This document shows positions 1 through 64,000 of a stretch of DNA of 64,000 bases, piece by piece (positions within the stretch are counted from its first letter, which is position 1; every line of letters starts with the position of its first letter). Under the pieces are notes generated by a model, which saw only the letters and a program-made list of their open reading frames with translations, did not search any database and was not told the DNA's origin. The DNA is taken from positions 50,892-114,891 of the forward strand of contig JAXLYJ010000005.1 of the NCBI GenBank assembly GCA_046351515.1, given 5' to 3'. Source of the DNA: Polyangiales bacterium (lineage in GTDB: Bacteria > Myxococcota_A > Polyangia > Polyangiales > Ga0077539). Position numbers and translations under genes: made by a program.

Positions 1-1380
1 CTGGTGTACGCGACGATGGCGCTGTCTCCGTTCGCGAGCCTGCAGCCCTCGACGCGCGGCTCGCTGAGCCAGCTGCTGCTCGCCGTCCCGCGCTCGGCGA
101 ACGGGACGCTCCAGCTCGCGCGCGCCGTCGCGCCGTCGATCGAGAGCGCTCCCGCATAGAGCACTCCGACGCGCGGGCCAGCGTTGCTGGCGGCGTCTGC
201 GCGCGCGCCTGCGTCGTTCGCGGCGCTCGTCACGCTCGCGTCCTGGCTCGCGCCTGCGTCGGTGCTGCTGGCGCTGCTCGGCGCAGGGCGCTCGCCGAGC
301 GCGATCACGACGTCGCCGATCACCCAGCCGCCGCCGCGGCGATTTGAAATCGTGTGCGCAGAAACAAGCTGGCTCTGCCGCGCCTCATCGAGCGCGCCCT
401 CTGCGGTCCTCGCGCGGACCGAGACGGTGAGCTCGGGGCGCGGATCGTTGAAGGACAAGAGCGCGACGCTCTGCTGCGAGACGTGGCCGCCGACGATCGC
501 TTCGCCAATCGAGAGCTGCGGCTCGAGGTAGCCGTGCGTGCTCGGGTCGTTGCCGTTCGCGCGGCCAGAGTAGAGCGCGGGTTGGCCATCGTCGGCGCTG
601 CCGAGCCACGGGGGGCGAACGAAATCCGCGGGGCGCGTGCGGCGGCAGTCGAACTGCGAGAGGCCCTGCGCGCCGCCGTCGTTGGCGAACGTGCACACCC
701 GTCGTTCGCTCAGCCCGAAGAGCACGCGCAGCGTCGAAGACTGAAGCGCGTCCTGCGCGAGCGCCTTGGCGTTGTCGGGCCCCGCGAGCACCGCGTCGAG
801 CAGCGGAGCGCTCGCAGGCTGCGCCTGCGCGGGGGCGCGGCGATGCTGCCCGTCGATCGGCCGGGCGGCAGCTGCGCTTGCGAGACCGCGGCCCACAGCT
901 CGTCGAGGTACTTGCGACGATCTTCGCGCCCGGTGTGAAGCTGGCCCGATTCGAGGTCCGTCGCCGCTTGCGAGACGATCATCGCGAGGATGCGATGCCC
1001 GCGGTCGTCGCTCTTGGAGTCGAACAGCGCGCGGGTCACACGCTCGCGAACGTCGCGCAGCGGTAGGGCCACTGCGAGCGCCGCTCGGCCGCCGGCAATC
1101 GCGCGACGCTCGTGGGCTGTCCGAGCTCGATCCGCCGCGCGGTGCGCGCGATCTGACCGAGCTCGGTCTCGCGCGGAACGAGGCATCGAGACAAATCCGC
1201 CCACGCGTCGGCCGCGCGCTGCAGCTGCTCGGTCTTGCGCTGCGTGGCGTTGCGGTTGTTGAGCGTGTAGGCGCCCGCGACGGCCAGGACGCCGACCGCG
1301 ACGGCCACGAGGGTCTTGGCAGAAGGGCCCGTGCGGACGGGTTCGAGGTCCAGGTCGTTCGACGAGTCGTTGTCGCTCAT
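1..1380 (-). CDS. hypothetical membrane-anchored protein; its 3' end runs off the window start; frame broken several times
   Basis: ATG at 1380 is followed by one TM-like helix (TLVAVAVGVLAVAGAYTL) in ORF 1036..1380. The coding-like (non Arg-rich) translation continues in other minus-strand frames (710..1486, then down to nt 1). No recognisable family. Confidence 0.3.
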
Positions 1381-1558
1381 GGTGGGGCTCGCGGAGGGAC
1401 ACCGGGGTCGTGGGGATGTTCCCGAAGCGCGCGGCAGAGTGCGTCGCGCGCTCGTTGGCGTACCTGTCGAGTCGGCTCAGGGTCAACGACGCGCCGTCGA
1501 ATCAACGCGCGCGAACGCGCGGCGGAGCACGGACGAACGCGTGGCGACTGACCAGCGG

Positions 1559-2956
1559 TCAGCCTTTGTTTTTTCTCGCAGAAATGCGCGCGATGGCCTC
1601 GTGCGCCGCCGCCTCGACCCGCGCCTTCGCCGGCGCCCCCACGAGGTCGCGCCGCTCGACCGCGCGCTCGGGCTCGAGGACCGGAAAGATCCCTTCGTCG
1701 AACGCCGCGTGCTCTTCGCGGTACACGCTCAGCGGGAGGCTCGGCAGGTCCGTCTTCTGCTCGATCGCCCGCGCCACGAGCCGCCCTGCGACCGCGTGCG
1801 CCTCTCGAAACGCGACGCCCTTCTCGACGAGGTAGTCGGCGACCTCCGTCGCGTTGACGAAGCCCGCGTCGAGCGCCCGCCGCATGCGATCCGCGTTGAA
1901 CCGCATGGCGAGCACCACGCGCTCGAGCACCTCGAGGCACATCGAGACCTGCTTGACCGCGTCGAACACCGGAGGCTTGTCCTCTTGGAGATCGCGGTTG
2001 TACCCGAGCGGAAGCCCCTTGAGCGTGACGAGCAACGCCATCAGGTCGCCGACGACGCGGCCCGTCTTTCCGCGGACGACCTCCGCGACGTCGGGGTTCT
2101 TCTTCTGCGGCATCATCGACGAGCCGGTCGTGTGCGCGTCGGCCATCTCGACGAAGGCGAACTCTTGCGTGCTCCAGAGCACGAGCTCCTCTGCGAGCCT
2201 CGACAAGTGCGTCTGCGTGATCGCGAGCGCGGCGAGCAGCTCCGCGAGAAAATCTCGGTCCCCCGTCGCGTCGATCGAGTTGCGCATCGGGCGATCGAAG
2301 CCCAGCGACTTCGCGGTGCGCTCTCGGTCGAGCTTGAACGTCGTGCCCGCCACCGCGCCCGATCCCAACGGCGACTCGTTGAGCCGCTTGCGGCAATCGC
2401 TCAGCCGTCCGTGATCTCGGTCGAGCATCTCGACGTACGCGAGCAAGTGATGCGAGAGGCGCGAGGGCTGCGCGCGCTGCAAGTGCGTGTACGCAGGCAT
2501 GAGCACGTCGAGCTGCTCGGCCGCGCGCTGGGCGAGGGCGAGGGCCAGCGAGTCCACCAGCGCGGCGACGCGGTCGCACGCGTCGCGCGACCAAAGGCGC
2601 AGGTCCGTCGCGACCTGATCGTTGCGCGAGCGGCCGGTGTGCAGGCGAGCGCCCGCGGTTCCGATGCGCTCGGTGAGCGTGGCCTCGACGTTCATGTGGA
2701 CGTCTTCGCGCGCCGGATCGAAGTGAAACGCGCCCTTGCCGAGCTCGTCCTTGATCGCTCCGAGCCCCGCCGTGATCGCGTCGCGCTCTTGCTCGGTGAG
2801 CACGCCGATCGCGCAGAGCATCTCGGCGTGCGCGATCGAACCGCGGACGTCGACCTCGCCGAGGTGCTTGTCGACCTCGACGCTGACGAGAAAATTCGAC
2901 GCGACCTCGTCGAGGTCTTCCGTGAACCTGCCGCCCCAAGCCTTGTGCGTGGACAT
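1559..2956 (-). CDS. argH: argininosuccinate lyase
   Basis: 465-aa ORF with full-length similarity to the ArgH/fumarase-II lyase family. Contains the signature region GSSMMPQKKNPD and the N-terminus MSTHKAWGGRF, typical of ArgH. Confidence 0.95.
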   Translation of the reverse strand: MSTHKAWGGRFTEDLDEVASNFLVSVEVDKHLGEVDVRGSIAHAEMLCAIGVLTEQERDAITAGLGAIKDELGKGAFHFDPAREDVHMNVEATLTERIGTAGARLHTGRSRNDQVATDLRLWSRDACDRVAALVDSLALALAQRAAEQLDVLMPAYTHLQRAQPSRLSHHLLAYVEMLDRDHGRLSDCRKRLNESPLGSGAVAGTTFKLDRERTAKSLGFDRPMRNSIDATGDRDFLAELLAALAITQTHLSRLAEELVLWSTQEFAFVEMADAHTTGSSMMPQKKNPDVAEVVRGKTGRVVGDLMALLVTLKGLPLGYNRDLQEDKPPVFDAVKQVSMCLEVLERVVLAMRFNADRMRRALDAGFVNATEVADYLVEKGVAFREAHAVAGRLVARAIEQKTDLPSLPLSVYREEHAAFDEGIFPVLEPERAVERRDLVGAPAKARVEAAAHEAIARISARKNKG

Positions 2957-2989
2957 GTGATCTTCCGTGCTTGTTGAATGTGTGTGTTG

Positions 2990-5027
2990 TTATTCGAGTC
3001 GCGCTTCGAGGTCGTACGCGCCCGTGTTGTTGCGATCGAAGCCGTCGACGATGATCGAGTACGCGCCCGGCTCGACGTCGAGCTGCGCGCGCGCGCGATG
3101 TCCTGCGCGTTTTCGAGCGCGCACGCCAGCTCGGTGCCTTGCCGCTCGCACACGCGCCGAACGCTCAGCACCGCGTCGAAGCTCCGCCCGCGAAGCTCGA
3201 CCACGAGCCGCCCTCGTCGATTGACGTTCACCGTGTGCACGCGCTCGCCGCTGCGCGCGCCGTGGCCGCACGAGGCCTGCAGTCGATCGATCCGCCCCAC
3301 GGTCGTCCCGCTCGTGCGAACCGCGAGGGGCAACGGCAGCGCCTCGCGGCACGCTGACTCCACGGGCTCGGCGTCGAGCGCCTCGAGGGTGAACGCGAAC
3401 TGCCCAAAATCATTGGGCGTCGCGCCGTCGACCACGAGAAAGTGCGTCCCCGCGGGCAGCAGCGCGTCGACCATCGTCCCGCGCGCGCACGCAAACTCGC
3501 CCACCGGCGCCGAGCCCGTCGCCGCGCAGCCGCGCACGAATCCGAGGCCCACCGTCGCGTCCGAGTTCACGATGCCTTCGGCCGCGAGCGTCGCGCGCAC
3601 GAGCGCCCTGCGCGGGAGCGTGAAGCGAAACATCTGATCGGGGCCGTTGCCCCCGCACGTAAGCGAGATGTCGTCGCGCGCGGCGAAGGTGTCTCCCTCG
3701 GTCTTCTGCGACAGGTTGATGTGCGGCGCGTCCGCGCAGCGATCGCCGCTCACGCCCGAACCCTCCGCCGGAGCGCTCTCGACCGCGAGCGTAAACGCCC
3801 CGTGCGCGTCGGCGCTGTAGCCATCGACGGTGACCGCGTAGCGACCGGCTTGCAGCGTCCGCGCGACGCGCGCGTGAAAGCGATCGTCGGCGTCGTCGTT
3901 GCACACGACCTCGGACTCGGGGTCCGCGCACGCCGAGCGAATGTACACGCCGGTGTCCCACCGCCCCTCGCTCTCGACGGTGACCCGCACGCGCGACGGC
4001 TGCGCGAGCGCGAGCGCGTACGTCACGTCCGGCGCAGGAAACCGGCTCGACGCGCAAGACCCGTGCAGCACGTCCGCGAGGCCCTCGGTCGTCCCGTGCA
4101 TCACCACGCCAGGCTCGATCGATCGCGCGCGCGCGCACACGTCCGCGGCCTCGGGCGACTCGGCCTCGTTGGTGGTGAGCGTGTACGCCCCGCGCGATCC
4201 GTCTCCGACCGCCTCGACGAACACGTAGTAGCGCCCTGGATCGAGCGTCGTGTCGATGCGCGCAGGGCCTCCGTCGCGCGGAACCGAGCACTCGAGCGTC
4301 GGTCCGTCGAAGGTGTTCGCGCCCGCGCCTCCGCCCGCGCACGAGCGGCGAACATAGAGCGCGCGCTGTCCTTCGCCCGTCGCCACGAGCTGCACGCGCT
4401 GCCGACGCTCGACCTCGATCACGTGAACGACGTCGGGGTTGCGCCCCGCGGCGCAGGTCGCTCCCGCGTTGTCCTGCGCGCTCACGAGCGAGCCCGTCAG
4501 CGCGTCCGCCGAGCTCGAGCGGCAGCGGATTGACGCACGTCCCGCGGGTCGAGCTCTCACCCGAGCGCTCGTCGTCGCGGTCCCACAGCGCGTACGCGTA
4601 CGCGCCTTGGCCGTCGCGCGCCGAGACCGCGAAGCGAAACGTCCCCGAGCCCGCCGCGCAATAGCCCACGCTCGCAGCGCGCGCTGGTCAAGCTCTGCAC
4701 CGCGCGCACGCCGTCCGGCGTGTAGAGCGCCGCTTCGAGGTTCACGCCGTCCGAGGCGCCGAGCGCGACGATGCGGTAGCAGTGCCCCGCGCGCAGCCGA
4801 GCGAGGTGCGAGCGCGTCTGGCCTCGACGGATCGTCGCGTCTTCCGTGGCGCCGACCGGCGCGTATCCGAGCGAGTCCATCGTCGCCCGGTGCCCAGGCA
4901 GGACGGTGCTCGTCTTGGGCGCGGAGGGCGCGCACGCCGGATGCGCCCAAGCCAACGCACACACAATCAACAGCGACGTACGTACGGTGCGCGCAGCGGC
5001 CAGCGCGCTCGTCCACGGAGGCGCCAT
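2990..5027 (-). CDS. secreted protein with about five tandem PPC-like (pre-peptidase C-terminal) beta-sandwich domains; frame broken at ~4650 and ~3350
   Basis: Signal peptide MAPPWTSALAAARTVRTSLLIVCALAWAHPACA in ORF 4557..5027. Repeated ~100-aa units ending GRYYVFVEAVG..GAYTL, GRYAVTVDGYS..GAFTL, GTHFLVVDGAT..FAFTL and GAYSIIVDGFD..GAYDLEARLE span three frames (4557..5027, 2692..5016, 2990..3352). The flanks of the 774-aa ORF are Arg-rich junk. Confidence 0.55.
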
Positions 5028-5031
5028 GGGA

Positions 5032-6703
5032 TCAGTAGTACTGCTTGCGCTTGGCGCTCGAGAGGATGCCCATCATCTCGCGGTACTTCGCGATGGTCCT
5101 GCGCGCGATGATGATCTTCGACTGCTCTTCGAGCTTCTTGGCGATCGCCTCGTCCGAGAGCGGGTTCTTTGGGTCTTCTTCCGCGATGATCTTCTTGATC
5201 GCCTGCTTGACCGACTCGCTCGCGATGTCCTCGTCGGCCATGCGTCGGATCGAGCTGTTGAAGAAGTATTTGAGCTCGAAGATCCCGCGCGGCGTGTGGA
5301 CGTACTTGTTCGTCGTGACGCGCGAGATCGTGCTCTCGTGCATCCCGACGGTCTCGGCCACGTCGCGAAGGATCATGGGCTTGAGGTACTCGACGCCCTT
5401 CTCGAAGAACTCGTGCTGCTTCTCGACGATGCACTGCGTGACCTTGACGATCGTGCGCTGCCGCTGGTCGAGCGAGCGGACAAACCACCGCGCCGAGGCG
5501 AGCTTGTTCTGCACGAACTCCTTGGCCTTCGGGTCCTTCATCAACGCCTGCGCCTGCTCGACGTTGATCTTGAGCTTCGGCAGCCCGTCGTCGTTCGTCG
5601 TGACGGCGTACCCGTCCGAGGTCTTCACGACGTACACGTCGGGCGAGACGTACGGAGGATCTTCAGTGCTGAAGTTGCGACCCGGTCGCGGCTCGAGCGT
5701 GCCGATCAGCTTCGAGGCGTCGTACACGTCGTTGAGGTCGCACTTGAGGTCTTTCGCGATCGCCTGAAAATTGCGGCGCTCGATGTGCTGCAGGTGCTTG
5801 TCGATCACCTGCCAGACGATGGTCTCTTCGTCGTAGCCGAACGCCTCGGCTTGCACGAGCAAGCACTCGCGCAGGTCGCGTGAGGCGACGCCGACAGGGT
5901 CGAGCGACTGGATCAACCGCAGGACTTCTTCGGCGTCTTCGGGGTGCAGCCCGCTTCGCGCGCGAGGTCTTCGAGCGTGATCGTCTGCGCGCGCGGGACT
6001 TCTCGTTGGCGGCGATGTCCGCGGCCGAGAGGTTGGTGACCGGCTCTTCGGCCTTCTTCTTCTTCTTTTTGCCGTGCTCTTCGTCGTCGTCCGACTCGCT
6101 CGGCTCGTCCCACTGCGAGTGGCTCTCTTCGCGGTCGGCCTTCTTCTTCTTCTCGCGCTCCTTCTCGGGAGCGTCGCCGCGAAGCCGCAAGTAGCCGTTG
6201 TCGTCGAGGTTGTGCACGACGAGCATCGCGAAGGTCATCTCTTCGTTCGTGAGGTTCGAGAGACGAAGCTGGTCCATCAAGTGATCGGAGAGCGACGAGC
6301 GCGAGCTCAGCGTCGCTTCGAGCGAGGGCAGCTCTTCGCTCGACAAGCGGCCGCCGCCCGAGGGGACCGGCGCTTGATTGGCGTACGACTCGAGAAAGCG
6401 CTCCCAATACTCTTCTTGCTTGCTCTCGCTCGCCGCGCGCTTCTCTTCGTGGTTGTGCACCGCCTGCTCGCGGCGCTCTTCGAGCGCGGCGATGTCGTCG
6501 ATCGTCGGGGTCGAGTCGGCGTCCTTCGCGCGCGCCTCGCCCTCGGCAGCCTCGTCGAGAATCGGGTTCTCCGTGAGCTCTTCACGGATCTGATCGATCA
6601 GCTCGAGCCGAGACAGCTGGAGCAGTTTGATCGCCTGCTGCAGCTGCGGCGTCATCACGAGCTGCTGCGACATGTTCAGGCCGAGGCCGAGCTTCCCTTC
6701 CAT
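5032..6703 (-). CDS. rpoN: RNA polymerase sigma-54 factor
   Basis: N-terminal region I MEGKLGLGLNMSQQLVMTPQLQQAIKLLQLSRLEL, an acidic region II, then LIQSLDPVGVASRDLRECLLVQ and the C-terminal RpoN box ARRTIAKYREMMGI. Two single-base deletions near 5945 and 5990 split the gene between ORFs 5032..5916, 5913..6407 and 5663..7504. Confidence 0.9.
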
Positions 6704-6794
6704 CGCTGCACCCAATGATCGACGTGGCGTTTGACCGCGAAAAACTCCCCTGGCGACAACACATCGTTTGGGGACGACCGAAACATAAACGCTC

Positions 6795-6809
6795 GGCACC
6801 CTCCTTGCA
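6795..6809 (+). promoter_or_regulatory. sigma-54 type -24/-12 promoter motif (GGCAC-N5-TTGCA), reading antisense into the 3' end of the dynamin-like gene
   Basis: cGGCACcctccTTGCAcg has the consensus GG and GC at exactly the canonical 12-nt spacing. It lies in the rpoN upstream intergenic region on the strand opposite both flanking genes. Confidence 0.35.
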
Positions 6810-6840
6810 CGATGATTGTGCACGCCCCCGACGAATGCGT

Positions 6841-9492
6841 TCAGCGCGCGAACGTGACCGGCGGCGCGACGTAATCGCTGAGCGACTCGCGCGCGACGGC
6901 GATCGCCGATCGAACGAGGTCGTCTGCTCCTTCGTCGCGACGCTCGACGCGCAGCACCGCTTGCTCGAGCGCTGCGAACGGGTCGCTGGCGATCACGACG
7001 AACGGCGGGCTCCCGCTCGCCGCGTCGCGCGCACCTTCGACCGCGGCGTGATCGATGGATTGAACGACCAGCGCCGTCACGAGCGCGGCGCTCTCTTCGC
7101 GCACGACGCCGGACTCGACCGCGAGCCGCTCGAGCTCGACGAGCCCGCCGCGCAGCTCGCCGAGCACCCGCTGACGAACACGCCAGGTGACCTCCGCCGC
7201 CGCGTCCGTCGCGAGCACGTTCGCGTCCGCCGCCCGCGCGCGATCGCGGCGCTCGAGCCCGCGCAGCTGCTCGATGAGCGTCCCGGCCACCTCGCGGCGC
7301 ACCGCAGAGAGAACGCCCGGAAGCTGCTCTCGCAACACGGCGATCATCGCGAGCAGCGCGTCGCGGCGCTCGTCGGTGCGTCGCGCGCGCTCGGCGGACT
7401 CGTCGAGCGCGCGCTCGGCCTCGGCGAGCACTTGCGCCGTCCGCCTCGCCACGCGCAGCTGCTTCCACGCGGCGCGCTGCGCGACGAGGTGCTCGTCGAT
7501 CCACGCGAGCAGCGGCGCGAAGCCCGAGGTCACGAGCTTGAGCTTCGCCGCTTGTTTTTCAGCGTCCGATCGCGTCGGATCCTCGATCACGAGCTGCGCG
7601 GCGAGCGCTTCTTTCGCGCTCACCGAGGTCACGAGCGGCGCGAGGTCTTTGAACGCCTCGCGCACGACGTTGGCCAGCGGCGTGAGCTCGTTGGCCTTCA
7701 CGAAGTCGATCTTGTTGAGCACGCCGAGCACGGGAAGCCCGCCGTCGGCAGCCTCTTGAAGAGGGCCGGTCTCGCTCATTTTTCCGGCCTGGCGCGCGTC
7801 GAAGAGCCACAGCGCGATGTCGGCCATCGCGAACGCCGAGCGCACCGCTTTCTCGTGCGCCGCGTCGCCGGCGTTGAAGCCCGGCGTGTCGATCAGCTCG
7901 ACGCGCGCAAGCCTCGGCGCGGGCCAGTTGACCTCGACGTAGTCCACTCCGGCTCCGCTCTCGCGGGCTCGCTCCACGACCGATGGCGCCGCGTCGATCG
8001 TGCACACGACGGACGACCCTCGGCCGTCGACAACTCGCGCCGAGCGCTCTCCGTGCCGCAGCCAGTGAACGTGCGCCGTCGTCGGAAGCACGCCCATCGG
8101 CGAGACCGTCGCGCCCACCAGGGCGTTGAGAAACGTGGATTTTCCCGCGCTGAACTCGCCGAGCAGCGCCACCCGCAGCGGCTCGTCGAGCTCTCGCCTC
8201 CGCACGCGCAGCTCGCGCTCGACCGCCGTGAGCGCCGCGCTGTTGCGCGCGAGCAGCGCGAGGTCATCGAGCAGGTCCGCCAGCTTGTGATCCCATCGCG
8301 CTCGAAGCAGCGCGCGGTATCGCTGCGCGGCGATCGAGGCCGTTCGCTCATCGGAGAACGCTGGCCCGAGCGCGCTCTGCGCGGCGATCGGGTCGAGGTC
8401 GGTCCGCTCGGGCTTCGCTTCAGCGAGCGCCTTCACCGCAGCAGAACCCAGGCGATGGGGCGCTTCATTGGCCCACCGCTCGGCCACCGCGGGCGCCGCC
8501 GCGAGCGTCGTCTCGATCGCCAGCGGCCAGAGCGCGTCGGGGATGCCCGCGCCGTTCACCGCCTCGAGCGCGCTCACGGCCGAGCGGTCTCCAGCGCCGA
8601 GCGCCACGAGCGCGCGGGTGAGCTCGGCGAGCGCTCCTTGCGCCTCGGCCACGAAGCGCTCGAGCGCAGTCGAGTCCTTCGCGCGATACAGCGCGAGCGT
8701 GAGCGCGGCGATCGCGTCGTGCTCTCCGACGAGCCACGCGCGGCGCAAGAGCTTGATCGCGAGCGGGAGGTTGTTGAGCGCGAGGGCGACCTCGCCTGCC
8801 TCGCGGTTGAGCGCGCCGTTGGCCGCGTCGAGCGTCGCGACCGCGCGCTCGATCGCCCGCGTGCACTGCCCCTGATCGCCGCGCGCGAGCGCGTCTCGCG
8901 CGAGCAAGAGCCACGCTGCGCCGAGCTTCGGATCGACCACCGTGGCGCTTCGCGCGAGCTGCAGCGCGCCTGCCGATCCTCCCTTCGCCAGCAGCGATCG
9001 AGCGGCGTTGAGCAGGTGCTTCGCGGTGCTCGGGTCGCGGTCGCTCGTGCGTGCGCGCGCTTGCGTGGCGAGCTCGATCGCGCGTCGCTCGTCGCCGGTC
9101 GCCGCGGCGAACTCGCACATGCGCGCGAGCGAGAGCGGAGGCAGCACGCGCTCGCGCGAGACGTCCGCGAGCGTCGAGAGCGCCGCAGCGGCGTCGCCGC
9201 GCGCGAAGAGGGCGTCGGCCTTGAGCTGCGCAGCGCGGAGAAAGAGCGGAGCTGCCGCGAGGGCGTTCTCTGCGGCGCGCAGCGCCCCGTCGGGGTCTCC
9301 TGCGGCGAGCAGCGCTTCGCCGCGCTTGGCGAGGTTGGTCACCTCGTCCGACGGGGGAATGATCGAATCGAGAAAGCGCTCGACGCGTTCGAAGAGAGCC
9401 ACGGGCTTCGCGGGCGGATCCGGCACGGGCGCAGCGTACCCCTCCGTCGAACAACATTGAACCGTGCTACACACGCCGGCCGCATCGAGCAT
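6841..9492 (-). CDS. TPR-repeat protein fused to a bacterial dynamin-like GTPase domain
   Basis: The N-terminal ~430 aa are Ala/Leu-rich TPR-like helical repeats. The C-terminal half has GTPase motifs G1 GEFSAGKST, G3 DTPG and G4 NKID, with dynamin-family organisation. The true start is uncertain (ORF 6841..9558; murJ starts divergently at 9491). Confidence 0.65.
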   Translation of the reverse strand: MLDAAGVCSTVQCCSTEGYAAPVPDPPAKPVALFERVERFLDSIIPPSDEVTNLAKRGEALLAAGDPDGALRAAENALAAAPLFLRAAQLKADALFARGDAAAALSTLADVSRERVLPPLSLARMCEFAAATGDERRAIELATQARARTSDRDPSTAKHLLNAARSLLAKGGSAGALQLARSATVVDPKLGAAWLLLARDALARGDQGQCTRAIERAVATLDAANGALNREAGEVALALNNLPLAIKLLRRAWLVGEHDAIAALTLALYRAKDSTALERFVAEAQGALAELTRALVALGAGDRSAVSALEAVNGAGIPDALWPLAIETTLAAAPAVAERWANEAPHRLGSAAVKALAEAKPERTDLDPIAAQSALGPAFSDERTASIAAQRYRALLRARWDHKLADLLDDLALLARNSAALTAVERELRVRRRELDEPLRVALLGEFSAGKSTFLNALVGATVSPMGVLPTTAHVHWLRHGERSARVVDGRGSSVVCTIDAAPSVVERARESGAGVDYVEVNWPAPRLARVELIDTPGFNAGDAAHEKAVRSAFAMADIALWLFDARQAGKMSETGPLQEAADGGLPVLGVLNKIDFVKANELTPLANVVREAFKDLAPLVTSVSAKEALAAQLVIEDPTRSDAEKQAAKLKLVTSGFAPLLAWIDEHLVAQRAAWKQLRVARRTAQVLAEAERALDESAERARRTDERRDALLAMIAVLREQLPGVLSAVRREVAGTLIEQLRGLERRDRARAADANVLATDAAAEVTWRVRQRVLGELRGGLVELERLAVESGVVREESAALVTALVVQSIDHAAVEGARDAASGSPPFVVIASDPFAALEQAVLRVERRDEGADDLVRSAIAVARESLSDYVAPPVTFAR

Positions 9493-11120
9493 GGCTGAGC
9501 CCGAAACCCCCGCGACCGAAAAGCCCCAGAGCTCCGTCGCGAAGAACGCCGCGATCACCTTCGCCGACGCTCGCGTCGCGCGTGCTCGGGATGTTGCGCG
9601 AGACGCTCATCGCCGCGACGTTTCCCACGGCGATCACCGACGTGTTCTTCGTCGCGTGGCGCGTGCCGAACGCGCTTCGGGCGTTGCTCGCCGAGGGCGC
9701 CGCGAGCGCCGCGCTGGGGCCAGCGTTTTCACACGCGCTCGAGCCCGAGAAGGGGCAGAGCGAGAAGAACATCCCTCGCTTGCGCGAGGTGCTCTCGCGC
9801 GTCGGCGGCGCGGCGTTCGTGGCGCTCGCGCTCGCGACGGCGCTCGGCGTGATCTTCGCACGGCCGATCTTTCAGCTCGTCTCGCACGGGTTCAACGGCG
9901 ACACGGCGCGCTTCGAGCTCGGCGTGACGTTGCTGCGCGTGCTGTTTCCGTTCTTGTTCTTGATGGGGTGGTTCAGCCTCGGACGCACGGCGCTCGAGCG
10001 ACTGGGAGACTTCACGACGGGGTCGAAGGCGAGCGTGTTGCAGAACGTCGCCTTCGTGCTCGCGCCGTTCTTGCTCGTGCCGATCGCGCCGTACGTGGGC
10101 GTGAGCCCGATCGTGATGATGGCGGTCGCGGCGCTCATCGGCGGGCTCTTGCAGGTGTTGTATTTGCGCCCGGCGCTGCGGCGACGGGGAGTGCTCGTTC
10201 GCCCGACGTTGGCCAACGATCCCGCGCTCTCGGACGTGTCCAAGACCTTCGTCACGATGCTCTACGGGCAGCTCGTCTATCAGGCGACGGTGATGCTCTC
10301 GGCGCGGCTGCTCGCCACGCTCGAGCCCGGCAGCGCCTCGTGGAACAGCTATGCCCAGCGCCTCGCGGACATCCCTCAAGGGCTCTTCACGGTCTCGCTC
10401 GCCGGCGCCGCGGCGGCCGAAATGGAGAAGGCCGCGGTCAAGCTCGACCGCGACGCCGTCGCGCGAACGTACGAGCGAACGCTCTCGCTGAGCGCCTTCG
10501 TCGCGATCCCGGCGTGCGTGCTGCTCGCGGTGTACGCGGACGCGATCGTGCCGCTCGTCTTTGGCTACGGGCGCTTCGCGCGCGGAGAAAACGCGGCGCG
10601 CAACATGTACGAGGTCGCCCGCTCGCTGCACTGGCAGGCGATCGGCGTCGGGCTGTTCGCGTTCGTGCACCCGACCAATCGAGTGTTCTCGGCGTTCAAG
10701 CGCCGCAAGCCGATCCTGACCGCCTCGACGATCGCGCTCGTGTCCTACGCGTTCGCGGGTGTGTGGCTCGCGCGCGTCCGCGGCCACGTGGGCGTCGCGA
10801 TGGCGGGAGCGATCTCGGCCGCCGTGCAGCTCGTGGTGCTGTTGTGGCTCGTTCGCAAAGAGATCCCGTTTCGGCCCGCGAACGTCGGCGAGTCGCTCGC
10901 GAAGGTGCTCGGCGCCACCGGCGTGACCGCGCTCGCCGCGGTCGCGGCCGTTCGCTGGCTGCCGATCGCGACGAACACGATTCTGTCCAAAGCGCTCGCC
11001 GTGATCGTGGGCGGTGCGCTGCTCGTGGTGTATGCCTTGGCCGCCTGGTGGCTGCGATGCGAAGAGGCGACCGAGATCGTGCGAAGGCTCCGACGGCGAA
11101 GACGCCCGCCGGAGCCGTGA
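9491..11120 (+). CDS. murJ: lipid II flippase MurJ (MviN)
   Basis: Full-length similarity to the MurJ/MOP superfamily (RVPNALRALLAEGA..., 12-14 TM helices, ~520 aa). The N-terminus MAEPETP...AKNAAITF is in ORF 9464 and switches to ORF 9582 at ~9575 after a +/-1 indel. Confidence 0.85.
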
Positions 11121-11841
11121 AGAAATCCCCTGAAAAAAAGCCGGTCGATCCGCGAAAGACCGGCGCGAGTCCCGCGGGACCGAGCGCGGGCAAACCGCCG
11201 TCGGCGCCCAAGACCTCGGGCGATCCGTGGCTCGTGACCGCGGCCGAGTTCGTGATCGAAGCGAGGGACGCGGCGCAGCTGCCCGCTCCGACGGTGAGCG
11301 AAGTGGCGTTTGCCGGCCGAAGCAACGTGGGCAAGTCCACGCTGCTCAACGCGCTCGCGCAGCGAAAGGGCTGGCGCGGACCTCCTCGACGCCGGGGTGC
11401 ACGCGCGGGCTCATCGTGTTCGACCTGCGCGCAGCGGAAAGTCCCTTCGGCTCGTCGACCTCCCGGGCTACGGCTTCGCGCGCTCGCGGGCGCGACGAGA
11501 AGCGCGACTGGGGCGCGATGATCGAGGGCTACCTCGGGGGAGGGCGCTCGTCGCTCAAGTGCGTCGCGGTCCTCGTCGACGCTCGGCGAGGGCCCGAGGA
11601 AGAAGAGCGGCAGCTCGTGGCGTTCTTGTCGTCCGTGGGCGTTCCGTTTGTGTTCGTGGCGACCAAGCTCGACAAGCTGGCCAAGAGCGAGCGGTTCGGC
11701 GCGCTCTCCCGAATCGGCGCGGAGTTTGGCGCGCGCGTCGTCGGTGTCTCCGGCGAGAGCGGCGAAGGACGCGACGATTTGCTGCGCGTGCTGCTTCGCA
11801 TGACCGGCGACAGCGATCCTGTCCGTGCCAATCACGATTGA
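11119..11841 (+). CDS. engB: ribosome biogenesis GTP-binding protein EngB/YihA (YsxC)
   Basis: EVAFAGRSNVGKSTLLNAL (G1), LARTSSTPG.TR, LVDLPGYGFA (G3) and ATKLDKL (G4), spread over three frames (9464, 11310, 11227). The GTG at 11119 overlaps the murJ stop. The N-terminal extension is Pro/Lys-rich. Confidence 0.7.
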
Positions 11842-11993
11842 CACATCTTCGGCACGTCTCGGCATGAAGTGACGCAAGAGTTCGCGTGTTCAGGGCTCAG
11901 TCTTGCCTCGCAGTTGCCTAGGAAATTCTCGAACGAAAACGAAGTTGAGTCGTTGACGGCGCGCCGTGTCGTGAACGAGAGTGGCACACAACG

Positions 11994-12880
11994 ATGTCGT
12001 TCGGACTGCTCGCTCCGCTCACCCTCGCAGCGCTCGCTTTTGTGACGACGTTGAGCCGTCCGCCGAGTCCGCCCGTCGTTCACTCGACGATTCGCGTGGT
12101 GGACGTGCGGCGCAGCGGCGCTCGTGGCGCGCGGCGCGAGCGTGCTCGACGCGCGCGACGCGGGAGCGTTTTCGAGCGGGCACCTTCCGGGCGCGCAGCT
12201 GTACGCCTGGTCGCTGTTCACGGGGACCGGTGCGCAGCGCGGCCGATTGCGCGCGGACCTCAGCTCGATCGCCGCCGGGCTCGCGGCGCTGGGCGTCGAT
12301 GAGTCTCGACCGACGCTGGTCTACGGCGCAGCTGGCACGGGCAACGGCGAAGAAGGGCACGCTGCGCGCGGCTGCTCGCGCTGCTGGGACACAACGACGT
12401 CGCGATGCTCGACGGCGGGATCGAAGCGTGGCGCTCTGCTGGGCGCCCTGTGGTCACCAGCGTGACCAGCGCTCGCGCGGGGCGGTTCTCGGCGCGCGTT
12501 CGTCCGGAGCCCGGGCGGACCGCGAGCTGGTCGCGTCGGGGCGCGCGCAGCTCCTCGACGTGCGAACGGCCTCTGAATTTGCAGGAACCGCGTCGGGAGC
12601 GGAGGCGCGGCGAGGCCACATTCCGGGCGCGCTTTCGATGGACTGGCGCACGGTGCTCGACGAGCGCGGCCGCGTTCGGCCGGCGCAGCGCCTGCGCGAG
12701 GCGCTCGAACACGCGGGCGTCGATGCGGGCGATCCGATCGTGCTGGTGTGCTCGAACGGCGTTCGCTCGGGCTTTGTCGCGTCGAGGCTCGCGGCGCGCG
12801 CTGTGGTTTCGGCCCGCGTGTACGACGGCGCGATGATCGAGTGGAGCGCGGACGAGACCGCGCCGCTCGCCGCCGGCTGA
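11994..12880 (+). CDS. tandem-rhodanese sulfurtransferase (SseA/thiosulfate sulfurtransferase-like), with signal-peptide-like N-terminus; four or more frameshifts
   Basis: Two rhodanese modules: VLDARDAGAFSSGHLPGAQ...PTLVYGAAG and LLDVRTASEF..GHIPGA...PIVLVCSNGVRS (catalytic Cys loop). Pieces lie in ORFs 11994, 12124, 12405 and 11981. Confidence 0.6.
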
Positions 12881-13027
12881 GCGCGGGCGCAGGCAAATCG
12901 CGCGCTGTGAAGGCAAAGTTGGTATAGGCTCCGGCCGTGCTGCGTTGCCCTCTGCGGACTCGATCTCGCGCCGGGAACTACCGAGTGCCCGCGCGACGGC
13001 GTCGCCATCGGCGACCCGACCGACTCG

Positions 13028-14583
13028 ATGGTGGGCGTCACGCTCGGCGGTCGCTACAAGATCCTCGCGCGGCTGGCGCGCGGCGGCATGGCGACGGTCT
13101 ATCTGGCACAACACCAGCTCATCGGACGCAAGGCCGCGATCAAAGTCCTTCGCCGCGAGCTGTGTGACGACCCGGTGCAGCGCGACCGATTTGTGCGCGA
13201 GGCGAGGGCGGTCAACCGCATCGATCACGAGAACATCGTGCAGATCGTCGACTACGGCGAGGCGGACGACGGTCGCGTGTTCTTGGTGATGGAGTACCTG
13301 CCTGGCGAGTCGCTGCACCACCGGATCGGCCGCGGGATTCTCCCGCCGCTGCGGGCCTTGGACATTTCGGCACAGATCGCCGCGGGTCTGGCGCGCGCGC
13401 ACCAGATGGGCGTGATCACCGCGACCTGAAGCCGGACAACATCCTGCTGTTGCCTCCGCCCGAGCCGGGCGGGCGCGATCGGGTGAAGATCCTCGATTTC
13501 GGGATCGCGAAGCTGCTCGACCAGCCCGCGCTCACCGCCTCGGACAAGATCTTCGAACGCCCGGATACATCGCCGAGTACGCCTCGGGCGCGCCGATCGA
13601 CGCGCGGGCGGATCTGTATTCGCTCGGCGTGGTGCTGTACGAAATGGTCACGGGCAGGCTTCCCTTCGAGGCCGAGCCCGGCGGATCTGTTGCTCAAGCA
13701 CATGCTCGATCCGCCGATCGCGCCGCGCTCGGTCCGTCCCGAGCTGCCCAAGTCCGTCGAAGACCTGATCCTGCGCCTGCTCGTGAAGAACGCTGATCAG
13801 CGGTTTCGCGATGCGTTTCACTTGATCGAAGAAATCGACCGGGTGCGACTGAGCATCGGCGGGCCGAGCCCCGAGATCACCGCGGTGCGCGCGGCGATTT
13901 CGGTGATCGGAGCCGATCGCGCCGGTGGAGCCGACGAGCGGGACGGGGCTCGTTCCGCCGACGCCCGAGCACGGAAGGAGCATGCTGGGGGCGCGCTCGT
14001 GGAGTCGATACATCGACGCCATGCGCGGCGCGCTCACCGAGCGATTTCGCGCGGCGATCCCCGAGCCGATCGTCCATCGCCTCGGCGTGATGGAGTCGCA
14101 GCTCGCCACGATGCGCGAGCGCCTCGAGCACATCGAGCAGTGCAAGCGCGAGCTGCTCTCGCTCGAGTCTCGCGGCCGTGATTTTCGCCGGACGATGGGC
14201 CGCGCGATCGACACGCTCTCTCGTGATCGCAGCAGCAAAGAGCGCGAGCGCGATCAGATCGCTGAAGAGCGCGAGCAGATCGCGCGGGCGCGCGCCGACG
14301 CCGTCGAGCGTGTAGACGCCGGCGACGCTGCGGCGAGCGGCGAGGCGGACGCGCTGCTCTGGCGCCGGCCGCCTGCGACGAGCTGCTCCGCGACGCGGTG
14401 ATGCAGGTCGAGGACATCGAGTTTCAGCTGCGCGAAATCGAAGCGCAGCTCGAGCGCCTCAACGAAGGGCTCGAGCACGAGCAGGACGCGCTCGTCGCCG
14501 CGATGCAGAGCGCGATGACCGACGTGGCCAAGGACGACGCAGTCTTGCGCTCGCACGCGCAAGCGCTGCAGAGCTCGAGCTGA
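13028..14583 (+). CDS. Ser/Thr protein kinase with C-terminal coiled-coil region
   Basis: Hanks kinase motifs: glycine loop/lysine [43 protein letters not shown]-like. The C-terminal [18 protein letters not shown] / [17 protein letters not shown] looks coiled-coil. Spread over ORFs 13028, 13450, 13925 and 14398. Confidence 0.7.
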
Positions 14584-14603
14584 GCGCTTCGCCAGCGGTT
14601 GAA

Positions 14604-17555
<2,952 letters not shown>

Positions 17556-17566
17556 TTCGTCGGCGA

Positions 17567-18519
17567 TTGAGCGCTTCGGGCAACGAACGAGAGGGGGAAC
17601 GTCGCGCGGTGATCGCGACGCTGCTCGCGGTGCAGGTCGCGTTCGCGAGCTGGTCCATCGTGGGAAAGGTCACGCTCGGCGTCGTCCCTGCTGAGGCGCT
17701 CACGTTCGTGCGGCTGCTCGGCGGCGCGCTGGCGTTCTCGCTCGTGGCGAGGATGCGACGCGCTCCTTGGCTGCCGCCGAAGGGCGAGCGGTGGTCGTTT
17801 GTGCTGCTCGCGCTCTCGGGCCTCGTGATCAATCAGCTGTGTTTTACTTGGGGATTGAAGCGAACGAGCGCGGTCGAGACCACGCTGCTCGTCGCGATGA
17901 TCCCCGTGCTGTCCGCGACGGTGGCGGTGTTCACCGGCGCAGAGCGCCCGCGCGCAGGTTTTGGTTCGGCCTCGCCAGCGCGTTGTCGGGCGCGGTGATG
18001 GTCGCTCGTCCGTGGCGAATCGCCGCGCAGCCTGCGCACTTGTTGGGCGACGCGCTGGTGCTCATCAACTCCGCTTCGTATGCGGTGTATCTCGTGCGCG
18101 GGCGCGCGGCGTTCATGAAGCACGGGGCGATGACGGTGCTCGGGTGGATCTTTCCGATCGCCGCGCTGTGCACGGCGCCGCTCGGGCTGCCCGAGCTTGT
18201 GCGCACGATCGGCGGGTACGCCCCGCGCACGTGGGCGGCGCTCGCGTACGTGGTGCTCGCGCCGACGGTGCTCGCGTACGGTGGCAACGCGTTCGCGCTC
18301 GCGCGCGCGCCGAGCTCGCTCGTGGCCGCGTTCATCTACATTCAGCCCGCGCTCGCGATGCTCTTCGCTGTCACGCTCGGCGATCCGCTCGCGCGGTGGC
18401 TGGGAGTCGCTCCGCCCAACGAGCGCTTGGAGTGGACTTCAGCGTTCGGGATGGCGGCGATCCTCGCGGGGGTGTGGATCGCGACCCGCAAGCCGGCCAG
18501 CGAAGGCGCGAAAGCGTAG
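17567..18519 (+). CDS. EamA/DMT-family (RhaT-like) transporter
   Basis: About ten TM helices in two EamA repeats. One frameshift near 17940 (ORFs 17567 and 17767). Confidence 0.65.
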
Positions 18520-18727
18520 CGTGATTTGCACCGCGGTGTCTGCGAAGATGTTGCGAGCAAATTTCCAGGGATTGCGACGAAAACAACGAAACTTTGCCCT
18601 GACGAACGATCTCGTCGTGCGCTAGGCTATTGGGTGTCGACGATGTGTCGACCTGATGTCTCGCGAACGATGCGAGCCGCCGCTCGCGAAGACGTCGCGC
18701 AACCACTCCGATCCAGGAGGCACGAGC

Positions 18728-19078
18728 ATGGGAGTTTCGATCACGTTCCGTCACATGGACTCGAGCGATGCGATCAAGTCGTACGCGCGCGAGAAGATCG
18801 AACGCACTCAGAAGTATCTTCGCGCGCCCATGGACGCGCAGGTGACGCTCTCGACCGAGCGCCACCAATTCGTCGCCGAAGTTCATCTCTCGTCGGGCGG
18901 CCGTCAGTACCACGCGCGCCACGACAGCGACGACATGTACAAGTCCATCGATCTCGTTACGGACAAGATTCAGCACCAGATCGCGAAGGCTCACGACACC
19001 GCGGCGCGCAACGCCAAGGGCGGGCACGGGGCGGCGGAGGTCGCGCTCGAAGCCGAGGCGGACCGAGAAGAGGCCTGA
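18728..19078 (+). CDS. hpf: ribosome hibernation promoting factor / sigma-54 modulation protein
   Basis: MGVSITFRHMDSSDAIKSYAREKIERTQKYL...VTLSTERHQFVAEVHLSSGG is the HPF/RaiA (YfiA) fold. It lies immediately upstream of ptsN, as in rpoN-hpf-ptsN clusters. Confidence 0.85.
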   Translation: MGVSITFRHMDSSDAIKSYAREKIERTQKYLRAPMDAQVTLSTERHQFVAEVHLSSGGRQYHARHDSDDMYKSIDLVTDKIQHQIAKAHDTAARNAKGGHGAAEVALEAEADREEA

Positions 19079-19138
19079 AGCAGAAACAGCGGAACACCGC
19101 TTTACATCGCGCGTGCATTGGGGGTAATTCGCCGCGCG

Positions 19139-19687
19139 ATGCGTCTGATGGAACTCGTCTCTGCAGAGTGCATCGAGCCCGAGCTCCGCGCGTCGGACAA
19201 GCACTCGGTGCTCGCTGCGCTCGGCGCGTTGCTCGCCCGAGTGACGCCCAACGTCACGAGCGACGCCATCACGCGCGTGCTCGAAGAGCGCGAGGCGCTG
19301 GCGAGCACGGGGGTGGGCGACGAGGTCGCGATTCCGCACGGGCGAATGCCAGGGCTCGATCGCGTCGTTGCGGCGCTCGCGTTCAGCGCGACGGGCATCG
19401 AGTTCGACGCGATCGATCGTCGGCCGGTGCGCATCTTCGTGGCCATCCTCGCGCCCGAAAAAGACACCACTGGCCACCTGAAGGCGCTCGCGCGCTTCTC
19501 GCGACTGTTGCGCGACGCGCGCGTCCGCGATCGGCTCTTGGCCGAGAAGTCCGCCGCTGCCGTGCACGCGATCCTCGAGCACGAGGCCAACATCAACGAG
19601 GTGCTGAGCGCTCGTCGCGTGCGGTCGCCGACTGTTCGACCCGCGCCTTCTGTGCGAGGCTGTGACGCAACACGAGGTTGCGCATGA
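19139..19687 (+). CDS. ptsN: PTS IIA-like nitrogen regulatory protein (EIIA-Ntr)
   Basis: LSAECIEPEL..SDKHSVLAALGALLA...STGVGDEVAIPHGRMPGLDRVVAALAF...RPVRIFVAILAPE matches the PTS EIIA type-2 domain, including the conserved His. Stop TGA overlaps the next ATG (ATGA). Confidence 0.8.
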   Translation: MRLMELVSAECIEPELRASDKHSVLAALGALLARVTPNVTSDAITRVLEEREALASTGVGDEVAIPHGRMPGLDRVVAALAFSATGIEFDAIDRRPVRIFVAILAPEKDTTGHLKALARFSRLLRDARVRDRLLAEKSAAAVHAILEHEANINEVLSARRVRSPTVRPAPSVRGCDATRGCA

Positions 19688-20860
19688 CAAGACTCTCGCT
19701 GGTGCTGCTCTTGGGCAGCGTGGGGTGCGTAGGGACCACGAGGACTGTGCAAATCGCCGCGCCGTCGGCGCCGACCACCGTGCACGTGGCGGTGAACATC
19801 ACCGTCGGTCAGCCGCTGGTCGAACGCGACGTGAGGCTCGCGCTGGCAGAGCACGGGCGATGGCAGAGTTCGTCGCTCGGCGAGCTGTGGATTCCCGCGG
19901 TGGGCGAGCGCGAAGAGTTTGTTCCGTATGTGACGCACGGGCAGTGGGTGCAGAGCGCGCAGGGGCCGCAATGGTCCAGTCAGTTTGCGTGGGGTCCGAT
20001 CGTGTTTCACTACGGTCGGTGGGTGCGCGTCGGATCGTCGTGGGGCTGGCGCTTCGATCGCGCATACTCGCCGTCGACCGTGCTGTGGCGCCGCTCGGGC
20101 TCGTACGTCGGTTGGAGTGTTGCCGGCCACGACGAGTGGTGCTGGCTCTTGTTCGATGAGCTGTACGCTCCGTCTCCGTGGCGTTCGATCGAGCGCGGTC
20201 GCGCAGCGGCGCCGATCGCTGCGACCAGCCGAGACATCGCGCGCCCCGAGATCGAGCTCGGCGTCGGTGGGGACCGCCGGGCGGCCAGCGCACGTCCGGC
20301 GAAACGACGCGCGGCCAGCAGCGGCTCGAGAGCGCGCCGAGCGACCATCGCTGGGCCACGATCGTGATTCGCGACGAGCGCGCCGAGCAAGAGTTCGAGC
20401 AGCTCTCGGAGTACGAGCAATCTGCGCCCGCGACGCACAGCCCTGTCCCTGCCTCGCAGCCGACGAGCCCGGTGGCGAACGCGCGCACGGCGCCGTCCTT
20501 CACGCGCGTGACGCCGAGCGCGTCGGGCACGTTGTGGGGCGATCAAGAGCGTCTTCGCGCTCCCACGGTGGCCAACATCGATCCGCGCTTCACGCCGCAC
20601 GCGATGCTTCGAGCGCCGATCGCGAACGTGCAGCCCGCCGCGCCCGTGCAAGAGCCCTCTGCTCCGCGCGTCACGGGTCCGTCGCCGTCGCCCTCGTCGT
20701 CGCCGTCTTCGGCGGTCGTTGGACAGGGGCTGTGGTGATTCCGAGCAGCGTTTCGACGGGCGTTGCGACGGTGGTCCCGCGCACGCCCGCTGTGGTGGCG
20801 ACGCCCGTCTCGGTCGTGGTCCCCGCCGCGACGACCATCGCGAGCACGCGCGTTCGTTAG
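19683..20860 (+). CDS. Trp-rich lipoprotein, hypothetical; frameshifted
   Basis: Lipoprotein signal MRMTRLSLVLLLGSVGC. A W/G-rich segment follows (WQSSSLGELWIPAVG...WVRVGSSWGWRF...WCWLLF), then P/S/T-rich low complexity. Spread over ORFs 19678, 20178 and 19985. Confidence 0.35.
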
Positions 20861-20890
20861 CGTGCGCGCTCGAGACTGCGCAGATGCGTT

Positions 20891-21698
20891 CTAGTGCCGC
20901 GGCGCGCGGTCTTCGTCGCGTCGCACGACGAACGTCGGCAGGCGCTCGCGCGACTCGAAGGTCGAGCGGTACTGCGAGACATCGCGAAGCGAGTTGAACG
21001 GACCGATGCGCACGCGGTGCCACGTTCCCTGTCCGTTGGTGGCGGGCGCCGAGGCTACGAACGCGCGATGGCCGCGTTCGCGCAGGCGCTGCGCGAAGGT
21101 CTGCGCGCGCTCGCGATGTTGCGAAACGAGCTCACCTGCAGCGTAAACGCGCCGTCGCTGCCTGCGCTGGCGGGGGCGCGTTGCTGTTCGCGACCGCGCT
21201 GGCGACGGGCAAGTGCGCCGGCGTCGGAGCGTTGTTTCGCACCGCGCCAGCGTTGTCGATGAGCGCCGCGGCGGGGACGTTCGCTGCGGCGTTGCGCGCC
21301 ATCGACGGCGTGATGCTCGCGCTCGGCGCCGCGGGGCTCACGGAGGGATTGGCCGCGCTGGTCGCGCCTGCAACGGGCGCAGCGGTGTTGGTCGCGGTCG
21401 AAGGGTTCGCTCCTTCGAGCACGTTGCGTCGCTCGGGCGCGAGCTGCGACGGAAACGTCACCTCGGGCGCCGGAGCGCGCGCGGCTTGCGCGGCGAGCGC
21501 GTCGAGCCTCGCGAGGGGATCTTCGCGGCGCGTCGCGCGGGTCGTGTCGTTGTCGCGTCCGATGAGCACGCCCGCCGCGAACAGAACGCACGCAGCCGCG
21601 AGGCCCGAGACGGCGAGCACGACGGTGCGCGCCGGGTCTCTGCCGTCCTCACGTTCGCGAATCTGATCGAGATCTCGCATCGTTCCCATATCGCTCAT
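20891..21698 (-). CDS. SPOR-domain (septal peptidoglycan-binding) membrane protein
   Basis: N-terminal cytoplasmic segment plus TM (TVVLAVSGLAAACVLFAAGVLIG) and an Ala/Pro-rich linker in ORF 21132..21698. By manual translation of the reverse complement of 20891..21130, the C-terminal domain reads AFTLQVSSFRN..AQTFAQRLRERGHRAFVASAPATNGQGTWHRVRIGPFNSLRDVSQYRS, a SPOR-like fold, with one frameshift. Confidence 0.55.
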
Positions 21699-21785
21699 CG
21701 CTCACCCGACCTCCGTCCAACCATCGAAGGTCGGACGTACACGACGAGGTCGCGCGACAGCGAATTTTCGACGAGCTGCGCGCGC

Positions 21786-22262
21786 TCAACGAGCGACGAT
21801 GAACGTCTCGTTCGAGGCTTCGTAGCGACCTGCTTCGCCTTCGACGAACTGCCGCACCGAGAGTTGATCGCCGCGCTGCGAGATCGTCACCGGGCCGCCG
21901 GGCATCGAGAGCACAGGCCCCAAGCGGATGAAGTAGCGACCCGCGCCGGTGGCTCCGGCGTCGGGCGCGCCCGCGTCAGTGGCGACGCGCGTGGCGAAAG
22001 CCGAGGCAGAGTACGCGGTCCCGTTCGGCAGCGAGCGCGTGATGTTCTGCACGACGACCAGCGCGCCGGGCTGCGCGTACCCGGCGATGTCCACGATCAC
22101 GCCGCCCGCAGGGCAGTCGGTGCCCGCGCAATCCGTGAGCGCCTGCACTTGCGCCATCGGCGGCGGGATCGGGATCGGAACGCCCAGACAGCTCGTCGCC
22201 GTCGCGCTGAGCGCGATCACCAACGAAGCGCGAATCACGAGTCGGCGTGCTGGGCTCGTCAT
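21786..22262 (-). CDS. hypothetical lipoprotein
   Basis: MTSPARRLVIRASLVIALSATATSCLG lipobox. Secreted ~150-aa protein; no family recognised. Confidence 0.4.
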   Translation of the reverse strand: MTSPARRLVIRASLVIALSATATSCLGVPIPIPPPMAQVQALTDCAGTDCPAGGVIVDIAGYAQPGALVVVQNITRSLPNGTAYSASAFATRVATDAGAPDAGATGAGRYFIRLGPVLSMPGGPVTISQRGDQLSVRQFVEGEAGRYEASNETFIVAR

Positions 22263-22541
22263 CGAAGTTGCCGTGGAGTTGCAACAGCATGCCATGTGCC
22301 GCTGAGCGCCGCTCGAATCGCAGCAAAAACGCACGGTCGCTTCGGGCGTGGCTGACAACGTTGTTGGCGGAGCCGCGGCGCTCGAAGCAGTGGACAGAAT
22401 ACGACACTACGCGTGTGCGCGCGCGAGCATTAATAGTGGCCGACGGAAGGGGGCGATGGTACAGAGACGAACTCGCGATTGGCCTGAGATTCCTGTGGGT
22501 TTCTGGCGTTTTGGCCGGCGAGTGTGCGAACCGAGGCGACG

Positions 22542-25195
22542 ATGACAGACGAACGAAGCAACGCAGGGGAGAGCAGTGGCAGCGGCGCAGCGGCGCCCAT
22601 CCCTGTGGTGTTCGAAGAAGAAGTGCAGCGCAGCTACCTCGACTACGCGATGAGCGTGATCGTAGGCCGCGCGATCCCCGACGCGCGCGACGGGCTCAAG
22701 CCCGTGCATCGGCGGATCTTGTACACGATGGAGCAGCTGAACCTCGCGCCCGGCGGCAAGTTCGTGAAGTGCGCGCGCGTGGTCGGAGACGTGCTCGGAA
22801 AGTTTCACCCGCACGGCGACTCGAGCGTGTACGACGCGCTCGTCCGCATGGCGCAGGACTTCTCGATGCGCATGCCGCTCGTCGACGGCCAGGGAAACTT
22901 CGGCTCGGTCGAGGGTGATCCCGCCGCTGCGTATCGTTACACCGAGTGCAAGCTCACGCGGATCGCTGAAGAAGTCCTGCGCGACATCGACAAGGACACC
23001 GTGGACTTCTCGCCGAACTACGACGGGAGCACGGAGGAGCCCGATGTGCTTCCGGCGCGGTTTCCGAACCTGCTCGTGAACGGCACCAACGGCATCGCCG
23101 TGGGCATGGCGACGAACATTCCTCCGCACAACCTCACGGAGGTCATCGACGGGACGCTTCACGTCATCGACCACCCCGAGTGCAACGTCGAGGACCTGCT
23201 CCCGTTCGTGAAGGGCCCGGATTTTCCCACGGCGGCGTCGATCCTCGGCACCGAGGGCGTGCGCAAGGCGTACCTCACGGGGCGCGGGACGATCACGATG
23301 CGCGCGAAGGCCGACATCGAGACGTTCGGCAAGGACCGCGAGCGCATCGTCATCACCGAGATCCCCTATCAAGTGAACAGCGCGAAGCTGCTCGAGCACA
23401 TGGCCGAGCTCGTTCGCGAGAAGAAGATCGAGGGCGTCTCGACCTGCGCAACGAGAGCTCGCGCGAGGGCATGCGCATCGTCGTCGAGCTCAAGCGCGAC
23501 GCGGTCGCTCAAGTGGTCCTCAACGCGCTCTACAAGCAGACGCAGCTGCAAGAGAACTTCGGCTACATCGCGCTCGCGATCGTCAACGGTCAGCCGCGCG
23601 TGCTGGATTTGAAGCAGCTGCTCTCGGTGTTCATCGAGCACCGACGGGACGTCGTCACGCGTCGCACGCGCTACGAGCTTCGCAAGGCCGAAGGCGAGCG
23701 CGAGATCGTCCTCGGCTTGGGGATGGCGACGACCGAGATCGACCTCGTGATCGCCACGATCCGCAAATCGCCTGATCCCGAGGCGGCCAAAGAAGCGCTC
23801 ATGGCGCTGCCGCTCAAGGGGCTCGAAGAGTTCGTTCGTCGCGCGGGCAGGCCCGAGCACGAGATCGCCGAAGCCGCGAAGGTCACGGACTATCGGCTCA
23901 CCGAGCGTCAGGCGAAGGCCATCTTGGACATGCGCCTGGCCAAGCTCACGGGCCTCGAGCAAGAGCAGCTCGCGCAGGACTACGGCAAGCTCTCGGAGAT
24001 CATCGCGTGGCTCAAGAGCATCCTCGGCGACGAGGGCGTGCTGCTCGGCGTGATCAAGAAAGAGCTCACGGACATCCGCGAGAAGTACGGCGAGGCGCGA
24101 CGCACGTCGCTCGAGCTCATGGACGGAGAGATCTCGATGGCCGACCTCGTGCCCGAGCACGAGGTGGTCGTCACGCTCTCGCACAAGGGCTACATCAAGC
24201 GCACGTCGCTCAGCGATTATCGCGCGCAGAATCGCTCGGGTAAGGGCAGCTCGGGCATGGACGTGCGCGACGAAGACTGGGTGCACCAGATCTTCGTCTC
24301 GAGCTCGCACGACTCGATCTTGTTCCTCACGGACACGGGCAAGGCGTTTACGAAGAAGATCTACGAGCTGCCCGAAGCCGCGCGCGCCTCGCGCGGAAAG
24401 GCGATCGTGAACTTCCTCGGCCTCGCGGACAGCGAGCGCGTCGCGGTGGCGCTTCCCGTCAAAGAGTTCAAAGAGGGCTTGGACCTCGTCACGTGCTCGA
24501 AGAAGGGCCTCGTCAAGCGCACGGACCTCACGGCGTACGGCAGCATTCGTCAGACGGGCATCATCGGCGTGGCGATCGACGAGGGCGACGAGCTGCTCAC
24601 CGCCATCGTCGTCTCGCCCGAGCGCGAGGTGATCATCGGGACGCGCAAGGGCATGAGCATTCGCTTCGCCGCGAGCGAGATTCGTCAGGTCGGCCGCGAC
24701 TCGCGCGGCGTCAAGGGCATCGAGCTGCGCGAGGGCGACGCGGTCGTCTCGCTGCGCGTCGTCGAAGATCCCGCGACGCAGCAGGTGCTCGCGGTCTGCG
24801 AAAAGGGCTACGGAAAGCGCACCGAGAGCGCGGAGTTTCGCAGCCAGGGCCGCGGAGGACTCGGCATCATCGCGATCGACGCCTCCGAGCGAAACGGCGA
24901 CGTGGTGGACATCGTGCTCGTCCGCGAGGGCGATCAGCTCATGGTGGTCACGGACAAGGGCCAGATGCTGCGCACGTTCGTCTCGCAGGTGCGGCTCGCG
25001 GGCCGCAACACGCAGGGCGTTCGCATCATCGACGTCAACGAGGGCGAGAAGGTCGTCGCGATCGAGCGCGTCGAGGTCGTCACCGTGGAGGGCGAGCCGC
25101 GACCGAGCTTGAGCCCGACGGACTCCGCGGCTTCTGGTGATGCGGGCGCGCCGACGACGCCGGCAGAGCCGAGCGAACCGGCGACGGACGCTTGA
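22542..25195 (+). CDS. gyrA: DNA gyrase subunit A
   Basis: [26 protein letters not shown], active-site Tyr region, QRLTGLE-like motifs and C-terminal beta-pinwheel repeats. One frameshift near 23450 joins ORFs 22524..23612 and 23180..25195. Acidic C-terminal tail. Confidence 0.95.
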
Positions 25196-25238
25196 GGAAT
25201 TTGCCTCGGCGCCGTCGCAGCAACGACAATAGCGCTAC

Positions 25239-26213
25239 GTGAAGGCTCACGAAGCGATTCTGACGGCTGCGCTGAGCGCCGCGCTGATCAGCCGGGCGGG
25301 GGCGGCGCGCGCGCAAAACGCCGGTGAATCGCAGTCGAGTTCGCAAGTGACCGCGCCCGCGCCGCCGTCGTCCGGCGAGGCGAGCGCTGGCGAGCGCGGG
25401 GCAACGACGAGCGCTGCGCAAACGAGCGCTGCGCAAACTGCGCAAACGACGAGCGCGTTCGGCCCGGTGGTCGGGCCATCGGTCGCGCAGGGCGAGCCCG
25501 AGCGGTACGCACGAACGCCGGATCCAACGGGGTGGCAGTACTTCGCGATGCCGGGCGCGCGCACGCTGGCGCAGGGCGATGGCGCGGTGAGCGTCGGCTC
25601 GCTGCTCGGGTGGGTCGCGCTGCGGTACGGAGCGCATCGGCGCGTGGACGTGGGCGTCGGCGTTCCGTACGCGCTCGTGGGGGTGTCGGCGGACGTGCGG
25701 ATCGCGCTCGTGAGCGAGCGCAGCTGGGCGTTGAGCGCGTGGGTGATGGCGCAGGTTCCCGTGCATCCGGGCACGAGCGTGGCTGGAGATTTCTTTGGGT
25801 TTACGTGGGGTGGCGGCGGCGCGTGGGGCGCGGTCGGACCGCTCGTCTCGATCTTCGGCGACCGTGGCGGGGTGCACTTCGGCGCGCACGTCGCGCAGCG
25901 CGTCTCGATGGGCGGACTGTGGGGGCTCGCGCATTTGAGCGCGGACGTGCGCGTCGCTGACGGCGTGAAGATCCTCGGACAAGCGTTGGTCTTCGGAGAG
26001 ATGGTCAACGAGTCGAGCGCCACCGTGGGGCGTCGCGCGTTGATCGGCAATCAGCAGCCGCGCGTGATGCCGTACGGGACGCTCGGCGTGCGATTGTTCA
26101 ATCGCCGGAGCTCCGTGGACGTCGGCGCGCTGGTGATCGTCGGCGAGCGGTCGCTGCTCGCGTACGGATCGGTGTCGGTCTGGCCGTGGCTCAGCGCTGT
26201 GCACGCGTTTTGA
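25239..26213 (+). CDS. secreted hypothetical protein (possible outer-membrane beta-barrel)
   Basis: Signal peptide MKAHEAILTAALSAALISRAGAARA. An S/T/A-rich linker, then alternating hydrophobic beta-strand-like segments rich in G/V/A/W, ending in ...SAVHAF (aromatic C-terminus). Confidence 0.4.
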   Translation: MKAHEAILTAALSAALISRAGAARAQNAGESQSSSQVTAPAPPSSGEASAGERGATTSAAQTSAAQTAQTTSAFGPVVGPSVAQGEPERYARTPDPTGWQYFAMPGARTLAQGDGAVSVGSLLGWVALRYGAHRRVDVGVGVPYALVGVSADVRIALVSERSWALSAWVMAQVPVHPGTSVAGDFFGFTWGGGGAWGAVGPLVSIFGDRGGVHFGAHVAQRVSMGGLWGLAHLSADVRVADGVKILGQALVFGEMVNESSATVGRRALIGNQQPRVMPYGTLGVRLFNRRSSVDVGALVIVGERSLLAYGSVSVWPWLSAVHAF

Positions 26214-26275
26214 GGCGATCGAGCTCCCATGAGAGGCACACGAATTCAACGATCGATCGAAGACGGAGCGCCGCG

Positions 26276-26869
26276 ATGAACCACGGTTCAGCGAACGGAG
26301 ACCGCTCGGTGCGCGGTGCGCGCGCGCAGGCGCTGCTCGACGGCGTGATGGCGCGGCTCGAGGCTCGCGGCGTCGAGCTCGTGTACAAGAGCGACTCGTG
26401 GTTTCAGCGCGCGATCGATCGAGCGCTGCGCGTGCTCACGTTCGGCGCGATGAGCTCGTACCTCTCGGGCTACGTGACGACCATCGGACGGACGATCTAC
26501 CTGCCCGATGACTGGGAGCTGACCGCGCCGGGGCGTCGGTGGGAGACGCTCGAGCACGAGCTGGTGCACGTCGGGCAGTTCGAGCGCTACGGGTTCGTGG
26601 GGATGGCGGTGCTCTACCTGCTCGTTCCGCTGCCGATGGGGCTGGCGTGGTTTCGCGCGCGGCTCGAATGGGAGGCGTATCGGGTGACGATCCGGTGCGT
26701 GGCGGAGCTCGAAGGGATCGAAGCGGCGAGGGACCGGTCGTTTCGCGAGGAAATCGTCCGGCGATTCACGGGGCCGGACTACGGGTACATGTGGCCGTTT
26801 GCGCGTTCGGTGCATCGATGGATCGAGGGAGAACTCGCGACCATCGAGCGCTCGCACGCGGTACATTGA
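26276..26869 (+). CDS. hypothetical HExxH-motif protein (putative zinc metallo-hydrolase)
   Basis: LEHELVHVGQFERYGF contains HEXXH in a context resembling small predicted metallopeptidase families. Ends 11 nt before the Hsp70 start. Confidence 0.4.
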   Translation: MNHGSANGDRSVRGARAQALLDGVMARLEARGVELVYKSDSWFQRAIDRALRVLTFGAMSSYLSGYVTTIGRTIYLPDDWELTAPGRRWETLEHELVHVGQFERYGFVGMAVLYLLVPLPMGLAWFRARLEWEAYRVTIRCVAELEGIEAARDRSFREEIVRRFTGPDYGYMWPFARSVHRWIEGELATIERSHAVH

Positions 26870-26880
26870 AGGTGAGAGAG

Positions 26881-29800
26881 ATGACTAACCCGATCGCGGT
26901 CGGAATCGATCTGGGAACGACGAACTCCGTCGTCGCCGTCGCGCAAGGCGGACAGCCGCGCGTGCTCACGACTCCCGAAGGGGTCGGCCTGATCCCGAGC
27001 GTGGTGTCCTTCGCTGCGAACGGTCAGACGCTCGTGGGCGCGCCCGCGCGCGCGGCGCGCACAGTGGATCCCGAGAACACCGTGTTCTCTGTGAAGCGCT
27101 TGATGGGCCGGCCGTTCGACTCGGAAGAAGTGCGTCGCGCCGCCGCTCGCTTCGCGTTTCAGCTCGAGCGCGGCCCCGATCAATCGGTCTTGGTTCGCAC
27201 TCGCGCGGGCACGCACACGCTGCCCGAGCTGAGCGCGCTCGTCCTTCGCGAGGTGCGTCGCGTCGCCGAAGCCGCGCTCGGTCAGCCCATCGGGCGCGCG
27301 GTGATCACGGTCCCGGCCAACTTCAACGAGCTGCAGCGCAGCGCCACGAAGCTCGCCGGGCAAATCGCCGAGATCGACGTCGCGCGCATCTTGAACGAGC
27401 CGACCGCCGCCGCGCTCGCCTACGGCTACGGCCGCGGGACGCGCGAGCGCATCGCGGTCTTCGACTTCGGCGGCGGAACGTTCGACGTCACGCTGCTCGA
27501 GCTGTCGGGCAACGTGTTCGAAGTGCTCGCCACCGCAGGGGACACCTTTCTTGGTGGCGACGACATCGACATCGCGCTCGCCGAAGGCCTCGCGGACGGA
27601 GCTTCCAAAGCCCTGCGTTTCGACGCGCGAAAAGACCGCCGCGCGTACGAGCTGCTCCGCGCTGCCGCCGAGCAAGCGAAGATCGACCTCTCGACGCTCG
27701 AGAGCGCGCAGATCAAAGTGCCCAACATCGCGCAGGGGCCTGGCGGTCGAGCGTTGGAGTTTCGCTCGCGCATCGCTCGGTCTGAGTTCGAGAAGGTCGC
27801 GCAGCCGTTTGTGCAGCGAACGATCGACGTGTGCGCCGAGGCGCTCAAGCTCGCGGGCCTGCGCCCCAACGACTTCGCCGCGGTGATCCTGGTCGGTGGT
27901 TCGTCGCAAATCCCGCTCGTTCGCCGGGCGGTTCGCGATTTCTTCCGCAGCGAGCCGCACACTTCTCTTCCGCCCGACACGGTCGTCGGGATGGGCGCCG
28001 CGGTGCTCGCCGAGGCGCTCGGCGGCAAGCGCACGAAGATCACTGGGCAGACGCGCGCGAGCAAATCTCCTTCGGGCGCTCCTCCTTCTGCTTCGCAGAA
28101 CGCGCCCGCGTCGCCGTCGCAAGCGCCGATGTCTGCGGCGGTCGCGGGGCCCATTCCTGCGCCGCCGCTCGCTCCGCACGTGAGCCTCTCGGACGCCGCG
28201 ATGCCCGCGGTTCGACCACCGCAGCAGCCGCTCGCGCCGCCACCTCCGCCACCCCCTCCGATGATGGGAGGCGCCGATCTTCCCGCGGTGTCCGTGAGCA
28301 GCGCTGCGCTGCCGGCGGTCGCTGGCCCTCGTCCAGCGGGGCGCGCGCCGATCAACCGCGGAGCTCCTGCGGCTCCGCCGCCACCGCCGCCGGTCGCGAT
28401 CGCGTCGAGCGAGCCGACCAACGCCTCGGTGACGGGGTTGCCCGCGCTCAAGGCGACGGGTCGAGGCGTGGGCGGCGCGATGGCGCCACCGCCACCACCA
28501 CCGCCACCGCCGTTGCCTCCGATGGCTCCAGACTTCGGCGCGCACTCGGTCTCGGATCTGCCTGCGCTCAAGGGTGCGGGGCTTCCTGCGGTGCCGAAGG
28601 GCGGGCCGATTCCGAGCACGCTGTCGACCGACGGCTTGCCCGCGGTGAAGATCAACGAGAGCGTTGCGGCGTTGCCTGCGGTCGCGCTTCCAAGTGGAGC
28701 TCCTGCGGTGCGTCCGCGCACGTCGACCGAGCCGCACGGCGTGACGAAGCCGAGCTCACCGTCGGACCACGCGATGCCTGCGGTGCGACAAGAGCCCGCG
28801 CCGCCGTCCGCTGGTGCGCCGATGCCCGCGCCGCGGATGCGCACGCGAACGATCACCCATGCGAGCGCGGCGGTTCCGCCGCCCGCGCCGCTTCCGCCGC
28901 CGGGGGCTGCGCTGCCTGGAGCTCCGCCCGCATCGTCGATCGTCCCGCCCAAGCCCGGCGATCTCTCGTGGGCGTCGAGCCAATCGCAGCCGTCGATCTC
29001 CGTGAACCCGTCGTCGATCGTGCCGCTCGATGATGACGATGGCGTGGATCTTCCCAGCATTCCTCGCAGCACAGGAAAGTCCATCCCGGTCGGTCCCGAG
29101 CTCGACGACGCGTTCGGCGACGAGCCAACGGCGATGCACAGCGGCGCGTTGCTCTCGGGCGCGTTGGCCGCGAAGACGGTCCCCAACATCGCGAGCTCGA
29201 CCGACCTTCCGATGCTCTCGCAGAAGGTCGAATCGAAGATCCCGACGCTCACCTCGGTCGACGCTTCGAGCGTCGAGATCCCTGATCGCTTCAAGGCTCC
29301 GCAGGGCTCGCACATCCCGACGCAACCCTCGATTGGGCCGAACGTTCTCGGCTCGATGAAGGGGGCGGCAGACGCGCCGCCCGAGGGCGTCACGACGCTC
29401 AAGCGCATCTCGACGCTCATCGAGGACGCGGACGAGCCCGATCTTCCGGTGCCTTCGGCGCCGAAGGCCGCGCCGATCTTCGGCGGGCAGGCGATTTCGG
29501 TGCCCACGCCGCCGGTGCCTCAGCCTCCGCCCGCGCCCGCGGGGCCATCGGTCAACCCGATGGCCGCAGGGCGTCGCACCGCGGTGATGGCTGCCGCTCC
29601 GCCTCCGCCTCCGCCTCCGATGCCGAGCGCCGCGATGGCGCCGCCGTTTCCGCCGATCGGAGCTGCTCCGCCGCTGCCGCCGGCGCCGCCCCCCATCGCA
29701 TACGCGCCCGATCCCCAGTTCGGCGACCCGTCGTTGCTCACGTCGATGAAGGGCCTGAGCGACACGGACCTGGGATTCGACGCTCCATTGCCGCCTCCGC

Positions 29801-30432
29801 CTCCGCCGGTGCCGCCGGCGATCACGACGGCGCCGATGGGGACCGTCACTGCGCCGAGCGCCGTTCCGAACAGCGCGGGGCACTACGCTCCGCCCGCGTG
29901 GAACCAGCCGCCGATGCCGGCGCCGCCGATGCCGATGCCGCAAGCGCCACAAGTGTCGCAAGCGATGCCGCCGCTCGTGACACCGCAACAGCCGCCGCCT
30001 GCGCCGTCGGTGCGCATGCAGGCGCCGTTGCTGCTCGACGTGACGCCGCAGAGCCTTCGCGTCGAGACCGTGGGCGGGCTGAGCCAGCTCGTGATCGCGC
30101 GCAACTCGACGATCCCGCTCGAGCAGACGCGAGAGTTCGCGACGGCGTACGACAATCAGCAGGACGTTCGCATTCGCATCGCGCAAGGAGAGCAGGCGAA
30201 ATTCGGCGAGAACCAGCCGCTCGGCGAGCTCGAGCTCACGGGCCTGCGTCCTGCGCCGCGCGGCGACGTCAAGATCGCCGTCACCTTCGAGCTCGACGCC
30301 GACGGAACGCTCCGCGTCCGCGCCGAAGACATGCTCACAGGCGCGCAGACCACGGCGCGCATCAACCTTCTCACGATGCCCGGCGGCAACGCGCAAGCGT
30401 CGGCGATGGCCGCGCGTCAGCGAGGGGCGTAG
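26881..30432 (+). CDS. atypical Hsp70/DnaK-family ATPase with a ~690-aa proline-rich low-complexity insertion between NBD and SBD-beta; no helical lid
   Basis: N-terminus VGIDLGTTNSVVAV, phosphate-2 DFGGGTFDVTLLEL, and ILVGGSSQIPLVR form an actin-like NBD (~400 aa). Then PPPPPPP tracts with recurring [DG]LPA[VL] and MPAVR motifs. Then LLLDVTPQSLRVETVGG...VTFELDADGTLRV, a canonical SBD-beta. RBS ggtgagagag before the ATG at 26881. Confidence 0.8.
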   Translation: MTNPIAVGIDLGTTNSVVAVAQGGQPRVLTTPEGVGLIPSVVSFAANGQTLVGAPARAARTVDPENTVFSVKRLMGRPFDSEEVRRAAARFAFQLERGPDQSVLVRTRAGTHTLPELSALVLREVRRVAEAALGQPIGRAVITVPANFNELQRSATKLAGQIAEIDVARILNEPTAAALAYGYGRGTRERIAVFDFGGGTFDVTLLELSGNVFEVLATAGDTFLGGDDIDIALAEGLADGASKALRFDARKDRRAYELLRAAAEQAKIDLSTLESAQIKVPNIAQGPGGRALEFRSRIARSEFEKVAQPFVQRTIDVCAEALKLAGLRPNDFAAVILVGGSSQIPLVRRAVRDFFRSEPHTSLPPDTVVGMGAAVLAEALGGKRTKITGQTRASKSPSGAPPSASQNAPASPSQAPMSAAVAGPIPAPPLAPHVSLSDAAMPAVRPPQQPLAPPPPPPPPMMGGADLPAVSVSSAALPAVAGPRPAGRAPINRGAPAAPPPPPPVAIASSEPTNASVTGLPALKATGRGVGGAMAPPPPPPPPPLPPMAPDFGAHSVSDLPALKGAGLPAVPKGGPIPSTLSTDGLPAVKINESVAALPAVALPSGAPAVRPRTSTEPHGVTKPSSPSDHAMPAVRQEPAPPSAGAPMPAPRMRTRTITHASAAVPPPAPLPPPGAALPGAPPASSIVPPKPGDLSWASSQSQPSISVNPSSIVPLDDDDGVDLPSIPRSTGKSIPVGPELDDAFGDEPTAMHSGALLSGALAAKTVPNIASSTDLPMLSQKVESKIPTLTSVDASSVEIPDRFKAPQGSHIPTQPSIGPNVLGSMKGAADAPPEGVTTLKRISTLIEDADEPDLPVPSAPKAAPIFGGQAISVPTPPVPQPPPAPAGPSVNPMAAGRRTAVMAAAPPPPPPPMPSAAMAPPFPPIGAAPPLPPAPPPIAYAPDPQFGDPSLLTSMKGLSDTDLGFDAPLPPPPPPVPPAITTAPMGTVTAPSAVPNSAGHYAPPAWNQPPMPAPPMPMPQAPQVSQAMPPLVTPQQPPPAPSVRMQAPLLLDVTPQSLRVETVGGLSQLVIARNSTIPLEQTREFATAYDNQQDVRIRIAQGEQAKFGENQPLGELELTGLRPAPRGDVKIAVTFELDADGTLRVRAEDMLTGAQTTARINLLTMPGGNAQASAMAARQRGA

Positions 30433-30434
30433 CC

Positions 30435-30956
30435 GTGCAGAGCGAGTCCGAGCGTCGCGCGCAGTTCGACCTCGTCCGCGAGCAGCTCGACGACCTCGAC
30501 TACTACGCGGTGCTCGGCGTCGCGAAGAGCGCGAGCGCCGAGCAAATCCGCGATGCGTTTCACGAGTTCGCGCTGCTCTTTCATCCCGATCGATACGTCG
30601 ACGACGAGGCGACGCAGCGGCAAGCGCTGCATGTGTTCAAGCGCGGCAGCGAGGCGTATCGGGTGCTGACCAACACGGTCTTGCGGGCGCGCTTCGATCA
30701 GGCGCGCGCGCGCGGCGCGCTGCGGTTGAGCGCGGACGAGATGTTCGCGGGCGTCGATTCAGCGAGCGGCGCCGTCGCAGAGATTCCGCTGCCTCCCGCG
30801 GCGCAAGCGCTGTTCGACAAGGCGACGCAAGCGCTCGAGCGAGGGGACATCAACAACGCCAAGATGCACCTGATGCTGGCGCGCGCGAAGGCGAGCTCGC
30901 CGCGATTCGACGTGCTTCAAGCGCGCATCGACGAAGCGACGTCTCGCAAGCGCTAG
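30435..30956 (+). CDS. J-domain protein (DnaJ-like co-chaperone; J domain only)
   Basis: DYYAVLGVAKSASAEQIRDAFHEFALLFHPDRY has the HPD tripeptide. The GTG start is 3 nt after the Hsp70 stop. ~173 aa. Confidence 0.75.
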   Translation: MQSESERRAQFDLVREQLDDLDYYAVLGVAKSASAEQIRDAFHEFALLFHPDRYVDDEATQRQALHVFKRGSEAYRVLTNTVLRARFDQARARGALRLSADEMFAGVDSASGAVAEIPLPPAAQALFDKATQALERGDINNAKMHLMLARAKASSPRFDVLQARIDEATSRKR

Positions 30957-31162
30957 AGCGCCGCCCGGTTGGAAGGCAGACACGCCACGAGCGATCTGCT
31001 GGGAAAGATCCCGAGCCATCTCGTCGCGTGTCGCCAACCGAAGGCGGAGCCGCTGTCGCGCGCCGCCCGGTTGGAAGGAAGACACGCCACGAGCGATCTG
31101 CTGGGAAAGATCCCGAGCCATCTCGTCGCGTGTCGCCAACCGAAGGCGGAGCCGCTGTCGTG
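30957..31162. repeat. tandem pair of 102-bp palindromic repeat units (family A, locus 1) filling a convergent intergenic gap
   Basis: Unit cgccgcccggttggaagg[c/a]agacacgccacgag...gggaaagatccc...ctcgtcgcgtgtcgccaaccgaaggcggagccgctgtcg, repeated with period 102 (30959 and 31061). Arms ggttggaagg.agacacgcc.cgag / ctcgtcgcgtgtcgccaacc are imperfect reverse complements. Begins 1 nt after the TAG of the J-domain gene. Confidence 0.85.
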
Positions 31163-31185
31163 GCGCGGCGGTCCGTCGGCCGCGC

Positions 31186-33119
31186 TCAGCCTGGCGCTGT
31201 TGCGGGCAGAAGCTTCTTCGCTGCTTCGGCGATCGCTCGCGCGTCGTCGTCGCGACCGAGCGCGCGATAGAGCGACGAGAGGAGCGAGAGCGCCGCGGCT
31301 TCGCCGACGGAGTCGTTGCGCTGGCGAGCGATGGCGAGCGCGAGCAACGTCGATCGAACGGCGCGCGGCGCGTCTCCGCTGGAGGCCTGCGCGAGCGCGG
31401 CGGTGAGCTGCAGCTTCGATGACGACTCGTCGACGGCGGCGCTGGTGGCCGTGAGCTGCACTGCGCGGTGGGAGTTTCCGCGGACGAGCTCGGCGAGCGC
31501 GCGAAGACGGGAGGCTCCGTCGGTGTCGTCGCGGCTCTCGAGCTGCGCGGCCGCGGCTTCGAGCGCGAAGGGATCGAACGTGCGCGCGCGGGACGGCCGA
31601 GCGCGGGCGCCGACCACCTCGAATGTCACCGCGGGGCCGATCGCCGCGAGGGCAGCGCGAATCGTGCTGGCGATCTCGGGTTGATCCGAGTCGCGCGAGG
31701 CGTGCACGAGAAAGCGAAGCGCCGCAGCGGTGGCGCCAGCGTCGAGCGCGGCCCGAGCGGCTTGCGCGAAGGCGAGGGCGGCGTCGCGGGGTCGATCGAC
31801 GGAGAGGTATCGCTCGGCCTGCGCTCCGTGCGCGGCCGCTCCGCACTCGAGCAGTGTGAGCGCGCGTGGATTGGCGCGACCGACCGCGCGGCGCACGGAC
31901 TCGTCGATGCGAATGCGCTCGTCCGATTGGTGCACGAGGGCGAGTCGCGAGAGTCGATCGAGCGCGTCGTCCGGGGCGCCGCTGAACAGCCCGCGCAACA
32001 GGGCGTGGGCGGTCTGCGTCGAGCGCCCGTCGTTGAGCGCGCACACCGCGCGCAGCGCTTCGCGAAGGGACTGCGGCAAATCGTGGATGCGCGCGGCGAC
32101 GGGCTCTTTGGGGCGCGAGGCGGCCTTGAGCGCGCGTCGTGCGCGCAGGGCCCAACCGCCCTCTTCGCGGATGACGGTGCCGAGCTGCACCGCGGCGCGG
32201 ACCGCTTCGACGATGCGGCCTGGCAAGAACTCTCCGCGGCGCGCGAGGACCTTGTCGATCTTGGGGTCGTGCTCGCCTTCGAGCATCGCGCGAACGAGCG
32301 CTCGCGCGTCGTACTCTCGCAGCGGTCCGACGGTGATTCCTTCGGGCGGCGCGCGCAGCGGCAGCGTGAATTCGTCGCTGATGCGGACGATCACCGTGCG
32401 CTTGGAGACGATGCGCTCGATGGCCTTCGCGAAGGTCGCTGCGTGCGCGGCGGGGACGGGGTCCGCGATCACCCACGCTTCAGGGGGGCAGCGCTCGAGC
32501 GCTCGGTCGAGCGCCGAGGGCCCGCCGGCGATGATGTCTCCGGGCAGATAAAACGCTGGCGCTTGCGCGCGGGTCGCCGCCTCTTCGATGAGCCTCGCGG
32601 CGCCTGCGCCCGCGACGGCTTTGACCACCACCGGGCTGCCCCGCTCGATCGCGGTGGTGAGCGCCGAGAGCTCGCGTTGGCGTGCGACGAACACCGGGCG
32701 TTCGGGCAGCGTCGGGACGAGCTCGCGACAGGCGTGCCGATCGGCCGATCGCGGAGCGAGCGCGGCGGACAGGCACGGCAGCGTCCAGTGTTCGCGCGCG
32801 ATGGGGCGCACGAGGACGAGCTCGTGCTCGAGACGAAGCCGCGCGTTGTAGTCGAGCAGCAGCTCGCCGGTCTCTGCAGCGCACGCGAGCGCGGCGGCGC
32901 GCAATCGAGCCTCGGTGGGATCGCTGCCCTCGAGCGCGACCGCGCCCGATAGCCCTTGGTGCATCGTGGGAAGCAAGCGCGCGAGGCGCTCCGCCGCGTC
33001 CGACGGTCGAAGCGTCTCGAACAAGAACGCCTCGAGGCTATCGACCCACCCGCTCGGCGACCCGAGCACGGCGCGCGCCTCGACGAGCGCGTCTTCAGCC
33101 CCCTCAGTGCGACGATCCA
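31186..33119 (-). CDS. large hypothetical protein downstream of pspA; central degenerate P-loop NTPase-like region and C-terminal helical repeats
   Basis: The 772-aa ORF 31186..33504 overlaps pspA out of frame in its first ~125 codons. A plausible TTG/GTG start is ~25 nt after the pspA stop. Contains ...SPVVVKAVAGAGAARL... (glycine-rich loop lacking Lys) and hhhhD AWVIADPV. The C-terminus is Ala/Leu-rich and TPR-like. Confidence 0.45.
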
Positions 33120-33143
33120 ACAATCCATTCTGCGACGAAGAGA

Positions 33144-33826
33144 TTACTTCTTCAGCCGCGCTTTGAGTGCGGCGATCTCGTCGTCCAGCTGATCTTTCTT
33201 CTCGCCCTTCTCGAGCTTGCGAAAGCGGTCCTCGAGGTCGGCCTTCTTCGGGTCGTCGAGCAGGTCGTGGGCCTCGGCCTCGGCCTCGAGATTCTCGATT
33301 TTGTCCTGCATTTCTTTGAGGCGGGCGAGCGCGGGGTGGCGCCGCCACCGGCCTTGTCGTTGAGCGGGTCCGAGCCGGGCGTCGTGCGCGAGCGGGCGAC
33401 GGCGGCGGCGAGCGACGAGCGCTTGGCCTTGAGCTCTTCGACCTTCTTCTCCATGGCCTCGATCGAGGCCTTGATGTCTTCGGCGTACGTGGTCTGTTGG
33501 CCACGCAGGCGATCGGCTTCGACCGCGTCCGCTTCGGACTTCTTCTTGCGGCGCAGCGCTTCGCGAGCGAGCTCTTCGTCGCCGTGCTCGAGGGCCATCA
33601 TGGCCTTGCGCTCCCAGTCCTCCGACTCTTTGACGTGGTCGGCGACCTTGCGCTCGAGCTGCTTGACCGAGGCGAGCGCTTGAACGTGCTCTTGCTTGGC
33701 CTTCTTCAGCTCGTCCTGCATGTCTTCGATCGTCTGGGCGATGACCTTGGCGGGGTCTTCGGCCTTGTCGATCAGGCTGTTTACGTTGGCTTTGAGCGAG
33801 CGAGCGAAGCGGTCGAGGATCCCCAT
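33144..33826 (-). CDS. pspA: phage shock protein A (PspA/IM30/Vipp1 family)
   Basis: MGILDRFARSLKANVNSLIDKAEDPAKVIAQTIEDMQDELKKAKQ...coiled coil, in ORF 33152..33877. After one frameshift near 33380 the C-terminus LARLKEMQDKIENLEAEAEA...ALKARLKK is in ORF 33144..34070. Confidence 0.85.
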
Positions 33827-34084
33827 GTGAGCGACAACCTCCGAAGTCCTTGAGGGAGAGTTGCGAGACTGTAGCACGTTCGTCCGCGGGAACCGTTCGA
33901 TGCTTCTGCCGGCGTTGGCCGCGAGGCCGCGGTGGCTCGCGCGGACGGCGATCCTCGGCGGATTTCGACCGAGCGCGGCGCGTGCTGGCGTTGTGCTGGA
34001 ATTTCAGCGGCGAAATCATCGCCGACCCGCGCACGAGTCGGTATCGCAGGCGCGGCGACTGTGCCATCATCGCGCGCTCTTCAT

Positions 34085-35053
34085 ATGCTCTCAGGACAAA
34101 CCATCTTTCTCACCGGCGGCGCGGGCTTCATTGGCACCAGCCTCGTGCGACGTCTCTGCGAAAACAACACCTGCGTTGTGTACGACCTGCTGCGCCGCAA
34201 CGCGCTCGCGGCGGCGGGGTTGGACAAGCACCCCAACGTCAAGCTCATCCAAGGCGACGTTCGCGACTACAACGCGATGGCCGAGGCGATGAAGGGCGCT
34301 GACTACGTCGTGCACCTCGCCTCGATCGCCGGCGTCGACACGGTGTTGAAGAACCCGGTCCTGACGATGGAGATCGCGCTCGAAGGCACGGTCAACGCCC
34401 TTCGCGCCGCGCAGAAGCAGGGCGGCTGCAAGCGCTTCGTGGACTTCAGCACGTCCGAGGTGTTCGGCACGCACGCGTATCGCGTGAGCGAAGCGGACCC
34501 GACGAAGCTCGGCGCCGTCGGCGAAGCGCGGTGGACGTACGCGGTCGCCAAGCTCGCGACCGAGCACCTCGCGCACAACTATCACAAGCAGTACGGGCTC
34601 CCGACGGTCAGCATTCGCCCGTTCAATATCTACGGGCCGGGGCAGGTCGGCGAGGGTGCGGTGCACGCGTTCGTGACGCGCGCGATCAAGAACGAGACGA
34701 TCAAGATCCACAACGACGGCGATCAGATCCGCGCGTGGTGCTACATCGATGACATCGTCGACTCGATCCTGCTCTGCATGGAGAAGGAAGAGGCCGTCGG
34801 CCAGGCGTTCAACATCGGCAACGCGCGCTCTTCGGTGACGATCTACCAGCTCGCGCGGCTCGTCGTTCGCCTCGCCGAATCGCGCTCGCCCATCGAGTTC
34901 GTCCCGTGGAACTTCGCCGACGTCGAGCTGCGCATCCCCGACACGCGCAAGGCTCACGACCTCCTTGATTTTCGCGCGCAGGTCGACCTCGAGGACGGCC
35001 TGCTTCGCACGATCGCCTGGTATCGCGAGAAGCTCGCGCGCGAAGGGGTCTGA
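34085..35053 (+). CDS. NAD-dependent epimerase/dehydratase (GalE/UDP-sugar epimerase-like SDR)
   Basis: Rossmann motif FLTGGAGFIGTSL and catalytic YAVAKLATE (YxxxK). 322 aa. Divergent from pspA. Confidence 0.85.
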   Translation: MLSGQTIFLTGGAGFIGTSLVRRLCENNTCVVYDLLRRNALAAAGLDKHPNVKLIQGDVRDYNAMAEAMKGADYVVHLASIAGVDTVLKNPVLTMEIALEGTVNALRAAQKQGGCKRFVDFSTSEVFGTHAYRVSEADPTKLGAVGEARWTYAVAKLATEHLAHNYHKQYGLPTVSIRPFNIYGPGQVGEGAVHAFVTRAIKNETIKIHNDGDQIRAWCYIDDIVDSILLCMEKEEAVGQAFNIGNARSSVTIYQLARLVVRLAESRSPIEFVPWNFADVELRIPDTRKAHDLLDFRAQVDLEDGLLRTIAWYREKLAREGV

Positions 35054-35056
35054 GGA

Positions 35057-36429
35057 GTGCTCGATCGCGACGAACGTCGACTCGACCTGTCCGCCGCCCG
35101 CGCTGACGGTTGGTACGAGCGCGTCGTCGCGAGCTTCGCGCCGCTCGAACGGCTCGCCAACTACCTGGGCGACGGCCTCGTCGCGCTCGCGCTCAGCGCG
35201 GGGTTTCGCATCGGCGCAGTACAGTCGGACAAGCTCGCGGGCACCGTCTCCGAGCTGACCTGGAGCCGCCAGCTTCAGCCGATCGACAGCCCCGAGCAAG
35301 CGAAGATCGAGCTCGGCGCGGACGTCACGCGCGGCTCCGTTGCTTCGCTTCGAACCGCGGTGCTCGCCGCGCTCGTCGGCGACTCGGAGCCCACTGCCAC
35401 CTTGCCCGACGACGGCGAGCCCGATCCTGAGGCGCTGCGCGCGTTCATCGGGCATCGGACCGTGCTGCTCGCGCCGCTGTTTGGCCTGAGCTTGAGCGAG
35501 CTTCGGCTCAGCAACGGCGACGCGCGAGTGGCCGTCGCGCACGATGGAATCGAAGAGGTCGTCGCGCTCAAGCAGCTCCGACGCTTTCTTCGTCAGCGCG
35601 TGGTCGAAGTGCTGCAGGGCGACACCGGGCGCGGGCAGGTCGCCATCGAGCTCGCTCAAGCGGACCTCGCGCGCAGCGCGCTCGACGCGGGCAGGCCCGA
35701 AGAGTCTGTCGCGCGGTTGATTTCGTGGCTCGCGCCGCTCTCGGTGTTTCATCGAACCGCCGAGGGACAAGCGCTCGACCGCGCCACGCGCGCGCTCGGC
35801 TCGCGCGCGCGCTCGGCACGCTCGCCGAGGCGTTTACGCGGCTCAATCGCCTCGACGAGCGCAACGAGGTCCTGCGGCTGTCTCTGCAGTACGCGCTCGA
35901 CGGCGAGGCCGCGCCCGAGCTGTACCTCGCGCTCGCGCGCGCCATGCTCGACGAGAAGCGCGAGCCCGAGGCGATCGGCCCGCTTCGTCGCGCGCTCGCC
36001 CTCGGCGCTGATGAGCTGCGCGTGCTCCCGCTGTTGGGCGTGGCGTTCGCTCGCTCGGGGCGCCTCGTCGCCGCTCTCGGTTGCGCGCGTGCGTTGCGCT
36101 CGAAGGGCGCCGCCGACGCTGCGCTCGACAAGCTCGTTCGCGACGCGCTCGGGCCCGCGGCGGACGAGTTCGAGCACTGGGTCGAGCGCGGTCAGCTCGC
36201 AGAGAAGACTGCGACGATGGCCGCGTTGGTCCTGGATGAAGCGATTCAGCGCAGCGATGCGCTCTCGTCGCGCGAGGCGAGCGTCATCGAGCCCGGCGAC
36301 GAAGAGACCACGCAGATCGCGCTCCCGCCTGCGGCGCCGGAGGACACCGCGATCGATCAGCCGATCGCCGCGATCGCCGCGATCGTCGACGCGCAAAACG
36401 GCTCGTCCGACGGATCGTCGGAGGGCTAG
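35057..36429 (+). CDS. hypothetical alpha-helical (TPR-like) protein; GTG start 1 nt after the epimerase stop; one frameshift ~35800
   Basis: ORFs 35057..36667 (N-terminal part) and 35725..36429 (C-terminal part: LALARAMLDEKREPEAIGPLRRALALGADELRVLPLLGVAFARSGRLVAALGCARALRSKG, TPR-like). Acidic tail. Stop TAG at 36427-36429, directly followed by repeat locus 2. Confidence 0.4.
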
Positions 36430-36640
36430 AGCGGAGCCCGGTTGGAAGGAAGACACGCCACGAGTCATCTCCGGGAAAAGATCCCGAGAGACCTCGTCGC
36501 GTGTCGCCAACCGAAGGCGGAGCTGCTGTTGTGCGGAGCCCGGTTGGAAGGAAGACACGCCTCGAGTCATCTCCTGGAAAAGATCCCGAGAGACCTCGTT
36601 GCGTGTCGCCAACCGAAGGCGGAGCGGCTCTACCGCAGCA
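36430..36640. repeat. tandem pair of 102-bp palindromic repeat units (family A, locus 2) filling a convergent intergenic gap
   Basis: gagcccggttggaaggaagacacgcc[a/t]cgagtcatctcc[g/t]ggaaaagatcccgagagacctcgt[c/t]gcgtgtcgccaaccgaaggcggagc, repeated with period 102 (36434 and 36536). Same arms and orientation as locus 1; the loop region differs. Bounded by the TAG at 36429 (+ gene) and the TAG (reverse complement) at 36630 (- gene). Confidence 0.85.
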
Positions 36641-36935
36641 GTCGACACCCCTCGCGCTGCGAGATGAAGCGGGCGCGGGCGCCCCACGCGAGCACCGCTT
36701 GCGCCTCGACCTCGCGGCGCTCACGGTCGACGCGCACCGTGCGCAGGTTGGGGCTCGCCCTGGTAAATCGCAGGCAAAACTGCTCGTCTTTGTGCATCAC
36801 GAACACGCACGAGCACATTTCTTTGGCCGCGTACGACGTGAGCAAGGCGAGGTCGTGATTGTTGTACGGACGCGGATCACCAGGGCACGCCGCGAGCGTC
36901 GCCCCTGCGATCAACGTGAGCAACGCGCGCTTCAT
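36630..36935 (-). CDS. small hypothetical lipoprotein (101 aa)
   Basis: RBS GGAGGTGG then MKRALLTLIAGATLAACPG lipobox. Cys-containing ~80-aa mature part. Its ATG overlaps the stop of the upstream beta-lactamase-family gene. The rest of the 820-aa ORF 36630..39092 is wrong-frame junk. Confidence 0.45.
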   Translation of the reverse strand: MKRALLTLIAGATLAACPGDPRPYNNHDLALLTSYAAKEMCSCVFVMHKDEQFCLRFTRASPNLRTVRVDRERREVEAQAVLAWGARARFISQREGCRLLR

Positions 36936-38086
36936 CGGGCCACCTCCATCGCGAGGTTGACGAACCGCGCGAACTCGAAGACCCGCTCGCGATCGTCCGC
37001 GAGGCGCACGATCACCAGGTCTCGCGACGGAATCACGGTGATCGACTGCCCCCAGTGTCCGCGCGCCGCAAACGCGTCTTCGGGAACGCCTGGCCACGGC
37101 GTGCTGACGCCCTGCTCGGGGATCGGCTTGTTGAGCCAGAACTGTCTCCCTTGGACGTCGTCGGGGTCCGCGTCGAGCCTGCGCAAGCGGATCGCGGGGT
37201 TGACCGCGGTCGAGTCGGACACCCAGCGTTCGGGCAGGATTCGCTCGTTGTTCCAACAGCCGTCGCGCAAGAGAAAGTAGCCGAAGCGCGCGTAGTCGCG
37301 GGGCGTCGCGTACCACCAGGACGAGCCGATCGGCGTGCCGGTCACGTCTCGCTCGATCGTCGCGCTGGTGATTCCGATGCGATCGAACAGCCTGCGCCAC
37401 GGATAGTCCGGGTCTTCTCCCGCCGCAGTAAACGCGCGGTCGACCGCGCGAGAGAGCACGTTGGTGTCGCCCGACGAGTACATGTACGTCGTCCCGGGAG
37501 CGTCCCTGAGCGGGTGGCTCGCGACGAACGTCGCCGCGTCCGCGCTGCCCACGCCGTACAGCATCGCGAGCACCGAGCTCTCTTGGTTCGACGCGTTCTC
37601 GTAGCTCTCGCGCCAGTCGAATCCCGTGGAAAATTCCAAGGTGTTTCGGATTGTCACAGGGCACTGCGTCGTGCGCAGGTACGGCATCCACCGGCAGATC
37701 GAGTCGTCGATCGTGAGGTAGCCGCGGCCGACGGCGATGCCCGTGAGCGTGTTCATCAAGCTCTTGGTCATGCTCCACGCGTAGTGCGGCTGCTCGGCGG
37801 TCCAGCTGCGCGCGTAGCGCTCGTAGATGAGCTGGCCGCGATGGACGATGAGAACGGCGTCCGTGCGAATCCCCAGGCGTTCGTCGTCTTCGCCCGTGAG
37901 CGTGAACGCGTACTGCTCGAGCGCCGCGATCTCGGCCGCGCGCTGCGCAGAGACCTCCGCCGCGCGCGAGGGCCACTCGACGTTCGGGTACGCGACGTTG
38001 GACGGGCACGAGCTCTGCGCGGACGCCGCTGCGGCAAATGAGAGCGTCGCCAGCAGGCTCACCGTCGATGCGATCGTTGATTTCAT
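36932..38086 (-). CDS. secreted serine hydrolase of the beta-lactamase/transpeptidase fold (class C / esterase-like)
   Basis: Signal peptide MKSTIASTVSLLATLSFAAAASA. SxxK motif in AWSMTKSLMNTLTGIAV; later YSSG (YxN-like) and HWGQ elements. 384 aa. Confidence 0.8.
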   Translation of the reverse strand: MKSTIASTVSLLATLSFAAAASAQSSCPSNVAYPNVEWPSRAAEVSAQRAAEIAALEQYAFTLTGEDDERLGIRTDAVLIVHRGQLIYERYARSWTAEQPHYAWSMTKSLMNTLTGIAVGRGYLTIDDSICRWMPYLRTTQCPVTIRNTLEFSTGFDWRESYENASNQESSVLAMLYGVGSADAATFVASHPLRDAPGTTYMYSSGDTNVLSRAVDRAFTAAGEDPDYPWRRLFDRIGITSATIERDVTGTPIGSSWWYATPRDYARFGYFLLRDGCWNNERILPERWVSDSTAVNPAIRLRRLDADPDDVQGRQFWLNKPIPEQGVSTPWPGVPEDAFAARGHWGQSITVIPSRDLVIVRLADDRERVFEFARFVNLAMEVAR

Positions 38087-38089
38087 GGG

Positions 38090-38785
38090 TCAGAAGCTCC
38101 CTGCCCAAACCGGGACGGTGACTGCGTTGGACGCGGTGATGGCGTTGGCGCTCGCGCGCGCGTCGAGCAGCTGCGACGCTCGAAACAGCGGCGCTCGATC
38201 GGCGAGCACCGTTGCCGAAGGCGCCCGCCGCGCGCGGTGTGTCACGTTCGTCCTCGGCGGCCTGCGCGTTGCCCACGCGATCGTGACCGCGAGCGAGGGC
38301 AGCACGATGGACTCTGCGAGTGTGAAGAGCGCGAGGTTGACGATGTTGCCCATCCACACCCCGCTGAGCGCGCCGATGGCGATGGCGCCCCAGTGCACAG
38401 GGACCGTCGCCATGATCGACGGCCAGAGGTTGTAGCGCCCCGGCTCGTGCAAGTTCATCGCGAGCACCGCGAGCCCGTTGGCGGCGAACGGCGGAGCGAA
38501 GCCGAGCCACAACAGCGCAGGAATCGCGCCGCCAATCAAATCGGGAGAGAGCCTCGTCATCGCGTTTGCGAGCGCGATCGACGTGGGCACGGCGATGATC
38601 GTCGCGCCGACGGACGCGGCGACTCCGTCGACGATGGTGATCGGCTCGGTGCCGGTGTGGGCGGGGCTCGTGAGGGTGACGCGAGGATCGCTCGCGGCGC
38701 TCGATGCGCTCGACGATTGAGCGAGCGCAGGCGCGGTCGAGAGCGTCAGCGTTGCGGCGACGATGAAGGGACGCACGCGCGGCAT
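38090..38785 (-). CDS. hypothetical membrane/secreted protein
   Basis: The internal Met at 38785 begins a signal-like segment MPRVRPFIVAATLTLSTAPALAQS, followed by 4-5 hydrophobic helices. Upstream of it the ORF is Arg/Pro-rich junk. Confidence 0.35.
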   Translation of the reverse strand: MPRVRPFIVAATLTLSTAPALAQSSSASSAASDPRVTLTSPAHTGTEPITIVDGVAASVGATIIAVPTSIALANAMTRLSPDLIGGAIPALLWLGFAPPFAANGLAVLAMNLHEPGRYNLWPSIMATVPVHWGAIAIGALSGVWMGNIVNLALFTLAESIVLPSLAVTIAWATRRPPRTNVTHRARRAPSATVLADRAPLFRASQLLDARASANAITASNAVTVPVWAGSF

Positions 38786-38922
38786 TGTGTCGCGCAGCCG
38801 GCGTCGTTGGAAGGCTCGCGTTGCGCGCGAGAGCATCACGCAGCGCCGAGAACCGGCCCGCCCGCGAATCGAGGGCGATGCCGTCGGTGGCGTCACTGGC
38901 GGCGCCCGTGCTTGTGCGCTGC

Positions 38923-39367
38923 AATGGGAGCGATGGCTGCTCGATCGAGGTTGTTGCGTTGGGCGTGGACGTGGGTCGCTCCGCTCGTGCTGCCGTGGGC
39001 GCTTCTGTTCGCCGCGGTGGCATGGCCGCCTGGGGCGCCGATTCCGCGGCGCTCGATCCCGACGGAGGCGCGTCACGCCGACCGCTGCACATGGGCGTGT
39101 CACAACCGCGGGTGCTCGCATCGACCCGCGCTGCCTGCGGTGATCACCGACGATCGGTACGTCTTCGGCGCGACGATCCGCGCGCTGTACGCGCTCGGGA
39201 CGCTGTTCTCGCGCGACCGATTTCGCGGCTACGGGATCGCCAACATCCTCGTCTTCTGCCTCGCGTGGCCTGCGCTCATGTACGCGCTCTGGGTCTCGGC
39301 GTGGCGCCAGCGCTTTCGCGTCAGCGCGCTGCGCGCGGCGCTCGCCGCGAAGGGAGCGCAGCGGTGA
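38923..39367 (+). CDS. hypothetical small membrane protein
   Basis: MGAMAARSRLLRWAWTWVAPLVLPWALLFAAVAW...ILVFCLAWPALMYALWVSAW. Several TM helices. No family recognised. Confidence 0.3.
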
Positions 39368-39564
39368 TCGACGCGATCGGCGTGGGTTTGTATGCGGCGT
39401 GCGTGGACTTCATGATCCGCTTCGCGAACGCGTTGCATATGACGTATCGAGACGCGAACGCGCTCTTGTTCTTCGTGCTGTGGCCGATCGTGACCGTCGC
39501 GTTGGCGCTCATGTGTTGGCGGCAGGCGCGCGAGATCGAGCGCCTCGAGCGCGAGCTGCGCTGA
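39364..39564 (+). CDS. hypothetical small membrane protein (66 aa)
   Basis: The GTG overlaps the previous stop. VIDAIGVGLYAACVDFMIRF...LLFFVLWPIVTVALALMCW: two TM helices. Confidence 0.25.
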   Translation: MIDAIGVGLYAACVDFMIRFANALHMTYRDANALLFFVLWPIVTVALALMCWRQAREIERLERELR

Positions 39565-41845
39565 TCAGAGCGCGTCGATCGCGGCGAGCGTTCGCTCGGT
39601 GACGGCGTCGATCAGGGAGGCTCCGCCCATCCGTCGAAGCTCCGCGGGATGACCCAGCGGCGCGAGCAGGCTCGTCCCCGCGCCGAATCGAGCCCACGGT
39701 TCGACGACGGTCTCGACGGGGAGCCACGCGACGATCTCGGGATCGCACGCCGTCGCGGTGGTCCGCAGCGATCGATAGCCGGCGGTGATCCACGGCGAAG
39801 CCCTGTCCTTGGCCTCGTCGCTGACCAACGGCCACAGTCGCGAGGCGTGCTCGATGGCCTCTCGCGTCGCGAGCGCCGCGCCCCAGCCGAACATCGCATC
39901 GGCCACAGAAAACGCACGTGCTTCGGCGGTGAGCTCCCACCGCATTCGATCGAGGGCGGCTCGCGAACGAGCTCTTCGAGCGATCGGTCTGCGCCCTGTG
40001 CGAGCTCGATCAGCGCCATGGTCAGCGTCCCGCGCGGAACGAACCCGAGCGTTCGTCGCAATCGCGCTGCGCCCGCTCGCAGCGCCTCGACGGCGAGCGC
40101 GCCGCTCGTCTGCAGCTCTTTGCAACGGACGATCAACGCGTGACCGAGCCACCACTCGCCGAGGCGCTCTTGCAGCGCGATCGCGCGATCGAGCGCCTGC
40201 GCGTCGGCGAAGCGCAACAGCTCGGCGAGCGAAGCGCGTTGCTTGTTCACCGCGTCGCGATCCGCCTCGAACATCGCGTCGATCGCCGCCGTGGCGCAGC
40301 GCGCGAGCAGCGAGCGACCCAACGCGAAGCGCCGCGCGTGCGCCACGAGGACCGGGGTAGGCGGGTCGGTCCACCACGACGGCTCGTCGCGATTCGCTGC
40401 GTCGTTCATCGCTTCGACGAGCAGCGAGGGCGGAAGGCACGCGCGAGGGGCGCCGTTGGGGTGTCGCGCCCGAAGCCACCGATCGGCGGCGCGGTCATCG
40501 TCGAGCGCCGTCGCGATGGCGAACTGCGTCGCTTCGTCCGCGGGCGCGTCGGGCGTGCGTTGAATACTGGTGCGCGCGAGCCACGCGCGCTCCTCGCTCG
40601 GATCCATGGCGCGAAGGCTCATCGCGAGCACGCGCAGCTCGCGCACCGCGTCCGCGTGTCGCTCGACGAACGCGCGAAGACGGCCCTTCGGCGCGAGCGC
40701 GAGCAACGACGCTGGCTCGAACAGGCCGCGCTCGACGCCGCGCTCGACCGCGGACCACCAGCGCTCGCGCTGCGCCTCTTGGGCGCTGACGACGAGTGCG
40801 CGCGCCGTCGAGCCGAGCTGCCCGAGCACCGCTGCGCTCGGCGCGCCGCGGGACCGAGCGATCAGCGCGCGCAGCTCGTCTTCGCTCGAAGCGCGGTCGA
40901 AGGCGATCCGCTCTTCGGCGCTTCGGCCATCGAGGGCGCGAGCGTCGAGGTCGATTTCGAGCGAGGCGACGCCGAGGCGCGCCGCGAAGTCCCACGCTGC
41001 TTCGGCGGTGAACCGCTGCAGCGCGCGCCCGTACGCGCGCAGTCGAAGCGGCGTCACCCACCGCGGTCGCTCGGTCGGATCGCTCGCTCGCTCGACGATG
41101 CGATCGAGCATCGCGCTCGCCTGCGCGAGCTCACCGACGTGCGCGAGCACGAGCAGGACCGGCGCTGCGGGGTCGTCGCTCGCTTCGTACCAGTCCTCGA
41201 CGAAGCCTGGATCTGCGCGCTCGAGCTCGCTCAGCGTCTGCTCGAGCGCGATGGCGGAGTCCCGAGCGTCGTCTGGCGGAAGCGCGAGCAGCACGCGCGC
41301 CATCCACGCGATCTCATCGCCCGAGCCTGCTTCGTCGACCATCGCGAGCGCGGCGCGCGCCTTGGCTTCGAAGACCGCGGACGAGCGCTCGCCGAAGAGC
41401 ACGTACAGCGTCCCGATCAACGATGGAAGCTCGACGGTGCTGCTCTCAGCGATCTCGATCGCGAGCGAGCGCGCGCGCGGATCGCCCAGCGTCGCGCAGC
41501 GCGCGTGATCCAATCGAGGTCGTCGATCTCGCGTCGGAGCGTCGCGACCACCGCTGCGAGCTGCGATGCATCGCTGAGCCAGCGCATCGCGCTCACCGCC
41601 GCGCGGCGCTCGCTCGGATCGAGGTCCGAGAGCTCTTGCACGGCGCTCTCGACGGACTGAGCGCCCAAGCGCACGCGGGCGAGGCGGACGTGGGGCGCGA
41701 CGGCGCTCGCGTGCGCCGCGCGGACAAACGCGTCGAGGCTCGCGTCGCACTCGTGAAGGAGCGCGTCTCGTCGCTCGGCTTCGCTCGACGCAGAGCGCAA
41801 TCGTTGACGCGCCCGGGCGATTCGCAGCTCGACGGAGTCGCTCAC
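39565..41845 (-). CDS. large hypothetical alpha-helical protein (~760 aa), frameshifted
   Basis: Coding-like segments on the minus strand: 41417..41845 (N-terminus MSDSVELRIARARQRL...), 39612..41750 (bulk) and 39565..40479 (C-terminus ...LIDAVTERTLAAIDAL). Acidic/Leu-rich helical content. No motif recognised. Confidence 0.35.
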
Positions 41846-41893
41846 CGCGAGGACTATCGCTGAAAGCGTTGGGCGAAGACAGCCCGTTGCGCG

Positions 41894-44010
41894 ATGGGGG
41901 CGGGCGAGGGGACCATCGGCGCGATGATCTCGGCGGCTCCTGTGATGATCGGCGCGCTGTGCGTGCTCGCGATCGCGTACCGGTACTACTCAGCGTTCAT
42001 CGCGGCCAAGGCGCTCGCGCTCGACGCGGAGCGAGTGACGCCGGCCCACGAATTCAACGACGGGCAGAATTTCGTTCCGACGAACAAGTGGGTGCTGTTC
42101 GGGCATCACTTCGCGGCGATCTCGGGCTCGGGGCCGCTCATCGGGCCGACGCTCGCGGCGCAGTTCGGCTTTGCGCCGGGATTTCTCTGGATTCTGTGCG
42201 GCGTGGTGCTCGCTGGCGCGGTGCACGACTTCGTGATCCTCGTCGCCTCGACGCGGCACGGAGGGCGGTCGCTCGCTGAGATCACCCGCGAAGAGCTCGG
42301 ACGAGTCCCTGGGCTCGTGGCGATGGTGGCGATCTTGACCATCGTCGTCATCGCGATCGCGGGCTTGGGAATCGTGGTCGTCGGAGCGCTCGCCGAGTCG
42401 GCGTGGGGCACGTTTACCGTGGGAGCGAGCGTTCCGATCGCGCTCGCGATGGGGCTGTGGTCGTACAAGATCCGCAAGGGAGCGATCACGCAGAGCACGG
42501 TGTTCGGCGTGATCGCGCTGTTCGCCGCGCTGATCATCGGAAAGCACGTGCAAGACGGCCCGATGGGCGCCTCTTTCGCTTCGACAAGACGACGATCACC
42601 CTCGCCATCGCGGCGTACGGGTTCATCGCGAGCGTGCTTCCCGTGTGGCTCTTGCTCTGCCCTCGCGATTACCTCTCGAGCTACCTCAAGATCGGGACGA
42701 TCGCGCTGCTGGTGCTCGGCGTGATCCTCGTGAACCCCACGATTCAAACGCCGCTGTTTACGCAGTGGATCCACGGCGGCGGTCCGATCGTGAAGGGGCC
42801 GCTCTTTCCGTTTGTGTTCGTGACGATCGCGTGCGGCGCCATCTCTGGCTTTCACGGCCTGGTCGCTTCCGGAACGACCCCGAAAATGATCACCCGCGAG
42901 ACCGACGCGCGCACCATCGGCTACGGCGCGATGCTCATGGAGGGCGTCGTCGGCCTCACCGCGCTCATCGCTGCAAGCTCGCTCCCGGTCAACGACTACC
43001 TCGCGATCAACACGGACCCAGCCGTTCGGATCGTCGCGCCAACCGCTGGGCGTCCGGGCCTCGCGCGCGATCGCGCCGAGCTCGATCGCGTGATCGCGTC
43101 GATGTCCCCACAGGACCGTCGCGCCGTCGGTCTCACCGCGACCGATCCCCGTTCGGTCGAGCAGTTCGCCTCGCGCTCGCTCGCGCTGTCGAAGGTGCTC
43201 AGCCTCTCGAACACCGCCCTCGCGACGGCGGGCTACCACGTCGATCCGCGCGAACACGAGCCGACGGGGCTGTCCAACGAGGACTTCGCGAGGCTCGGCG
43301 TCGCGGTCACCGACCTGCCTCAGCTCGCAGCGAGCACGCACGAGCGCATCGCGGCGCGCACGGGCGGAGGCGTCTCGCTCGCCGTCGGAATGGCGAGGAT
43401 TTTTGCAGGACTTCCGTTCATCAAGGGCGCCAAGGACCTGCTCGCGTACTGGTACCACTTCGCCATCATGTTCGAGGCGCTCTTCATCCTCACCACGATC
43501 GACACCGGCACGCGCGTCGGGCGATTTCTGGTGCAAGAGTTTCTAGGACACTTGTGGCGACCGCTCGCCAAGACCGACTCGGTCCCCGCCGGCGTCCTCG
43601 CCACCGCCATCGTCGTCGGAGGGTGGACGACGTTCTTGCTCACCGGAAGCGTGCAAACCATCTGGCCGATGTTCGGCATCGCCAACCAGCTCCTCGCGGT
43701 GGTCGGTCTCACCGTCGGCACCACGGTCATCCTTCGTCGAAGCGGAGCGAAGTACGCGTGGATCACCGGCGCTCCGCTCTTGTTCGTGGGCACCACCACC
43801 ATCACCGCGGGCGTCCGCGGCGTGCGCGACATCTACTGGCCGCTCACCAAGCGCCCCGACGCTGCGCTGCGCTTTCAGGGCTGGGTCGACACGATCTTCA
43901 CGTCGGTGCTCTTGTGCTGCGTCGTCGTGATCCTGGTCTACGCCGTCAGCACCTGGCGCGAGCTGCTGCGCGCCCGCGCGTCGCGCGCCGAACCCGCGGT
44001 CACGCCGTGA
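41894..44010 (+). CDS. cstA: carbon starvation protein A (peptide/pyruvate transporter family)
   Basis: Full-length CstA similarity (..[11 protein letters not shown].., [29 protein letters not shown], ~16 TM). One frameshift near 42560 joins ORFs 41894..42724 and 42403..44010. Confidence 0.9.
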
Positions 44011-44053
44011 GCGCCTTCGACCACGAACCGCACTACACTGCGCGCTCAGTCCG

Positions 44054-44272
44054 TTGAACACCCCGTCCGTCGTCCGCTGGATCGCCTCGAGCTTCTTGCT
44101 CGCGCTGGTCGTCACCGAGCACGCTCGACTCGCGTTTCGCTCGGACAAACGCTGGAGTTTGCTCGTTCCGTTCGCGCCGCTCGCGCTCGCGTGGCGGCGT
44201 GATGAGCGGCGTTCTGTCATCCCTTCGGCCGTCGCGCTCGCGCTCTGGCTGCTGCTGCGCGTCACCGGCTGA
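44054..44272 (+). CDS. hypothetical small membrane protein downstream of cstA
   Basis: 72 aa with two hydrophobic helices (IASSFLLALVVTEHA; AVALALWLLLRV). Unlike the usual soluble DUF466 CstA partner. Confidence 0.3.
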   Translation: MNTPSVVRWIASSFLLALVVTEHARLAFRSDKRWSLLVPFAPLALAWRRDERRSVIPSAVALALWLLLRVTG

Positions 44273-44334
44273 GCCTCACGACGCAGCGGGATCTTTCATT
44301 TTTCACAGCGGACCGTGGTACCTTTCACTCCAGC

Positions 44335-45174
44335 ATGACCAAGGGTCCGTCGCCTCTCCTTGGCTACAACACGAACGTTCGGCACAAGGGCCGCGTGTTT
44401 CACATCCAGACCGAGGACTCTGGCGTGCAGCACCCGCACGTCATCACGCACCTGTTCGCGGACGGCGGTCGCATCCTCAAGAGCAACAAGACCAGCTACG
44501 CTGAGCTCGTCGGCGTCGCGGACATGGCCGCGCAGGTCAAAAAGATCATGCAGGACCAGCACAAGGCGATGTTCATCGCGCTGCGTGACGGTCAGTTCGA
44601 TCACTTGTTCGACGCGGCGGGCGGAGACAGCAAAGAGACCAGCGCTCCTTCGGTCTCGGGCGACCTTCTGTCCTCGGCGCAAATGGCCGCGTCCGAGCCG
44701 GCGAAGAAGCAATCCACGCCGGCGATTCCGCCGCCCAAGCCGTCGTTGCCCGCGATCGGCTCGCCTCCGAGCGGCGCGTCCACGGCGCCTCCTGCCGCCG
44801 CCAACGCCGAGTCTCCCAAGCGCAGCTCGTCCGTCTCGATGCCCGCGGTTCGTCCGCCGATGCCGCCGGGCATGACCGCGCCCGAGAGCGCCACGCGCCC
44901 GCCCACGCCGCTGCCCGCTGCGCGCCCTTCGACAGCGCCTCCCTCTGGCGCGGTGAGCCGCCCGCCGCCTTCGCAGCGGCCGCCCGCTCGCCCGTCCGGT
45001 GCGAGCGGACACTACCAAGCGATCCGCTCGCCCGAGATCCTCGGCTCGTTCAAGAAGCACGACGAAGCTGCGGCGCCGGCCAGCATTTTTGGCGACGGAT
45101 TGATGAGCGAGAAGTCCCTCGACGAGGTGATCCTCGCGTACCTCGCCGAGGACCTCGACGAGCCCAAGCGCTGA
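44335..45174 (+). CDS. hypothetical protein: conserved N-terminal ~100-aa domain plus Pro-rich disordered C-terminal region
   Basis: N-terminus LLGYNTNVRHKGRVFHIQTEDSGVQHPHVITHLFADGGRIL (non Arg-rich, coding-like). Then PAIPPPKPSLP...SMPAVRPPMPPGMTAP...PPPSQRPPARP. Acidic end LAEDLDEPKR. Confidence 0.45.
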   Translation: MTKGPSPLLGYNTNVRHKGRVFHIQTEDSGVQHPHVITHLFADGGRILKSNKTSYAELVGVADMAAQVKKIMQDQHKAMFIALRDGQFDHLFDAAGGDSKETSAPSVSGDLLSSAQMAASEPAKKQSTPAIPPPKPSLPAIGSPPSGASTAPPAAANAESPKRSSSVSMPAVRPPMPPGMTAPESATRPPTPLPAARPSTAPPSGAVSRPPPSQRPPARPSGASGHYQAIRSPEILGSFKKHDEAAAPASIFGDGLMSEKSLDEVILAYLAEDLDEPKR

Positions 45175-45223
45175 TCGCGCTCGTCGCCGCGCAGCACCCA
45201 TCCATCGAGCATCGGGGCGATCA

Positions 45224-46456
45224 GTGAAGGCGGTTCTGCTCGCGATCTTCGCGCTCACCTACGCGGGGATCTCCGCGCGACGCGTGAGGCTTCTGCCCAT
45301 CGGCCGCCCGGCGATGGCGATGGTGGGCGCCTCGGCCATGGTGCTCGCGGGCGCCTTCGCGGGCCCAATCGGGCTCGGGGCGGACGAAGCGCTGCGCGCG
45401 GTCGAGCCGCACACGATCGCGATGCTCTTCGGGATGATGTTGATCTCGTCGGGGCTCGACGAAGCGGGGTTCTTCGCGTGGCTGACCGATCGCGTCGCGC
45501 GCGTGGTTCGCACGCCCGCGGCGCTGCTGTGGGCGGTGACGATCGCGAGCGGGCTTCTGTCGGCGGTGCTGGTGAACGACGCGGTGTGCTTGCTCGCGAC
45601 GCCGGTCGTGTTGGCCTCGGCGCGGAGGCAGCGCGTCTCGGTGCGGCCGTTTGTGTTCGCGCTGTGCATGGGCGCCAACGCAGGCTCAGCGCTCACGCTC
45701 AGCGGAAATCCCCAGAACATGCTCGTCGCTCGCCTCTCGGGCCTCGCGTATCGCGCGTACCTCGCGCGCGCGGCGCTGCCGTCGTTGGCCGCGTTGGTCG
45801 TGACGGCGGCGCTCGTGCACCTGATGCATCGCCGCGAGCTCGCGACGGTCGTCGATCACGCGCACGACGATGATTCGCGCCGTGAAATCACCGGTCCGCA
45901 GCGGGCGTTGCTCGCGGTCTCGCTCGCCGCGCTCGCGGGAGTCGTGGTGGCCAACCTCGCGGGCGCGAGCATCGCGTGGAGCGCGCTCGTGGGCGCGTCG
46001 GTGGTGATCGTCGCCGCGCGGCTGCGCGCAGAGGCCCTCTTGCAAAAGGTCGAGTGGAGCGTGCTGCTCTTCTTCGCGGGGCTGTTCGTGGTGGTGGCGG
46101 GCCTGCGAAAGACCGGGCTTCCGGCGCAGTGGCTGGCGCCGCTCGCGACGATGGCCGCGGGAGGGAGCGGGACCGCGCTGCTCGTGGCGGTGCTGATGGT
46201 GGGGTCGCAGATTGTGTCGAACGTTCCGTTGATCTTGCTGCTCGAGCCGTGGATTCGCGGGTTCGGCGATTCATCGACGGCGTGGACGATCACGGCGATC
46301 GTCTCGACGATCGCGGGCAATTTCACGCTGCTCGGCAGCGTCGCGAACGTGATCGTGATCGAGCAGTCCAAAGAGAGCATCGGCTTCTGGGACTACTTGA
46401 AGATCGGAGTTCCGGTGACGATCGCGTCGACGGCGGCGGCGATGGCGTTGCTGTAG
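45224..46456 (+). CDS. ArsB/NhaD-superfamily ion transporter (anion permease)
   Basis: 410 aa, ~12 TM, internally duplicated, with motifs such as LSGNPQNMLVA typical of the ArsB/NhaD/CitMHS permease fold. Confidence 0.7.
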   Translation: MKAVLLAIFALTYAGISARRVRLLPIGRPAMAMVGASAMVLAGAFAGPIGLGADEALRAVEPHTIAMLFGMMLISSGLDEAGFFAWLTDRVARVVRTPAALLWAVTIASGLLSAVLVNDAVCLLATPVVLASARRQRVSVRPFVFALCMGANAGSALTLSGNPQNMLVARLSGLAYRAYLARAALPSLAALVVTAALVHLMHRRELATVVDHAHDDDSRREITGPQRALLAVSLAALAGVVVANLAGASIAWSALVGASVVIVAARLRAEALLQKVEWSVLLFFAGLFVVVAGLRKTGLPAQWLAPLATMAAGGSGTALLVAVLMVGSQIVSNVPLILLLEPWIRGFGDSSTAWTITAIVSTIAGNFTLLGSVANVIVIEQSKESIGFWDYLKIGVPVTIASTAAAMALL

Positions 46457-46536
46457 ATCCAGCGCCCGAAGCTCGCTTCGACGCACGCCCGTCACGTTGG
46501 TCGCTCGATCACCGTCGCTCGATCACCGTCGTGCGT

Positions 46537-46569
46537 GGCGCTGCGCACGCGTCGTTTGCGCTCAGCGCC
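46537..46569. terminator. GC-rich stem-loop in the convergent gap between the permease and sspB (candidate bidirectional terminator)
   Basis: GGCGCTGCGCA cgcgtcgtt TGCGCTCAGCGCC: 7+4 bp stem with a 2-nt bulge. It is preceded by a 14-bp tandem duplication ctcgatcaccgtcg x2 (46504-46531). Confidence 0.3.
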
Positions 46570-46586
46570 TCCCCCGAGCATGCGCG

Positions 46587-47226
46587 AGCTCGCGACGGTC
46601 GTTGATCACTTCACGACGCGGAGCCACGGCGGAACTTCACGGCCGCTGCGCGTGAAGCGCTTGGGCGCGTCACCACTGGAGCTCTCGGGGTTCGCAGCTT
46701 CGCCGGTGCTGCCTTCGCTCGCGGCGACGGCGACCGCGGGCTGCGCCGTGCTCTCGGCGACGGGCGCGGTGCTCTCGGACGGTGCGCTCTCGACGAGCAG
46801 CGGCGCCGTGCGCGGGGCTTCTTCGTGCTGGTGCTCTTGTCCTTCGGCTTGCGCGAGCGGACCGCCTGCGTGCCCGCAGAGGCCGTCGGCGCCTCGTTCG
46901 GCTGCATGAGCTCGGGGGAAGTTCGCTGGGCCACACCGTCACCTGCCCGTCCTCGCCGACGAGCGCGTACACGCCCGACCACGGAACGATGCAGTAAAAC
47001 GGCTGCCGATTGAACGAGAGCGTGCAGCGCACCCCTCGGCGTCGATCTCGAGATCGCGAATCGGAATGGGAAAATTCAGGCCAATCTGCAGCACCAATTG
47101 GGGATTCGAGCGGAAGTGCAACGGCACGACCACGCCCTCGCGGCGCGGGTCGAGGTGCATGAACACGCTGCCGTGCTCGAGCAATTTCAGCATCAGCTCG
47201 TGCTTGTCAGGGGGCGGGTTCGCCAT
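46587..47226 (-). CDS. sspB: stringent starvation protein B-like ClpXP adaptor
   Basis: N-terminus MANPPPDKHELMLKLLEHGSVFMHLDPRREGVVVPLHFRSNPQLVLQIGLNFPIPIRDLEIDAEG matches the SspB fold. After frameshifts: CTLSFNRQPFYCIVPWSGVYALVGEDGQ, then a low-complexity linker. The C-terminus PPWLRVVK (read from the reverse complement of 46587..46650) matches the ClpX-binding tail of SspB. Confidence 0.65.
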
Positions 47227-47347
47227 AGCAAAGGCTGGTGTAACACCGAGCCCCGCGCTCGTGCCAGTGCGCCTTCGCAATTGACGAAAACCGCAGCGTC
47301 AACTCGCGACTGGCGCTGTGGCTCGACTGCGACTCACGCGCTCTCGC

Positions 47348-48807
47348 TCACCGTCGCGCTCGCGCTCGTCCCCACCGCGCTCGCGCGCGGGCTTCGAGCG
47401 ACGGCGCCGCGAGCGGCGAGGGCGCGGTGAACCCCGGATCCTGGAGATACAGCGCCATCACCTGACGAAGCGGCCCCATCACCAGGTCGGCCACCACGTC
47501 GCCCGCGTCGGTCATCGCGCGCACGCGCAGCTCGCGCGCGAGTCGATCGGGCGTCGGACCCGCGGCGCGAGGCAGCGAGCTCAGCGCCGCGCTGAGCAGC
47601 GCAGAGAGCATCGCCGTGCCGATCTCGGTGTCGAGAAACGCCGCGATTCGCCCGCGCATCGACTCGTCGCCCGGCGCGAGGTGCCGCGAGAGAAGCCCCA
47701 CCAGCGGGTCGCGCATGAGCTTGACGAACTGCGATCCCGCGAGGCGCCACGCGGCGTCCTGCGCGTCGGACTCGAGCGTCGCGAGCACTTGCTGCGTGCG
47801 CGGCGTGCCGTTGTTGTTTGCGTTGCCGTTGCTGGTTGCGTTGCTCATGGCGTTGCTCTCCGTCGTTGCTGTCATCGCGGGGGCCCCGCCCGCCGCGCTC
47901 TTGGTCATCGCGTCGCTCAACGCGCGGCCGATCGCCGCCGTTGATTCACTTGGGTCGTTGGCCGATCGCGCGCGGCCCTCGGTGTCGTTGGTCCGCGCGT
48001 CGTTGGCGCTCTCGCTCGCGCCGAGCAGCCACGGCGCGGACTCTCCCGCAGCGCCGAGCATCCCGAACGCGCATCGAGCCAGCCCCACGCTCACGTCGGG
48101 CGAGCGGCTCCATTCGCGGCCGCTCGCGCGGGCGAGGGTCACCGCGGCTTCGGTCAAGCTCGCGGAGATCACCGCGCGACGAACGCGGGCGTCGGCGCGG
48201 GTCCATGCAGAGAGCGAGTCGCCGTGCTCGGAGCGGTCGGCGCGCGTGACCGCGCCGCGCGCGATCGCGTCGATCGCCACGCCCGTTCGAAGCTGCGAGC
48301 TGCCGTGACGAAGGTGCCCGAACATCGCGGTGGTGATCGCGGGGACGCCCTCGGTCCCGAGCGCGTTCTCGTGAAGCTCAGCCATCGCGCGGCGCGCGGC
48401 GTTGGCCACGCCGTCCTTCGCTCCCGACGGAACGCTGTCTCCCATCCGCGCCCGCGCCGCCCTCGCGATGCGCTCGGCCAGCGCCGCGCCCTCGACGAGC
48501 GCTCGATCATCGTCGCTCTCGAGCGAGGCGCGCAGCACGTCTCGCACGAGCACGGTGAGCGCGCACGCCACCCAGCCTTCGCGCTGCCCGACTGGCGCCG
48601 AGCTCGAGGCGTACGCGCTCGATACTGCGTTGCTGAGCGCGTCTTCGATCGCTGCGTCCGGCGTCAGCTCGTCCTTGAGCTTCGCGAACAGCGCCCGCGC
48701 GAACGCTCGTCCGCCTTCGTGCCAGAGCACGTCGTGCGCGACGCCTTCGCGAGCCAGACGCGCGAGCGCAGAGGCAGCGGGTGGCCTCACCACCCCGTCG
48801 GAGTTCA
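47348..48807 (-). CDS. hypothetical alpha-helical protein
   Basis: ORF 47348..49060. Plausible start MNSDGVVRPPAASALARLAREG at ~48807. Ala/Leu/Arg-rich helical protein with an N/S/T-rich insert (NAMSNATSNGNANNNGT). Divergent from serA. Confidence 0.3.
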
Positions 48808-49034
48808 TGGTTTTGGAAGGGTTCGGGTCTGTCACCGTCGCGGCCTCCGCGCTCTCGTCTGCGTCGGATACTGAGTTGCGATCGCCGCAGTGACAAGGCT
48901 GCGAACGTGACGAGTGGACGTACTCTGTCTCTTCGTTGGAGCGGTCGTCACCGCGGCGATGTGGCGGGCGTTCTCTGTCCGCGCAGGCATCGCGCAGAGC
49001 GACCGACGCGAGTTGTGGTACCAAGCGCGCCGAA

Positions 49035-50282
49035 ATGACGGCGTACACACCGACGCTCACCGAGCTTCACCGTGCCGAGGGACCGCTCAAGGTTCTTCTC
49101 CTCGAGAACATTCACCCGAAGGCGATCGAGCTGTTTCGCAGCGAGGGCTTCGCGGTCGAGACGATGGCGGGCGCGCTCAAAGAAGACGAGCTGTGCGCGA
49201 AGCTCGCGGACGTTCACGTCTTGGGGATCCGCTCGAAGACGCAGGTCACCAAGCGCGCGCTCGAGTCGGCGCCCAGGCTCCTGTCGCTCGGTTGCTTCTG
49301 CATCGGGACGAACCAGGTGGACCTGGTGTCGGCGAACACGCGGGGCGTTCCGGTGTTCAACGCGCCGTTCAGCAACACGCGGTCTGTGGCCGAGCTGATC
49401 ATCTCCGAGATCGTCGCGCTCGCGCGGCAGCTCGGCGATCGCTCGCGCGAAGTGCACCAGGGCACGTGGAAGAAGGTCGCCGCGGGCTGCTACGAAGTCC
49501 GAGGAAAAACCCTGGGAATCATCGGCTACGGCCACATCGGCTCGCAGCTCGGCGTGCTCGCTGAGTCCATGGGCCTCAACGTGCTCTTCTTCGACGTCGC
49601 GACGAAGCTCCCGATGGGCAACAACCGCGCGGTGGCCTCGCTCGACGAGCTGCTCTCGCGCAGCGACTTCGTCTCGCTGCACGTCCCCGCCACGCCGCAG
49701 ACGCACGAGATGATCGGCGAGCGCGAGATCGCCCTCATGCAAAAGGGCTCGTTCTTGCTCAACGCCTCGCGCGGGACCGTCGTCGTCATCCCCGCCCTGG
49801 CCAGCGCGCTCGAGCGCGGTCACCTCGCCGGCGCCGCGATCGACGTCTACCCCGAAGAGCCCGAGAGCAACTCCGACGGCTTCGTCACCGCGCTTCAGGG
49901 CCTCTCGAACGTCATCCTCACGCCGCACATCGGCGGCTCGACCATGGAAGCGCAAGCCGCGATCGGCACCGAGGTCGGCAGCTCGCTGATCAAGTACGTC
50001 GCCACCGGCGCGACGACGGGCTCAGTGAACTTTCCGCAGATCGAAATGCCGCCGAGCAAGGGCACCCACCGCGTGCTCAACGTGCACCGCAACGTCCCCG
50101 GCGTGCTCCGCGACATCAACGCGATCGTCAGCGAAATGGGCGCCAACATCTCGTCGCAGGTCCTCGCGACGGACGCCAACATCGGCTACCTCGTGATGGA
50201 CATCGAGAAGGACGTCGCGCAGGGCGTCGCCGAGCGCATCGCCGCGCTCACGACGGACATCCGCACGCGCGTCTTGTACTGA
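49035..50282 (+). CDS. serA: D-3-phosphoglycerate dehydrogenase (with C-terminal ACT-like domain)
   Basis: NAD-binding GIIGYGHIGSQLG, catalytic region SLHVPATPQTHEMIG...RGTVV...TPHIGGST (His/Arg/Glu triad). C-terminal regulatory domain. 415 aa from MTAYTPTL. Confidence 0.9.
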   Translation: MTAYTPTLTELHRAEGPLKVLLLENIHPKAIELFRSEGFAVETMAGALKEDELCAKLADVHVLGIRSKTQVTKRALESAPRLLSLGCFCIGTNQVDLVSANTRGVPVFNAPFSNTRSVAELIISEIVALARQLGDRSREVHQGTWKKVAAGCYEVRGKTLGIIGYGHIGSQLGVLAESMGLNVLFFDVATKLPMGNNRAVASLDELLSRSDFVSLHVPATPQTHEMIGEREIALMQKGSFLLNASRGTVVVIPALASALERGHLAGAAIDVYPEEPESNSDGFVTALQGLSNVILTPHIGGSTMEAQAAIGTEVGSSLIKYVATGATTGSVNFPQIEMPPSKGTHRVLNVHRNVPGVLRDINAIVSEMGANISSQVLATDANIGYLVMDIEKDVAQGVAERIAALTTDIRTRVLY

Positions 50283-50374
50283 GCCCGCCGCGGCGAGCAG
50301 AGGCACCGGCGTGCGGTGTTTCTCGCGCGTCGCGCGATCGACGGCGCAGATGCGATATACCCATCGCACCTCCG

Positions 50375-51181
50375 ATGCCGACCTTCGATCGCCCGACGTG
50401 CACGCTCTACTACGAAGACACCGGGCCGCGGGACGCGCCCGCCGTGGTGCTCATGCCGAGCCTGCTCTGCGACGTCGAGATGTTCGCGCACCTCGCGAAC
50501 AACCTCGCCGATCGCTATCGCGTCTTGCACTTGGAGCTGCGCGGACACGGGCGCTCGAGCGCTCCGACCAAGCGCTTCACGCAAGAAGATCAAGCGGACG
50601 ACGTGGCCGCGCTGCTCGATCACGCGAAGGTCCCGATGGCCACGCTCGTCGGGCTCTCGCAGGGCGGGTTCACCGCGATGCGCGCGGCGATCTATCACCC
50701 CACGCGCGTGCGGGCGCTCGCGTTGCTCAACACGTCCGCGACGCCCGAGGACGCGATCAACCGCGCGAAATACATGGCCCTCGCCGCGACGGTGCTCGCC
50801 GTCGGAGTGACCGAACCGGTGGCGCAGGCGGTCGTTCCGCTCATGTTCAGCGAGGGCTTCATGCAGCAGAGCCCCGAGCAGGTCGCGCGTTGGAAGGCCA
50901 AGTGGCTCGCGCTCGATCGTCGCGGGACGTTTCTCGCCGTCGACGCCGTCGCCAACCGCGGAGACATCCGCTCGCTGTTGCCCAGGATCTCCGCGCCGAC
51001 GCTCGTGCTCTCGGGTGAGGGCGATCGCGCGCTCGCTCCCGAGAAGGGCGAGCTCATCGCAGAGCGCATCCCCGGCGCTCGCCACGTGCTGCTGCAAGGG
51101 GCAGGGCACCTCTCGTCCGTCGAGCAACCCGAGAGCACCACGCGCCTCGTGCGCGACTGGATCGACTCGCTCGGCGATTGA
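50375..51181 (+). CDS. alpha/beta-fold hydrolase
   Basis: Nucleophile elbow GLSQGG, HGxxxS-like RGHGRS, C-terminal GAGHLSSVEQPE (catalytic His). 268 aa. Confidence 0.8.
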   Translation: MPTFDRPTCTLYYEDTGPRDAPAVVLMPSLLCDVEMFAHLANNLADRYRVLHLELRGHGRSSAPTKRFTQEDQADDVAALLDHAKVPMATLVGLSQGGFTAMRAAIYHPTRVRALALLNTSATPEDAINRAKYMALAATVLAVGVTEPVAQAVVPLMFSEGFMQQSPEQVARWKAKWLALDRRGTFLAVDAVANRGDIRSLLPRISAPTLVLSGEGDRALAPEKGELIAERIPGARHVLLQGAGHLSSVEQPESTTRLVRDWIDSLGD

Positions 51182-51333
51182 GCGCGGACGCCGCGCGGTG
51201 GCCTCCGTGATGCGCCCTGTACCGCGCCCGCGACGGACATCGAAGATGACCGGAGCGGATGAGCGCCGTTGAAATCCAGCTCCAAACCGAGACCGCGGAC
51301 GGAGAAATCGACGATGACCGTCGCGGTATTGGT

Positions 51334-52740
51334 TTAGAGAATCTTGCCCGGGTTCAAGATCCCCTTGGGATCGAGCGCGGATTTGAGCGCGCGCAGCGTC
51401 GCGATCTCCGCGGGCGATCGCGTGTACCCGAGGTACTTCTTCTTCAGCAGCCCGATCCCGTGCTCGGCCGAGACGCTGCCCTTGTGCTTGCGCACGAGCT
51501 CGAACATCGCGTGGTCCGCTTCAGCGGTCTTCGCGAGGAAGCTCGCCTTGTCCATGGCGTCGGGCTTCATCACGTTGACGTGGAGATTTCCATCGCCGAT
51601 GTGACCGAACAGGCAGATCTCCCAGCCCGGATAGCGCTCGGAGAACACGCCGTCGAGCTCGTCGCAAAACGCGCGCAGCGAGGCGATCGGCAGCGCGATG
51701 TCGTTTTTGTGCGGCAGCCCCGTGGCCGAGAGCGACTCGGAGATCCCCTCGCGAAGCTCCCACATCGCGCGCGCCTGCGAGCTGTTTTGCGACATCACTC
51801 CGTCCAAGACGACGCCGCGCTCGAAGAGCGACCCGAGCCACGTCTCGAGCTCTGCGTCGTCCGCGCCGTGCCCTTCAGCCTCGACGAGCGCGTAGTGCGT
51901 GTAGTGCTCGGAGTCGAACGGCGCGCGCACGGTGCGGTGCTTCTGCACGCGCGCGAGGCACTTGTCCGTGAAGAACTCGAACGCGCTCAGCACGAACGGC
52001 CCCTTGCGCGCCTCGGCGAACAAGTCGAGCACGCCCTGCAGCCCCTCCACCGCGAAGAGCAGGACGTCCAATCGCTGCGGGATTCGCGCGAGCTTCAGCG
52101 TCGCTTCGGTGATCACTCCGAGCGTCCCTTCGCTGCCGATGAAGAGCTGGCGAAGGTCGGCGCCGGTGTTGTTCTTCTCGAGCGCTCCGTTGAGCTCGAG
52201 CACTTCGCCGTCGGCGAGCACGACCTGCAGCCCGAGCACCCACTGTCGGGTCAGCCCGTAGCGAATCACCTTCACGCCGCCGGCGTTGGTCGCGATGTTT
52301 CCTCCGACGTGCGAGCTGCCTTTGCTCGCGAAATCGACGGGCCATGTGAGCCCGTGCTCAGCGCAGTGCTGGTGCACCGCCTCGGTGACCGCGCCGGCTT
52401 GCACGCGCACGGTCTGCCCGAGCACATCCACTGGATCCATCCGATGCATGCGCGCGAGCGAGAGGACGACCTCGCCGTTGGCCGCGACCGCGCCGCCCGC
52501 GAGCCCTGTGCGTCCGCCGGAGGTGACCACGGCGATCTCGTTGCTGTGGCAGAACGCCAGGATCTTCGAGACCTCCTCGGTCGTGCGCGGAAACAGCACC
52601 GCGGACGGCTTGGGATCGAACACCTTGGTCCAATCTCGACCGTACGTCGCGAGGTCGCTCGAATCCGTGCTGAACGCGTCTTGCGGGAGCAGCGCTGCGA
52701 GCGCCTCGAGCTGCGCTTGCGATGGAGCTTGTGCGGCCAT
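51334..52740 (-). CDS. FAD-linked oxidase (GlcD / D-lactate dehydrogenase family)
   Basis: FAD-binding PCMH domain (RTTEEVSKILAFCHSNEIAVVTSGGRTGLAGGAV, IGSEGTLGVITEATLKL) and a C-terminal FAD-oxidase domain (HIGDGNLHVNV, SAEHGIG). 468 aa. Confidence 0.85.
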   Translation of the reverse strand: MAAQAPSQAQLEALAALLPQDAFSTDSSDLATYGRDWTKVFDPKPSAVLFPRTTEEVSKILAFCHSNEIAVVTSGGRTGLAGGAVAANGEVVLSLARMHRMDPVDVLGQTVRVQAGAVTEAVHQHCAEHGLTWPVDFASKGSSHVGGNIATNAGGVKVIRYGLTRQWVLGLQVVLADGEVLELNGALEKNNTGADLRQLFIGSEGTLGVITEATLKLARIPQRLDVLLFAVEGLQGVLDLFAEARKGPFVLSAFEFFTDKCLARVQKHRTVRAPFDSEHYTHYALVEAEGHGADDAELETWLGSLFERGVVLDGVMSQNSSQARAMWELREGISESLSATGLPHKNDIALPIASLRAFCDELDGVFSERYPGWEICLFGHIGDGNLHVNVMKPDAMDKASFLAKTAEADHAMFELVRKHKGSVSAEHGIGLLKKKYLGYTRSPAEIATLRALKSALDPKGILNPGKIL

Positions 52741-52823
52741 GACAGTGCAGTGGCACTACCGCACTTCGCCCGGCTCTGTCCGCCCCTTCTCGACGCTTCG
52801 ATCGCGCTCGGCGGGCGCGAGTC

Positions 52824-53586
52824 TCAGCGGCTCTCGTACACCTTGCCGCGCGGTAGCTCGATGGCGCTCAGGTGCCCTCCCTTGCCCGAGCCCGTGTCGA
52901 GCCCGACGAGGTCGTCGCGCAGCCACACGTCACCGGGATCGTCGATCCATCGCGCGATCAGGCCGAGGTGATCGGTCGGAAGCTCGGTCACGGGCGTGTG
53001 CCCGAAGACCACGCGCTTGCCCTTGTACGTGCGGTAGAAGCTCGGCTCGCGCATCCAAATGAGCGGCGCGTCGCGGCCTTCAGAAGGGTGCTTCCAGTCG
53101 CCCTCTTCGCCGTCGAGCCCCGCGTGGACATAGATCGCGTGCTCGTCTTCGTACCAGCACGGCAGCGACTTGAACCACTCGAACACGTCTTTGGGAAACC
53201 AGCTTCGCACGTCGCACATCCGCGCGATCTCGTCGTGCGGCAGCGGCTCGTCGAGCGGCAGCCTCGGGCCGGCGATGTACGAGCGAAACGTGTCGGGACA
53301 GCCGTTGGCGCGGGGGAGCAAGAAGCCGAGGTGCGGCGTGCTGTCGTAGCAGTCGATCCAGAGGTCTTCGTGGTTTCCGCGGAGGGTGACGACCTTGTGC
53401 TTCGCGCTCGAAGCGAGCTCGCGAACGCAGTCGACGACGCGCTTGGAATCGGGGCCCCGATCAACGTAGTCGCCGAGAAACACGAGCGTGTCTTCCGCCT
53501 CGAGCGTCGGAAGCTTGCCCAACAATCGCTGCAGCGACTCGAACTCGCCGTGAATGTCACCGATGACGAAGGTGCGTGCGCTCATG
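52824..53586 (-). CDS. metallophosphoesterase (PPP-family Ser/Thr phosphatase / ApaH-like)
   Basis: GDIHG, GDYVDRG and GNHE motifs in order. 253 aa from MSARTFVIGDIHGEF. The upstream part of ORF 52824..54239 is junk. Confidence 0.8.
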
Positions 53587-53656
53587 CCGTCGCTGCCGTG
53601 CTTCTCCGTTGGAGTTCTTCGATTGTCCGCCGTCGTTGGCGCAATCTCCAACTTCG

Positions 53657-54010
53657 CTACTGTACCACCACCGACCCTCGGTACATGTCCATTCCGCACG
53701 TGAAGCCGAGCTGTCCGTTCGCGGGAACGCGGACTTGAACGGCCACGGCCTGGTTGAGCGGAAGCTCTCGCTGAATGCTCAGCGACGGGATCTTCACCTG
53801 CTGCCCGCAGCACTCGTCGGTGGTTCGAAGAAACGAGAGCGTGATTTCGCTGTTGGCCGCGGCCCGAATGCGCGCGGGATGATAGCCGCTCCCGTCGACG
53901 CGGACCGTCACCGTCCCGCCCGAAGCGACCGTCGCCTCGTCGCTGCTCGCGTTGTGATTCGCGTGCGAAGCAGGCTCTCGCTTGCAGCCTGCGAGGGCGG
54001 CGAGCAGCGC
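53657..54010 (-). CDS. small lipoprotein with a possible cupredoxin-like domain
   Basis: Lipobox LALLAALAGC. Then TVTVRVDGSGYHPARIRAAANSEITLSFLRTTDECCGQQVKIP...GQLGFTCGMDMYRGSVVVQ: beta-sandwich-like, with Cys/His/Met ligand candidates. Start codon unclear. Confidence 0.3.
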   Translation of the reverse strand, partial: ALLAALAGCKREPASHANHNASSDEATVASGGTVTVRVDGSGYHPARIRAAANSEITLSFLRTTDECCGQQVKIPSLSIQRELPLNQAVAVQVRVPANGQLGFTCGMDMYRGSVVVQ

Positions 54011-54220
54011 GAGCGAGAGCGTCCACGCGGCGCAATGGGGGGCGGGGAGTCGTTGCAACACGAGCCAGAGCGTACGCCAACATGGCAGCCGCGCGCATCG
54101 AAACGAGTGACAAGCTGGCACTGCTGCCGCGCGCGTCGCGCCTGCGAACTCCACGGTGATCTGACGTTTTGCAGCGCTCTCGCCGGCGCGCGTCGCTGGC
54201 ATCGCCCTTGATGAGCGAGC

Positions 54221-55003
54221 GTGCCCATGAACACGCCACAACGAACCCTTCGCTGCGCCGCTTGCGGAGCGCACCCGCAATGGGTCGCGCTCGACTCCAA
54301 CGACCCGACCCCGACGCCGCTCTGCAGTCGCTGCGCGGTGGTCAACGACCGCGGTTCGAGGCCGCCTCCCACGGCTCCGACCCACGCGCTTCCGTCGGTG
54401 AAATCACTGGCAGAACACAGGCGCGGCTCGACGATCCCGACGCCGCTCGCGCTCGTCGCGGTCTTCGTCGCTTCGTTTCTTCCGCACGCTGCGGTCGCTC
54501 TGAGCGATTCGAGCGGACGGGTTCGACGCGCCTTCGACGCGGCGTGGCTCGCGCTGACCGAGGACGTTCGCGAGCCCGTGCTCGGCGCAGCGCGATCGCG
54601 GCCGCGGGCGCCGACGCCGCAGCCCATGATCGCGCCGCAAGCAGCGGTGATCCCCATCGCGACGATGGCGCCCACGCAACCGCAGTCGGTCCCGTCGATC
54701 TTGGTGACGAGGGACATCGCGCGGACGCTTCCTGCATCGGTCGGGATTCGGGAGGGAGATCGCATCACTCGGATCGACGATCGAACGATGACGGACTCGG
54801 GCTTCGGTCAGCGGGTCTGCACGGCGATGAAGCGGCGCTTCACGCTCGAATGGTGGCGAGACGAGCAGGTGATCCGTCGCACGCTGCAGTGCGCGACGCT
54901 CGATCATCGCGTCGAGCTCGAGCGTCGATCGAGGCTGCGCGTGGCGAGGATGCTCGCGACGAACGGCGGCGTCGCGCGGCGCGGGCTCGCGCAGCGCCGG
55001 TAG
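54221..55003 (+). CDS. hypothetical protein with N-terminal Cys4 zinc-ribbon, TM segment and PDZ-like domain
   Basis: CAACGAHPQW...CSRCAVV, then LALVAVFVASFL, then ILVTRDIARTLPASVGIREGDRITRIDDRTMTD (PDZ-like). Confidence 0.4.
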   Translation: MPMNTPQRTLRCAACGAHPQWVALDSNDPTPTPLCSRCAVVNDRGSRPPPTAPTHALPSVKSLAEHRRGSTIPTPLALVAVFVASFLPHAAVALSDSSGRVRRAFDAAWLALTEDVREPVLGAARSRPRAPTPQPMIAPQAAVIPIATMAPTQPQSVPSILVTRDIARTLPASVGIREGDRITRIDDRTMTDSGFGQRVCTAMKRRFTLEWWRDEQVIRRTLQCATLDHRVELERRSRLRVARMLATNGGVARRGLAQRR

Positions 55004-55063
55004 CGCTCGCGTTGGGTCGAGTATTTGCGCGGACGCTCGCGGATCTGATAACGGCTTCGGCGA

Positions 55064-56022
55064 TGACGGACCTCGCACGCGCGACCGCGAGCGGCGCAGA
55101 CGACTCGGTCTTCGTTGGGCTCGAGCGCGCGGGCGCCGGGGCGATGGCCTCGGTGTTTCGCGGGACGTACCTGCGCTCGGGGCGGACGGTGGCGGTGAAG
55201 CGAGTGCTTCCGGCGCTGACGCACAACGAGCACATCACGCAGATGTTCGCCGACGAGTGTCGCGTGCACTCGACGCTCGATCACCCGAAGGTGGTGCGCT
55301 ACGTCACGCACGGGCGCGACGCAGACGGAGCCTTTCTCGCGCTCGAATGGGTGGACGGGACGAGCGCTCGATCGTTTGTCGATCCCGAGCGCAAGCTGAC
55401 GACGGGCGCGGCGGTGGCGATGGCGCTCGACGTGCTCGACGCGCTCGACGCCTTGCACCGAGGGCGCGCGGCGAAGGTGGGACGCAGCGCGATTCTTCAC
55501 CGCGACATCTCTCCGGCCAACGTGCTCGTGGGGGCCGATGGCTTCGCGCGCCTCGCGGATTTCGGCCTCGCGAGGGTCTTCTCGTTCGCGCGCACCACGC
55601 CCCCGGAACCACCGCTGGAAAGCTCGGCTACCTCCTCCCGAAGTCCTCGCGGGGCGCATGCACACGACGCGCGGCGATCTGTACGCGCTCGGCGTGGTGC
55701 TCTGGGAGGTCCTCGCGGGCGAGCGCTTGATGGCGCACGTGAGCGACGCTGCAGAGCGCGCGCCAAGGCCTTTGTGATCGAGCCGCGCCGTCCGCTCGTG
55801 AGCGTTCGCCCCACGGTTTCGCCGGCGATCGCCGCGGTCATCGACAGGGCGCTCTCGCTCGATCCGGCGCAGCGCTTCGCGAGCGCCGAGGCGATGGCCA
55901 GCGCGGTTCGCGAGGCGGTCAGCCGCGACGAGTGGTCCAAGGCGCGCGATCAGCTCGCGATGGCCGCGCGCGGCGGGCACGTGCGCCGCTCGCGTCGGCG
56001 CTCGACGCGCTCGGTGAACTGA
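55064..56022 (+). CDS. Ser/Thr protein kinase (frameshifted)
   Basis: RGTYLRSGRTVAVKRV, HRDISPANVLV, DFGLARV in ORF 54169..56022. The activation segment/APE region is in the +1 frame (ORF 55257: GTTAGKLGYLLP; ORF 55538: GDLYALGVVLWEVLAGE). Confidence 0.6.
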
Positions 56023-56063
56023 GTCGATCCCGCGTCGCGCGCAGGGCTCGCTCGGGCAGAGCG

Positions 56064-57961
56064 TCACTCGTCGAGGGCGAACTCGACGCGGCCGAGCGCT
56101 CCATCGGCGCTCACCACTCGAACGCGCACCGCCTGTCCGACGGTGAAGCTTCGGCGAGCGCCCTTCATGTGCGTCTCGCGCGCGTCGAGCGAGAACGGCC
56201 CTCCTTGAATCGTGTCGATCGGGATCGTCCCTTCGACGAACGAGGCGTCGAGCTGCGCGATGATCCCAAACGATCGCAGCCGCGTGATGCGCGCAGAGAA
56301 CTTCTGCCCGACGCGATCGGCCATGTACCGCGCGAGGATCATCTTGCGACGGTCGTTTTCAGCGCGCGTCGCGCCGCGAGCGCGCTCGTTGATGTGCCGC
56401 GCGAGCGCTTCGAGCGAGGGTCTCCGAGCGACCAGTCGCGCCGTCCTCGGAGGTATTGCTTGATCGTGCGGTGCACTTCGAAGTCCGCGTACCTGCGCAA
56501 CGGCGAGGTAAAATGCAGGTAGAGCGGCGCTGCGAGCCCGAAGTGCATCGAGGGCGTGACCTGATAGCGCGCCGGTCCCAGCGAGCGCAACAGCACCGCG
56601 CGGATCGCGGGCTCGTACGGAGAGCCGTCGATCTGCGCGTCGAAGGCCGCGAGCGACAGCGGGCTCAGCTTGGTCCCGAAGCCCGCCGCGTAGCCGAAGT
56701 TCTCGGCGATCTCGGCGAACTCGATCACCGCTTCTTCGCCAGGGATCTCGTGCACGCGCAAGAGCGACGGGACGCCGCGCTCGGTGAGCCATCGCGCGAT
56801 CGCCTCGTTGGCGGCGACCATGAAGCGCTCGATCATCACGTGCGCGCTGTTGGCCTTGTGCGCCTCGACCGCGCTCGCTTGTCCTGTCGCGGGATCGACG
56901 GTGATCTTCGCCTCGTCTTGCGCGATGCGAACGCCGCCGCGGCGCGCGCGAAACGCTCCCAATCGAGCGCTCGCGGCGCGAAACCACGGCATCGACCCGC
57001 GCACCTTGTCGACCGCCGGGCTCATCGCGCCCGAGTCGAGAAACGCCGCGCACTCGTCGTAGTCGAGCCTGGCGAACGAGCGGATCACCGACTCGTACAC
57101 GTCGACCGAGCTGACGTTGCCCTCGGGGTCGATGCGCATCTCGCAGGTGAGCGTGCGGCGATCGACCTCGGGGTGCAGTGAGAGGTGTCCCGATGAGAGC
57201 TCATCGGGCAGCATCGGCAGCGTGCGTCCCGCGAGGTACGTGCTCGTCGCGCGCGCGCGCGCTTCGCGGTCGAGCGCGGTGTCCTTCTCGATGAAGTCCG
57301 ACGGGTCCGCGATCGAGACGAACAGCCGCAGCGCTCCGTCGCGGTCCGCAGGAGCACAGAGATCGCGTCGTCGATGTCGCGCGTCACGGGCGCATCGACG
57401 GTCACCGTCGGGACCGCGCGCAGATCGCGCCGTCCTTCGAGCGAGTGCGGACGGCGGGCGAGGGCCTTGGCTTGCGCGAGCGCTTCGTCGCTCCAGTCGG
57501 TGAGGATGCGGTGCCGCGCGATCACGCGCGCGCGAGCGAGGGATCTTCGCCCGATCCCGTGCGCTTCTTCAGCTCGAGGCTCTGTCCGCGGATCGTGGCG
57601 ATCACGGTCTCGCCGGGCTCGACGTTTTGCCCGCGCGTGTCCAGCGGCCAGTCCGTGTTGCTCACCTCGCGGTCGACCTTCACGAACAGGGCGCCGCGGC
57701 GCGAGACCACTTCGCCGACGAGCTCGCTGCGCGGACGCTCGTAGAGCGTGAGGTCCGTGGCGCTCCAACGGCCGTCCTCTCCGCGCACGACGCACCCGGC
57801 GACGACGTCGTCCGAGAGAAAAGGATTGAGGGCCGGCGGCGCGATGAACGCGCGCAGGATGGACTTGGACTCTCCTCGCCATCCACTTCGAGAAAGCCGA
57901 AGCCCCTTGGATTCACAACGACGCGCCCCACCACGTCGCGTCGGTCTTGCATGTCACTCAT
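56064..57961 (-). CDS. RNase II/R-family 3'-5' exoribonuclease (cold-shock/OB N-terminus, RNB catalytic domain, C-terminal S1 domain); frameshifted
   Basis: N-terminus DVVGRVVVNPRGFGFLEVDGEE (OB fold) in ORF 57680..58063. RNB signature HFGLAAPLYLHFTSPLRRYADFEVHR in ORF 56339..57214. S1-like C-terminus FTVGQAVRVRVVSADGALGRVEFALDE in ORF 56064..57053. Confidence 0.7.
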
Positions 57962-58110
57962 TCGCCGCCGAGGGTGCGCACGAAGCGCGAAGAAGAAAAG
58001 CCCCTTCGCCCGCGGTCGATCGGCGATCGCCCACGGTCGGAGGGAGAAACGCCGAGAGATCACGGCCCCGCTCGAGCTCGATCGGGGCTGTGATTTCAGC
58101 GCTGGGTTGA

Positions 58111-59360
58111 TTACGTGGGCGCCTTCACCACGCCGATCGGGACGAGCTCGGTCACCACTTCGAGCAGGTCGCTTTGCGCCGCGATCACCGCGTCGACGTC
58201 TTTGTATCCGTGGCCGCGCTCGTCGAGCACGCCCGCGGGATCGTGCGTGACCAAGGTGATTCCCTTCTCGGTCATCTCGCGGAGCATCGACGCGGTGGCG
58301 TCGCGCTTGGCCGCTTCGGTCGCGTCCTTGTCGACGCGCGCGTAGCCTCCTTGTCGCGGAAGACCTCGCCGTTCTCGTCCTTCACGTACACCTTGGGCAT
58401 CATCTGCCCGCGGGACTTCTTGCGGCCCGCGCCGTGCGACACCGACGCGTGCGAGAGCGAGCAGCCCGTGCCGCGGCACAGAAAGCTCTTGGTCTCCATC
58501 GAGCCCGGGATCGTCACGTACGCGCCCGCCGGAGCGGACACTGCACCCTTTCGATGCACGTACACGTCGCGGCCATCCCAGCGCTCTTTCGACAAGAAGT
58601 TGTGGTGCGTCTGGACCACCATCGCGACCTCGTACGGACCGAGGACGTCGCCGATCGCGCGCTCGCACGCCGCTCGGATCAGCTCTCGGTTCGCCTCTGC
58701 GTATCGCAGGCAAAACGCTTGTTCTGCGAGGTAGCCGCGGCCCTCATCGCTGTCGACCGGCAAGAACGGAAACCCCTTCGGGTAGCTCGCGCCCAGGCGC
58801 TCGCACAGCTGTTCAGCGAGCGAGTGATAGTGACCGTTGACCGCCTGACCGAGGCCGCGCGATCCCGAGTGGACCATCACCCAGAGGTTTCCTTCGGAGT
58901 CCTTCTGCAGCTCGCAGAAGTGGTTTCCGCCGCCGAGCGTTCCGAGTTGACGCGAAGCGCGCGAGGCGTTCTTCGCGACGACCGGCTCGATCGAGTCGGT
59001 GAAGGACGGCATCGCCGTCGACTCGTTGTCGTTGATGAGCTTGCAGACCGCGTCGTTCACGCGGGCCAGGATCTTCGCGGCGATCGAGGGCGAGACGACC
59101 GCTGCGCGCAGCGACGTCTTCATCAAGATCATCCCGCAGCCGATGTCGCCGGAGATCACGTCGGGCACGATCAGGTTCTCCGTTCCGAACACCGTTCCGA
59201 TCGGAACTCCCTTTCCCGCGTGAGCGTCCGCCATCAACGCGAGCTCACCGACGATCGACGGCAGCTCGGCGATGCGCTCGATCTGCTCGATGGCGTTCGC
59301 GTCGAGCTCCTGCGCGAAGATTCGAACCGTCTTTCCGTTGGGCGTCGTGTGCAGCTTCAT
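58111..59360 (-). CDS. rtcB: RNA-splicing ligase RtcB (3'-phosphate/5'-OH RNA ligase)
   Basis: MADAHAGKGVPIG, GGNHFCEL, and the HGAGR active site with its conserved His in ORF 58272..59360. After a frameshift near 58350 the C-terminus YKDVDAVIAAQSDLLEVVTELVPIGVVKAP is in ORF 58111..58713. RBS GGAGGAAC. Confidence 0.9.
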
Positions 59361-59500
59361 GGTGTTCCTCCGTCACTCGTGGGTGACGCGGAGGACAACT
59401 TCACGATGCGTGCCGAGGCCGCGGGCACAGATTCTACACATCAAAGCGAGATGCCGTATTGTTTTGGATATAGCGAAGTATTCAAATGGATAGATGCGCC

Positions 59501-60111
59501 TCAGCGCACGCGCTCGACCGCGCCGTCGCGCACTCGCAGCACGCCGTCGCACCACGCGATGAGCTCTTCATCGTGCGTGGCGACGAGCGCCCCCGACGGC
59601 CGCTCGCGCAGCTCGTCGAAGAGCGATCTGCGCGCGTCTCGATCGAGCCCGTCGCTCGGCTCATCGAGCAGCCACCACGGGGGCTCTCGACGCGCGCCAT
59701 CAACAAGTGCGCTCGCTTGCGCTGTCCCAGAGAGAGCGTTCGGTACCGCTGCGCGCCGATGAGCTCGATCGTCGCGCGCGACCGTTCGTCCTGCGGAACC
59801 TCGCTTCGACGCAGCCCCGCGCACAGCTCGACGAGCTCGTTGACCGTCAGGTGCTCGGGATACGACGGCTCTTCGGGCACGATCGCGCATCGTCGCTGAA
59901 GCTCGTCACGATCGCGCGCGAGCGAGCGCCCGTCGATCTCGACCTCGCCGCCGCCGTGGTCGATCGCTCCGATGATCGCGCGCAGCAGCGTGGACTTGCC
60001 GCTTCCGTTGGCGCCGACCACCGCGAGCAGACCGCGGGGCCACTCGAGGCTCACCGAGTCGAGCACGAGCCGATGGCCCAACCGCACAGAGAAGTCTCGC
60101 ACTCGAATCAT
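59501..60111 (-). CDS. ABC transporter ATP-binding protein (CcmA-like, ~203 aa)
   Basis: Walker A GANGSGKST, signature LSLGQRKR, Walker B WLLDEPSDGLD, H-loop ATHD; across ORF 59482..61152 (N-terminal part) and 59501..59890. The ATG overlaps the permease stop (ATGA). Confidence 0.7.
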
Positions 60112-61152
60112 CGTCGCACCGAAGCCGCCAGCGCGAGCGCGACGAGCACGCACGCCGTGACGACCGACTGAGAGGGAGTGGCCACGAGCGCGAGGATCAC
60201 CGCCGCGATCGTGCAGAGCACCGCGGCGCCGCCCGCGTCGATCTCGCGCCGCGCGCACTGCTCGACGCACATCGCGACGGCGAGCCACTGCGCAGCGAAC
60301 GCGAGCGCGGCGAGCAGCGAAGCGCGAACGCCGAGAGGGCTCGCAGCGATGCTCGCGCAGCTCGCTCCGACGAGCGACGGCAGCGCCCACGTCGCGATGC
60401 GGCCTGCGCGTCGAGCGGTGGACCGTGCGCCGGGCTGCGTCGCGAGCACGAGCGAGAGCGACTGCTCGGACTCGCGAACGACCGTGACGATCGCGGCCGA
60501 CACCGCGCCAGAGGCCACGAGCAAGAGCACCGTCGCGAGGCTCGATTGCGCGGTCGGCGCGATGCGCGTGTTGAAGACGGCGATCGTGGACAAGAGCGTC
60601 GCTGCGAGGGGAGCGCCGCGGATCGCGCGAGCGGCGACGGGGCGACGCGCGCGGCGAAGCGGAGGTGGGCGACGAGCAGGCCGCTCGGCGAGGGCGCGCT
60701 GCGCGTGGGCGCGCTTCGAGCGCGCGGGCGATCGAGCGAAACGCGAGGGTCGCGAGGGCGGCGACGAGCGCGGCGAGAAGGCCCACGAGCGCTCCTTCGC
60801 CGCGCGCGAAGAAGGCGCCGACGATCGCGTGGGGAGCGAGCGTGGGGGCGGTGAGCGTCGCGAATCGGTCGAGCGACGAGAGCGGCAGCGCGCGAACGAA
60901 CGCGAGCTCGTCGCGCTCGAGCACGCGCGCGGCGCGGACGTGCACGACGGACCACAGGGCGAGGGCGAGGGCGGCGATCGCGGGGGTCGCGCGCAGGCCG
61001 CGAGTGATGTCGCGCGCGTCGAGCCCGTTGGGGCCGAGGAGCACTGCGCCGAACACGAGCAACGCGAGCCACAGCCCAGCGAGCTTTGCGATGACGGAGC
61101 GAGCGACGATCGAGGCGAGCGTGAAGCGCGCGCGGAGCGCGGGCGAGGGCAC
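60108..61152 (-). CDS. ABC transporter permease / polytopic membrane protein (frameshifted)
   Basis: Hydrophobic multi-TM translation from the GTG/ATG at 61152 (MPSPALRARFTLASIVARSVIAKLAGLWLALLVFGAVLL...). It continues in ORF 60108..60593 (MSTIAVF...LVALALAASVRR) and is translationally coupled to the ATPase. Confidence 0.45.
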
Positions 61153-61198
61153 GGCGGAGTAACGGGCGGAGGGCGGGGAGTGTTCCGAAAGGGAAAGA

Positions 61199-61332
61199 GG
61201 TTTTGTAGAGTGAGGGGACGGTGTTCAAAAGTTCATTTGTTGGTCTCAACGCGACTCAACGGCCCCTGCCACTGAGCCAAACTGAGACCAACAAATGAAC
61301 TTTTGAACACCGTCCCCTAGCTCTACAAAACC
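61199..61332. promoter_or_regulatory. 134-bp AT-rich element: two ~50-bp near-perfect inverted repeats (48/50) around a 34-bp spacer, in the rtcR / ABC-rtcB divergent intergenic region
   Basis: Left arm 61199-61248 ggttttgtagagtgaggggacggtgttcaaaagttcatttgttggtctca. Right arm 61283-61332 is its reverse complement except tga/cta. Each arm holds GTTCA-N3-GTTCA. The spacer carries TGGCAG-N5-GTTGA on the minus strand. GC ~42% against ~70% for the window. Confidence 0.6.
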
Positions 61333-61378
61333 CCCTCGGAACGCCGTCGCTCGTTGCGATACGCTGCCGCTCGCCGCG

Positions 61379-62953
61379 ATGGCCGAGCCCCGCGAGAGAG
61401 TGCTGATCAGCGTCGTCGGGCAGCGCTTCGACGCCCCCAAGCAATGGAGGCCCACGCTCGTCTGCACGATGCACCCCGAGGTCGTCGCGTTCGATCGCGT
61501 GGTGCTCATCGAGCAGCCCGGCGCCGAGGTCGTGACCGAGATGCTCATCCGAGACATCGAGCGCGCGAACAAGGGGCGCTCGATCGCGTGCGAGCGCGTC
61601 GCGATCGACCTGAAGAATCCCTGGTCGTTCGAGGAGGTCTACGCGAAGTTCTACGCGTTCGCTCGGGCGCGATCGTGGCGCGAGCGCGACGAGCACTACG
61701 TGCACATGACGACCGGGACGCACGTGATGCAGATCGTCTGGTACCTGCTCGTGAGCGAGCGCTTCGTCCCTGCGAAGCTCGTGCAGAGCGCGCCGCCGAA
61801 GGGACGGGACCGCGCGGATCTCGGCGCCCTCGACGTGGTGGACCTGGATCTGTCCCGCTATCCCTCGATCGCGCGGCAGCGACACGCGCAGCAGCTCGAG
61901 GGCGAGTCGCTGCTGAAAATGGGGATCGAGACGCGGTCGCCTGCGTACAACGCGGTGATCGAGCGGCTGCAGAGGGCGGCGTTGGGACCGGCCGTTCCGC
62001 TCTTGTTGTGGGGCGAGACCGGCGTGGGAAAGAGCGCCCTCGCACGCCGCGTGTACGCCCTGCGAAAACAGTCGCGCTCGATCGCGGGGCCGCTCGTCGA
62101 AGTGAACTGCGCCACGCTGCGCGGGACGCTGCGAGAGAGCGCCCTCTTCGGCCACAAGAAGGGCGCGTTCACCGGCGCAGACCGCGATCGAAAGGGCTAC
62201 CTGCGCGCGGCCCACGGCGGAATGCTCTTTCTCGACGAAGTCGCCGAACTCGGCCTCGAAGAGCAAGCCATCTTGCTCACCGCCATCGAAGAGGGCCGCT
62301 TCTATCCCTTGGGCGCCGACGAGCCCGAGCGCTCGCAGTTCGCCCTCGTCTGCGGAACCAACCGCGATCTGCGCGCCGAAGTCCGCGCTGGACGCTTTCG
62401 CGACGACCTGCTCGCGCGCATCAGCACCTGGTCCTTTCGCTTGCCCGCCCTGCGCGAGCGCCGCGAAGACATCGAGAGCAACGTCCGCTTCGAGCTCGAT
62501 CGCTTCACCGAGACGTACCGCTCGAACGCGCGCTTCTCTCGCCCCGCGCTCGCGAAGTACCTCGCGTTCGCCAAGAGCGACGAGGCGCGTTGGCCCCATA
62601 ATTTCAGGGACCTCTCGCAGAGCGTGCTTCGAATGGCCTCGTCCGCGAGCGAAGGGCTCATCGACGTCGACGACGTGGCGCGCGAGATCGCAACGCTGCT
62701 CGAAGCGTGGGGACCGGTCGCCGAGCTCGCCGTTCCTGCGCGCTCGCCGGAGGACCGCTCGCGCGATCGCGTCGATCAAGTGCTGGTCGAGACCGTGATC
62801 GCGGCGCTGCGACGTTCGAAGTCCCTCGCGGCCGCCGGACGTCTGCTGTTCGACGGTGAAGCGAAGGCTGGCCGATCGGTCAACTACTCGGACCGCGCGC
62901 GAAAGCTCTGCCTGCGGCTCGCGATCGATCCCGCTGCATATTTAGCAAGATGA
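61379..62953 (+). CDS. rtcR: sigma-54-dependent transcriptional activator RtcR (CARF-type N-terminal domain, AAA+ sigma-54 interaction domain, C-terminal HTH)
   Basis: Collinear with E. coli RtcR along its whole length: KQWRPTL, HMTTGTHVMQIVW, LDLSRYPSIA, GETGVGKSALARR (Walker A), VEVNCATLRG, GAFTGA (GAFTGA loop), ARISTWSFRLPALRERREDIE, AKSLAAAGRLLF. Confidence 0.9.
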   Translation: MAEPRERVLISVVGQRFDAPKQWRPTLVCTMHPEVVAFDRVVLIEQPGAEVVTEMLIRDIERANKGRSIACERVAIDLKNPWSFEEVYAKFYAFARARSWRERDEHYVHMTTGTHVMQIVWYLLVSERFVPAKLVQSAPPKGRDRADLGALDVVDLDLSRYPSIARQRHAQQLEGESLLKMGIETRSPAYNAVIERLQRAALGPAVPLLLWGETGVGKSALARRVYALRKQSRSIAGPLVEVNCATLRGTLRESALFGHKKGAFTGADRDRKGYLRAAHGGMLFLDEVAELGLEEQAILLTAIEEGRFYPLGADEPERSQFALVCGTNRDLRAEVRAGRFRDDLLARISTWSFRLPALRERREDIESNVRFELDRFTETYRSNARFSRPALAKYLAFAKSDEARWPHNFRDLSQSVLRMASSASEGLIDVDDVAREIATLLEAWGPVAELAVPARSPEDRSRDRVDQVLVETVIAALRRSKSLAAAGRLLFDGEAKAGRSVNYSDRARKLCLRLAIDPAAYLAR

Positions 62954-62960
62954 CCGCGGG

Positions 62961-64000
62961 TCAGAAAACGTGAAACGGGTCGCGGTCGCGGTCGAAATCG
63001 CGAACTCGACGCCGTGCAGCGCCTCGGCGAGGCGATCCTGAGCACGCGCAGCGTGGCGCGCTCGGAGTTCGAGTGGAGGGTCATGATGATCGTGGTGTTG
63101 GCGTTGGCGGCGCGAAGCGCGTCGTGGTGGCGCATCTCCCCGAGCACGAAGAGGTCGGCCTTCGCCCGCAGGACCGAAGAGAGCATTTCGCCGGTCGCGC
63201 CCGCGCCGACAGCGGCGGTGTGCACGGTCCTCTCGGTCGGTCCTGCGACGAGCAGGTGATCGACGCCGAGCGCGGATTTGAGCCGCGAGACGATGGTGGC
63301 GACCGAGGCGGGCTCAGTGAGCGGGCCGATGCGACCGAAGCCCTTGTGCTCGCTCACCGCGGCGAGCCGCACGAGGTCGAACGCGGGAGTCTCGTACGGG
63401 TGTGACGCTCGGTGGGCGCGAAGGACGGCGTCGAGCTTGTGCACGGGAACCAGCGTTTCGAGCCGGATTTCGGCCGCGCGCTCGAGTTGCCCTGCCTTGC
63501 CCACGACGGGGTTGGTGCTGTCGGGGGCGCCGAAGAACGTTCCCTCGCCGGGGGTTCGAAACGAGCACTGCGAGTACTCGCCGATGCGCCCTGCGCCCGC
63601 TTCGAACAGCGCGTTCGCGACGGCGTCGACGCTCTCTTGCGGGACGAAGGTGACGAGCTTGAAGTGCGTGTCCTTGGGCTGCTGCGGGTCGAGTCCCGCG
63701 CGCTTGTCGCGGTCGATCCCCACCGCGTCCGCCAGAACGTCGTTCGTCCCGCCTTCGGCCGCGTCGAGCGCGGTGTGCGGAGAGTAGATGGCGATGCGGT
63801 CTCGCACGGCGTCGAAGGCGATCGAGCCTCGCGTGACGCGCGAGACGGGCTTGAAGATCGGCGGGTGATAGGCGAGCACGGCGCTCGCCGCCATCGCGCG
63901 CGCTTGTTCGTAGACCGCCGGCGTCAGGTCGATCGCGAGCAACACTCGCGAGAGCATGGCGTCCGGGTCTCCGACGAGCAGGCCGACGTTGTCCCAGTCA
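62961..64000 (-). CDS. Nif3-family (YbgI/YqfO, dinuclear metal centre) protein; 5' end beyond window end; frameshifted near the 3' end
   Basis: WDNVGLLVGDPDAMLSRVLLAIDLT (read across the window end), AYHPPIFKP, IAIYSPHTALDAAEGGTNDVLA, MRHHDALRA...TLHSNSER match the Nif3/NGG1p-interacting-factor-3 fold. Confidence 0.65.

Follow-up and report, generated by a model that had tools for sequence, protein, structure and literature searches.

Introduction

Assemblies and MAGs built from nanopore reads only are documented to contain homopolymer indels that give rise to frameshifted gene calls (Sereika et al. 2022, PMC9262707). The 64-kb stretch of DNA analysed here, referred to as the window, comes from the genome of an uncultured myxobacterium (Polyangiales) and resembles such assemblies (especially R9.4.1) in carrying indels and not substitutions, in a bias towards deletion that grows with the length of the homopolymer, in the fragmentation of conserved genes, in errors that vanish in short-read-based or polished sequence, and in being part of a long (490 kb) metagenomic contig. 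What sets the window apart from nanopore homopolymer errors is that GC is also recurrently inserted into (GC)n tracts and that deletions outside homopolymers form a cluster between 11.3 and 15.6 kb. Many frameshift-interrupted genes are likewise found in Mycobacterium leprae and in recent host-restricted symbionts, whose genomes also carry nonsense mutations and large deletions, show relaxed constraint and keep their essential genes intact. The window differs from these in lacking stops and any drop in conservation, in the breakage of essential genes, and in the presence of intact copies within the same population. With 454 and Ion Torrent data the window shares length-dependent homopolymer miscalls leading to +/-1 frameshifts. 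Errors of these flow chemistries go in both directions and do not typically include GC-dinucleotide insertions, and a metagenomic contig of 490 kb would not normally come from them.

Frame breaks in the window

The initial annotation had reported pervasive frameshifts in conserved genes and called for a frameshift-aware alignment. This alignment, a protein-to-DNA DP against syntenic relatives, bore the report out and gave 48 frame breaks in 24 of the approximately 50 genes. The events were 34 one-base deletions, five two-base deletions, eight two-base GC insertions and a single one-base insertion, and no in-frame stop or nonsense codon accompanied them in the DP against the relatives. The rate of indel errors in the consensus would be roughly one per kilobase. 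The broken genes, and three indels in intergenic DNA, are listed below.

3..1476, minus strand: geneA, conserved hypothetical, incomplete at the window start; one base lost near 1039 and one near 833 (identical events against L001, L002 and L003; DNA gaps)
2993..5027, minus strand: repeat-rich secreted protein; -2 nt near 4684, +1 nt near 4500, +2 nt in a (GC)6 tract near 3091-3094
5035..6730, minus strand: rpoN; 1-nt deletion near 5948-5952, and probably GC, two bases too many, in the CGCGCGCGC tract at 5984-5995
11100..11841, plus strand: engB-like GTPase; one break near 11366 (frame switch 11364-11370, DNA gap at 11364), the direction of the indel being read from L002 only
11995..12877, plus strand: rhodanese gene; two bases lost at 12109 and one at 12509, two gained within a GC tract near 12368
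13028..14580, plus strand: Ser/Thr kinase (521 aa in the relative); -1 at 13417, -1 at 13554, -2 at 13676, -2 at 13907, -1 at 14367
14595..15032, minus strand: hypothetical ORF region of 148 aa; deletions at five sites, 14641, 14666, 14753, 14822 (-2) and 15004 (same positions against L004 and L002, with either strand taken as coding)
15455..15741, plus strand: hypothetical 97-aa gene; 1-nt deletion at 15586 (DP)
15768..16246, plus strand: hypothetical lipoprotein-like gene; 1-nt deletion near 16118-16122 (DP)
17567..18516, plus strand: EamA transporter gene; 1-nt deletion at 17947 (DP)
19684..20857, plus strand: DUF6600 gene; 1-nt deletions at 20268 and 20725 (G5 to G4), the latter verified against Logan L009
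20894..21698, minus strand: SPOR-domain gene; 1-nt deletion at 21171 (6-mer to 5-mer), extra GC at 21103-21104 (Logan L009)
21778..21779: GC inserted into an intergenic (GC)n tract (against a Logan contig)
22542..25192, plus strand: gyrA; single 1-nt deletion at ~23441-23443 (Pfam positions 1-254, then 252-431)
31189..33128, minus strand: TPR-like 647-aa gene; 1-nt deletion at 33098 (6-mer to 5-mer; Logan L008)
33147..33826, minus strand: pspA; 1-nt deletion at 33332 (5-mer to 4-mer; against a Logan contig)
34011: intergenic 1-nt (T) deletion (against a Logan contig)
35057..36423, plus strand: hypothetical 456-aa gene; two extra bases in a CGCGCGCGC tract near 35787-35791 (DP)
41897..44007, plus strand: cstA; 1-nt deletion at 42572 (Pfam and DP)
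46609..47226, minus strand: sspB; 1-nt deletions at 46813 (G5 to G4), 46914 (G6 to G5) and 47035 (C5 to C4) (Logan L005)
47337..48808, minus strand: hypothetical 491-aa gene; 1-nt deletion at 47389 (DP)
55063..56019, plus strand: Ser/Thr kinase (319 aa); -1 at 55602, -1 at 55634, extra GC at 55756-55757 (DP)
56067..57961, minus strand: RNase II-like (RNB) gene; -1 at 56421, -1 at 57352, +2 near 57531 and +2 near 57857, both +2 events in GC tracts and read from one 88%-identical relative only
58114..59360, minus strand: rtcB; 1-nt deletion at 58348 (GGG to GG; Logan L010)
59422: intergenic 1-nt deletion (C4 to C3; against a Logan contig)
59501..60111, minus strand: ABC ATPase gene; 1-nt deletion at 59678 (6-mer to 5-mer; Logan contig and Pfam)
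62967..64000, minus strand: NIF3-family gene, incomplete at the window end; one base lost near 63034 and another near 62993, read from a 76%-identical relative only

Among the genes for which the initial annotation had claimed frame switches, rpoN, engB, the rhodanese gene, both kinases, gyrA, cstA, pspA, sspB, rtcB, the RNase II-like gene and the ABC ATPase gene were found broken, and Pfam profile coordinates also backed the breaks in the genes named there. In engB, for example, MMR_HSR1 positions 1-22, with the P-loop, were read in frame 2 and the remaining, C-terminal part of the G domain in frame 1. The 'PPC protein' of the same list is probably the secreted protein at 2993-5027, with three events; Pfam gave no match for this putative 'PPC' protein or its intact homologue, for geneA, or for the genes at 38.8-41.9 kb, and an Rfam scan of the window gave no match. 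A further 11 broken genes had not been named. On two points the list did not stand. The gene murJ (9582-11120) aligned collinearly to three relatives within a single frame and spans positions 8-430 of the 451 of Pfam MurJ, and the range of one to four frame switches per gene was exceeded by one kinase, with five.

As a control, DP of relative against relative gave three events over 5,766 aligned residues, and none in either kinase, which in the window carry five and three breaks. DP events at 2962 (ArgH), 5000, 9471, 9567 (MurJ start), 11992 and 12884-12950 were discarded, because the stop-to-stop reference ORFs carry non-coding N-terminal extensions; that at 11992 coincides with the ATG start of the rhodanese gene. 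A GC3-only ORF filter and codon-usage Viterbi segmentation were too noisy alone at 69% GC and were used only in support; in sspB the positions of the deletions coincide with the codon-usage frame switches.

Both strings quoted for rpoN in the initial annotation were located on the minus strand, at 5941-5957 and 5982-5995, with the three-frame reading described there. Each junction had been explained by one missing base, a G and a C respectively. Both do break the frame and the first is a one-base deletion, while the second is more likely to be an extra GC. At cgcgcgcgcagacg the window is two bases longer than all three relatives (KSRAQTIT or SRARTIT), and GC too many, rather than one C missing, is the probable reading of this sequence since the same (GC)n+GC error was seen directly against a Logan contig at 21104 and 21779. 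Metagenome pattern scans for the rpoN junction gave no match. The effect on the frame is identical for an added GC and for one missing C.

Comparison with independent assemblies and a sister contig

Four Logan contigs, from SRR26348422, SRR26348423 and SRR14932612, cover 9,237 bp of the window with 99.5-99.9% identity; a literature search found no papers on these run numbers. The comparison with other assemblies of the same population disclosed 13 indels, and all 13 place the anomaly in the window: 11 bases are missing from it and two are extra GC, with none in the opposite direction. All ten coding-sequence breaks within the Logan intervals were explained, nine of them called by DP and the tenth being the ABC ATPase break at 59678. 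The other three of the 13 indels are intergenic, which is about the share expected from sequence length.

In an NCBI Polyangiales MAG with locus-tag prefix U0269, a contig of 490,825 bp has annotated proteins that the window encodes exactly, including truncated ones, namely RtcB of 362 aa (MFO0558161.1), a SPOR protein of 188 aa (MFO0558124.1) and hypotheticals of 644 and 486 aa. A second contig of this MAG, of 109,424 bp, covers the same region, and for eight of ten intact window proteins there are accessions from both. Searches of the contig index for exact copies of ArgH, enolase, HPF, GyrA and RtcR gave no match. With 12 indels repaired in silico, seven of ten proteins became identical over their full length to proteins of the 109,424-bp contig: PspA (MFO0562305.1), the 647-aa protein (MFO0562304.1), the 491-aa protein (MFO0562319.1), SspB (MFO0562318.1), the 319-aa kinase (MFO0562326.1), SPOR (MFO0562297.1) and RtcB (MFO0562328.1). 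An exact look-up gave no match for the repaired EamA, 456-aa and 153-aa hypothetical proteins, two of which had been entered with L or V, not M, as first residue. GyrA of the 109,424-bp contig (MFO0562299.1) is intact and shares 882 of 884 residues with that of the window, which differs by one deleted base and two substitutions.

Besides these two amino acids of GyrA, 11 SNPs separate the Logan contigs from the window in 9.2 kb. Because of these few SNPs, the Logan contigs and the 109-kb contig may represent a very close co-occurring strain rather than an identical genome.

Sequence context and conservation

Shortening of G/C runs in the window relative to the Logan contigs depended on run length, affecting four of five 6-mers, four of seven 5-mers, one of 32 4-mers, one of 166 3-mers and none of 4,883 runs of one or two bases. 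About one third of the events are deletions outside long homopolymers, clustered at 11.3-15.6 kb, for which the support comes from relatives with 83-96% amino-acid identity (the closest, L004, with ~91-93% at the DNA level) and not from same-strain sequence. Visual inspection of these deletions disclosed no obvious GATC or CCWGG methylation-motif pattern.

Amino-acid identity to a 95% relative was 96.5% before the first break and 93.6% after it, as compared with 95.2% in intact genes.

Origin of the indels

The indels are almost certainly consensus errors of the assembly and not real gene loss. Every test run supported the proposal of the initial annotation that they are indel-type assembly errors rather than pseudogenes: they depend on run length, are absent from independent assemblies, and are blind to gene function with no other decay. 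Its argument from essential genes also holds, gyrA and engB, both usually regarded as essential, being among those broken.

Genuine pseudogenisation, in a real strain undergoing gene decay or in a mismatch-repair-deficient mutator lineage, is very improbable. The few SNPs that also separate the window from the intact copies would allow a distinct strain, and mutator lineages do gather homopolymer indels, with spectra that also depend on run length. A mutator, however, would have far more substitutions than indels, whereas 80% of the G/C 6-mers were shortened, and none lengthened, against an SNP divergence of only ~0.1%, the SNPs lying outside the matched proteins or being silent within them. 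Decay is further opposed by the breakage of rpoN along with gyrA and engB, and of roughly half of all genes, with neither nonsense mutation nor relaxed constraint downstream, conservation and codon bias being kept after the breaks; nor were the lesions reproduced in independent sequence. Even less credit is due to the particular scenario in which the 490-kb contig is a real co-occurring hypermutator or decaying sub-strain, its G/C runs collapsed by slippage, and the 109-kb contig its intact sister strain.

Short G/C runs or GC repeats, which can slip, make up some of the sites, as would be needed if the frame changes were functional, through phase-variable contingency loci, programmed frameshifting or transcriptional slippage. 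This is just as remote as the sub-strain scenario, as the orthologues in six related contigs (L001-L004, L006 and L007) are all single-frame at the same sites, the tracts are only 3-6 nt long with no conserved slippery motif, and the sites, as many as five in one gene, are spread across both intergenic DNA and housekeeping genes. A correct window, with the errors lying instead in the Logan contigs, the JGI contig and the 109-kb contig, has only the formal symmetry of a pairwise comparison in its favour and is the least probable of all: the other versions are full-length and collinear with Pfam models and distant relatives where those of the window break, and four independent data sources agree with each other against it.

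In the preferred explanation, the window is a stretch of the 490,825-bp U0269 contig whose consensus kept indel errors of two types, the loss of one base (sometimes two), mainly in G or C runs of 4-6, and the addition of GC within (GC)3-6 tracts. Each error shifts the frame, which makes about half of the genes seem truncated or split, and those of the organism itself would be intact. The errors probably stem from a long-read consensus, most likely a nanopore one of modest or uneven coverage, that was left uncorrected. The long-read or pyrosequencing origin put forward in the initial annotation is plausible, and the 490-kb length of the contig is only suggestive of an error-prone long-read or flow-chemistry platform.

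Consequences for the annotation

The significance of these errors is practical and not biological. The region is error-ridden, and therefore frame correction is required before any gene-based reading; until then ORF tracks, gene counts, pseudogene calls and domain architectures of the window are unreliable, as are probably those of the 490-kb contig in its entirety. Findings in the window that were based on short, split or overlapping ORFs need to be re-read against the repaired frames. The second, intact copy of the region in the same MAG points to bin redundancy and is at the same time a ready reference for correction. Error-derived truncated proteins, such as the 362-aa RtcB and the 188-aa SPOR protein, are already held in the public record.

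Frame breaks in conserved genes

The genes of the window (69% G+C) are in synteny with those of MAG contigs from Myxococcales and Polyangiales (L001-L003, L004, L006 and L007), and proteins of these relatives served as references for our own frameshift-tolerant protein-to-DNA aligner. Events in non-coding N-terminal extensions of the stop-to-stop reference ORFs (ArgH 2962, 5000, 9471, MurJ 9567, rhodanese ATG 11995 and 12884-12950) were left out of the count, and 48 frame-breaking events in 24 genes remained. When relatives were aligned with each other by the same aligner, 3 events were found in 5,766 aligned residues and none in the two kinases which have 5 and 3 breaks in the window, so the frameshift observation is real and lies far above the noise of the method.

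Table. Frame-broken genes of the window and number of events in each.
geneA (hypothetical), 2
2993-5027, (-) strand gene, 3
rpoN, 2
engB, 1 (Pfam P-loop in one frame, remainder in another)
rhodanese, 3
kinase, 521 aa, 5
148-aa ORF region, 5
hyp97 (hypothetical), 1
hyp153 (hypothetical), 1
EamA, 1
DUF6600, 2
SPOR, 2
gyrA, 1
647-aa protein, 1
pspA, 1
456-aa protein, 1
cstA, 1
sspB, 3
491-aa protein, 1
kinase, 319 aa, 3
RNB (RNase II-like), 4
rtcB, 1
ABC ATPase, 1
NIF3, 2

The initial annotation had described widespread frameshifts in conserved genes and proposed frameshift-aware alignment as a check; the alignment confirmed the breaks. The range of one to four frame switches per gene given there is exceeded by the 521-aa kinase and the 148-aa ORF region, and murJ, which it had listed as frameshifted, is among the 26 intact genes, together with argH, the dynamin-like GTPase, enolase, the HSP70-like 1,175-aa gene, serA, rtcR and the CitMHS permease. 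The gyrA gene is divided into two ORFs with adjoining Pfam DNA_topoisoIV matches (profile positions 1-254 and 252-431). Over the window the error rate is at least 0.8 indels/kb.

Comparison with contigs of the same population

Four Logan contigs from three SRA runs (L005 and L008, SRR26348422; L010, SRR26348423; L009, SRR14932612) share 9,237 bp with the window at 99.5-99.9% identity. The differences are 11 SNPs and 13 indels, the latter equal to 1.4 indels/kb in this directly verified 9.2 kb. Eleven of the indels are single bases absent from the window and two are extra GC dinucleotides in it; none in the opposite direction was found over the same 9,237 bp. Three of the 13 are intergenic. The Logan indels explain all ten coding-sequence breaks in the covered intervals, nine called by the aligner (three in sspB, two in SPOR and one each in pspA, the 647-aa gene, DUF6600 and rtcB) and a tenth, in the ABC ATPase at 59678, detected by the Logan comparison and Pfam. 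Counted per homopolymer of the Logan sequence, G/C runs were shortened in the window in 4/5 cases at length 6, 4/7 at length 5, 1/32 at length 4, 1/166 at length 3 and 0/4,883 at lengths 1-2. Such a one-way, length-dependent loss is what characterises under-calling of homopolymers.

GC insertions and the rpoN junctions

One base is deleted in 34 of the events and two bases in 5; two bases are inserted in 8 and one base in 1, and all eight +2 events lie within (GC)3-6 tracts.

3091, 5990, 12368, 21104, 21779, 35789, 55757, 57531, 57857: +2 nt (GC) insertion sites

Alongside homopolymer loss, recurrent insertion of GC in such tracts, often followed by AG, is a second class of systematic error; Logan contigs verified two of the sites and exact protein matches another two.

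Both rpoN strings reported previously were found on the (-) strand (5941-5957 and 5982-5995), and their three-frame translation was as described. At the second junction a missing C had been proposed, giving KSRARQTIT. Judged from sequence comparison, an excess GC is more likely, since the corresponding stretch is one residue shorter in three relatives (KSRAQTIT or SRARTIT), insertion in the pattern GCGCGC[GC]AG was directly verified at 21104 and 21779, and removal of GC from SPOR and the 319-aa kinase gave exact database matches.

Deposited copies of the region

The sequences of several intact proteins of the window are found unchanged among the NCBI 'MAG: ... [Polyangiales bacterium]' proteins of a 490,825-bp contig. 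The window also encodes, residue for residue, unusually short proteins with which that contig is annotated, namely RtcB (362 aa, MFO0558161.1), SPOR (188 aa, MFO0558124.1), a 644-aa protein (U0269_08935) and a 486-aa protein (U0269_09030). This makes the window a piece of the deposited contig, and its frameshifts are already in the public record.

Of ten intact window proteins, eight are listed at NCBI under two accessions, belonging to the 490-kb contig (MFO05581xx) and to a second contig of 109,424 bp (MFO05622xx-3xx), whose locus tags carry the same prefix (U0269_30xxx). Because NCBI assigns these prefixes per genome, we infer that both contigs belong to one MAG. After in silico repair of the window indels, ten products were searched for as exact sequences, and for seven of them, which cover 12 indels, a full-length perfect match was present on the 109-kb contig only (PspA, the 647- and 491-aa proteins, SspB, the 319-aa kinase, SPOR and RtcB). 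The 884-aa GyrA of the 109-kb contig differs from the conceptual product of the window only in the single-base deletion and two substitutions. The U0269 MAG appears to carry the region twice, frameshifted on the larger contig and intact on the smaller, suggesting redundancy in the bin or duplication of a strain.

Origin of the frame breaks

Comparison with the 95%-identical JGI relative gave no indication of gene decay. Amino-acid identity to it is 95.2% in intact genes, whereas broken genes have 96.5% ahead of the first frameshift and, with the frame restored, 93.6% beyond it; codon-usage segmentation tracks the shifted frames. Consensus indel error is the only credible explanation of the breaks, since they hit rpoN and genes generally considered essential (gyrA, engB), nonsense mutations are absent (no in-frame stop codon in any robust alignment), conservation does not change past the breaks, loss of bases runs in one direction and depends on run length, and independent assemblies of the same population contain intact copies. 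The earlier preference for indel-type assembly error over pseudogenes is therefore upheld; the breaks are no biological feature, and any ORF-based reading of the window has to bridge them. Frameshifts from homopolymer indels have been documented for nanopore-only assemblies and MAGs (PMC9262707), and the size of the 490-kb contig fits a long-read origin.

The events are unevenly spread, with 16, mostly outside long homopolymers, in about 4.3 kb at 11.3-15.6 kb, as assessed from relatives with 83-96% amino-acid identity and not from same-strain sequence, and none at 24-32 kb. Possible reasons are local coverage, collapsed strains or polishing of uneven quality. The closest of these relatives, L004, has about 91-93% DNA identity. 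Codon usage suggests further frame switches in 38.8-41.9 kb and 60.1-61.2 kb, where no reference was usable.

38790-41890: about 3 kb between a 231-aa gene and cstA, absent from the JGI contig (L006), with a long (-) ORF (39612-41750) and flanking pieces
59400-61300: ABC ATPase and an upstream gene between rtcB and rtcR, which adjoin directly in the 81%-identical L007

Pfam gave no match for the long ORF or its flanking pieces; judging by codon usage, the frame may switch near 39944 and 41473. In the second interval more switches are possible near 60608 and 60706.

Other genes of the window

6841-9558, (-): intact 905-aa protein with TPR repeats at its N-terminus and a GTPase domain of the dynamin family
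19595-19687: extension of a PTS EIIA-like gene by 27 codons beyond the stop of its relative
26881-30953: unusually long HSP70-like gene (~1,175 aa), then a small DnaJ-domain gene
27570-27666, (+): 97-nt tRNA-Trp called by ARAGORN within the HSP70-like coding sequence

The tRNA-Trp call is probably a false positive, as Rfam found no tRNA at this position. The HSP70-like and DnaJ-domain genes are both intact and conserved in relatives. A single additional base near 19599 causes the PTS EIIA-like read-through; it is either an insertion error of a rare kind or a genuine difference. A pattern-seeded scan of close relatives detected the 905-aa protein in just three GTDB species representatives.

Follow-up and report, generated by a model that had tools for sequence, protein, structure and literature searches.

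The window, by which we mean the whole 64,000-nt stretch of DNA that was analyzed, carries rpoN, the gene for sigma-54, on its minus strand with an ATG at 6703-6701, and directly upstream of it on the same strand a gene for a TPR/dynamin-like GTPase, the stop codon (TGA) of which lies at 6843-6841. The 137 nt that separate the two genes (6704-6840) contain a sigma-54-type motif reading the opposite way, in a gap of the length that the initial annotation had given for it. The features considered here, named by window coordinates and strand, are as follows.

5032-6703, minus strand: rpoN (sigma-54 gene), the gene that the conserved block would control; Pfam Sigma54_AID, CBD and DBD matches, spread over two reading frames.
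6841-9558, minus strand: TPR/dynamin-like GTPase gene, the upstream neighbor on the rpoN strand; Pfam Dynamin_N and TPR matches.
6794-6809, plus strand: predicted sigma-54-type recognition element, CGGCACCCTCCTTGCA; based on its sequence, on chance rates and on the presence of GG-N10-GC in 14 of the 16 distinct loci from relatives.
6782-6809, minus strand: putative composite promoter-operator block TGCAA-N7-GCC-N7-TAnnnT (TGCAAGGAGGGTGCCGAGCGTTTATGTT); unique in the window and made up of three conserved elements.
6805-6810, minus strand: putative -35 hexamer GTGCAA; TGC[A/C]A in 16 of 16 distinct clade loci, 17-18 nt from TAnnnT.
6782-6787, minus strand: putative -10 hexamer TATGTT; every one of the 16 clade loci has TAnnnT, at a constant spacing from TGCAA.

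Beyond the dynamin-like gene, MurJ is encoded divergently at 9582-11120 (Pfam), and directly downstream of rpoN lies a conserved gene (window 2692-5016, minus strand; 7670-9679 in locus L001) for a protein of ~670 aa without a Pfam match, the usual hpf, ptsN and rapZ being absent from this position. The order MurJ (divergent), dynamin-like GTPase, rpoN and uncharacterized ~670-aa protein is the same in the related loci L001-L003, which are those with enough flanking sequence. In another related locus (L006, positions 1-2880), the public annotation calls a 1,439-aa minus-strand 'MurJ' where Pfam places a dynamin-family GTPase on the plus strand, and this call probably runs on spuriously through an antisense frame. 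The rpoN gene is intact in L001-L003. Relative to the intact orthologues of L001 and L002, the window gene presents a +2 nt insertion at ~5995, where a CGCGCGCG run is longer by CG, and a -1 nt deletion at ~5950, and its frames are split between the activator-interacting and N-terminal core-binding part on one side and the remaining core-binding domain and DNA-binding domain on the other. The two frameshifts may have arisen in sequencing or assembly, or may mark a pseudogene; should they be real, the circuit discussed below would no longer function in this genome.

The motif GGCAC-N5-TTGCA was located by pattern search at 6795-6809 of the plus strand, exactly where the initial annotation had placed it, as the single copy in the window. 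Its -24 GG (6795-6796) and -12 GC (6807-6808) present the GG-N10-GC spacing that is canonical for sigma-54 promoters, and the element is oriented away from rpoN and toward the 3' end of the dynamin-like gene. The sigma-54 consensus reported for M. xanthus is TGGCACG-N4-TTGC[T/A] (PMC7910581). Of the match at every conserved position that had been claimed for the site, the exact spacing holds, but the identity of the bases does so at 10 of the 12 positions of the extended consensus TGGCACG-N4-TTGCW, with C instead of T at -26 and C instead of G at -20; the same number of positions is matched in L001, L002 and L007. The exact pattern, which was picked post hoc after the site had been seen, is expected 0.06 times per window and was observed once, the expectation being close to the earlier estimate of about 0.1, and TGGCAC-N5-TTGCW with up to one mismatch is expected 0.79 times per window. 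A heuristic score was also used, in which GG-N10-GC is obligatory and matches are then counted over the 8 other consensus positions. With this score, 4 sites in the window reach at least 6/8, the level of the site under study, and 18 reach at least 5/8, from which the chance of finding an equally good site in one given 137-nt gap is ~1%. Taken alone, the window sequence is suggestive but not decisive: it makes the motif mildly unusual and does not prove a function for it.

Related loci were gathered in order to assess conservation. A scan of species-representative genomes yielded 3 relatives, all of them MAGs labelled Myxococcales or Deltaproteobacteria; a protein search, the matches of which were mostly truncated RpoN fragments, yielded 4 further loci after contig look-up; and a scan of metagenomes, using an alignment of the core-binding segment of RpoN, yielded 76 rpoN loci, 15 of the same clade as the window and the rest distant. 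The clade set comprises 18 loci with 16 distinct sequences, the RpoN N-terminal identity of which to the window spans 51-91%. The window, L001 and L002 are close relatives, L008 is identical to L002, and in the more distant clade loci the intergenic DNA outside the block is unalignable. Of the 16 distinct clade loci, 14 have GG-N10-GC at the homologous position and likewise inverted, close relatives L001 and L002 included; these counts are partly dependent through kinship, the loci forming ~13 clusters at 75% identity, with GG-N10-GC retained in 11. The exact GGCAC-N5-TTGCA is found in the window, L001, L002 (and hence L008) and L007, and the other loci that retain the GG present GGCGC, GGCTC, GGCTT, GGCGT or GGTGT in place of GGCAC. 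The motif can be considered real because it is conserved in orthologous rpoN loci, the window alone being insufficient in this respect, and the comparison supports the prediction of 6794-6809 as a good sigma-54 recognition element that is tied specifically to rpoN.

The element is part of a larger conserved arrangement. Within 160 nt upstream of rpoN, [G/A]TGC[A/C]A-17/18 nt-TAnnnT occurs in exactly one copy in 18 of 18 clade loci, and the consensus of the interval on the rpoN strand is N4-GGnGCCGA-N5/6, which corresponds to GGC-N7-TTGCA on the other strand. The composite TGCAA-N7-GCC-N7-TAnnnT is found once in the 64-kb window, with 0.00 instances expected, and among the 83 loci it is confined to the region upstream of rpoN in 14 clade loci, on the same strand as the gene. 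The distance from the -10-like box to the rpoN ATG varies from 8 nt (L007) to 93 nt (L021) whereas the spacing inside the block is fixed, which ties the sigma-54-like element to the -10-like box and leaves it independent of coding sequence and leader. By Pfam, a dynamin-like gene lies upstream in L001, L006, L011 and L014, and the upstream gene has a C-terminal sequence similar to that of the dynamin-like protein in L002, L003, L005, L012, L015 and L021; in L013 it encodes an LptB-like ABC ATPase, and the element still lies beside rpoN. Since the upstream gene can differ in this way, and can stop inside the block, the element appears to travel with the rpoN promoter and not with an antisense target gene.

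In L013 (474-501), L014 (2142-2169) and L015 (2142-2169), the stop codon of the upstream gene lies within the block and forms part of the -10-like box. The upstream proteins of these loci, of the LptB-like type in L013 and of the dynamin-like type in the other two, all end in ...DA(K/T)SEP(R/K)(N/D)*, unrelated proteins having gained the same C-terminal tail because the same DNA element is read through. Two further readings of the interval were considered and rejected. A sigma-28-type reading, based on the resemblance of GCCGA to GCCGATAA, lacks the TAA part and a matching -35, and FliA is not known from myxobacteria; a uORF or Shine-Dalgarno reading of the GGAGG in the spacer was dismissed given that the spacer differs among loci.

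On the rpoN strand, the sigma-54 -12 element reads in reverse complement as GTGCAA (6805-6810), which in the window is followed after 17 nt by TATGTT, a spacing that amounts to 17-18 nt across clade loci. The -10-like box takes the forms TATGTT, TAGAGT, TATACT, TAGGAT, TACAGT, TAAGAT, TACACT and TAGATT in different loci. With regard to the sigma-70 consensus, the putative -35 matches TTGACA at 3/6 positions and the putative -10 matches its counterpart at 4/6, and a consensus scan of 6500-7100 that required at least 4/6 in each hexamer and 9/12 overall called no sigma-70 promoter. Based on its conservation, TGCAA-17 nt-TAnnnT would nevertheless be the active rpoN promoter, of a weak-looking sigma-70 type, with a putative transcription start near 6775 on the minus strand. 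In L007 (86-124), just 8 nt separate the end of the -10-like box TACAGT from the rpoN ATG; the mRNA of this locus would be leaderless or nearly so, which lends indirect support to TAnnnT as a true -10. Two clade loci have lost the sigma-54 signature, L003 through replacement of GG-N10-GC (GGTCC...TGGCA) and L022 through a change of GG to TG (TTGCACG-N4-TTGCA), and TGC[A/C]A and TAnnnT persist in both despite the lost GG. Because the -35/-10 pair persists in these GG-less loci, the pair seems to be under a constraint of its own, distinct from that on the -24 element. Insofar as this promoter assignment is correct, both the putative -35 (6805-6810) and the spacer (6788-6804) share sequence with the predicted sigma-54 element (6794-6809).

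Sigma-54 and the other sigma factors compete for core polymerase, and in the absence of an activator sigma-54 holoenzyme forms a stable, silent closed complex that covers approximately -35 to -5 of its own promoter. At the site described here, such coverage would extend over ~6787-6816. Sigma-54 holoenzyme bound to the inverted site would shut sigma-70 holoenzyme out of 6782-6810, and more sigma-54 would then mean less rpoN transcription, in a homeostatic negative feedback that operates through occupancy and would dispense with both an activator and an antisense product. We infer that sigma-54 holoenzyme binds 6794-6809 and that its binding represses rpoN. Negative autoregulation by occlusion, exerted from a predicted sigma-54 holoenzyme site that covers the -35 and spacer of the rpoN promoter, is accordingly the reading we adopt, with confidence that is about evenly balanced. 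The anatomy of the site points to binding over rpoN's own promoter rather than to productive antisense transcription, since the element stands in a fixed 17-18 nt register with TAnnnT and persists beside a different upstream gene. Of the sigma-54 feedback on rpoN that the initial annotation had envisaged, the feedback itself is probable, but the route through an antisense RNA or ORF is unsupported.

Published work offers several points of contact with negative autoregulation by occlusion. Sigma-54 is described as repressing transcription where its site overlaps another promoter, in the account of Zafar 2014 that is given in PMC4591121, and in Yersinia bound RpoN has been discussed as a steric obstacle (PMC7657599). 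The rpoN gene of R. leguminosarum is negatively autoregulated (PMC3538637). In Geobacter, overexpression of RpoN is harmful and its dosage critical, and rpoN is essential in both Geobacter and Myxococcus (PMC2725144); because overexpression is harmful and the gene essential, tight control of rpoN is plausible. A PSSM-based survey reported sigma-54 promoters before rpoN in several classes, the result for Myxococcota not being significant (PMC12316311). If correct, occlusion of the rpoN promoter would explain how sigma-54 dosage is kept in bounds in an uncultured myxobacterial lineage.

A first alternative is that the block combines the rpoN promoter with the operator of another protein, and that it resembles a sigma-54 site by coincidence: TGCAA would be kept as a -35, and GGnGCCGA would be the site of another regulator or a lineage-specific promoter feature. 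The persistence of TGCAA and TAnnnT where the GG is lost (L003, L022) would be in line with this explanation, as would the quality of the -24 half, which is off consensus in every locus. This conserved half reads C-GGC-n-C-C, so that C is found at -26 and at -20 throughout the clade; the A at -22 is also missing in most of the more distant loci, and the sites of these loci match 3-5 of the 8 auxiliary positions in the heuristic score. Chance alone gives a few similar scores in 64 kb of such GC-rich DNA. The pattern of conserved and variable columns, however, is the one expected of a sigma-54 site, with GG and GC set 10 nt apart around a free 4-nt spacer. In the information profile of the clade loci, TGCAA carries 1.6-2.6 bits per column, the four spacer bases 0.1-0.4 bits and GGnGCCGA 0.6-1.6 bits, followed by a stretch of low information and by the three fixed bases (T, A, T) of the -10-like box at 2.6 bits. 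Two conserved blocks around a free 4-nt spacer are predicted for a sigma-54 site and not for the spacer of a sigma-70 promoter. Moreover, GGnGCCGA lacks the dyad or repeat symmetry that a dimeric regulator needs, and unrelated lineages, whose promoter contexts are quite different, show an independent enrichment of sigma-54-like sites before rpoN, which would be difficult to account for if sigma-54 were not the ligand. On this evidence we regard the operator of another protein as a serious but somewhat unlikely alternative.

The enrichment was assessed by scanning 260 nt upstream of rpoN in 31 independent lineages outside the clade, clustered at 75% identity. Sites scoring at least 6/8 were present in 10 of the 31, against 0.46 expected from dinucleotide shuffles of the same regions (P ~8e-11) and 0.48 from the rest of the locus, and sites scoring at least 5/8 in 14, where shuffles predict 2.9. 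Among the 10, 6 share the orientation of rpoN and 4 have the opposite one. Examples among the non-clade loci (L023-L083) are L035 (2230-2250), L045, L064, L046, L031, L052 (620-640), L078 and L081. A group of low-GC loci carries an inverted site, TGGCA[T/C]AAAAATTGCA, ~60 nt upstream of a TGnTATAAT box, and in some members of this group the site and the upstream gene's terminator partly coincide. In the alphaproteobacteria-like loci L051, L052, L054 and L072, lptB lies upstream of rpoN and an inverted palindromic sigma-54-like site, AGGCATGCTTTTTGCA, is found 20-36 nt before the rpoN ATG; the palindrome, GCATGCAAAAAGCATGC, reads as sigma-54-like on both strands and is a candidate operator of rhizobial negative rpoN autoregulation. 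Sites at which sigma-54 would bind its own gene thus appear to be widespread, their orientation being seemingly immaterial, and this indifference to orientation fits a mechanism based on occupancy, at least for the inverted sites. That about one third of the sampled unrelated lineages present such a site, in what looks like a cross-phylum tendency, suggests that self-binding is a general design rule, and this wider cross-lineage pattern may be more useful than the single case from which it was reached.

A second alternative takes the site as an active, activator-dependent sigma-54 promoter with a plus-strand start near 6820-6822, acting through an antisense RNA or through transcriptional interference, possibly alongside occlusion. 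The site is a good -24/-12 element with 10 of 12 consensus positions and a conserved orientation, and the upstream gene and rpoN have no terminator between them, so that read-through transcription is available for interference. Many silent, intragenic or antisense sigma-54 sites have been detected by ChIP-seq, with E. coli (PMC4591121) and Yersinia (PMC7657599) showing frequent antisense and intragenic sites, and Myxococcus has many intragenic sigma-54 promoters (PMC7910581). An activator gene is also present in the window, in the form of a GAFTGA-containing ORF at 61307-62953 (plus strand) that probably encodes a sigma-54 enhancer-binding protein; it lies ~55 kb from the site, and no link between this ORF and the rpoN site was found.

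Against an active promoter stands the lack of a recognizable product. In the orientation of the site, no gene or functional RNA was found downstream, where there is just the antisense strand of the dynamin-like gene, and this target of any antisense transcript is replaced by another gene in L013. The small ORF that the initial annotation had noted at 6813-6875 with 21 codons does exist, but its true coordinates are 6812-6874, with 20 codons and a stop; it was rejected as a product, being unconserved and reading ATG TGA in both L001 and L002. A scan of 6500-7100 revealed no terminator-like site on either strand, and a search of 6300-7300 returned no Rfam match. Over its first 141 nt, the postulated antisense RNA forms a less stable fold than shuffled sequence (z = +1.97), and a cis-regulatory RNA element was rejected, RNAalifold predicting 0 pairs on 14 orthologous blocks. 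The antisense or 3'-overlapping RNA and the tiny ORF that had been put forward thus find no backing in conservation, terminator, RNA family or stable fold. As regards an activator, the leader of rpoN showed no conserved block resembling an activator site in the clade comparison and is missing altogether in L007; within the highly conserved 5' part of the rpoN coding sequence, a repeat search returned repeats that stem from CAG/CTG codons, and coding constraint there would mask any site. Furthermore, an active promoter does not require the fixed register with the -10 box. We consider this alternative quite unlikely. Its activator-gated form, in which the inverted promoter would fire away from rpoN and shut off both the rpoN promoter and read-through by interference or collision, is very doubtful; if it were true, an external signal would set the level of an essential sigma factor through the machinery of its own regulon, and not by simple occupancy. 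Last, a chance match without function, inherited through recent common ancestry, might be entertained given the 0.79 consensus instances with up to one mismatch expected per window and the close relationship of the window, L001 and L002, but it is highly improbable, as the element survives down to 51% RpoN identity, where flanking DNA is unalignable and neighboring columns are randomized, and the composite is unique to rpoN upstream regions.

Set against known systems, the predicted self-occlusion of the rpoN promoter shares features with several of them. Canonical activator-dependent promoters such as glnAp2 and nifH have the same GG/GC spacing, and 10 of 12 consensus positions are matched here; they differ from the present site in that the latter has no gene to transcribe and no detectable activator site, and is opposed to the linked rpoN. 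The rpoN2 gene of B. japonicum and rpoN1 of R. etli are reportedly autoregulated negatively. In the rhizobia with such autoregulation, R. leguminosarum included, the expression of rpoN rises in the absence of sigma-54, and the alphaproteobacteria-like loci described above carry an inverted site before rpoN; unlike the site in the window, theirs adjoins the start codon, downstream of lptB, and is not placed on any TGCAA-17 nt-TAnnnT block. Autoregulation of rpoN in P. putida was, reportedly, described by Kohler et al. in 1994. Binding of sigma-54 before its own gene regulates its own expression in Pseudomonas, and the logic would be the same here, where binding is predicted; the organism, the gene neighborhood and the promoter are different, and in the present case the site is inverted on the -35 and spacer. 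In P. aeruginosa, an RpoN ChIP-seq peak lies upstream of rpoN (PMC8855297). In the occlusion described for E. coli (Zafar et al. 2014, as cited in PMC4591121), a silent closed complex stands against sigma-70 holoenzyme on overlapping DNA, and neither orientation nor downstream gene matters, as proposed here; the cases cited there concern genes other than rpoN and hence form no feedback loop. On the evidence of the loci compared, the site most likely allows sigma-54 holoenzyme to restrain its own gene; feedback of this kind is known from Pseudomonas and rhizobia, and the present case adds a cleanly conserved composite architecture.

Follow-up and report, generated by a model that had tools for sequence, protein, structure and literature searches.

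The window, by which we mean the whole 64,000-nucleotide stretch analysed, carries three closely packed forward-strand genes that encode a small HExxH protein, an Hsp70 and a J-domain protein, followed further downstream by a PspA/IM30 gene on the opposite strand. The features are as follows.

26276..26869, + strand: HExxH protein gene, 197 aa, ending 11 nt before the Hsp70 start
26881..30432, + strand: Hsp70 gene with a disordered pre-linker insert, 1183 aa plus stop, a single uninterrupted ORF
26881..28026, + strand: nucleotide-binding domain (NBD), aa 1-382, aligning to DnaK 5-384, pLDDT > 90
28027..30024, + strand: Pro/Ala-rich insert, predicted to be intrinsically disordered, aa 383-1048, 666 aa
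28198..28788, + strand: nine [DGA][LM]PA[VL] motifs among polyproline runs, aa 440-636
28711..29781, + strand: nine conserved islands of the insert, from a ten-orthologue alignment
30025..30366, + strand: linker PLLLDVTP (aa 1049-1056) and substrate-binding beta-sandwich (SBDbeta, to aa 1162), by alignment to DnaK 389-499
30367..30429, + strand: C-terminal tail of 21 aa, a lid helix A remnant (…SAMAARQRGA)
30435..30956, + strand: J-domain protein gene, 173 aa, GTG start with GAGGGG upstream
30582..30590, + strand: HPD (aa 50-52) of the J domain (~aa 20-92; Pfam DnaJ, 54.6 bits)
30792..30938, + strand: conserved TPR-like helical C-terminal motif of the J-protein, aa 120-168
33152..33823, - strand: PspA/IM30 gene (Pfam E = 3.3e-35)

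Integrity, folded domains and family of the split Hsp70

The Hsp70 gene starts with the ATG at 26881, preceded by AGGTGAGAGAG, and stops with the TAG at 30430-30432. Its product is matched by Pfam HSP70 in two stretches (E = 1.8e-148) and is 100% identical to the NCBI MAG protein P0001, 'Hsp70 family protein [Polyangiales bacterium]'. DnaK was the nearest NCBIfam model (519.7 bits), with a score below the DnaK cut-offs of 648 and 822 bits, and the HscA model gave 472 bits, under its 708-bit cut-off. Low-complexity GC- and proline-rich DNA mis-assembles easily and the window is part of a metagenome-assembled genome, but a mis-assembly, a frameshifted pseudogene or an erroneous fusion of NBD and SBD genes has practically no chance of accounting for the gene and is effectively refuted, because the same open frame is shared by independent assemblies down to 54% identity; the architecture is also uninterrupted in complete genomes of cultured Sandaracinus amylolyticus and in 60 complete gene copies taken from the genomes of different species, no large tandem repeat was found in the insert DNA, its GC3 of 0.80 is coding-like, and purifying selection acts in frame. 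The split gene is thus real and intact, one gene and not two, with no frameshift or stop in the proline-rich tract.

Alignment to E. coli DnaK (PDB 2kho) placed residues 7-382 on DnaK 5-384 and residues 1049-1159 on DnaK 389-499, confirming the complete N-terminal NBD and the C-terminal beta-sandwich proposed by an earlier, sequence-only reading of this DNA. That reading had the linker replaced by ~690 residues; the large junction insert stands, but the DnaK alignment sets its length at 666 aa, and the hydrophobic linker is in fact kept as PLLLDVTP, with the insert just N-terminal to it. In the AlphaFold2 model, pLDDT was 83-93 for the linker and SBDbeta stretch, with the linker itself (aa 1040-1056) below 50. 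The lid is absent, as had been noted, since SBDbeta is followed by a 21-residue helix A stub alone, in which residues 1171-1182 form one short helix matching the start of DnaK helix A and the consensus ..M.ARQ.. is similar to DnaK IQKMVRDAE.

Conservation was then assessed in DnaK numbering. Invariant in 91 family members were the NBD residues D8, K70, E171, D194 and T199, as well as P143, R151, K155, R167, N170 and T173, and D201 was kept in 90 of the 91. Linker D393 and the SBD residues N415, L484, F426 and Q433 were likewise invariant in 91 sequences, and the pocket residue V436 was kept in 90. Linker positions L390-L392, I438 of the pocket, and the NBD-SBD interface formed by an arginine (= K414), N415, D481 and L484 are conserved as well. 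Substitutions relative to DnaK are valine at the arch residue M404, asparagine at Y145 and an invariant proline at V389. As the ATPase, J-binding, linker and interface residues checked are all conserved, the protein probably still works by canonical Hsp70 allostery.

The same plan, with an NBD, an insert of 127-803 aa, and then PLLLDVTP-SBDbeta (~135 aa) lacking a lid, was found in 119 of the 120 best homologues, none of which is a Myxococcus xanthus protein. It recurs, with inserts of 103-667 aa, in the 60 complete genes, which come from Myxococcota of the Polyangiales and Sandaracinaceae; the tail after PLLLD measures 130-144 aa both there and in the 119 homologues. A scan of 185,579 species genomes with the pattern P[LV]L[LV]DVTP[QLH][ST] returned 276 stretches, 263 of them confirmed; nearly all of the best 80 bear the label Myxococcota or one of its older names, with three MAGs carrying other Proteobacteria labels. 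At E <= 1e-30, 162 clusters (50% identity) match the split Hsp70. These comparisons indicate that it is a lineage-specific, DnaK-derived Hsp70 of Polyangiales- and Sandaracinaceae-type Myxococcota, for which no literature study appears to be evident.

The J gene begins 2 nt past the Hsp70 stop codon, adjoining it as first described, if not at the 3 nt then given. In 71 of 76 loci, the gene directly downstream of Hsp70 encodes a homologue that covers J domain and C-terminal motif alike, which bears out the idea of a dedicated chaperone pair, and the J gene is also downstream at L001 and L003-L007. HPD is intact and invariant in 21 J-protein homologues, and a family model search found the DnaJ C-terminal domain and G/F region absent; the description of the protein as essentially a J domain nevertheless leaves out its TPR-like motif. 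The HExxH gene, conserved upstream of Hsp70 in 44 of 57 loci, had been overlooked; its product bears an invariant HExxHxxQ motif (HELVHVGQ at nt 26555-26578) and is a putative DUF4157-like minimal zinc metallopeptidase.

Composition, selection and motifs of the insert

The insert consists of 24.9% proline and 15.9% alanine and contains five runs of at least five prolines (0.46 expected), together with the acidic patches DDDDG, ELDDAFGDEP and EDADEPD, so that the polyproline and acidic features first reported are both present. Its pLDDT of 31-55 and lack of secondary structure in the AlphaFold2 model agree with the disorder proposed earlier, and disorder is predicted for its full length. Its position at the NBD/SBD junction is conserved across homologues. 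Its length is not: it varies from 103 to 807 aa across the whole family and from 553 to 803 aa among close orthologues, with 103 aa being the minimum in every complete family member examined. With a dN/dS of 0.22-0.40, against 0.05-0.15 for the folded domains, the insert is under purifying selection.

The repeated LPA[VL]/MPAVR motifs of the sequence-only reading proved to be far above chance. Nine [DGA][LM]PA[VL] sites (LPAVK, LPALK twice, MPAVR twice, LPAVA twice, LPAVS and LPAVP) were observed against 0.07 expected, all within aa 440-636, and none of 2000 composition-preserving shuffles reached this count. Ten orthologues contain 81 such motifs, LPAVK being the commonest form, and lysine or arginine comes next in 51% versus a 6% background. 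This enrichment is specific to the long-insert clade and therefore unable to explain the insert family-wide; other clades have insert motifs of their own, e.g., G[RK]VALKK and PAGPAFQP[KR]. Ssq1 is also among the Hsp70 binders of the IscU LPPVK pentapeptide. The same peptide has comparable affinities for HscA and DnaK (PMC9596805), and LPAVK differs from it by one residue, LPALK likewise being counted as LPxVK-like. The second proline of LPPVK fills the central pocket of HscA, whereas the insert motifs have alanine at that place.

Conserved short motifs had escaped the earlier reading. Alignment of the orthologues P0001-P0010 (54-93% identity to the query, two rows lacking an identity value) delineated nine islands:

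aa 611-621: RPRTSTEPHGV
aa 650-670: APRMRTRTITHASAAVPPPAP
aa 685-697: SSIVPPKPGDLSW
aa 742-752: DDAFGDEPTAM
aa 784-794: ESKIPTLTSVD
aa 809-819: GSHIPTQPSIG
aa 835-850: EGVTTLKRISTLIEDA
aa 896-913: AGRRTAVMAAAPPPPPPP
aa 947-967: FGDPSLLTSMKGLSDTDLGFD

Even the orthologues that diverge most in the comparison, one of them at 54% overall identity, retain islands such as PRMRTRTIT, EGVTTLKRISTLI and GRRTAVM.

A candidate docking loop and competing explanations

We consider it reasonably probable that the locus encodes a specialised, insulated Hsp70/J pair in which the insert serves as a flexible docking loop that may bind the Hsp70 itself. The module would consist of the Hsp70, a small J-protein of its own and, in the majority of genomes, the small HExxH protein. 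Judging from the conserved residues, the canonical cycle would still be run: linker and SBDbeta would dock onto the NBD with ATP, hydrolysis would be triggered by the J domain and a bound peptide, and linker and SBDbeta would then undock with ADP. The insert would be a long loop at the junction, directly N-terminal to the linker, and in the ADP state the lidless SBD could roam ~20 nm from the NBD (a rough polymer estimate). The effective NBD-SBD concentration would drop to the order of tens of micromolar, making coupling more reliant on the J-protein. Tethering over such a length might, however, leave NBD and SBD functionally uncoupled instead of tuning their coupling.

The insert may also act as a multivalent docking platform. 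In the long-insert clade, its nine LPA[VL][K/R]-type sites appear to mimic the IscU LPPVK, and by this analogy the most likely ligand would be an Hsp70 SBD, either its own or a neighbour's. Binding in cis would make the insert a pseudo-substrate for self-regulation, and binding in trans would build an oligomer or network, as in BiP linker-SBD oligomers. BiP oligomerises through its linker, which is engaged in trans by the SBD (PMC4608358), and the DnaK SBD binds proline-rich peptides (PMC8215388). Self-binding is nonetheless a tentative part of this proposal, with a chance we put at clearly below even; AlphaFold2 placed no insert segment confidently in the SBD groove or NBD cleft, the insert having a low pLDDT throughout (31-55). 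Valine at M404, asparagine at Y145, the clade restriction of LPA[VL] and the alanine in LPxVK were counted against the docking-loop explanation as a whole.

The insert could instead be a largely neutral low-complexity expansion, a passive spacer with motifs as by-products of composition in an otherwise ordinary specialised Hsp70. We judge this unlikely, if with an appreciable chance: the length is hugely variable, motifs differ by clade with none found family-wide, and the insert has 3-6 times the evolutionary rate of the folded domains, but its dN/dS is well short of ~1, at least 103 aa are kept in every complete member examined, islands survive in the most divergent orthologues compared, and neither the shuffles nor the background frequency of lysine and arginine reproduce the motif pattern.

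Another explanation, put forward by the sequence-only reading, is a tether or ruler whose polyproline region, in the manner of FH1/WASP or TonB-type linkers, holds SBD and NBD tens of nanometres apart in polar or envelope complexes, and we give it only a small probability. The proline content and runs suit such a role, as does a disordered, expanded chain with an estimated contour length of ~240 nm and a coil end-to-end distance of ~20-25 nm. The insert length, however, is not conserved even among close orthologues, which argues against a length-measuring role, and a ruler is unlikely. Furthermore, conservation of the NBD-SBD interface residues implies that the insert ends meet in the ATP state. 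The envelope or TonB-like comparison fared no better, as neither the Hsp70 nor the J-protein showed a transmembrane segment, a signal peptide or a localisation domain: mean hydropathy was at most 0.21 in ten 50-residue blocks spanning aa 383-1082, with no membrane segment seen, and the Hsp70 N-terminus leads straight into the NBD with no signal peptide seen. Together with the ATPase domain, these features point to a cytoplasmic protein.

A dedicated role of the pair in remodelling PspA/IM30 oligomers, as chloroplast HSP70B-CDJ2 does on VIPP1, has a slender chance. Here, the TPR-like tail of the J-protein or the Hsp70 insert would recruit PspA. Control of VIPP1 assembly by Hsp70/J has precedent in the literature (e.g., PMC12798727, PMC10602608). 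Besides the gene in the window, 9 related loci, each of them from the two long-insert clades, have a PspA gene in opposite orientation 0.5-3 kb downstream, and at L005 one comes directly after the J gene. Of the 56 genome-scan loci whose downstream sequence extends for at least 3.5 kb, however, 8 have it; as it is encoded on the other strand and most of the family lacks it, its presence may reflect plain synteny.

Relation to known Hsp70 systems

Canonical DnaK (PDB 2kho/4b9q) resembles the split Hsp70 in NBD fold, catalytic and allosteric residues, LLLD linker and SBDbeta pocket, but it lacks the 666-aa disordered insert that separates the final NBD helix from the linker, and its lid is not cut within helix A nor its C-terminal tail missing. 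The pairing of a diverged Hsp70 with a small J-protein in which a J domain is joined to one targeting module recalls HscA-HscB-IscU and HscC-DjlC, and the LPPVK recognised by HscA is one residue off the repeated LPAVK and LPALK. HscA and HscC differ from the split Hsp70 in retaining lids, if shortened ones, and in having nothing inserted at the junction (PMC8215388), and the LPxVK-like sites belong to the split Hsp70's own chain, not to a separate client.

Hsp110 and Grp170 are likewise Hsp70-superfamily members with long disordered insertions. Those of Hsp110 are in the beta-basket and lid, its linker has diverged and J-stimulation is lost (PMC13580251), whereas the split Hsp70 has its insert N-terminal to an intact linker, no lid and intact J-site residues. 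BiP oligomers, a regulatory storage form, are a precedent for an Hsp70 that binds its own or a neighbour's segment in the SBD (PMC4608358); the segment bound in BiP is the short canonical linker, whereas the candidates in the split Hsp70 are multiple insert motifs with inferred binding.

The 'DnaK derivates' of M. xanthus comprise SglK, StkA, MXAN_2747, MXAN_3016, MXAN_5323 (925 aa), MXAN_7025 and PilZ-DnaK. These and the split Hsp70 are all part of the large Myxococcota expansion of Hsp70 paralogues (PMC8265645, PMC13580251); the passages covered hold no description of an insert N-terminal to the linker for the M. xanthus proteins. The link first drawn to StkA/SglK thus holds insofar as all are DnaK paralogues in Myxococcota and fails in detail, given that SglK is a canonical PRK00290-type DnaK (PMC8265645) and the split Hsp70 falls below the DnaK and HscA cut-offs. 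Several of the Myxococcota Hsp70 paralogues have lids that are shortened or missing (PMC8265645, PMC13580251).

Domain plan and conserved machinery of the Hsp70

The Hsp70 gene and its two neighbors are tightly packed on the forward strand of the window:

26276..26869 (+), HExxH gene encoding a 197-aa protein, ending 11 nt before the Hsp70 start
26881..30432 (+), Hsp70 ORF of 1183 aa, ATG start at 26881 preceded by AGGTGAGAGAG, TAG stop at 30430-30432
30435 (+), GTG start of the J-protein gene, 2 nt past the Hsp70 stop, with GAGGGG upstream; 173 aa

The Hsp70 is 100% identical to the NCBI entry of a metagenome-assembled genome (MAG), "Hsp70 family protein [Polyangiales bacterium]", located on a 490-kb contig. 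Pfam HSP70 (PF00012) matched it in two stretches (E = 1.8e-148, 495.9 bits versus a cut-off of 20.6), covering both the nucleotide-binding domain (NBD) and the substrate-binding domain (SBD) and placing the protein among the Hsp70s. Residue-level alignment with E. coli DnaK (PDB 2kho) paired aa 7-382 with DnaK 5-384 and aa 1049-1159 with DnaK 389-499. Because the alignment resumes only at aa 1049, the insert spans aa 383-1048, that is 666 aa. The sequence-only reading, whose observations hold with small corrections and whose interpretation holds only in part, had therefore placed a disordered insertion properly at the interdomain junction while overestimating its length at ~690 aa. It had also taken the usual DVLLLD linker to be replaced, which is not the case: the hydrophobic linker is kept as PLLLDVTP, and the insert lies just N-terminal of it, after the last NBD helix (…AEALGG). 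Past the beta-sandwich there are only 21 residues, with a single short helix (1171-1182 in the AlphaFold2 model) matching the start of DnaK lid helix A, so that the alpha-helical lid is indeed absent, as first described. Lid-truncated DnaK constructs exchange peptide faster, and their ATP-induced release is intact.

The AlphaFold2 model, computed from a 91-sequence family alignment, gave pLDDT values above 90 for the NBD and of 83-93 for the substrate-binding beta domain (SBDbeta). Over aa 383-1056, block averages were 31-55 and no secondary structure was predicted, which rules out a hidden folded domain inside the insert; no docked insert segment was supported in the model either.

Conservation was examined in the same 91 sequences, window protein included, using DnaK numbering. 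Invariant positions comprise those of ATP binding and catalysis (D8, G10, T11, K70, E171, D194, G196-198, and T199), the proline switch and relay (P143, R151, and K155), the J-site (R167, N170, and T173), the linker (L391 and D393), the interface (N415 and L484), and the pocket (F426 and Q433). D201 and the pocket residue V436 are each kept in 90/91 sequences, the K414 position is an invariant arginine, and D481 is an aspartate in 76 of the 91. Among the differences from DnaK are asparagine at Y145, valine at M404, and, at V389, an invariant proline that serves as a family signature. As judged from this alignment, the residues that bind and hydrolyze ATP are intact, as is the interdomain relay. 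By analogy, the protein is expected to work broadly as DnaK does, with ATP-driven docking of linker and SBDbeta and with hydrolysis triggered by J-protein and substrate; reviews expect the same for HscA and HscC by this reasoning (PMC8215388).

DnaK is the closest relative by sequence, yet the protein falls short of the curated thresholds for DnaK and HscA alike. Scores were 519.7 versus 648 bits (NF001413) and 514.6 versus 822.55 bits (TIGR02350) for the DnaK equivalog models, the lid being absent, and 472 versus 708.55 bits for the HscA model TIGR01991. The protein does not fit Hsp110/Grp170 either, since its SBDbeta corresponds to DnaK 389-499 in one stretch and it has no lid; Hsp110 proteins have insertions within SBDbeta, an extended lid, and a diverged linker, whereas the insert described here precedes an intact PLLLDVTP, and linker and J-site are kept. 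In logic, the module comes closest to HscA-HscB and HscC-DjlC. PADLOC models matched neither the Hsp70 nor the J-protein nor the HExxH protein, and a reading as an anti-phage defense system was rejected on this basis.

Composition, selection, and motifs of the insert

The insert consists of 24.9% proline and 15.9% alanine. Runs of at least five prolines occur five times versus 0.46 expected, and [DGA][LM]PA[VL] motifs occur nine times, all within aa 440-636, versus 0.07 expected, a count reached in 0/2000 shuffles. The five runs, of 6-9 prolines each, lie in the Hsp70 gene as follows:

28237-28260 (+), polyproline run
28375-28392 (+), polyproline run
28486-28512 (+), polyproline run
29599-29619 (+), polyproline run
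29791-29808 (+), polyproline run

Polyproline runs make ribosomes stall unless EF-P is present; production of the Hsp70, and of the J-protein whose start follows 2 nt on, may therefore be strongly EF-P-dependent.

Tandem Repeats Finder returned only short repeats in the insert DNA (scores of 58 or less), on which ground a tandem-repeat or assembly artifact was rejected. GC3 of the insert is 0.80, like that of the flanking domains, in window DNA of 70% GC. Orthologues in independent assemblies carry inserts of 553-803 aa in a single open frame (54-93% identity to the query, for rows where the hit table gives a value). Compared with four orthologous loci, dN/dS was 0.22-0.40 for the insert, 0.05-0.08 for the NBD, and 0.08-0.15 for the SBD. 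On these grounds, the insert is translated and constrained.

Ten orthologues share a set of conserved islands in the insert, namely, GGKRTKITG, RPRTSTEPHGV, APRMRTRTITHASAAVPPPAP, SSIVPPKPGDLSW, DDAFGDEPT, ESKIPTLT, GSxIPTQPSIG, EGVTTLKRISTLI, GRRTAVMAAAPPPPPPP, and FGDxSLLTSMKGL…DLGFD. Several of them consist of a short hydrophobic core with basic residues at the flanks, which is, by published rule, the general signature of a DnaK-binding site. Other family clades have insert motifs of their own, including G[RK]VALKK (~15 aa past the NBD), PAGPAFQP[KR], and GSTLGFG. The repeat of the window's clade is best written ΦPAΦ[K/R], with 81 copies across the ten orthologues; K or R directly follows the motif in 51% of the 81 copies versus 6% in the background. 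The commonest pentapeptide, LPAVK, departs at a single position from LPPVK, the invariant loop of IscU that is bound by the SBD cleft of HscA, Ssq1, and DnaK (PMC9596805), and proline-rich peptides are known ligands of the DnaK SBD (PMC8215388). Enrichment of LPA[VL]-type motifs is limited to the long-insert clade, and elsewhere in the 64-kb window only scattered single matches were found. A covariation of the SBD loop change G400->R (QSLR clades) with LPA motifs was tested and dropped, as short-insert proteins bearing R have no such motifs.

The window also contains a 279-aa ORF at 44335..45174 (+), whose N-terminal part looks conserved (…GYNTNVRHKGRVFHIQTEDSG…) and whose Pro/Ala/Ser-rich tail carries SLPAIG and SMPAVR, similar to the Hsp70 insert motifs; Pfam gave no match for it at E <= 0.001.

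Family distribution and gene neighborhood

The same plan, with NBD (~380 aa), proline-rich insert (127-803 aa), and lidless PLLLDVTP-SBDbeta (~135 aa), is common to 119/120 best database homologues. The database records examined give the proteins no names other than "Hsp70 family protein", "molecular chaperone DnaK", and "Chaperone protein DnaK". Scanning 185,579 genomes, one per species, for the pattern P[LV]L[LV]DVTP[QLH][ST] yielded only 276 stretches, 263 of which were confirmed. Nearly all of the best 80 loci come from MAGs labeled Polyangiales, Polyangiaceae, Sandaracinaceae, or older Myxococcota names, and three bear other Proteobacteria labels. In the 60 complete genes from the scan, inserts measure 103-667 aa (median 328). 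An SBD query against 1.84 billion representative proteins returned 162 clusters at E <= 1e-30, and most of the best 150 end a few residues past the SBD. Four proteins matching the SBD in several stretches (P0267, P0273, P0275, and P0357) were discarded as family members, since Pfam shows other Hsp70 architectures or fusions. One of these distant matches from outside the window, P0357 (1205 aa), is an unrelated and unusual fusion that joins an Hsp70 to a Ser/Thr protein kinase domain and includes a stretch weakly resembling GrpE.

Members of the family occur widely among Myxococcota of soil and sediment. In the cultured Sandaracinus amylolyticus the gene is found in synteny, its insert being ~195 aa long. 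In a neighbor-joining tree of the folded parts, the family is monophyletic relative to E. coli DnaK, the sole non-family sequence. Two long-insert clades are sisters in this tree, the window's own with inserts of 652-671 aa and another with 412-611 aa; inserts of the other clades are shorter. Family-wide plan and tree together indicate that the insert is ancestral to the family and has grown longer in the window's lineage.

The J-protein contains a J domain (PF00226, 54.6 bits versus a cut-off of 27.8) whose HPD is invariant in 21 homologues. It was initially described as essentially a J domain lying 3 nt from the Hsp70 gene; adjacency, size, and J domain stand, while the spacing is 2 nt and aa 120-168 form a further conserved motif, A..F..A......GD...A...L.LA....P, with TPR-like spacing. 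There is no G/F region and no DnaJ C-terminal domain (PF01556). DnaJ/CbpA models scored 54-56 bits versus cut-offs of 338-619, so that the protein does not belong to class A or B, and the HscB model scored 24 bits versus 198. Since only the J domain matches, with scores far below the cut-offs, the JGI label "CbpA" on J homologues is unsupported. A homologue with J domain and C-terminal part lies directly downstream of the Hsp70 in 71/76 loci, and in every locus inspected by hand a J gene is downstream, bearing out the proposed dedicated chaperone pair.

The HExxH protein has an invariant HExxHxxQ motif, and a homologue, recognized by motif, is located upstream of the Hsp70 in 44/57 loci, being absent from one short-insert clade. 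Among its 613 homologues, two are labeled DUF4157 in UniRef; eCIS_core/DUF4157 (PF13699) scores for the HExxH proteins were 15.4-18.6 bits, below the cut-off of 22. A PDB profile search returned nothing, the best Foldseek match was abylysin (E = 0.77) among weak zincin-fold matches, and overall no Pfam, PDB-sequence, or PDB-fold match was significant. We consider it a putative minimal zincin (zinc peptidase) and probably the third component of the Hsp70/J module.

Upstream, gyrA precedes the module in the window and in Sandaracinus; with such a position in only 15/50 loci, it reflects synteny rather than functional linkage. Between gyrA and the HExxH gene, a 324-aa ORF at 25239..26213 (+) with no Pfam family begins with a hydrophobic segment resembling a signal sequence and includes a stretch rich in Ser, Thr, and Ala; the family locus L001 has a similar-sized gene without Pfam match at this position. 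Downstream, a PspA/IM30 gene is found at 33152..33823 (-) (Pfam E = 3.3e-35), and also 0.5-3 kb downstream on the opposite strand in the loci L005, L009, L010, L013, L014, L015, L020, L042, and L062. This arrangement is confined to the two long-insert clades and may be plain synteny.

Proposed working and alternative readings

Established for the Hsp70 are intact ATPase and SBDbeta residues, a conserved interface, and the absence of a lid, along with a predicted-disordered insert that is under selection and in which short motifs are conserved, a dedicated J partner, and tight three-gene packing. We favor, with somewhat more belief than doubt, a specialized, insulated, and functional Hsp70/J module in which the insert serves as a flexible docking loop. 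In the ATP state, linker and SBD would dock as in DnaK, and the insert would therefore form a closed loop instead of a rod; with ADP bound, the SBD would be freed on a long leash. A rough polymer estimate suggests an end-to-end distance of ~20-25 nm and an effective NBD-SBD concentration of tens of micromolar, far under that of canonical Hsp70s. With such a leash and so low a concentration, recoupling and hydrolysis would lean more on the J-protein and bound peptide.

As ligands of the lidless SBD, in cis or in trans, the LPAVK-type repeats and the basic-hydrophobic islands would be the most plausible candidates. Binding of the insert motifs by an SBD of their own type is a tentative proposal, and we would sooner bet against it than for it; linker-in-SBD oligomers of BiP offer a precedent for such self-type engagement (PMC4608358). 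The motifs might alternatively recruit the HExxH protein, the TPR-like tail of the J-protein, or another Hsp70. More speculatively, and in our estimate rather unlikely, the insert could serve as a multivalent pseudo-substrate within the chaperone itself: the lidless SBD would bind and release its LPAVK-type and other hydrophobic-basic motifs, in cis or from one molecule to another, under control of ATP and J-protein. If so, the Hsp70 would be an ATP-driven self-remodeling polymer (a switchable tether, gel/condensate, or entropic "bristle") rather than a conventional client-folding chaperone, with the HExxH protein as a possible enzyme for its processing or a partner.

That the insert is a neutral spacer would agree with its plastic length; selection on the insert and its conserved islands argue against this, leaving it a minor contender. 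A ruler or tether, as the sequence-only reading had suggested, is improbable, since the length varies, no anchoring feature is present, and the docking interface is conserved. A chaperone directed at PspA/IM30 would be in line with the nine long-insert loci and with the chloroplast precedent, in which HSP70B-CDJ2 acts on the PspA homologue VIPP1 (e.g., PMC12798727 and PMC10602608), but most of the family lacks the PspA gene and this reading is very improbable. Finally, we give practically no credence to an artifactual Hsp70 architecture: the gene is intact and single, with neither the frameshift or stop separating NBD from SBD nor the repeat assembly artifact that had been named as grounds for abandoning it.

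Hsp70 allostery relies on a very short covalent connection from the NBD to the linker-SBD unit. The family places 100-800 disordered residues at exactly this junction and keeps every checked coupling residue, thus providing a natural experiment on the tethering need of Hsp70 allostery. In passages of papers on M. xanthus Hsp70 paralogues and of a 2026 review of "DnaK derivates", lids are described as shortened or absent and terminal regions as added (PMC8265645, PMC13580251), with no mention there of an insert N-terminal to the linker; nor did a search of open-access literature yield a description of one. This is an uncharacterized, clade-wide Hsp70 architecture with a testable self-binding hypothesis, which the LPPVK-like repeats make concrete and cheap to test. 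Reviewers expect further "functionally insulated JDP/Hsp70 systems" to await discovery (PMC9596805), and the window's Hsp70/J module is an added candidate. Genetics is feasible, since the family is present in the cultivable Sandaracinus.

Follow-up and report, generated by a model that had tools for sequence, protein, structure and literature searches.

Palindromic 102-bp tandem repeats next to CTAG stop codons in a Polyangiales bacterium: a candidate MITE-type element

Bacterial MITEs have been described in terms of their size, inverted repeats, terminal TA and long stem-loop transcripts (PMC2229807). MITEPsy1 of P. syringae pv. phaseolicola is 100 nt long, inserts at and duplicates CTAG, and is a derivative of the IS5 family (PMC3189936). 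IS630, as listed in PMC2170065, has a target preference for TA within CTAG (Tenzen & Ohtsubo 1991). The Correia/NEMIS elements of Neisseria and the ERIC/IRU elements of enterobacteria are palindromic MITEs as well; they measure 100-155 bp, duplicate TA and are transcribed together with neighbouring genes, forming hairpins with effects on the processing and stability of the mRNA, including RNase III cleavage in the case of NEMIS (PMC2229807). Finally, REPINs are, as outlined in PMC3116915 and PMC3337134, inverted REP doublets with singlet remnants.

Here, we analysed a 64-kb stretch of DNA from a Polyangiales bacterium (the window), which contains two head-to-tail pairs of a 102-bp unit separated by 5.3 kb, i.e. 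array A (30957-31160) and array B (36430-36633). Tandem Repeats Finder reported a period of 102 and 2.0 copies for both, with 99% matches in array A (30958-31160) and 95% in array B (36431-36629); the copy number of two per array is based on the window sequence. The features of the two loci are as follows:

30435-30956, plus strand: gene for a J-domain (DnaJ) protein (Pfam PF00226, E 1e-14, frame plot); its stop abuts array A
30953-30956, plus strand: CTAG of locus A; the TAG at 30954-30956 is the J-domain gene stop
30957-31058, plus strand: unit A1; under a TA-duplication model the element would be 30956-31055 and the former TA 31056-31057, now TC
31059-31160, plus strand: unit A2; the element would be 31058-31157 and the former TA 31158-31159, now TC
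31163-31185, no strand assigned: separate 7-bp GC hairpin (GCGCGGC, 9 nt, GCCGCGC), from sequence and folds, outside the repeat
31186-33129, minus strand: gene of ~647 aa, no Pfam match, convergent on array A; its orthologue in the related locus L009 has 647 aa
35057-36429, plus strand: 456-aa gene, no Pfam match; its stop abuts array B
36426-36429, plus strand: CTAG of locus B; the TAG at 36427-36429 is the 456-aa gene stop
36430-36531, plus strand: unit B1; the element would be 36429-36528 and the former TA 36529-36530, now TT
36532-36633, plus strand: unit B2; the element would be 36531-36630 and the duplicated TA 36631-36632
36630-36935, minus strand: gene for a 101-aa lipoprotein, convergent on array B; its stop lies inside the last 4 nt of the inserted block

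Like MITEPsy1, the units are ~100 nt in size, non-coding and bounded by terminal inverted repeats, and they are present in some related genomes and absent from others, as MITEPsy1 is between strains; by contrast, they have no sequence similarity to MITEPsy1, which has 18-nt terminal repeats starting GGAAGG and ISPsy2 as its parent IS (PMC3189936), their inverted repeat spans almost the whole element and their copies lie in head-to-tail pairs. RUP of S. pneumoniae (107 bp) and other IS630-dependent MITEs are likewise ~100 bp long and intergenic, with terminal inverted repeats and a terminal TA, and give rise to long stem-loop transcripts, as predicted for the units (PMC2229807); however, RUP has more than 100 copies and ends matching IS630-Spn1 (PMC2229807), and the units are compared with it from 64 kb of their source genome. 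The units have no sequence relation to Correia/NEMIS or ERIC/IRU and contain no IHF or promoter motif. These elements may provide a functional analogy for possible effects of the arrays on RNA.

The original prediction, made from the window alone, described palindromic 102-bp tandem pairs at two loci, and these are real as judged by Tandem Repeats Finder, arm counts and folding. As it stated, both arrays begin 1 nt past the TAG of a plus-strand gene, i.e. the J-domain gene and the 456-aa gene. Its further statement that the arrays end at the stop of a minus-strand gene applies to array B, where the lipoprotein gene stop (CTA, 36630-36632) sits within unit B2, and not to array A, which ends 25 nt short of the TCA stop (31186-31188) of the ~647-aa gene. 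The hairpin at 31163-31185 is probably the former 3'-end hairpin of gap A, and L009 retains 24 nt homologous to it. In the window, the N terminus of the ~647-aa gene is frameshifted, and a frameshift near 35700 splits the 456-aa gene, which is intact as P0020 in a sister contig. Four short-read contigs from other samples (L008, L011, L012 and L021) reach array B from either side, agree with its sequence and stop within it; thus, array B is not an artefact of long-read assembly. An exact look-up of the J-domain protein of the window, aimed at array A in other samples, returned no record.

Each conserved arm had exactly four matches in the 64-kb window, all on the plus strand, as compared to none in 100 shuffles, and nhmmer with a four-unit profile found no unit beyond these four anywhere in the window. 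The four units have a per-column identity of 93%. Their arms (columns 7-35 and 64-94) are identical in A2 and B1, with 0 differences in 60 nt between the loci, and the differences between units are concentrated in the central 28 nt and the linker: 8 of 28 central positions and two in the outer stem distinguish the A from the B type, and A1 and A2 differ in 2 of 102 columns. Because units are more similar within a pair than to the units of the other locus, each pair is likely to have formed locally, by duplication or conversion, and not by two independent arrivals; to this extent, the predicted palindromic non-coding repeat family that duplicates locally holds. B1 is the most complete palindrome among the four units, and B2 has acquired three substitutions, of which two disrupt pairing. 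The unit termini read GAGCG(C/G)..CCCGGTTGGAAGG, the left junctions of both arrays carry GCTAGAGCG and, if TA was duplicated, array B has inverted outermost bases (GAGC.../...GCTC). The ORFs called across the arrays are merely the translated repeat, as had been proposed, since protein searches gave no real homologues: a HMMER search with the +0 frame returned only chance matches, to three true repeat proteins (HEAT-like, thrombospondin-type and ankyrin-like), and a protein search with the -1 frame returned no match.

Beyond the window, an exact two-arm pattern, GGTTGGAAGGN{40,70}GCCAACCGAAGG, matched 4 stretches among 185,579 reference genomes and 3 stretches in JGI metagenomes, all of them chance matches that share the pattern only; a looser pattern might catch diverged copies. 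Viral contigs, plasmids and phages gave no match to the exact pattern. In the sequence examined, the total is two loci (four units) and one remnant, in L009.

Both arrays start right after a CTAG and in the same register. The 64-kb window contains 7 copies of this tetranucleotide, as compared to 184 expected, and the chance of two independent array starts at CTAG is ~(7/64000)^2. This insertion site, which was overlooked in the original prediction, is the best explanation for the position of the arrays after the stop codons. The insert of array B has CTAG on its left and CTAC on its right, as compared to a single CTAG in the empty site, and the terminal CTAC probably reflects a CTA/TA target duplication with a size of 2, 3 or 4 nt. 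Only the right end of array B displays a clean duplication; inside the arrays and at the right end of A, the junctions have GTCG or GTTG where CTAG would be expected, and each of these junctions needs two changes, including the same C-to-G change in both arrays.

Comparison with relatives revealed insertion polymorphism. The related locus L025 is ~90-91% identical to the window, with a third-codon-position divergence of 18.5%, and has an empty site at gap B, GGG-CTAG-CGCAGCAG, in which both convergent stops overlap in one CTAG. Gap B reads ...GAGGGCTAGCGCAGCAGTCGAC... in L025 and ...GAGGGCTAG[204 nt]CGCAGCAGTCGAC... in the window, corresponding to an insert of exactly 204 bp; the base after the second CTA is G in the empty site and C in the window, a change that is synonymous in the last Arg codon of the minus-strand gene. 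In L009 (~91-92% identical, third-codon-position divergence 15.6%), gap A has the CTAG and no element, with 19 unrelated nt in place of the array, and gap B has the right arm only, together with a right junction identical to that of the window (CTAC-CGCA). Thus, the B insertion was in place before the lineages of the window and L009 separated, and L009 lost about 165 nt later. The remnant arm matches B1 at 31 of 31 positions (P ~0.005) and B2 at 30 of 31 (P ~0.035). The more distant relatives L013-L019 and L022-L024 (80-86% identity) have gaps of 4-8 nt and no element. Among the relatives compared, none offered a clean empty-site counterpart of gap A.

With moderate confidence, we propose that each unit represents a copy of a small non-autonomous MITE-type DNA transposon that targets CTAG. 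The unit of 100-102 nt, within the <300 bp of bacterial MITEs and with translations that lack real homologues, arms that pair over ~33 bp as terminal inverted repeats, and filled and empty sites (L025 empty at B, L009 without an element at A and with a remnant at B, outgroups empty at both) are all in agreement with this proposal. Moreover, identical arms of 29 to 31 nt around a divergent centre are the pattern that would be expected of transposase-binding ends. Size, inverted repeats, terminal TA and the predicted long stem-loop transcripts also agree with what has been published on bacterial MITEs (PMC2229807). Points against the proposal are the small number of loci, a duplication that is clean at one array end only, the altered junctions, the missing empty-site counterpart of gap A and the greater similarity of units within a pair. 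The element would comprise ~100 nt plus a TA duplication, nearly its whole length being an imperfect terminal inverted repeat. The mobilising enzyme would be a DDE transposase encoded elsewhere in the genome, either IS630/Tc1-like, in which case TA within CTAG would be duplicated, or IS5-like, in which case CTAG would be duplicated; we infer these classes from the target site and found no transposase or IS with matching ends in the 64-kb window or the related loci fetched.

With CTAG nearly purged, the few remaining targets would mostly be gene ends with a stop codon of the form C+TAG. The element has G as its first and C as its last base; inserted with duplication of TA, it would therefore rebuild CTAG at both junctions, such that the upstream gene would keep its TAG and, at locus B, the convergent gene would gain a TAG of its own on the other strand. 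A new CTAG would then be present beside the element, and a second insertion or slippage between the duplicated junctions would presumably produce two units in head-to-tail order, repeating every 100+2 = 102 bp. Once inserted, the element would form part of the 3' end of the transcripts from both convergent genes, and either strand would fold into a hairpin (about -42 to -54 kcal/mol). This hairpin would start 1-4 nt past the stop codon and would probably impede 3' exonucleases as well as read-through towards the opposing gene, and possibly also ribosomes at termination. The inserted element would have a passive role as a 3'-end hairpin.

In folding predictions, each unit forms a long interrupted hairpin. 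RNA from the plus strand of array A folds at -125.6 kcal/mol as compared to -106.8 +/- 4.8 kcal/mol for shuffles (z -3.9), and the minus strand has a z of -5.05. The single units fold as RNA at -42 to -54 kcal/mol (A1, -49; B1, -48.4; B2, -41.8 kcal/mol; B2 is less stable than B1 by ~6.6 kcal/mol) and as ssDNA with a z of -2.9 to -5.0, A1 being at -5.0. The high stability on both strands, together with the exact filling of two convergent gaps and a geometry that makes co-transcription with both flanking genes unavoidable, would suit an RNA module selected by the host, i.e. a bidirectional transcript-end insulator, an mRNA stabiliser or a 3'-UTR-derived small RNA, for which mobility would be secondary. 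This reading, which also draws on the lack of differences in 60 nt of arm between the loci and on the near-perfect arm in L009 despite its third-position divergence, is in our judgement unlikely. The element is missing from these gaps in relatives that are ~90% identical and in all more distant ones and is therefore not needed there. A terminator scan found no site in array A or B, the sequence shows no run of T or A beside the hairpins, and without a U- or A-tract the suggested bidirectional intrinsic terminator does not stand. Similarly, the predicted small structured RNA or tandem sRNA is not borne out: no promoter-like site was found at the arrays, an Rfam search even at E<=10 yielded only chance scores of 12-15 bits, far under the gathering scores, and the stem, for which a covariation test had been suggested, has 0 covarying pairs of 33, all variation in the two outer helices being pair-breaking.

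The centre of the units does not speak for selection on structure either. The central 28 nt of B1 are more stable than all 1500 shuffles, whereas 24% of shuffles are as stable as the A-type (A2) centre. In a compensatory-change test of the centre, 1.1% of random mutants of A2 with 8 substitutions reached the stability of B1, and 28% of such mutants of B1 reached that of A2; as the result varies with the assumed direction, it provides no evidence for selection on structure. Moreover, the right-arm remnant in L009 folds no better than shuffles (z -0.13). Thus, this conserved remnant forms no hairpin and arm conservation there is not due to RNA structure; conversion from other copies explains the arm conservation equally well.

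The arms, ~30 nt in length, change less quickly than synonymous sites, also in the half-deleted L009 remnant. Conceivably, the arms could be a bound or processed site, such as a protein-binding or RNA-processing signal where convergent genes end, and the element a domesticated 3'-end insulator module in Polyangiales, the CTAG-regenerating ends of which would let it split overlapping convergent stops and harm neither gene; we consider this quite unlikely.

About as doubtful is a local event without a transposase, in which template switching or ectopic conversion with GCTAG microhomology would have copied one array to the other gap, at a distance of 5.3 kb, and slippage would then have duplicated each of them. 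The only two known loci are near each other and have the same left junction, and the identity within pairs shows that local duplication or conversion occurs. However, the 8 of 28 central and two outer-stem differences alongside identical arms better fit subfamilies of a dispersed element, the model leaves unexplained how the first copy came to lie precisely at a CTAG and to have a 3-nt repeat at its far end, and by our own estimate two loci in 64 kb fall <=5.3 kb apart in ~16% of cases by chance.

Finally, we regard as highly improbable that the units are of the REP/REPIN type, i.e. inverted REP doublets moved by a single-copy RAYT (Y1 tyrosine transposase), with the pairs as BIME-like clusters. 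The units do resemble REP, BIME and REPIN sequences, as these are outlined in PMC3733652 and PMC3116915, in being clustered extragenic palindromic repeats at gene 3' ends, with a unit of about REPIN length, a long hairpin and, in L009, a right-arm-only remnant similar to a singlet. The REP/BIME label of the original prediction nevertheless fails, because the GTAG/CGTC tags are missing (GTAG is absent, and the right arm has one CGTC but no stem of 8-9 bp with a loop of 4-5 nt after it; criteria in PMC3733652), stem and loop dimensions differ from those of these families, and the arms are not palindromes of 20-40 nt and do not fold in isolation. No RAYT or Y1_Tnp domain is present among the ~40 ORFs of the 64-kb window, although a RAYT, as a single-copy gene, may lie elsewhere in the genome. 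Moreover, head-to-tail pairs are reported as rare or absent for REP dimers (PMC3733652), and the CTAG target with a probable duplication, which REPs do not have, points to a DDE and not a Y1 enzyme.

Several other candidates were rejected: an integron attC (RYYYAAC/GTTRRRY core sites and an integrase are missing), retron msr/msd (no reverse transcriptase found nearby), type III antitoxin repeats (no toxin gene found), Pxr sRNA (no match in Rfam), a stop-codon recoding signal downstream of UAG (both upstream genes do continue in frame into an open +0 frame, but close relatives lack the element and the extension has no homologue) and a composite transposon bounded by the arrays (the intervening 5.3 kb are syntenic in relatives without arrays).

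In total, the arrays look like recent insertions of a mobile element, which would make them a common type of bacterial repeat and not a conserved RNA gene, and they open no new class of mechanism. They break short-read assemblies, as in the four contigs that end inside array B, and yield spurious ORFs, making masking advisable in annotation. If our proposal of a CTAG-targeting MITE is true, a lineage of soil myxobacteria that is uncultured and little studied would gain a MITE family. The element would also provide an example of tetranucleotide avoidance steering a target-specific transposon, in which the purging of CTAG leaves C+TAG stops as the main landing sites and an element with G...C ends rebuilds the very stop codons that it interrupts.

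Tandem Repeats Finder detected two arrays in the window, array A at 30958-31160 (period 102, 2.0 copies, 99% matches) and array B at 36431-36629 (period 102, 2.0 copies, 95% matches). The conserved arms of the units, CCCGGTTGGAAGGAAGACACGCC and CTCGTCGCGTGTCGCCAACCGAAGGCGGAG, occur four times each in the window, on the plus strand only, and are absent from shuffled sequence, while a profile built from the four units found no fifth copy in the 64 kb, weak matches included. On folding, every unit forms a single long interrupted hairpin on both strands. The original prediction of two tandem pairs of a 102-bp palindromic repeat is confirmed by repeat detection, arm counts and folding, and its proposal that this repeat duplicates locally is borne out; its assignment to a REP/BIME or small-RNA family did not hold up.

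Genes were called from a plot of codon-position G+C (window G+C, 68.8%) together with Pfam scans, giving the following features around the arrays.

Features around arrays A and B
26866-30432, plus strand: Hsp70-like gene (G+C plot, Pfam)
30435-30956, plus strand: J-domain gene, stop adjoining array A
30957-31058 and 31059-31160: array A, units A1 and A2
From 31186, minus strand: gene of ~647 aa without Pfam match, between array A and the PspA gene
Between the ~647-aa gene and the epimerase gene, minus strand: PspA gene (Pfam)
Between the PspA gene and the 456-aa gene, plus strand: NAD-dependent epimerase gene (Pfam)
Ending at 36429, plus strand: 456-aa gene without Pfam match, stop adjoining array B
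36430-36531 and 36532-36633: array B, units B1 and B2
36630-36935, minus strand: lipoprotein gene (101 aa), its stop codon in the end of array B
Beyond the lipoprotein gene, minus strand: beta-lactamase-family hydrolase gene (Pfam)

Each array lies in a convergent gap and starts 1 nt past a TAG stop. The claim that each also ends at the stop of the minus-strand gene is correct for array B (CTA at 36630-36632, lipoprotein gene) but not for array A, which ends 25 nt short of the TCA stop and is separated from it by a 7-bp GC hairpin (31163-31185) unrelated to the repeat. The other genes of the window are housekeeping genes (argH, rpoN, murJ, enolase, gyrA, CstA, RNase II-like, RtcB/RtcR), and Pfam scans found no transposase or integrase domain in the window. 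In the Hsp70-family protein, a proline-rich region of ~700 residues separates the N-terminal domain matched by Pfam from the C-terminal end; this gene and the small J-domain gene after it are kept as a pair in two relatives, loci L009 and L025, and another gene is found there in more distant relatives. The ORF at 15810-17555 has a 12/24/48-bp tandem repeat (16010-16117) and an N-terminal extension of ~160 residues ahead of its enolase domain.

Several genes of the window are frameshifted, as is typical for a long-read MAG. The frame changes near 33350 (within 33100-33900) in the PspA gene and near 35700 in the 456-aa gene (35057-36429), whose counterpart on a sister contig, P0020, is unbroken; the N terminus of the 647-aa gene, MDCWIVALRG, is in another frame, and the gyrA, EamA and kinase genes are in fragments (17609-18519 and 23471-25195 are among the split regions). 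These shifts look like indel error and not biology. Short-read contigs from three other runs end inside array B, a usual effect of tandem repeats, and agree with the window in sequence; single-base details of array A, which has no short-read support, are to be read with some caution.

Syntenic loci in other assemblies were located from exact matches, both of the lipoprotein itself and of the proteins clustered with it.

State of gaps A and B in relatives
L013-L019 and L022-L024 (80-86% identity): gap B of 4-8 nt, element absent
L013, L014 and L018: gap A of 9-15 nt, element absent; another gene replaces the J-domain gene
L025 (~90-91% identity; third-position divergence 18.5%): gap A of 6 nt with a TGA stop; at gap B both stops overlap in one CTAG
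L009 (~91-92% identity; third-position divergence 15.6%): gap A of 43 nt with a CTAG, element absent; gap B reads TAG-AAACG, right arm CTCGTCGCGTGTCGCCAACCGAAGGCGGAGC, AGCG-CTAC-CGCA

The empty site B of L025 reads ...GAGGGCTAGCGCAGCAGTCGAC... and the filled site of the window ...GAGGGCTAG (36430-36633, 204 nt) CGCAGCAGTCGAC..., and the right junction at gap B is common to the window and the L009 remnant. Judged from these alignments, the arrays are insertions. Because sites that are filled, empty or reduced to a remnant are found among the window, L025 and L009, a likely order can be proposed: the element would have arrived at B once L025 had split off, in an ancestor that the window lineage shares with L009; a deletion of ~165 nt in L009 would then have removed the array from its left junction up to a point within the last unit; and A would have been colonised in the window lineage only. 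Gap A lacks a clean empty-site partner, since L009 has 19 nt of unrelated sequence at the place of array A. Its gap A (15592-15634) also has a CCGCCG...CGGCGG hairpin related to the 7-bp GC hairpin of the window. Elsewhere, a ~3-kb segment of the window (38820-41824) with a 633-aa minus-strand ORF without Pfam match (39612-41513) is absent from L009 and from another close relative, L010. Since L013, L014, L018 and L022, which are more distant, do have a similar ORF (734-780 aa), a deletion specific to the L009 lineage is suggested.

CTAG occurs seven times in the window (11918, 18622, 20891, 30953, 36426, 43543 and 61317) against 184 expected from base composition, and two of the seven sites stand immediately before the arrays, in one common register. 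By their coordinates, several of the others seem intergenic. Because the empty site at B has CTAG, this motif is part of the target and not of the element; these data demonstrate targeting of CTAG. At B the final four bases of the insert are CTAC, and CTA (or TA) is therefore present at both ends. A duplication of 4 nt would carry one mismatch, which alters the final codon of the lipoprotein gene from CGC to CGG without changing the amino acid. Duplication of the target is less clear than the targeting itself, as the junctions free of constraint have GTCG (both of those at A) and GTTG (at B) in place of CTAG. Under a TA duplication, the element would be 100 nt long; as judged from the outer ends of array B, it would start with G-AGCG and finish with GCT-C (end sequence, GAGCG(C/G)(C/A)GCCCGGTTGGAAGG). 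Its inverted termini, GAGC/GCTC, would restore C-TA-G at both junctions and would therefore preserve the upstream TAG, provide the convergent gene at B with its own TAG once the shared CTAG was split, and create a fresh target beside the element. A second insertion at this target, or slippage between the duplicated junctions, could then give a head-to-tail pair with a period of 100+2 = 102. On this count the inserts at A and B are both exactly 204 nt, the right boundary at A being set by the repeat period.

The units have RNA folding energies of -42 to -54 kcal/mol; array A as RNA has z -3.9 on the plus and z -5.05 on the minus strand, and the 100-nt elements as ssDNA have z -2.9 to -5.0 each. 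Covariation, proposed as a check on the stem, was not found among the four units: 27 of the 33 pairs are invariant, none changed on both sides, and in the two outer helices variable pairs depart by breakage alone. In strain-level comparison, the B2 substitutions A31T and G44T are recent and pair-breaking, and the third sits in a pre-existing mismatch. Between A2 and B1, columns 7-35 and 64-94 are without difference, and the paired region (columns 2-94) has 10 differences, 8 in the central 28 nt and 2 in the outermost stem. The A-type and B-type centres differ also in pairing register. The B1 centre is more stable than 1500 of 1500 shuffles; the A2 centre is no more stable than shuffled sequence. 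In simulated mutation from A2 as ancestor, 1.1% of mutants were as stable as B1, significant in that direction only; in reverse, 28% of random B1 mutants reach A2 stability. Compensatory change in the centre is not demonstrated, and on the simplest reading B1 has stayed close to an initial full-length palindrome of which A is a variant in partial decay.

We consider it fairly probable that the element is a young, lineage-restricted MITE targeting CTAG. Bacterial MITEs are ~100-200 bp, with terminal inverted repeats, target duplications and frequently TA at their termini, and when transcribed they fold into long stem-loops. The movement of RUP, at TA targets, is believed to depend on IS630-Spn1, and RNase III cuts the NEMIS/Correia hairpins of mRNAs (PMC2229807). 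TA duplication has been shown for ISY100 (PMC2170065), and IS630 has a preference for TA within CTAG (Tenzen & Ohtsubo 1991, as listed in PMC2170065). The element resembles these MITEs in size, architecture, target and polymorphism. MITEPsy1 is 100 nt long, with CTAG or YTAA as a target that is duplicated on insertion (PMC3189936). No sequence similarity was found between the element and MITEPsy1, RUP, NEMIS/Correia or IS630. Translated-repeat searches found no homologue of the element, and the exact two-arm pattern gave chance matches only in genome and metagenome collections. Two of these, in Cyanobacteriota/Cyanobium MAGs (L001 594-678 and L003 1985-2069), are homologous to each other over ~85 nt (GGGTTGGAAGGTCGGGGCCGTCGATCGCCCCCGG...GGGGCCAACCGAAGG) and unrelated to the element.

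The diagnostic features of REP, BIME and REPIN sequences are GTAG or CGTC tags, a short palindrome that folds by itself and association with RAYT, and head-to-tail dimers are rare among them (PMC3733652). The label REP/BIME is wrong for the units, which have neither the tags nor such a palindrome; their head-to-tail pairing is at odds with that rarity, and RAYT is absent within the window. The small-RNA label is also wrong: the whole window is without an Rfam match at gathering thresholds (array A, none at E<=10; array B, chance-level scores of 12-15 bits where the gathering scores are 33-140), a consensus scan found no sigma-70-like promoter in 30500-37100, covariation is lacking and relatives have sites without the element. 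The suggested bidirectional terminator fails in its classical form, as a consensus scan found no hairpin-plus-T-run site in either array.

Between loci A and B, 0 of 60 nt differ in the arms. The L009 remnant arm does not fold (z -0.13) and, set against the third-position divergence of 15.6%, is identical to B1 at 31 of 31 positions (P ~0.005) and to B2 at 30 of 31 (P ~0.035). Conversion from other genomic copies would produce equal arm conservation; these sequences leave room for a host-level role of the arms. Because they form the 3' ends of convergent genes, the arrays are presumably transcribed on both strands, and the hairpin base is 1-4 nt past the stop codons. This distance matches the geometry of stop-proximal REP hairpins of E. 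coli, which, when less than ~15 nt from the stop codon, reportedly stall terminating ribosomes (work of Liang, Rudd and Deutscher in 2015). By analogy with REP and NEMIS, the hairpin would be expected to slow 3'-to-5' exonucleases and to limit transcription running on into the opposing gene.

Follow-up and report, generated by a model that had tools for sequence, protein, structure and literature searches.

An rtcA-less RtcR/RtcB RNA-repair locus in an uncultured Myxococcales lineage, with a probable housekeeping exoribonuclease and a probably dispensable ABC cassette as neighbors

The window, a 64-kb stretch of DNA, carries an rtcR gene divergent from four genes on the minus strand, and an earlier note took the set for a single CARF/sigma-54-controlled module of transporter, RNA ligase, and exonuclease. 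Do these genes constitute one co-regulated machine, or are they neighbors? The five genes are the following.

61379..62953, plus strand: rtcR, with a CARF-like RtcR N-domain, a sigma-54 AAA+ domain, and a C-terminal DNA-binding region
60108..61152, minus strand: orphan polytopic membrane protein, the presumed ABC membrane partner (approximately 346 to 348 aa in orthologues)
59501..60111, minus strand: ABC ATPase (approximately 203 aa), with its ATG start overlapping the stop codon TGA of the membrane-protein gene before it (ATGA)
58111..59360, minus strand: rtcB, 3'-phosphate/5'-OH RNA ligase (416 aa in orthologues)
56064..57961, minus strand: RNase II/R-family 3'-5' exoribonuclease (RNB gene) with OB, RNB, and S1 domains (approximately 628 to 632 aa in orthologues)

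The noncanonical gene order described in the earlier note was borne out, with the ATGA overlap and minus-strand spacers of 140 bp (ATPase-rtcB) and 149 bp (rtcB-RNB), and domain searches upheld both Rtc identities. RtcR matched Pfam RtcR (8e-44), Sigma54_activat (1e-47), and the PADLOC RtcR model (3.6e-174); its score against NCBIfam RNA_repair_RtcR was 572.7 bits, under the cutoff of 650, over model positions 3 to 522 of 530. The protein is 80 to 82% identical to its L001 and L085 orthologues, and the region is 93.6% identical to L092 at the nucleotide level. As in E. coli rtcR/rtcBA, the regulator gene is divergent and encodes CARF-like, AAA+ (GAFTGA motif), and HTH parts. RtcB matched its Pfam family at 6e-75 (C-terminal piece, 7e-10), and the motifs DIGCGM, GGGNHF, HSGSRG, HHN, and SHGAGR line up with those of E. 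coli RtcB, so that all catalytic motifs are kept; however, the two proteins are only approximately 31 to 33% identical (tblastn), and the window RtcB has a C-terminal insertion of approximately 45 residues. A tblastn search with E. coli RtcA gave no match in the 64-kb window, in agreement with the earlier note, or in the clade's loci, while 18 of the remaining RtcR loci did yield an rtcA with the same query. The absence of rtcA thus sets the locus apart from E. coli rtcR/rtcBA. The last gene was also correctly read as an RNB exoribonuclease with OB and S1 domains (Pfam RNB at 2e-80 plus S1 in the window pieces; OB_RNB, RNB at 3e-89, and S1 in the intact L001 orthologue). The "defense island" flavor suggested earlier found no backing from PADLOC, which recognized RtcR only, plus a generic ATPase similarity.

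Whereas the genes had been taken as intact, rtcR is the only one of the five with an intact open reading frame in the window. Alignment to orthologues, all of which are intact, revealed that the four minus-strand genes are broken by eight window-specific frameshifts, which had been silently read across. These are listed together with rpoN, which lies outside the locus.

approximately 60694 and 60611, minus strand: membrane-protein gene, both -1
approximately 59681, minus strand: ABC ATPase gene, -1, immediately ahead of Walker B (LLDEPSDGLD)
approximately 58351, minus strand: rtcB, -1, GGG to GG
approximately 57876, 57534, 57353, and 56420, minus strand: RNB gene, four frameshifts
5035..6690, minus strand: rpoN (sigma-54), frameshift near 6200

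Such breaks could mean that the four genes are real pseudogenes of a decaying operon from which rtcR survives. The intact rtcR fits this, as do the eight frameshifts in 5.1 kb compared to none in approximately 9.5 kb of flanking syntenic genes (comparison with L085). However, indels of the same kinds split the essential or core genes gyrA (approximately 23445) and rpoN (Sigma54_AID and CBD positions 2 to 49 in one frame, CBD 58 to 182 and DBD in another), as well as pspA, an EamA gene, and cstA. They also break the neighboring kinase gene and the 3' end of NIF3, which lie on the two sides of the operon, so the noisy stretch ignores operon boundaries. The indels are context-specific, consisting of single-base losses beside G/C runs or a +2 in a CG repeat, and no in-frame stops occur inside the pieces. 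When stitched, the window RtcB is 95.9% identical to the L089 orthologue on a branch no longer than that of L089, and the window RNB protein shows no greater divergence than its orthologues do. Given the shared indel kinds, the error-prone contexts, and the unremarkable RtcB branch, the eight frameshifts are most likely assembly errors, and we regard operon decay as very improbable. Indels are denser at 55.6 to 60.7 kb (11 over 5.1 kb) than in the syntenic genes on either side; local low quality is the sole explanation offered for this, and the observation counts against the interpretation as assembly errors.

Whether one transcript could span the minus-strand genes depends on where the candidate control elements of rtcB lie. 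RtcR requires sigma-54, whose gene, rpoN, is present elsewhere in the window, and two elements precede rtcB.

59454..59484, minus strand: AT-rich block carrying motifs of the GATAT/GATAC type, a candidate upstream activating sequence for RtcR
59399..59415, minus strand: sigma-54-like -24/-12 element CGGCACGCATCGTGAAG, with canonically spaced GG and TG and a -12 element reading TGA, not TGC

The comparison set consisted of fifteen related Myxococcales loci, and the promoter alignment of nine loci. The core of the pattern YGGCAY-N4-CGTGMA, which occurs once in the 64-kb window, was invariant in all nine, directly upstream of rtcB. The AT-rich block was kept in eight of the nine; the fetched L004 stretch reaches only its 3' edge. 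E. coli rtcB, whose promoter is CTGGCACGACGGTTGCA, is likewise preceded by a -24/-12-type element and GATAT-type motifs. In contrast to that promoter, the window has TGA at -12, as do eight of the nine loci in total, instead of the near-invariant TGC, so sigma-54 dependence is tentative. Judged by conservation and position, the -24/-12-like element is a candidate sigma-54 promoter of rtcB and the AT-rich block a candidate RtcR binding site. Since the conserved elements abut rtcB, both fall in the ATPase-rtcB gap of the window, downstream of the ABC genes. Therefore, a single sigma-54 transcript running from permease to RNase is not supported.

The transporter pair had been described as an ABC permease with a CcmA-like ATPase. 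An ABC ATPase (Pfam ABC_tran, 2.6e-16 for the window piece and 1.4e-20 for L001) coupled to a membrane protein is indeed present; the labels "ABC2-type permease" and "CcmA-like" are not established, since the membrane partner matched no Pfam or NCBIfam family and the ATPase gave generic NCBIfam matches, none at cutoff (CcmA, 83 bits versus 131.6). The pair resembles two-gene ABC exporters with CcmA/DrrA-like ATPases in its short ATPase (203 aa) with Walker A, signature, and Walker B motifs, translationally coupled to a separate polytopic helical membrane protein. It differs from them in that the membrane subunit has no Pfam/NCBIfam family or solved fold at useful confidence (the AF2 model was all-helical with a pLDDT of 59, and a fold search with it returned nothing significant), the ATPase reaches no equivalog cutoff, and only a few Myxococcales MAGs contain the family. 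Two further elements lie between the pair and rtcR.

61171..61187, minus strand: CGGAAYAY motif, which precedes the start codon of the membrane-protein gene by 35 to 38 nt
61199..61332, no strand assigned: near-perfect 134-bp palindrome with 65-nt arms and a 4-nt loop, an insertion separating rtcR from the membrane-protein gene

In the window, L001, L087/L088, L089, and L090, the CGGAAYAY motif keeps a constant distance to the start codon. It may serve as promoter or operator for the ABC pair rather than for rtcB. The palindrome lies between this motif and rtcR, not between the motif and the pair. It is single-copy in the window (its 32-mer is restricted to the two arms), had no match in any fetched locus, folds at -110 kcal/mol (z = -16), and gave only subthreshold miRNA-like noise against Rfam.

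Could the pair nevertheless be a true, co-regulated Rtc accessory, for example an exporter of a ribotoxic compound or a carrier of an RtcR ligand? Among 5.8e9 proteins, the membrane protein is known from five occurrences, each directly divergent from rtcR across 57 to 65 bp of intergenic sequence, and in four other genomes the pair has intact open reading frames and a dN/dS below 1. However, the distribution fits one insertion followed by vertical inheritance in a subclade with RtcB identities of 90% or more, and it provides no independent case of co-occurrence. The conserved rtcB promoter element comes only downstream of the pair, which stands under a motif unlike that element. In the sister lineage L001/L087/L088, the pair and rtcB have two to three genes of the opposite strand between them. 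In the closest relative, L092 (92 to 93% nucleotide identity), the pair has been lost except for a remnant of approximately 100 nt of the ATPase 3' end, while rtcR, rtcB, and the RNB gene stay intact. The divergent rtcR/rtcB-RNB arrangement without the pair was found in L085, L092, the P0004 locus, and L002 to L004; besides L092, rtcR is divergent from rtcB without the pair in six relatives whose contig holds both genes. Evolution of the pair is fast and weakly constrained (dN/dS of the membrane protein, 0.3 to 0.65). We thus hold the accessory role to be improbable, and the pair to be an acquired one. The membrane protein forms only four homologue clusters in the 5.8e9 proteins, all adjoining rtcR and upstream of rtcB wherever the contig extends to rtcB, which is consistent with a single origin. 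A functional link would predict the same placement between rtcR and rtcB, and this point counts against the reading as an acquired cassette.

The exoribonuclease remains to be placed. Two elements bear on its relation to rtcB.

58056..58097, minus strand: GC-rich hairpin just past the rtcB stop codon, found by repeat search
57968..58004, minus strand: conserved block upstream of the RNB gene, GGGGCTTTTCTT...CGTGCGCACCCTCGG, containing the palindrome GTGCGCAC

Like RNase R and RNase II (VacB), the protein has OB-RNB-S1 architecture and the RNB acidic motif VTRDIDDAISV, and it passes the VacB/RNase II superfamily model (372.9 bits versus 368.6). In contrast to these enzymes, it has no counterpart to the N-terminal 60 or so positions of the RNase R model and reaches neither the RNase R nor the RNase II equivalog cutoff (RNase_R, 454 bits, below 598); it belongs to a Myxococcota-wide subgroup of approximately 630 aa. 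One reading would make it half of a repair-or-degrade system, in which RtcR-driven transcription reads into the RNB gene and broken RNAs are either religated by RtcB or cleared by the exonuclease, by analogy to the Rsr/Y-RNA/PNPase link of other rtc operons. The two genes are adjacent on the same strand, with RNB directly downstream of rtcB after a gap of 75 to 150 nt, in at least nine loci with approximately 72 to 98% RNB identity, and some read-through co-expression may therefore occur. Salmonella rsr-yrlBA-rtcBA and the Deinococcus Rsr/Y-RNA/PNPase particle offer a precedent in which 3'-5' exonucleolytic decay of RNA is coupled to an Rtc locus: Salmonella PNPase degrades RtcR-activating tRNA fragments, and Deinococcus Rsr/Y RNA tethers PNPase (PMC7790460). 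Unlike the Salmonella operon, the window has no Ro60/Rsr gene, and an Rfam search found no Y RNA; unlike PNPase, the exonuclease is of the RNB family, is encoded next door, and is a backbone gene that also occurs without rtcR and rtcB. It is the positional orthologue of an RNase II/R-family gene of approximately 630 aa found across Myxococcota at 55 to 60% identity, and it is not linked to rtcB in L081 to L084. L091 has the NIF3-RNB-kinase backbone without rtcR and rtcB, and keeps the upstream block with no rtcB before it; L029 has rtcR divergent from rtcB without RNB. The block, kept in seven of eight clade loci, is part of the RNB gene's own upstream region. Between rtcB and RNB lies a GC-rich stem followed by a T-rich tract. 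The hairpin past the rtcB stop codon is shared by the window and L092 and not by more distant relatives, and is a candidate terminator. Taken together, we consider a dedicated repair-or-degrade system unlikely, though less so than an Rtc role for the transporter pair.

The relatives suggest nested insertions into a conserved NIF3/RNB-kinase backbone. For the proposed single module, the position of the promoter elements and the loci L001/L087/L088, L092, L091, L081 to L084, and L029 therefore largely lead to the outcome that the earlier note had itself named as contrary to its proposal, namely, separate transcription and no conserved linkage to rtcR/rtcB; this holds fully for ABC co-transcription and substantially for the RNase.

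The reading that we favor, and consider fairly probable, is that of an rtcA-less RtcR/sigma-54 RNA-repair system of an uncultured Myxococcales lineage, in which rtcR and rtcB would occupy a variable slot between the backbone genes NIF3 and the exoribonuclease, with assembly errors accounting for the frameshifts. RtcR would sense damaged RNA via its CARF-like domain, the ligands by analogy with Salmonella possibly being tRNA fragments with 2',3'-cyclic phosphate ends. It would then bind the AT-rich block upstream of rtcB and activate sigma-54 RNA polymerase at the -24/-12-like element (59399 to 59415), and RtcB would seal the broken RNA. Activation of E. coli RtcR requires binding of RtcA and RtcB (PMC9650030); therefore, a system without rtcA may be regulated differently, which counts against this mechanism. 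The RNase would be the lineage's ordinary housekeeping copy, receiving at most read-through from rtcB. The membrane-protein/ATPase pair would be a lineage-restricted, fast-evolving two-gene cassette that arrived in a single event between rtcR and the promoter of rtcB and is probably dispensable, as it was lost in the closest relative. Because the RNase and the pair each have an upstream element of their own, three transcription units rather than one would result. The locus is thus RtcR and RtcB without RtcA, adjoining a housekeeping RNA-degrading enzyme and an acquired small orphan transporter pair. Comparison with the relatives indicates that these genes are neighbors, not one co-regulated machine, and therefore that the locus would represent a modest variant of a known system.

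Domain searches and a tblastn search of the 64 kb with RtcA confirmed the gene order, the spacings and the absence of rtcA reported in an earlier note, which had read the locus from sequence alone as one CARF-regulated module with an ABC transporter and an RNase. The locus lies in a region of ~68% G+C, and on its minus strand gaps of 140 bp and 149 bp separate the ATPase gene from rtcB and rtcB from the exoribonuclease (RNB) gene, respectively. It comprises the following features:

61379-62953, plus strand: rtcR, an intact 524-aa open reading frame
61199-61332: near-perfect palindrome of 134 bp between rtcR and the membrane-protein gene
61152-60108, minus strand: gene of a hydrophobic, all-helical membrane protein
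60111-59501, minus strand: ABC ATPase gene, with its ATG overlapping the TGA of the upstream gene (ATGA)
59400-59414, minus strand: sigma-54-like element
59360-58111, minus strand: rtcB, with one frameshift in the window copy
57961-56064, minus strand: OB-RNB-S1 exoribonuclease gene

The rtcR product matched Pfam RtcR (8e-44) and Sigma54_activat (1e-47) and covered positions 3-522 of 530 of the NCBIfam RtcR model, with a score (572.7 bits) below the cut-off of 650. It combines a CARF-like N-terminal domain, a sigma-54-interacting AAA+ domain with the GAFTGA loop and a DNA-binding C-terminus, as in RtcR. Alignment with E. coli RtcB showed that the metal-binding and GMP-histidine motifs DIGCGM, GGGNHF, HSGSRG, HHN and SHGAGR are kept, identifying the second protein as an RtcB ligase. 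In the Rtc system, in which RtcR regulates rtcB/rtcA, the RtcA cyclase is encoded together with rtcB; in contrast, E. coli RtcA gave no tblastn match in the 64-kb window or in the related loci L001-L004, L029 and L085. The same query matched 18 other RtcR loci. Two further loci (L024 and L028) encode full-length RtcR homologues (41-43% identity) and gave no rtcB match at E<1e-5 in their 10-kb flanks; thus, RtcR-like regulators without a nearby rtcB exist.

The comparison of fifteen related loci from uncultured Myxococcales, one of which (the P0004 locus) was available as a gene list only, without DNA, points to nested insertions into a conserved backbone. One locus (L091) contains the backbone only, comprising DAGK, M54 peptidase, desaturase and NIF3 genes followed by RNB, kinase and Metallophos genes, and lacks rtcR and rtcB. 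A divergent rtcR and rtcB pair lies between NIF3 and RNB in L085, in L092 (the closest relative of the window) and in the P0004 locus; the order with RNB after rtcB is also found in L002-L004, and in L029 an unrelated convergent gene comes after the pair and RNB is missing. The two genes are directly divergent in all of these loci (L002-L004, L029, L085, L092 and P0004). In the window they are 1.9 kb apart, with the membrane-protein and ATPase genes (the ABC pair) in between. This pair is present in two groups of loci, the window with L089 and L090, and L001 with L087 and L088; the latter carry two or three opposite-strand genes between the ATPase gene and rtcB. These inserted genes (L001, 4834-8264; L087, 11657-13393) had no Pfam match, and one encodes a protein of ~346 aa. 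The NIF3-RNB interval behaves as an insertion hot spot. L092, which is 92-93% identical to the window at the nucleotide level, has no ABC pair. A degenerate remnant of ~100 nt of the ATPase 3' end was detected at its positions 5352-5447, matching window positions 59628-59509, and is preceded by ~97 nt without a match in the window; the whole segment (L092, 5255-5447) has the look of a deletion scar. The genomes carrying the ABC pair are the ones with RtcB proteins of at least 90% mutual identity, and the distribution of the pair fits one gain, then one loss.

The ATPase is a nucleotide-binding subunit: its translations matched ABC_tran and contain the Walker A (GANGSGKST), ABC signature (LSLGQRKR) and Walker B (LLDEPSDGLD) motifs, the last of which falls after a frameshift. 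It is a short ABC ATPase of generic type, scoring below every NCBIfam equivalog cut-off. The membrane protein had no Pfam or NCBIfam match and was not assignable to a recognized ABC permease family. Its AF2 model, built on a 4-sequence alignment, had a pLDDT of 59, and the best Foldseek match in the PDB had an E value of 0.37; this all-helical, low-confidence model was uninformative about the fold. Hydrophobic helices and the ATGA coupling are the sole grounds for the label 'permease'. Among 5.8 billion proteins, homologues of the membrane protein formed only four clusters, all encoded between rtcR and rtcB. This exclusive location is striking, but it is not independent evidence of function, since one insertion passed on vertically within a narrow clade would yield it as well. 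The protein evolves fast (dN/dS 0.3-0.65), and dS is several times higher in its gene than in rtcB when the same two genomes are compared. Between L001 and L087, dS amounted to 0.54 (membrane-protein gene), 0.29 (ATPase gene) and 0.11 (rtcB); recombination or a very different constraint could account for the raised dS of this segment. The orphan ABC pair is probably dispensable and a small curiosity.

In the exoribonuclease, the RNB catalytic domain is flanked by OB/CSD and S1 domains. The protein passed the VacB/RNase II superfamily model (372.9 bits versus a threshold of 368.6) and fell short of the RNase_R equivalog (454 versus 598 bits) and of the RNase II equivalogs (204 versus 542 and 176 versus 642 bits). 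Orthologues with 55-60% identity occur across Myxococcota, and those of Myxococcus stipitatus, a Polyangiales MAG and L084 do not adjoin rtcB. A locus with a 70% identical RNB protein (L083) keeps the RNB-kinase order without rtc genes. A conserved block that precedes RNB in the clade (CTTTTCT...GCGCGCGAACGTGCGCACGCTC) also occurs in L091. Since L091 keeps both RNB and this block in the absence of rtcR and rtcB, RNB belongs to the backbone and has an upstream element of its own. Downstream of rtcB, RNB would be a housekeeping gene that receives at most read-through from rtcB. Exonucleolytic decay by PNPase has been linked biologically to Rtc signalling in Salmonella (PMC7790460), which makes a 'repair-or-degrade' role of RNB a reasonable, yet unsupported, rival to the housekeeping reading. 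A literature search, which did not cover the survey of RNA repair diversity by Burroughs and Aravind (2016), found no paper linking RtcB to an RNB-domain nuclease; that survey may possibly contain an earlier description of the link.

Upstream of rtcB, the pattern YGGCAY-N4-CGTGMA was found in 9/9 aligned loci, with a GG-to-TG spacing equal to that of the sigma-54 -24/-12 elements; in eight of the nine loci the -12 part is TGA instead of TGC. The pattern occurs only once in the window, which also contains the sigma-54 gene rpoN, and constitutes a candidate promoter element. The canonical pattern TGGCAC-N4-6-TTGCW had no match in the window, and the two matches obtained with one mismatch both lie away from the locus. 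A conserved AT-rich GATAT/GATAC block is located farther upstream of rtcB than the sigma-54-like element, comparable to the GATAT-type motifs upstream of the canonical CTGGCACGACGGTTGCA rtcB promoter of E. coli. In the window, both the element and the block fall between the ATPase gene and rtcB, on the downstream side of the ABC genes. Another conserved motif, CGGAAYAY, precedes the ABC pair, 35-38 nt before its start codon in 5/5 loci. A possible sigma-54 promoter of the pair, GGAACAC...GC, was rejected as evidence, as its spacing is right only in the window, L089 and L090 and not in L001 or L087. Scans of the locus for sigma-70 promoters and terminators gave results at or below chance. The rtcB 5' leader contains an inverted repeat, CGTCAC-CCACGA-GTGACG (59371-59388, minus strand), which follows the sigma-54-like element and precedes the start codon; the repeat is common to L089, L092, L001 and L087, and L085 differs in sequence here, although a hairpin is still possible. 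Scanning 55900-63100 against Rfam for Y RNAs and other families returned sub-threshold noise only.

The palindrome (65-nt arms, -110 kcal/mol) parts the CGGAAYAY motif from rtcR and not from the ABC pair. It occurs once in the window, and no other copy was found in the 90 loci searched. A multi-copy MITE was rejected because neither the window nor the compared loci hold a second copy; the palindrome might be a MITE-like insertion.

The earlier note had read the four minus-strand genes as continuous; codon-level alignment to intact orthologues revealed that none of them is. Eight window-specific frameshifts interrupt these genes, and two genes elsewhere in the window are split in the same way:

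~60694 and ~60611: frameshifts in the membrane-protein gene
~59681: frameshift in the ATPase gene
~58351: frameshift in rtcB
~57876, ~57534, ~57353 and ~56420: frameshifts in the RNB gene
~5035-6690, minus strand: rpoN, ~55 kb from rtcR, in two frames with a break near 6200
22488-25192, plus strand: gyrA, with a frameshift near 23445

The eight indels are single-base losses adjoining G/C runs or a +2 change in a CG repeat. A +2 indel at ~57870, suggested by distant relatives, was rejected in favor of the -1 at ~57876 on comparison with the close relative L092. In rpoN, the AID and the start of the CBD are in one frame and the remaining CBD and the DBD in another; in gyrA, DNA_topoisoIV positions 1-254 are in one frame and positions 252-431 with the C-terminal propeller in another, which is strong evidence of indel errors in the assembly. 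Further frame breaks were seen at ~17950, ~33340, ~35800 and ~42570, in an EamA transporter gene, pspA, an unannotated gene (compared with L004) and cstA, respectively, and the window contains at least 18 frameshifting indels in total. The Ser/Thr kinase gene downstream of RNB carries -1, -1 and +2 indels at 55602, 55637 and 55763, its frame being restored after ~160 nt of garbled sequence, and the NIF3 3' end carries two -1 indels at 62993 and 63038, so that the NIF3 frame spuriously overlaps the end of rtcR by 70 nt. The noisy stretch is thus not bounded by the operon. Locus-specific pseudogenization, raised by the local density of frameshifts (11 indels in 55.6-60.7 kb versus none in ~9.5 kb of neighboring syntenic genes), was rejected. 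The same kinds of indel split gyrA, rpoN, pspA, the EamA gene and cstA, and also hit the kinase and NIF3 genes. Moreover, the stitched RtcB shares 95.9% identity with the L089 orthologue, on a branch no longer than that of L089, and the divergence of RNB does not exceed that of its orthologues. Therefore, we judged the eight frameshifts to be assembly errors; local low quality may account for their high density. This load calls for caution regarding the quality of this assembly.

The best-supported reading comprises three transcription units: rtcR, the ABC pair, and rtcB driven by an RtcR/sigma-54-type promoter. By analogy with Salmonella, where the CARF domain binds tRNA halves with 2',3'-cyclic phosphate ends (PMC7790460), RtcR would carry out the damage-sensing step. 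It is conceivable, although improbable in our view, that in this Myxococcales lineage RtcR took two non-canonical partners in the place of RtcA, namely the RNase R-like RNB, co-expressed through read-through for a triage between repair and degradation, and the orphan ABC system. The latter could then serve to export a compound damaging to ribosomes or tRNA, or to control the CARF ligand, and their recruitment would represent a new three-function RNA-damage response. The suggestion that the locus has the flavor of a defense island found no support: PADLOC recognized only RtcR, through a CARF-family entry, and a generic ATPase similarity. RtcB, RNB and the membrane protein had no match there, and no catalogued defense system or dedicated effector emerged.

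The locus represents a known system in a variant that lacks rtcA and has lineage-specific neighbors; it is not a new kind of module. If the reading as three transcription units holds, the adjacency of a ligase, a nuclease and a transporter in a single genome can suggest a 'system' that comparative genomics dissolves. For specialists, the clade-conserved sigma-54-like promoter with its non-consensus -12 (TGA) would be of use, as would the regulatory logic of an rtcA-less locus, given that activation of E. coli RtcR needs both RtcA and RtcB (PMC9650030). On the same reading, RtcR-RtcB units occur without RtcA in Myxococcota, and rtcR and rtcB are either both present or both absent within a backbone that is otherwise conserved.
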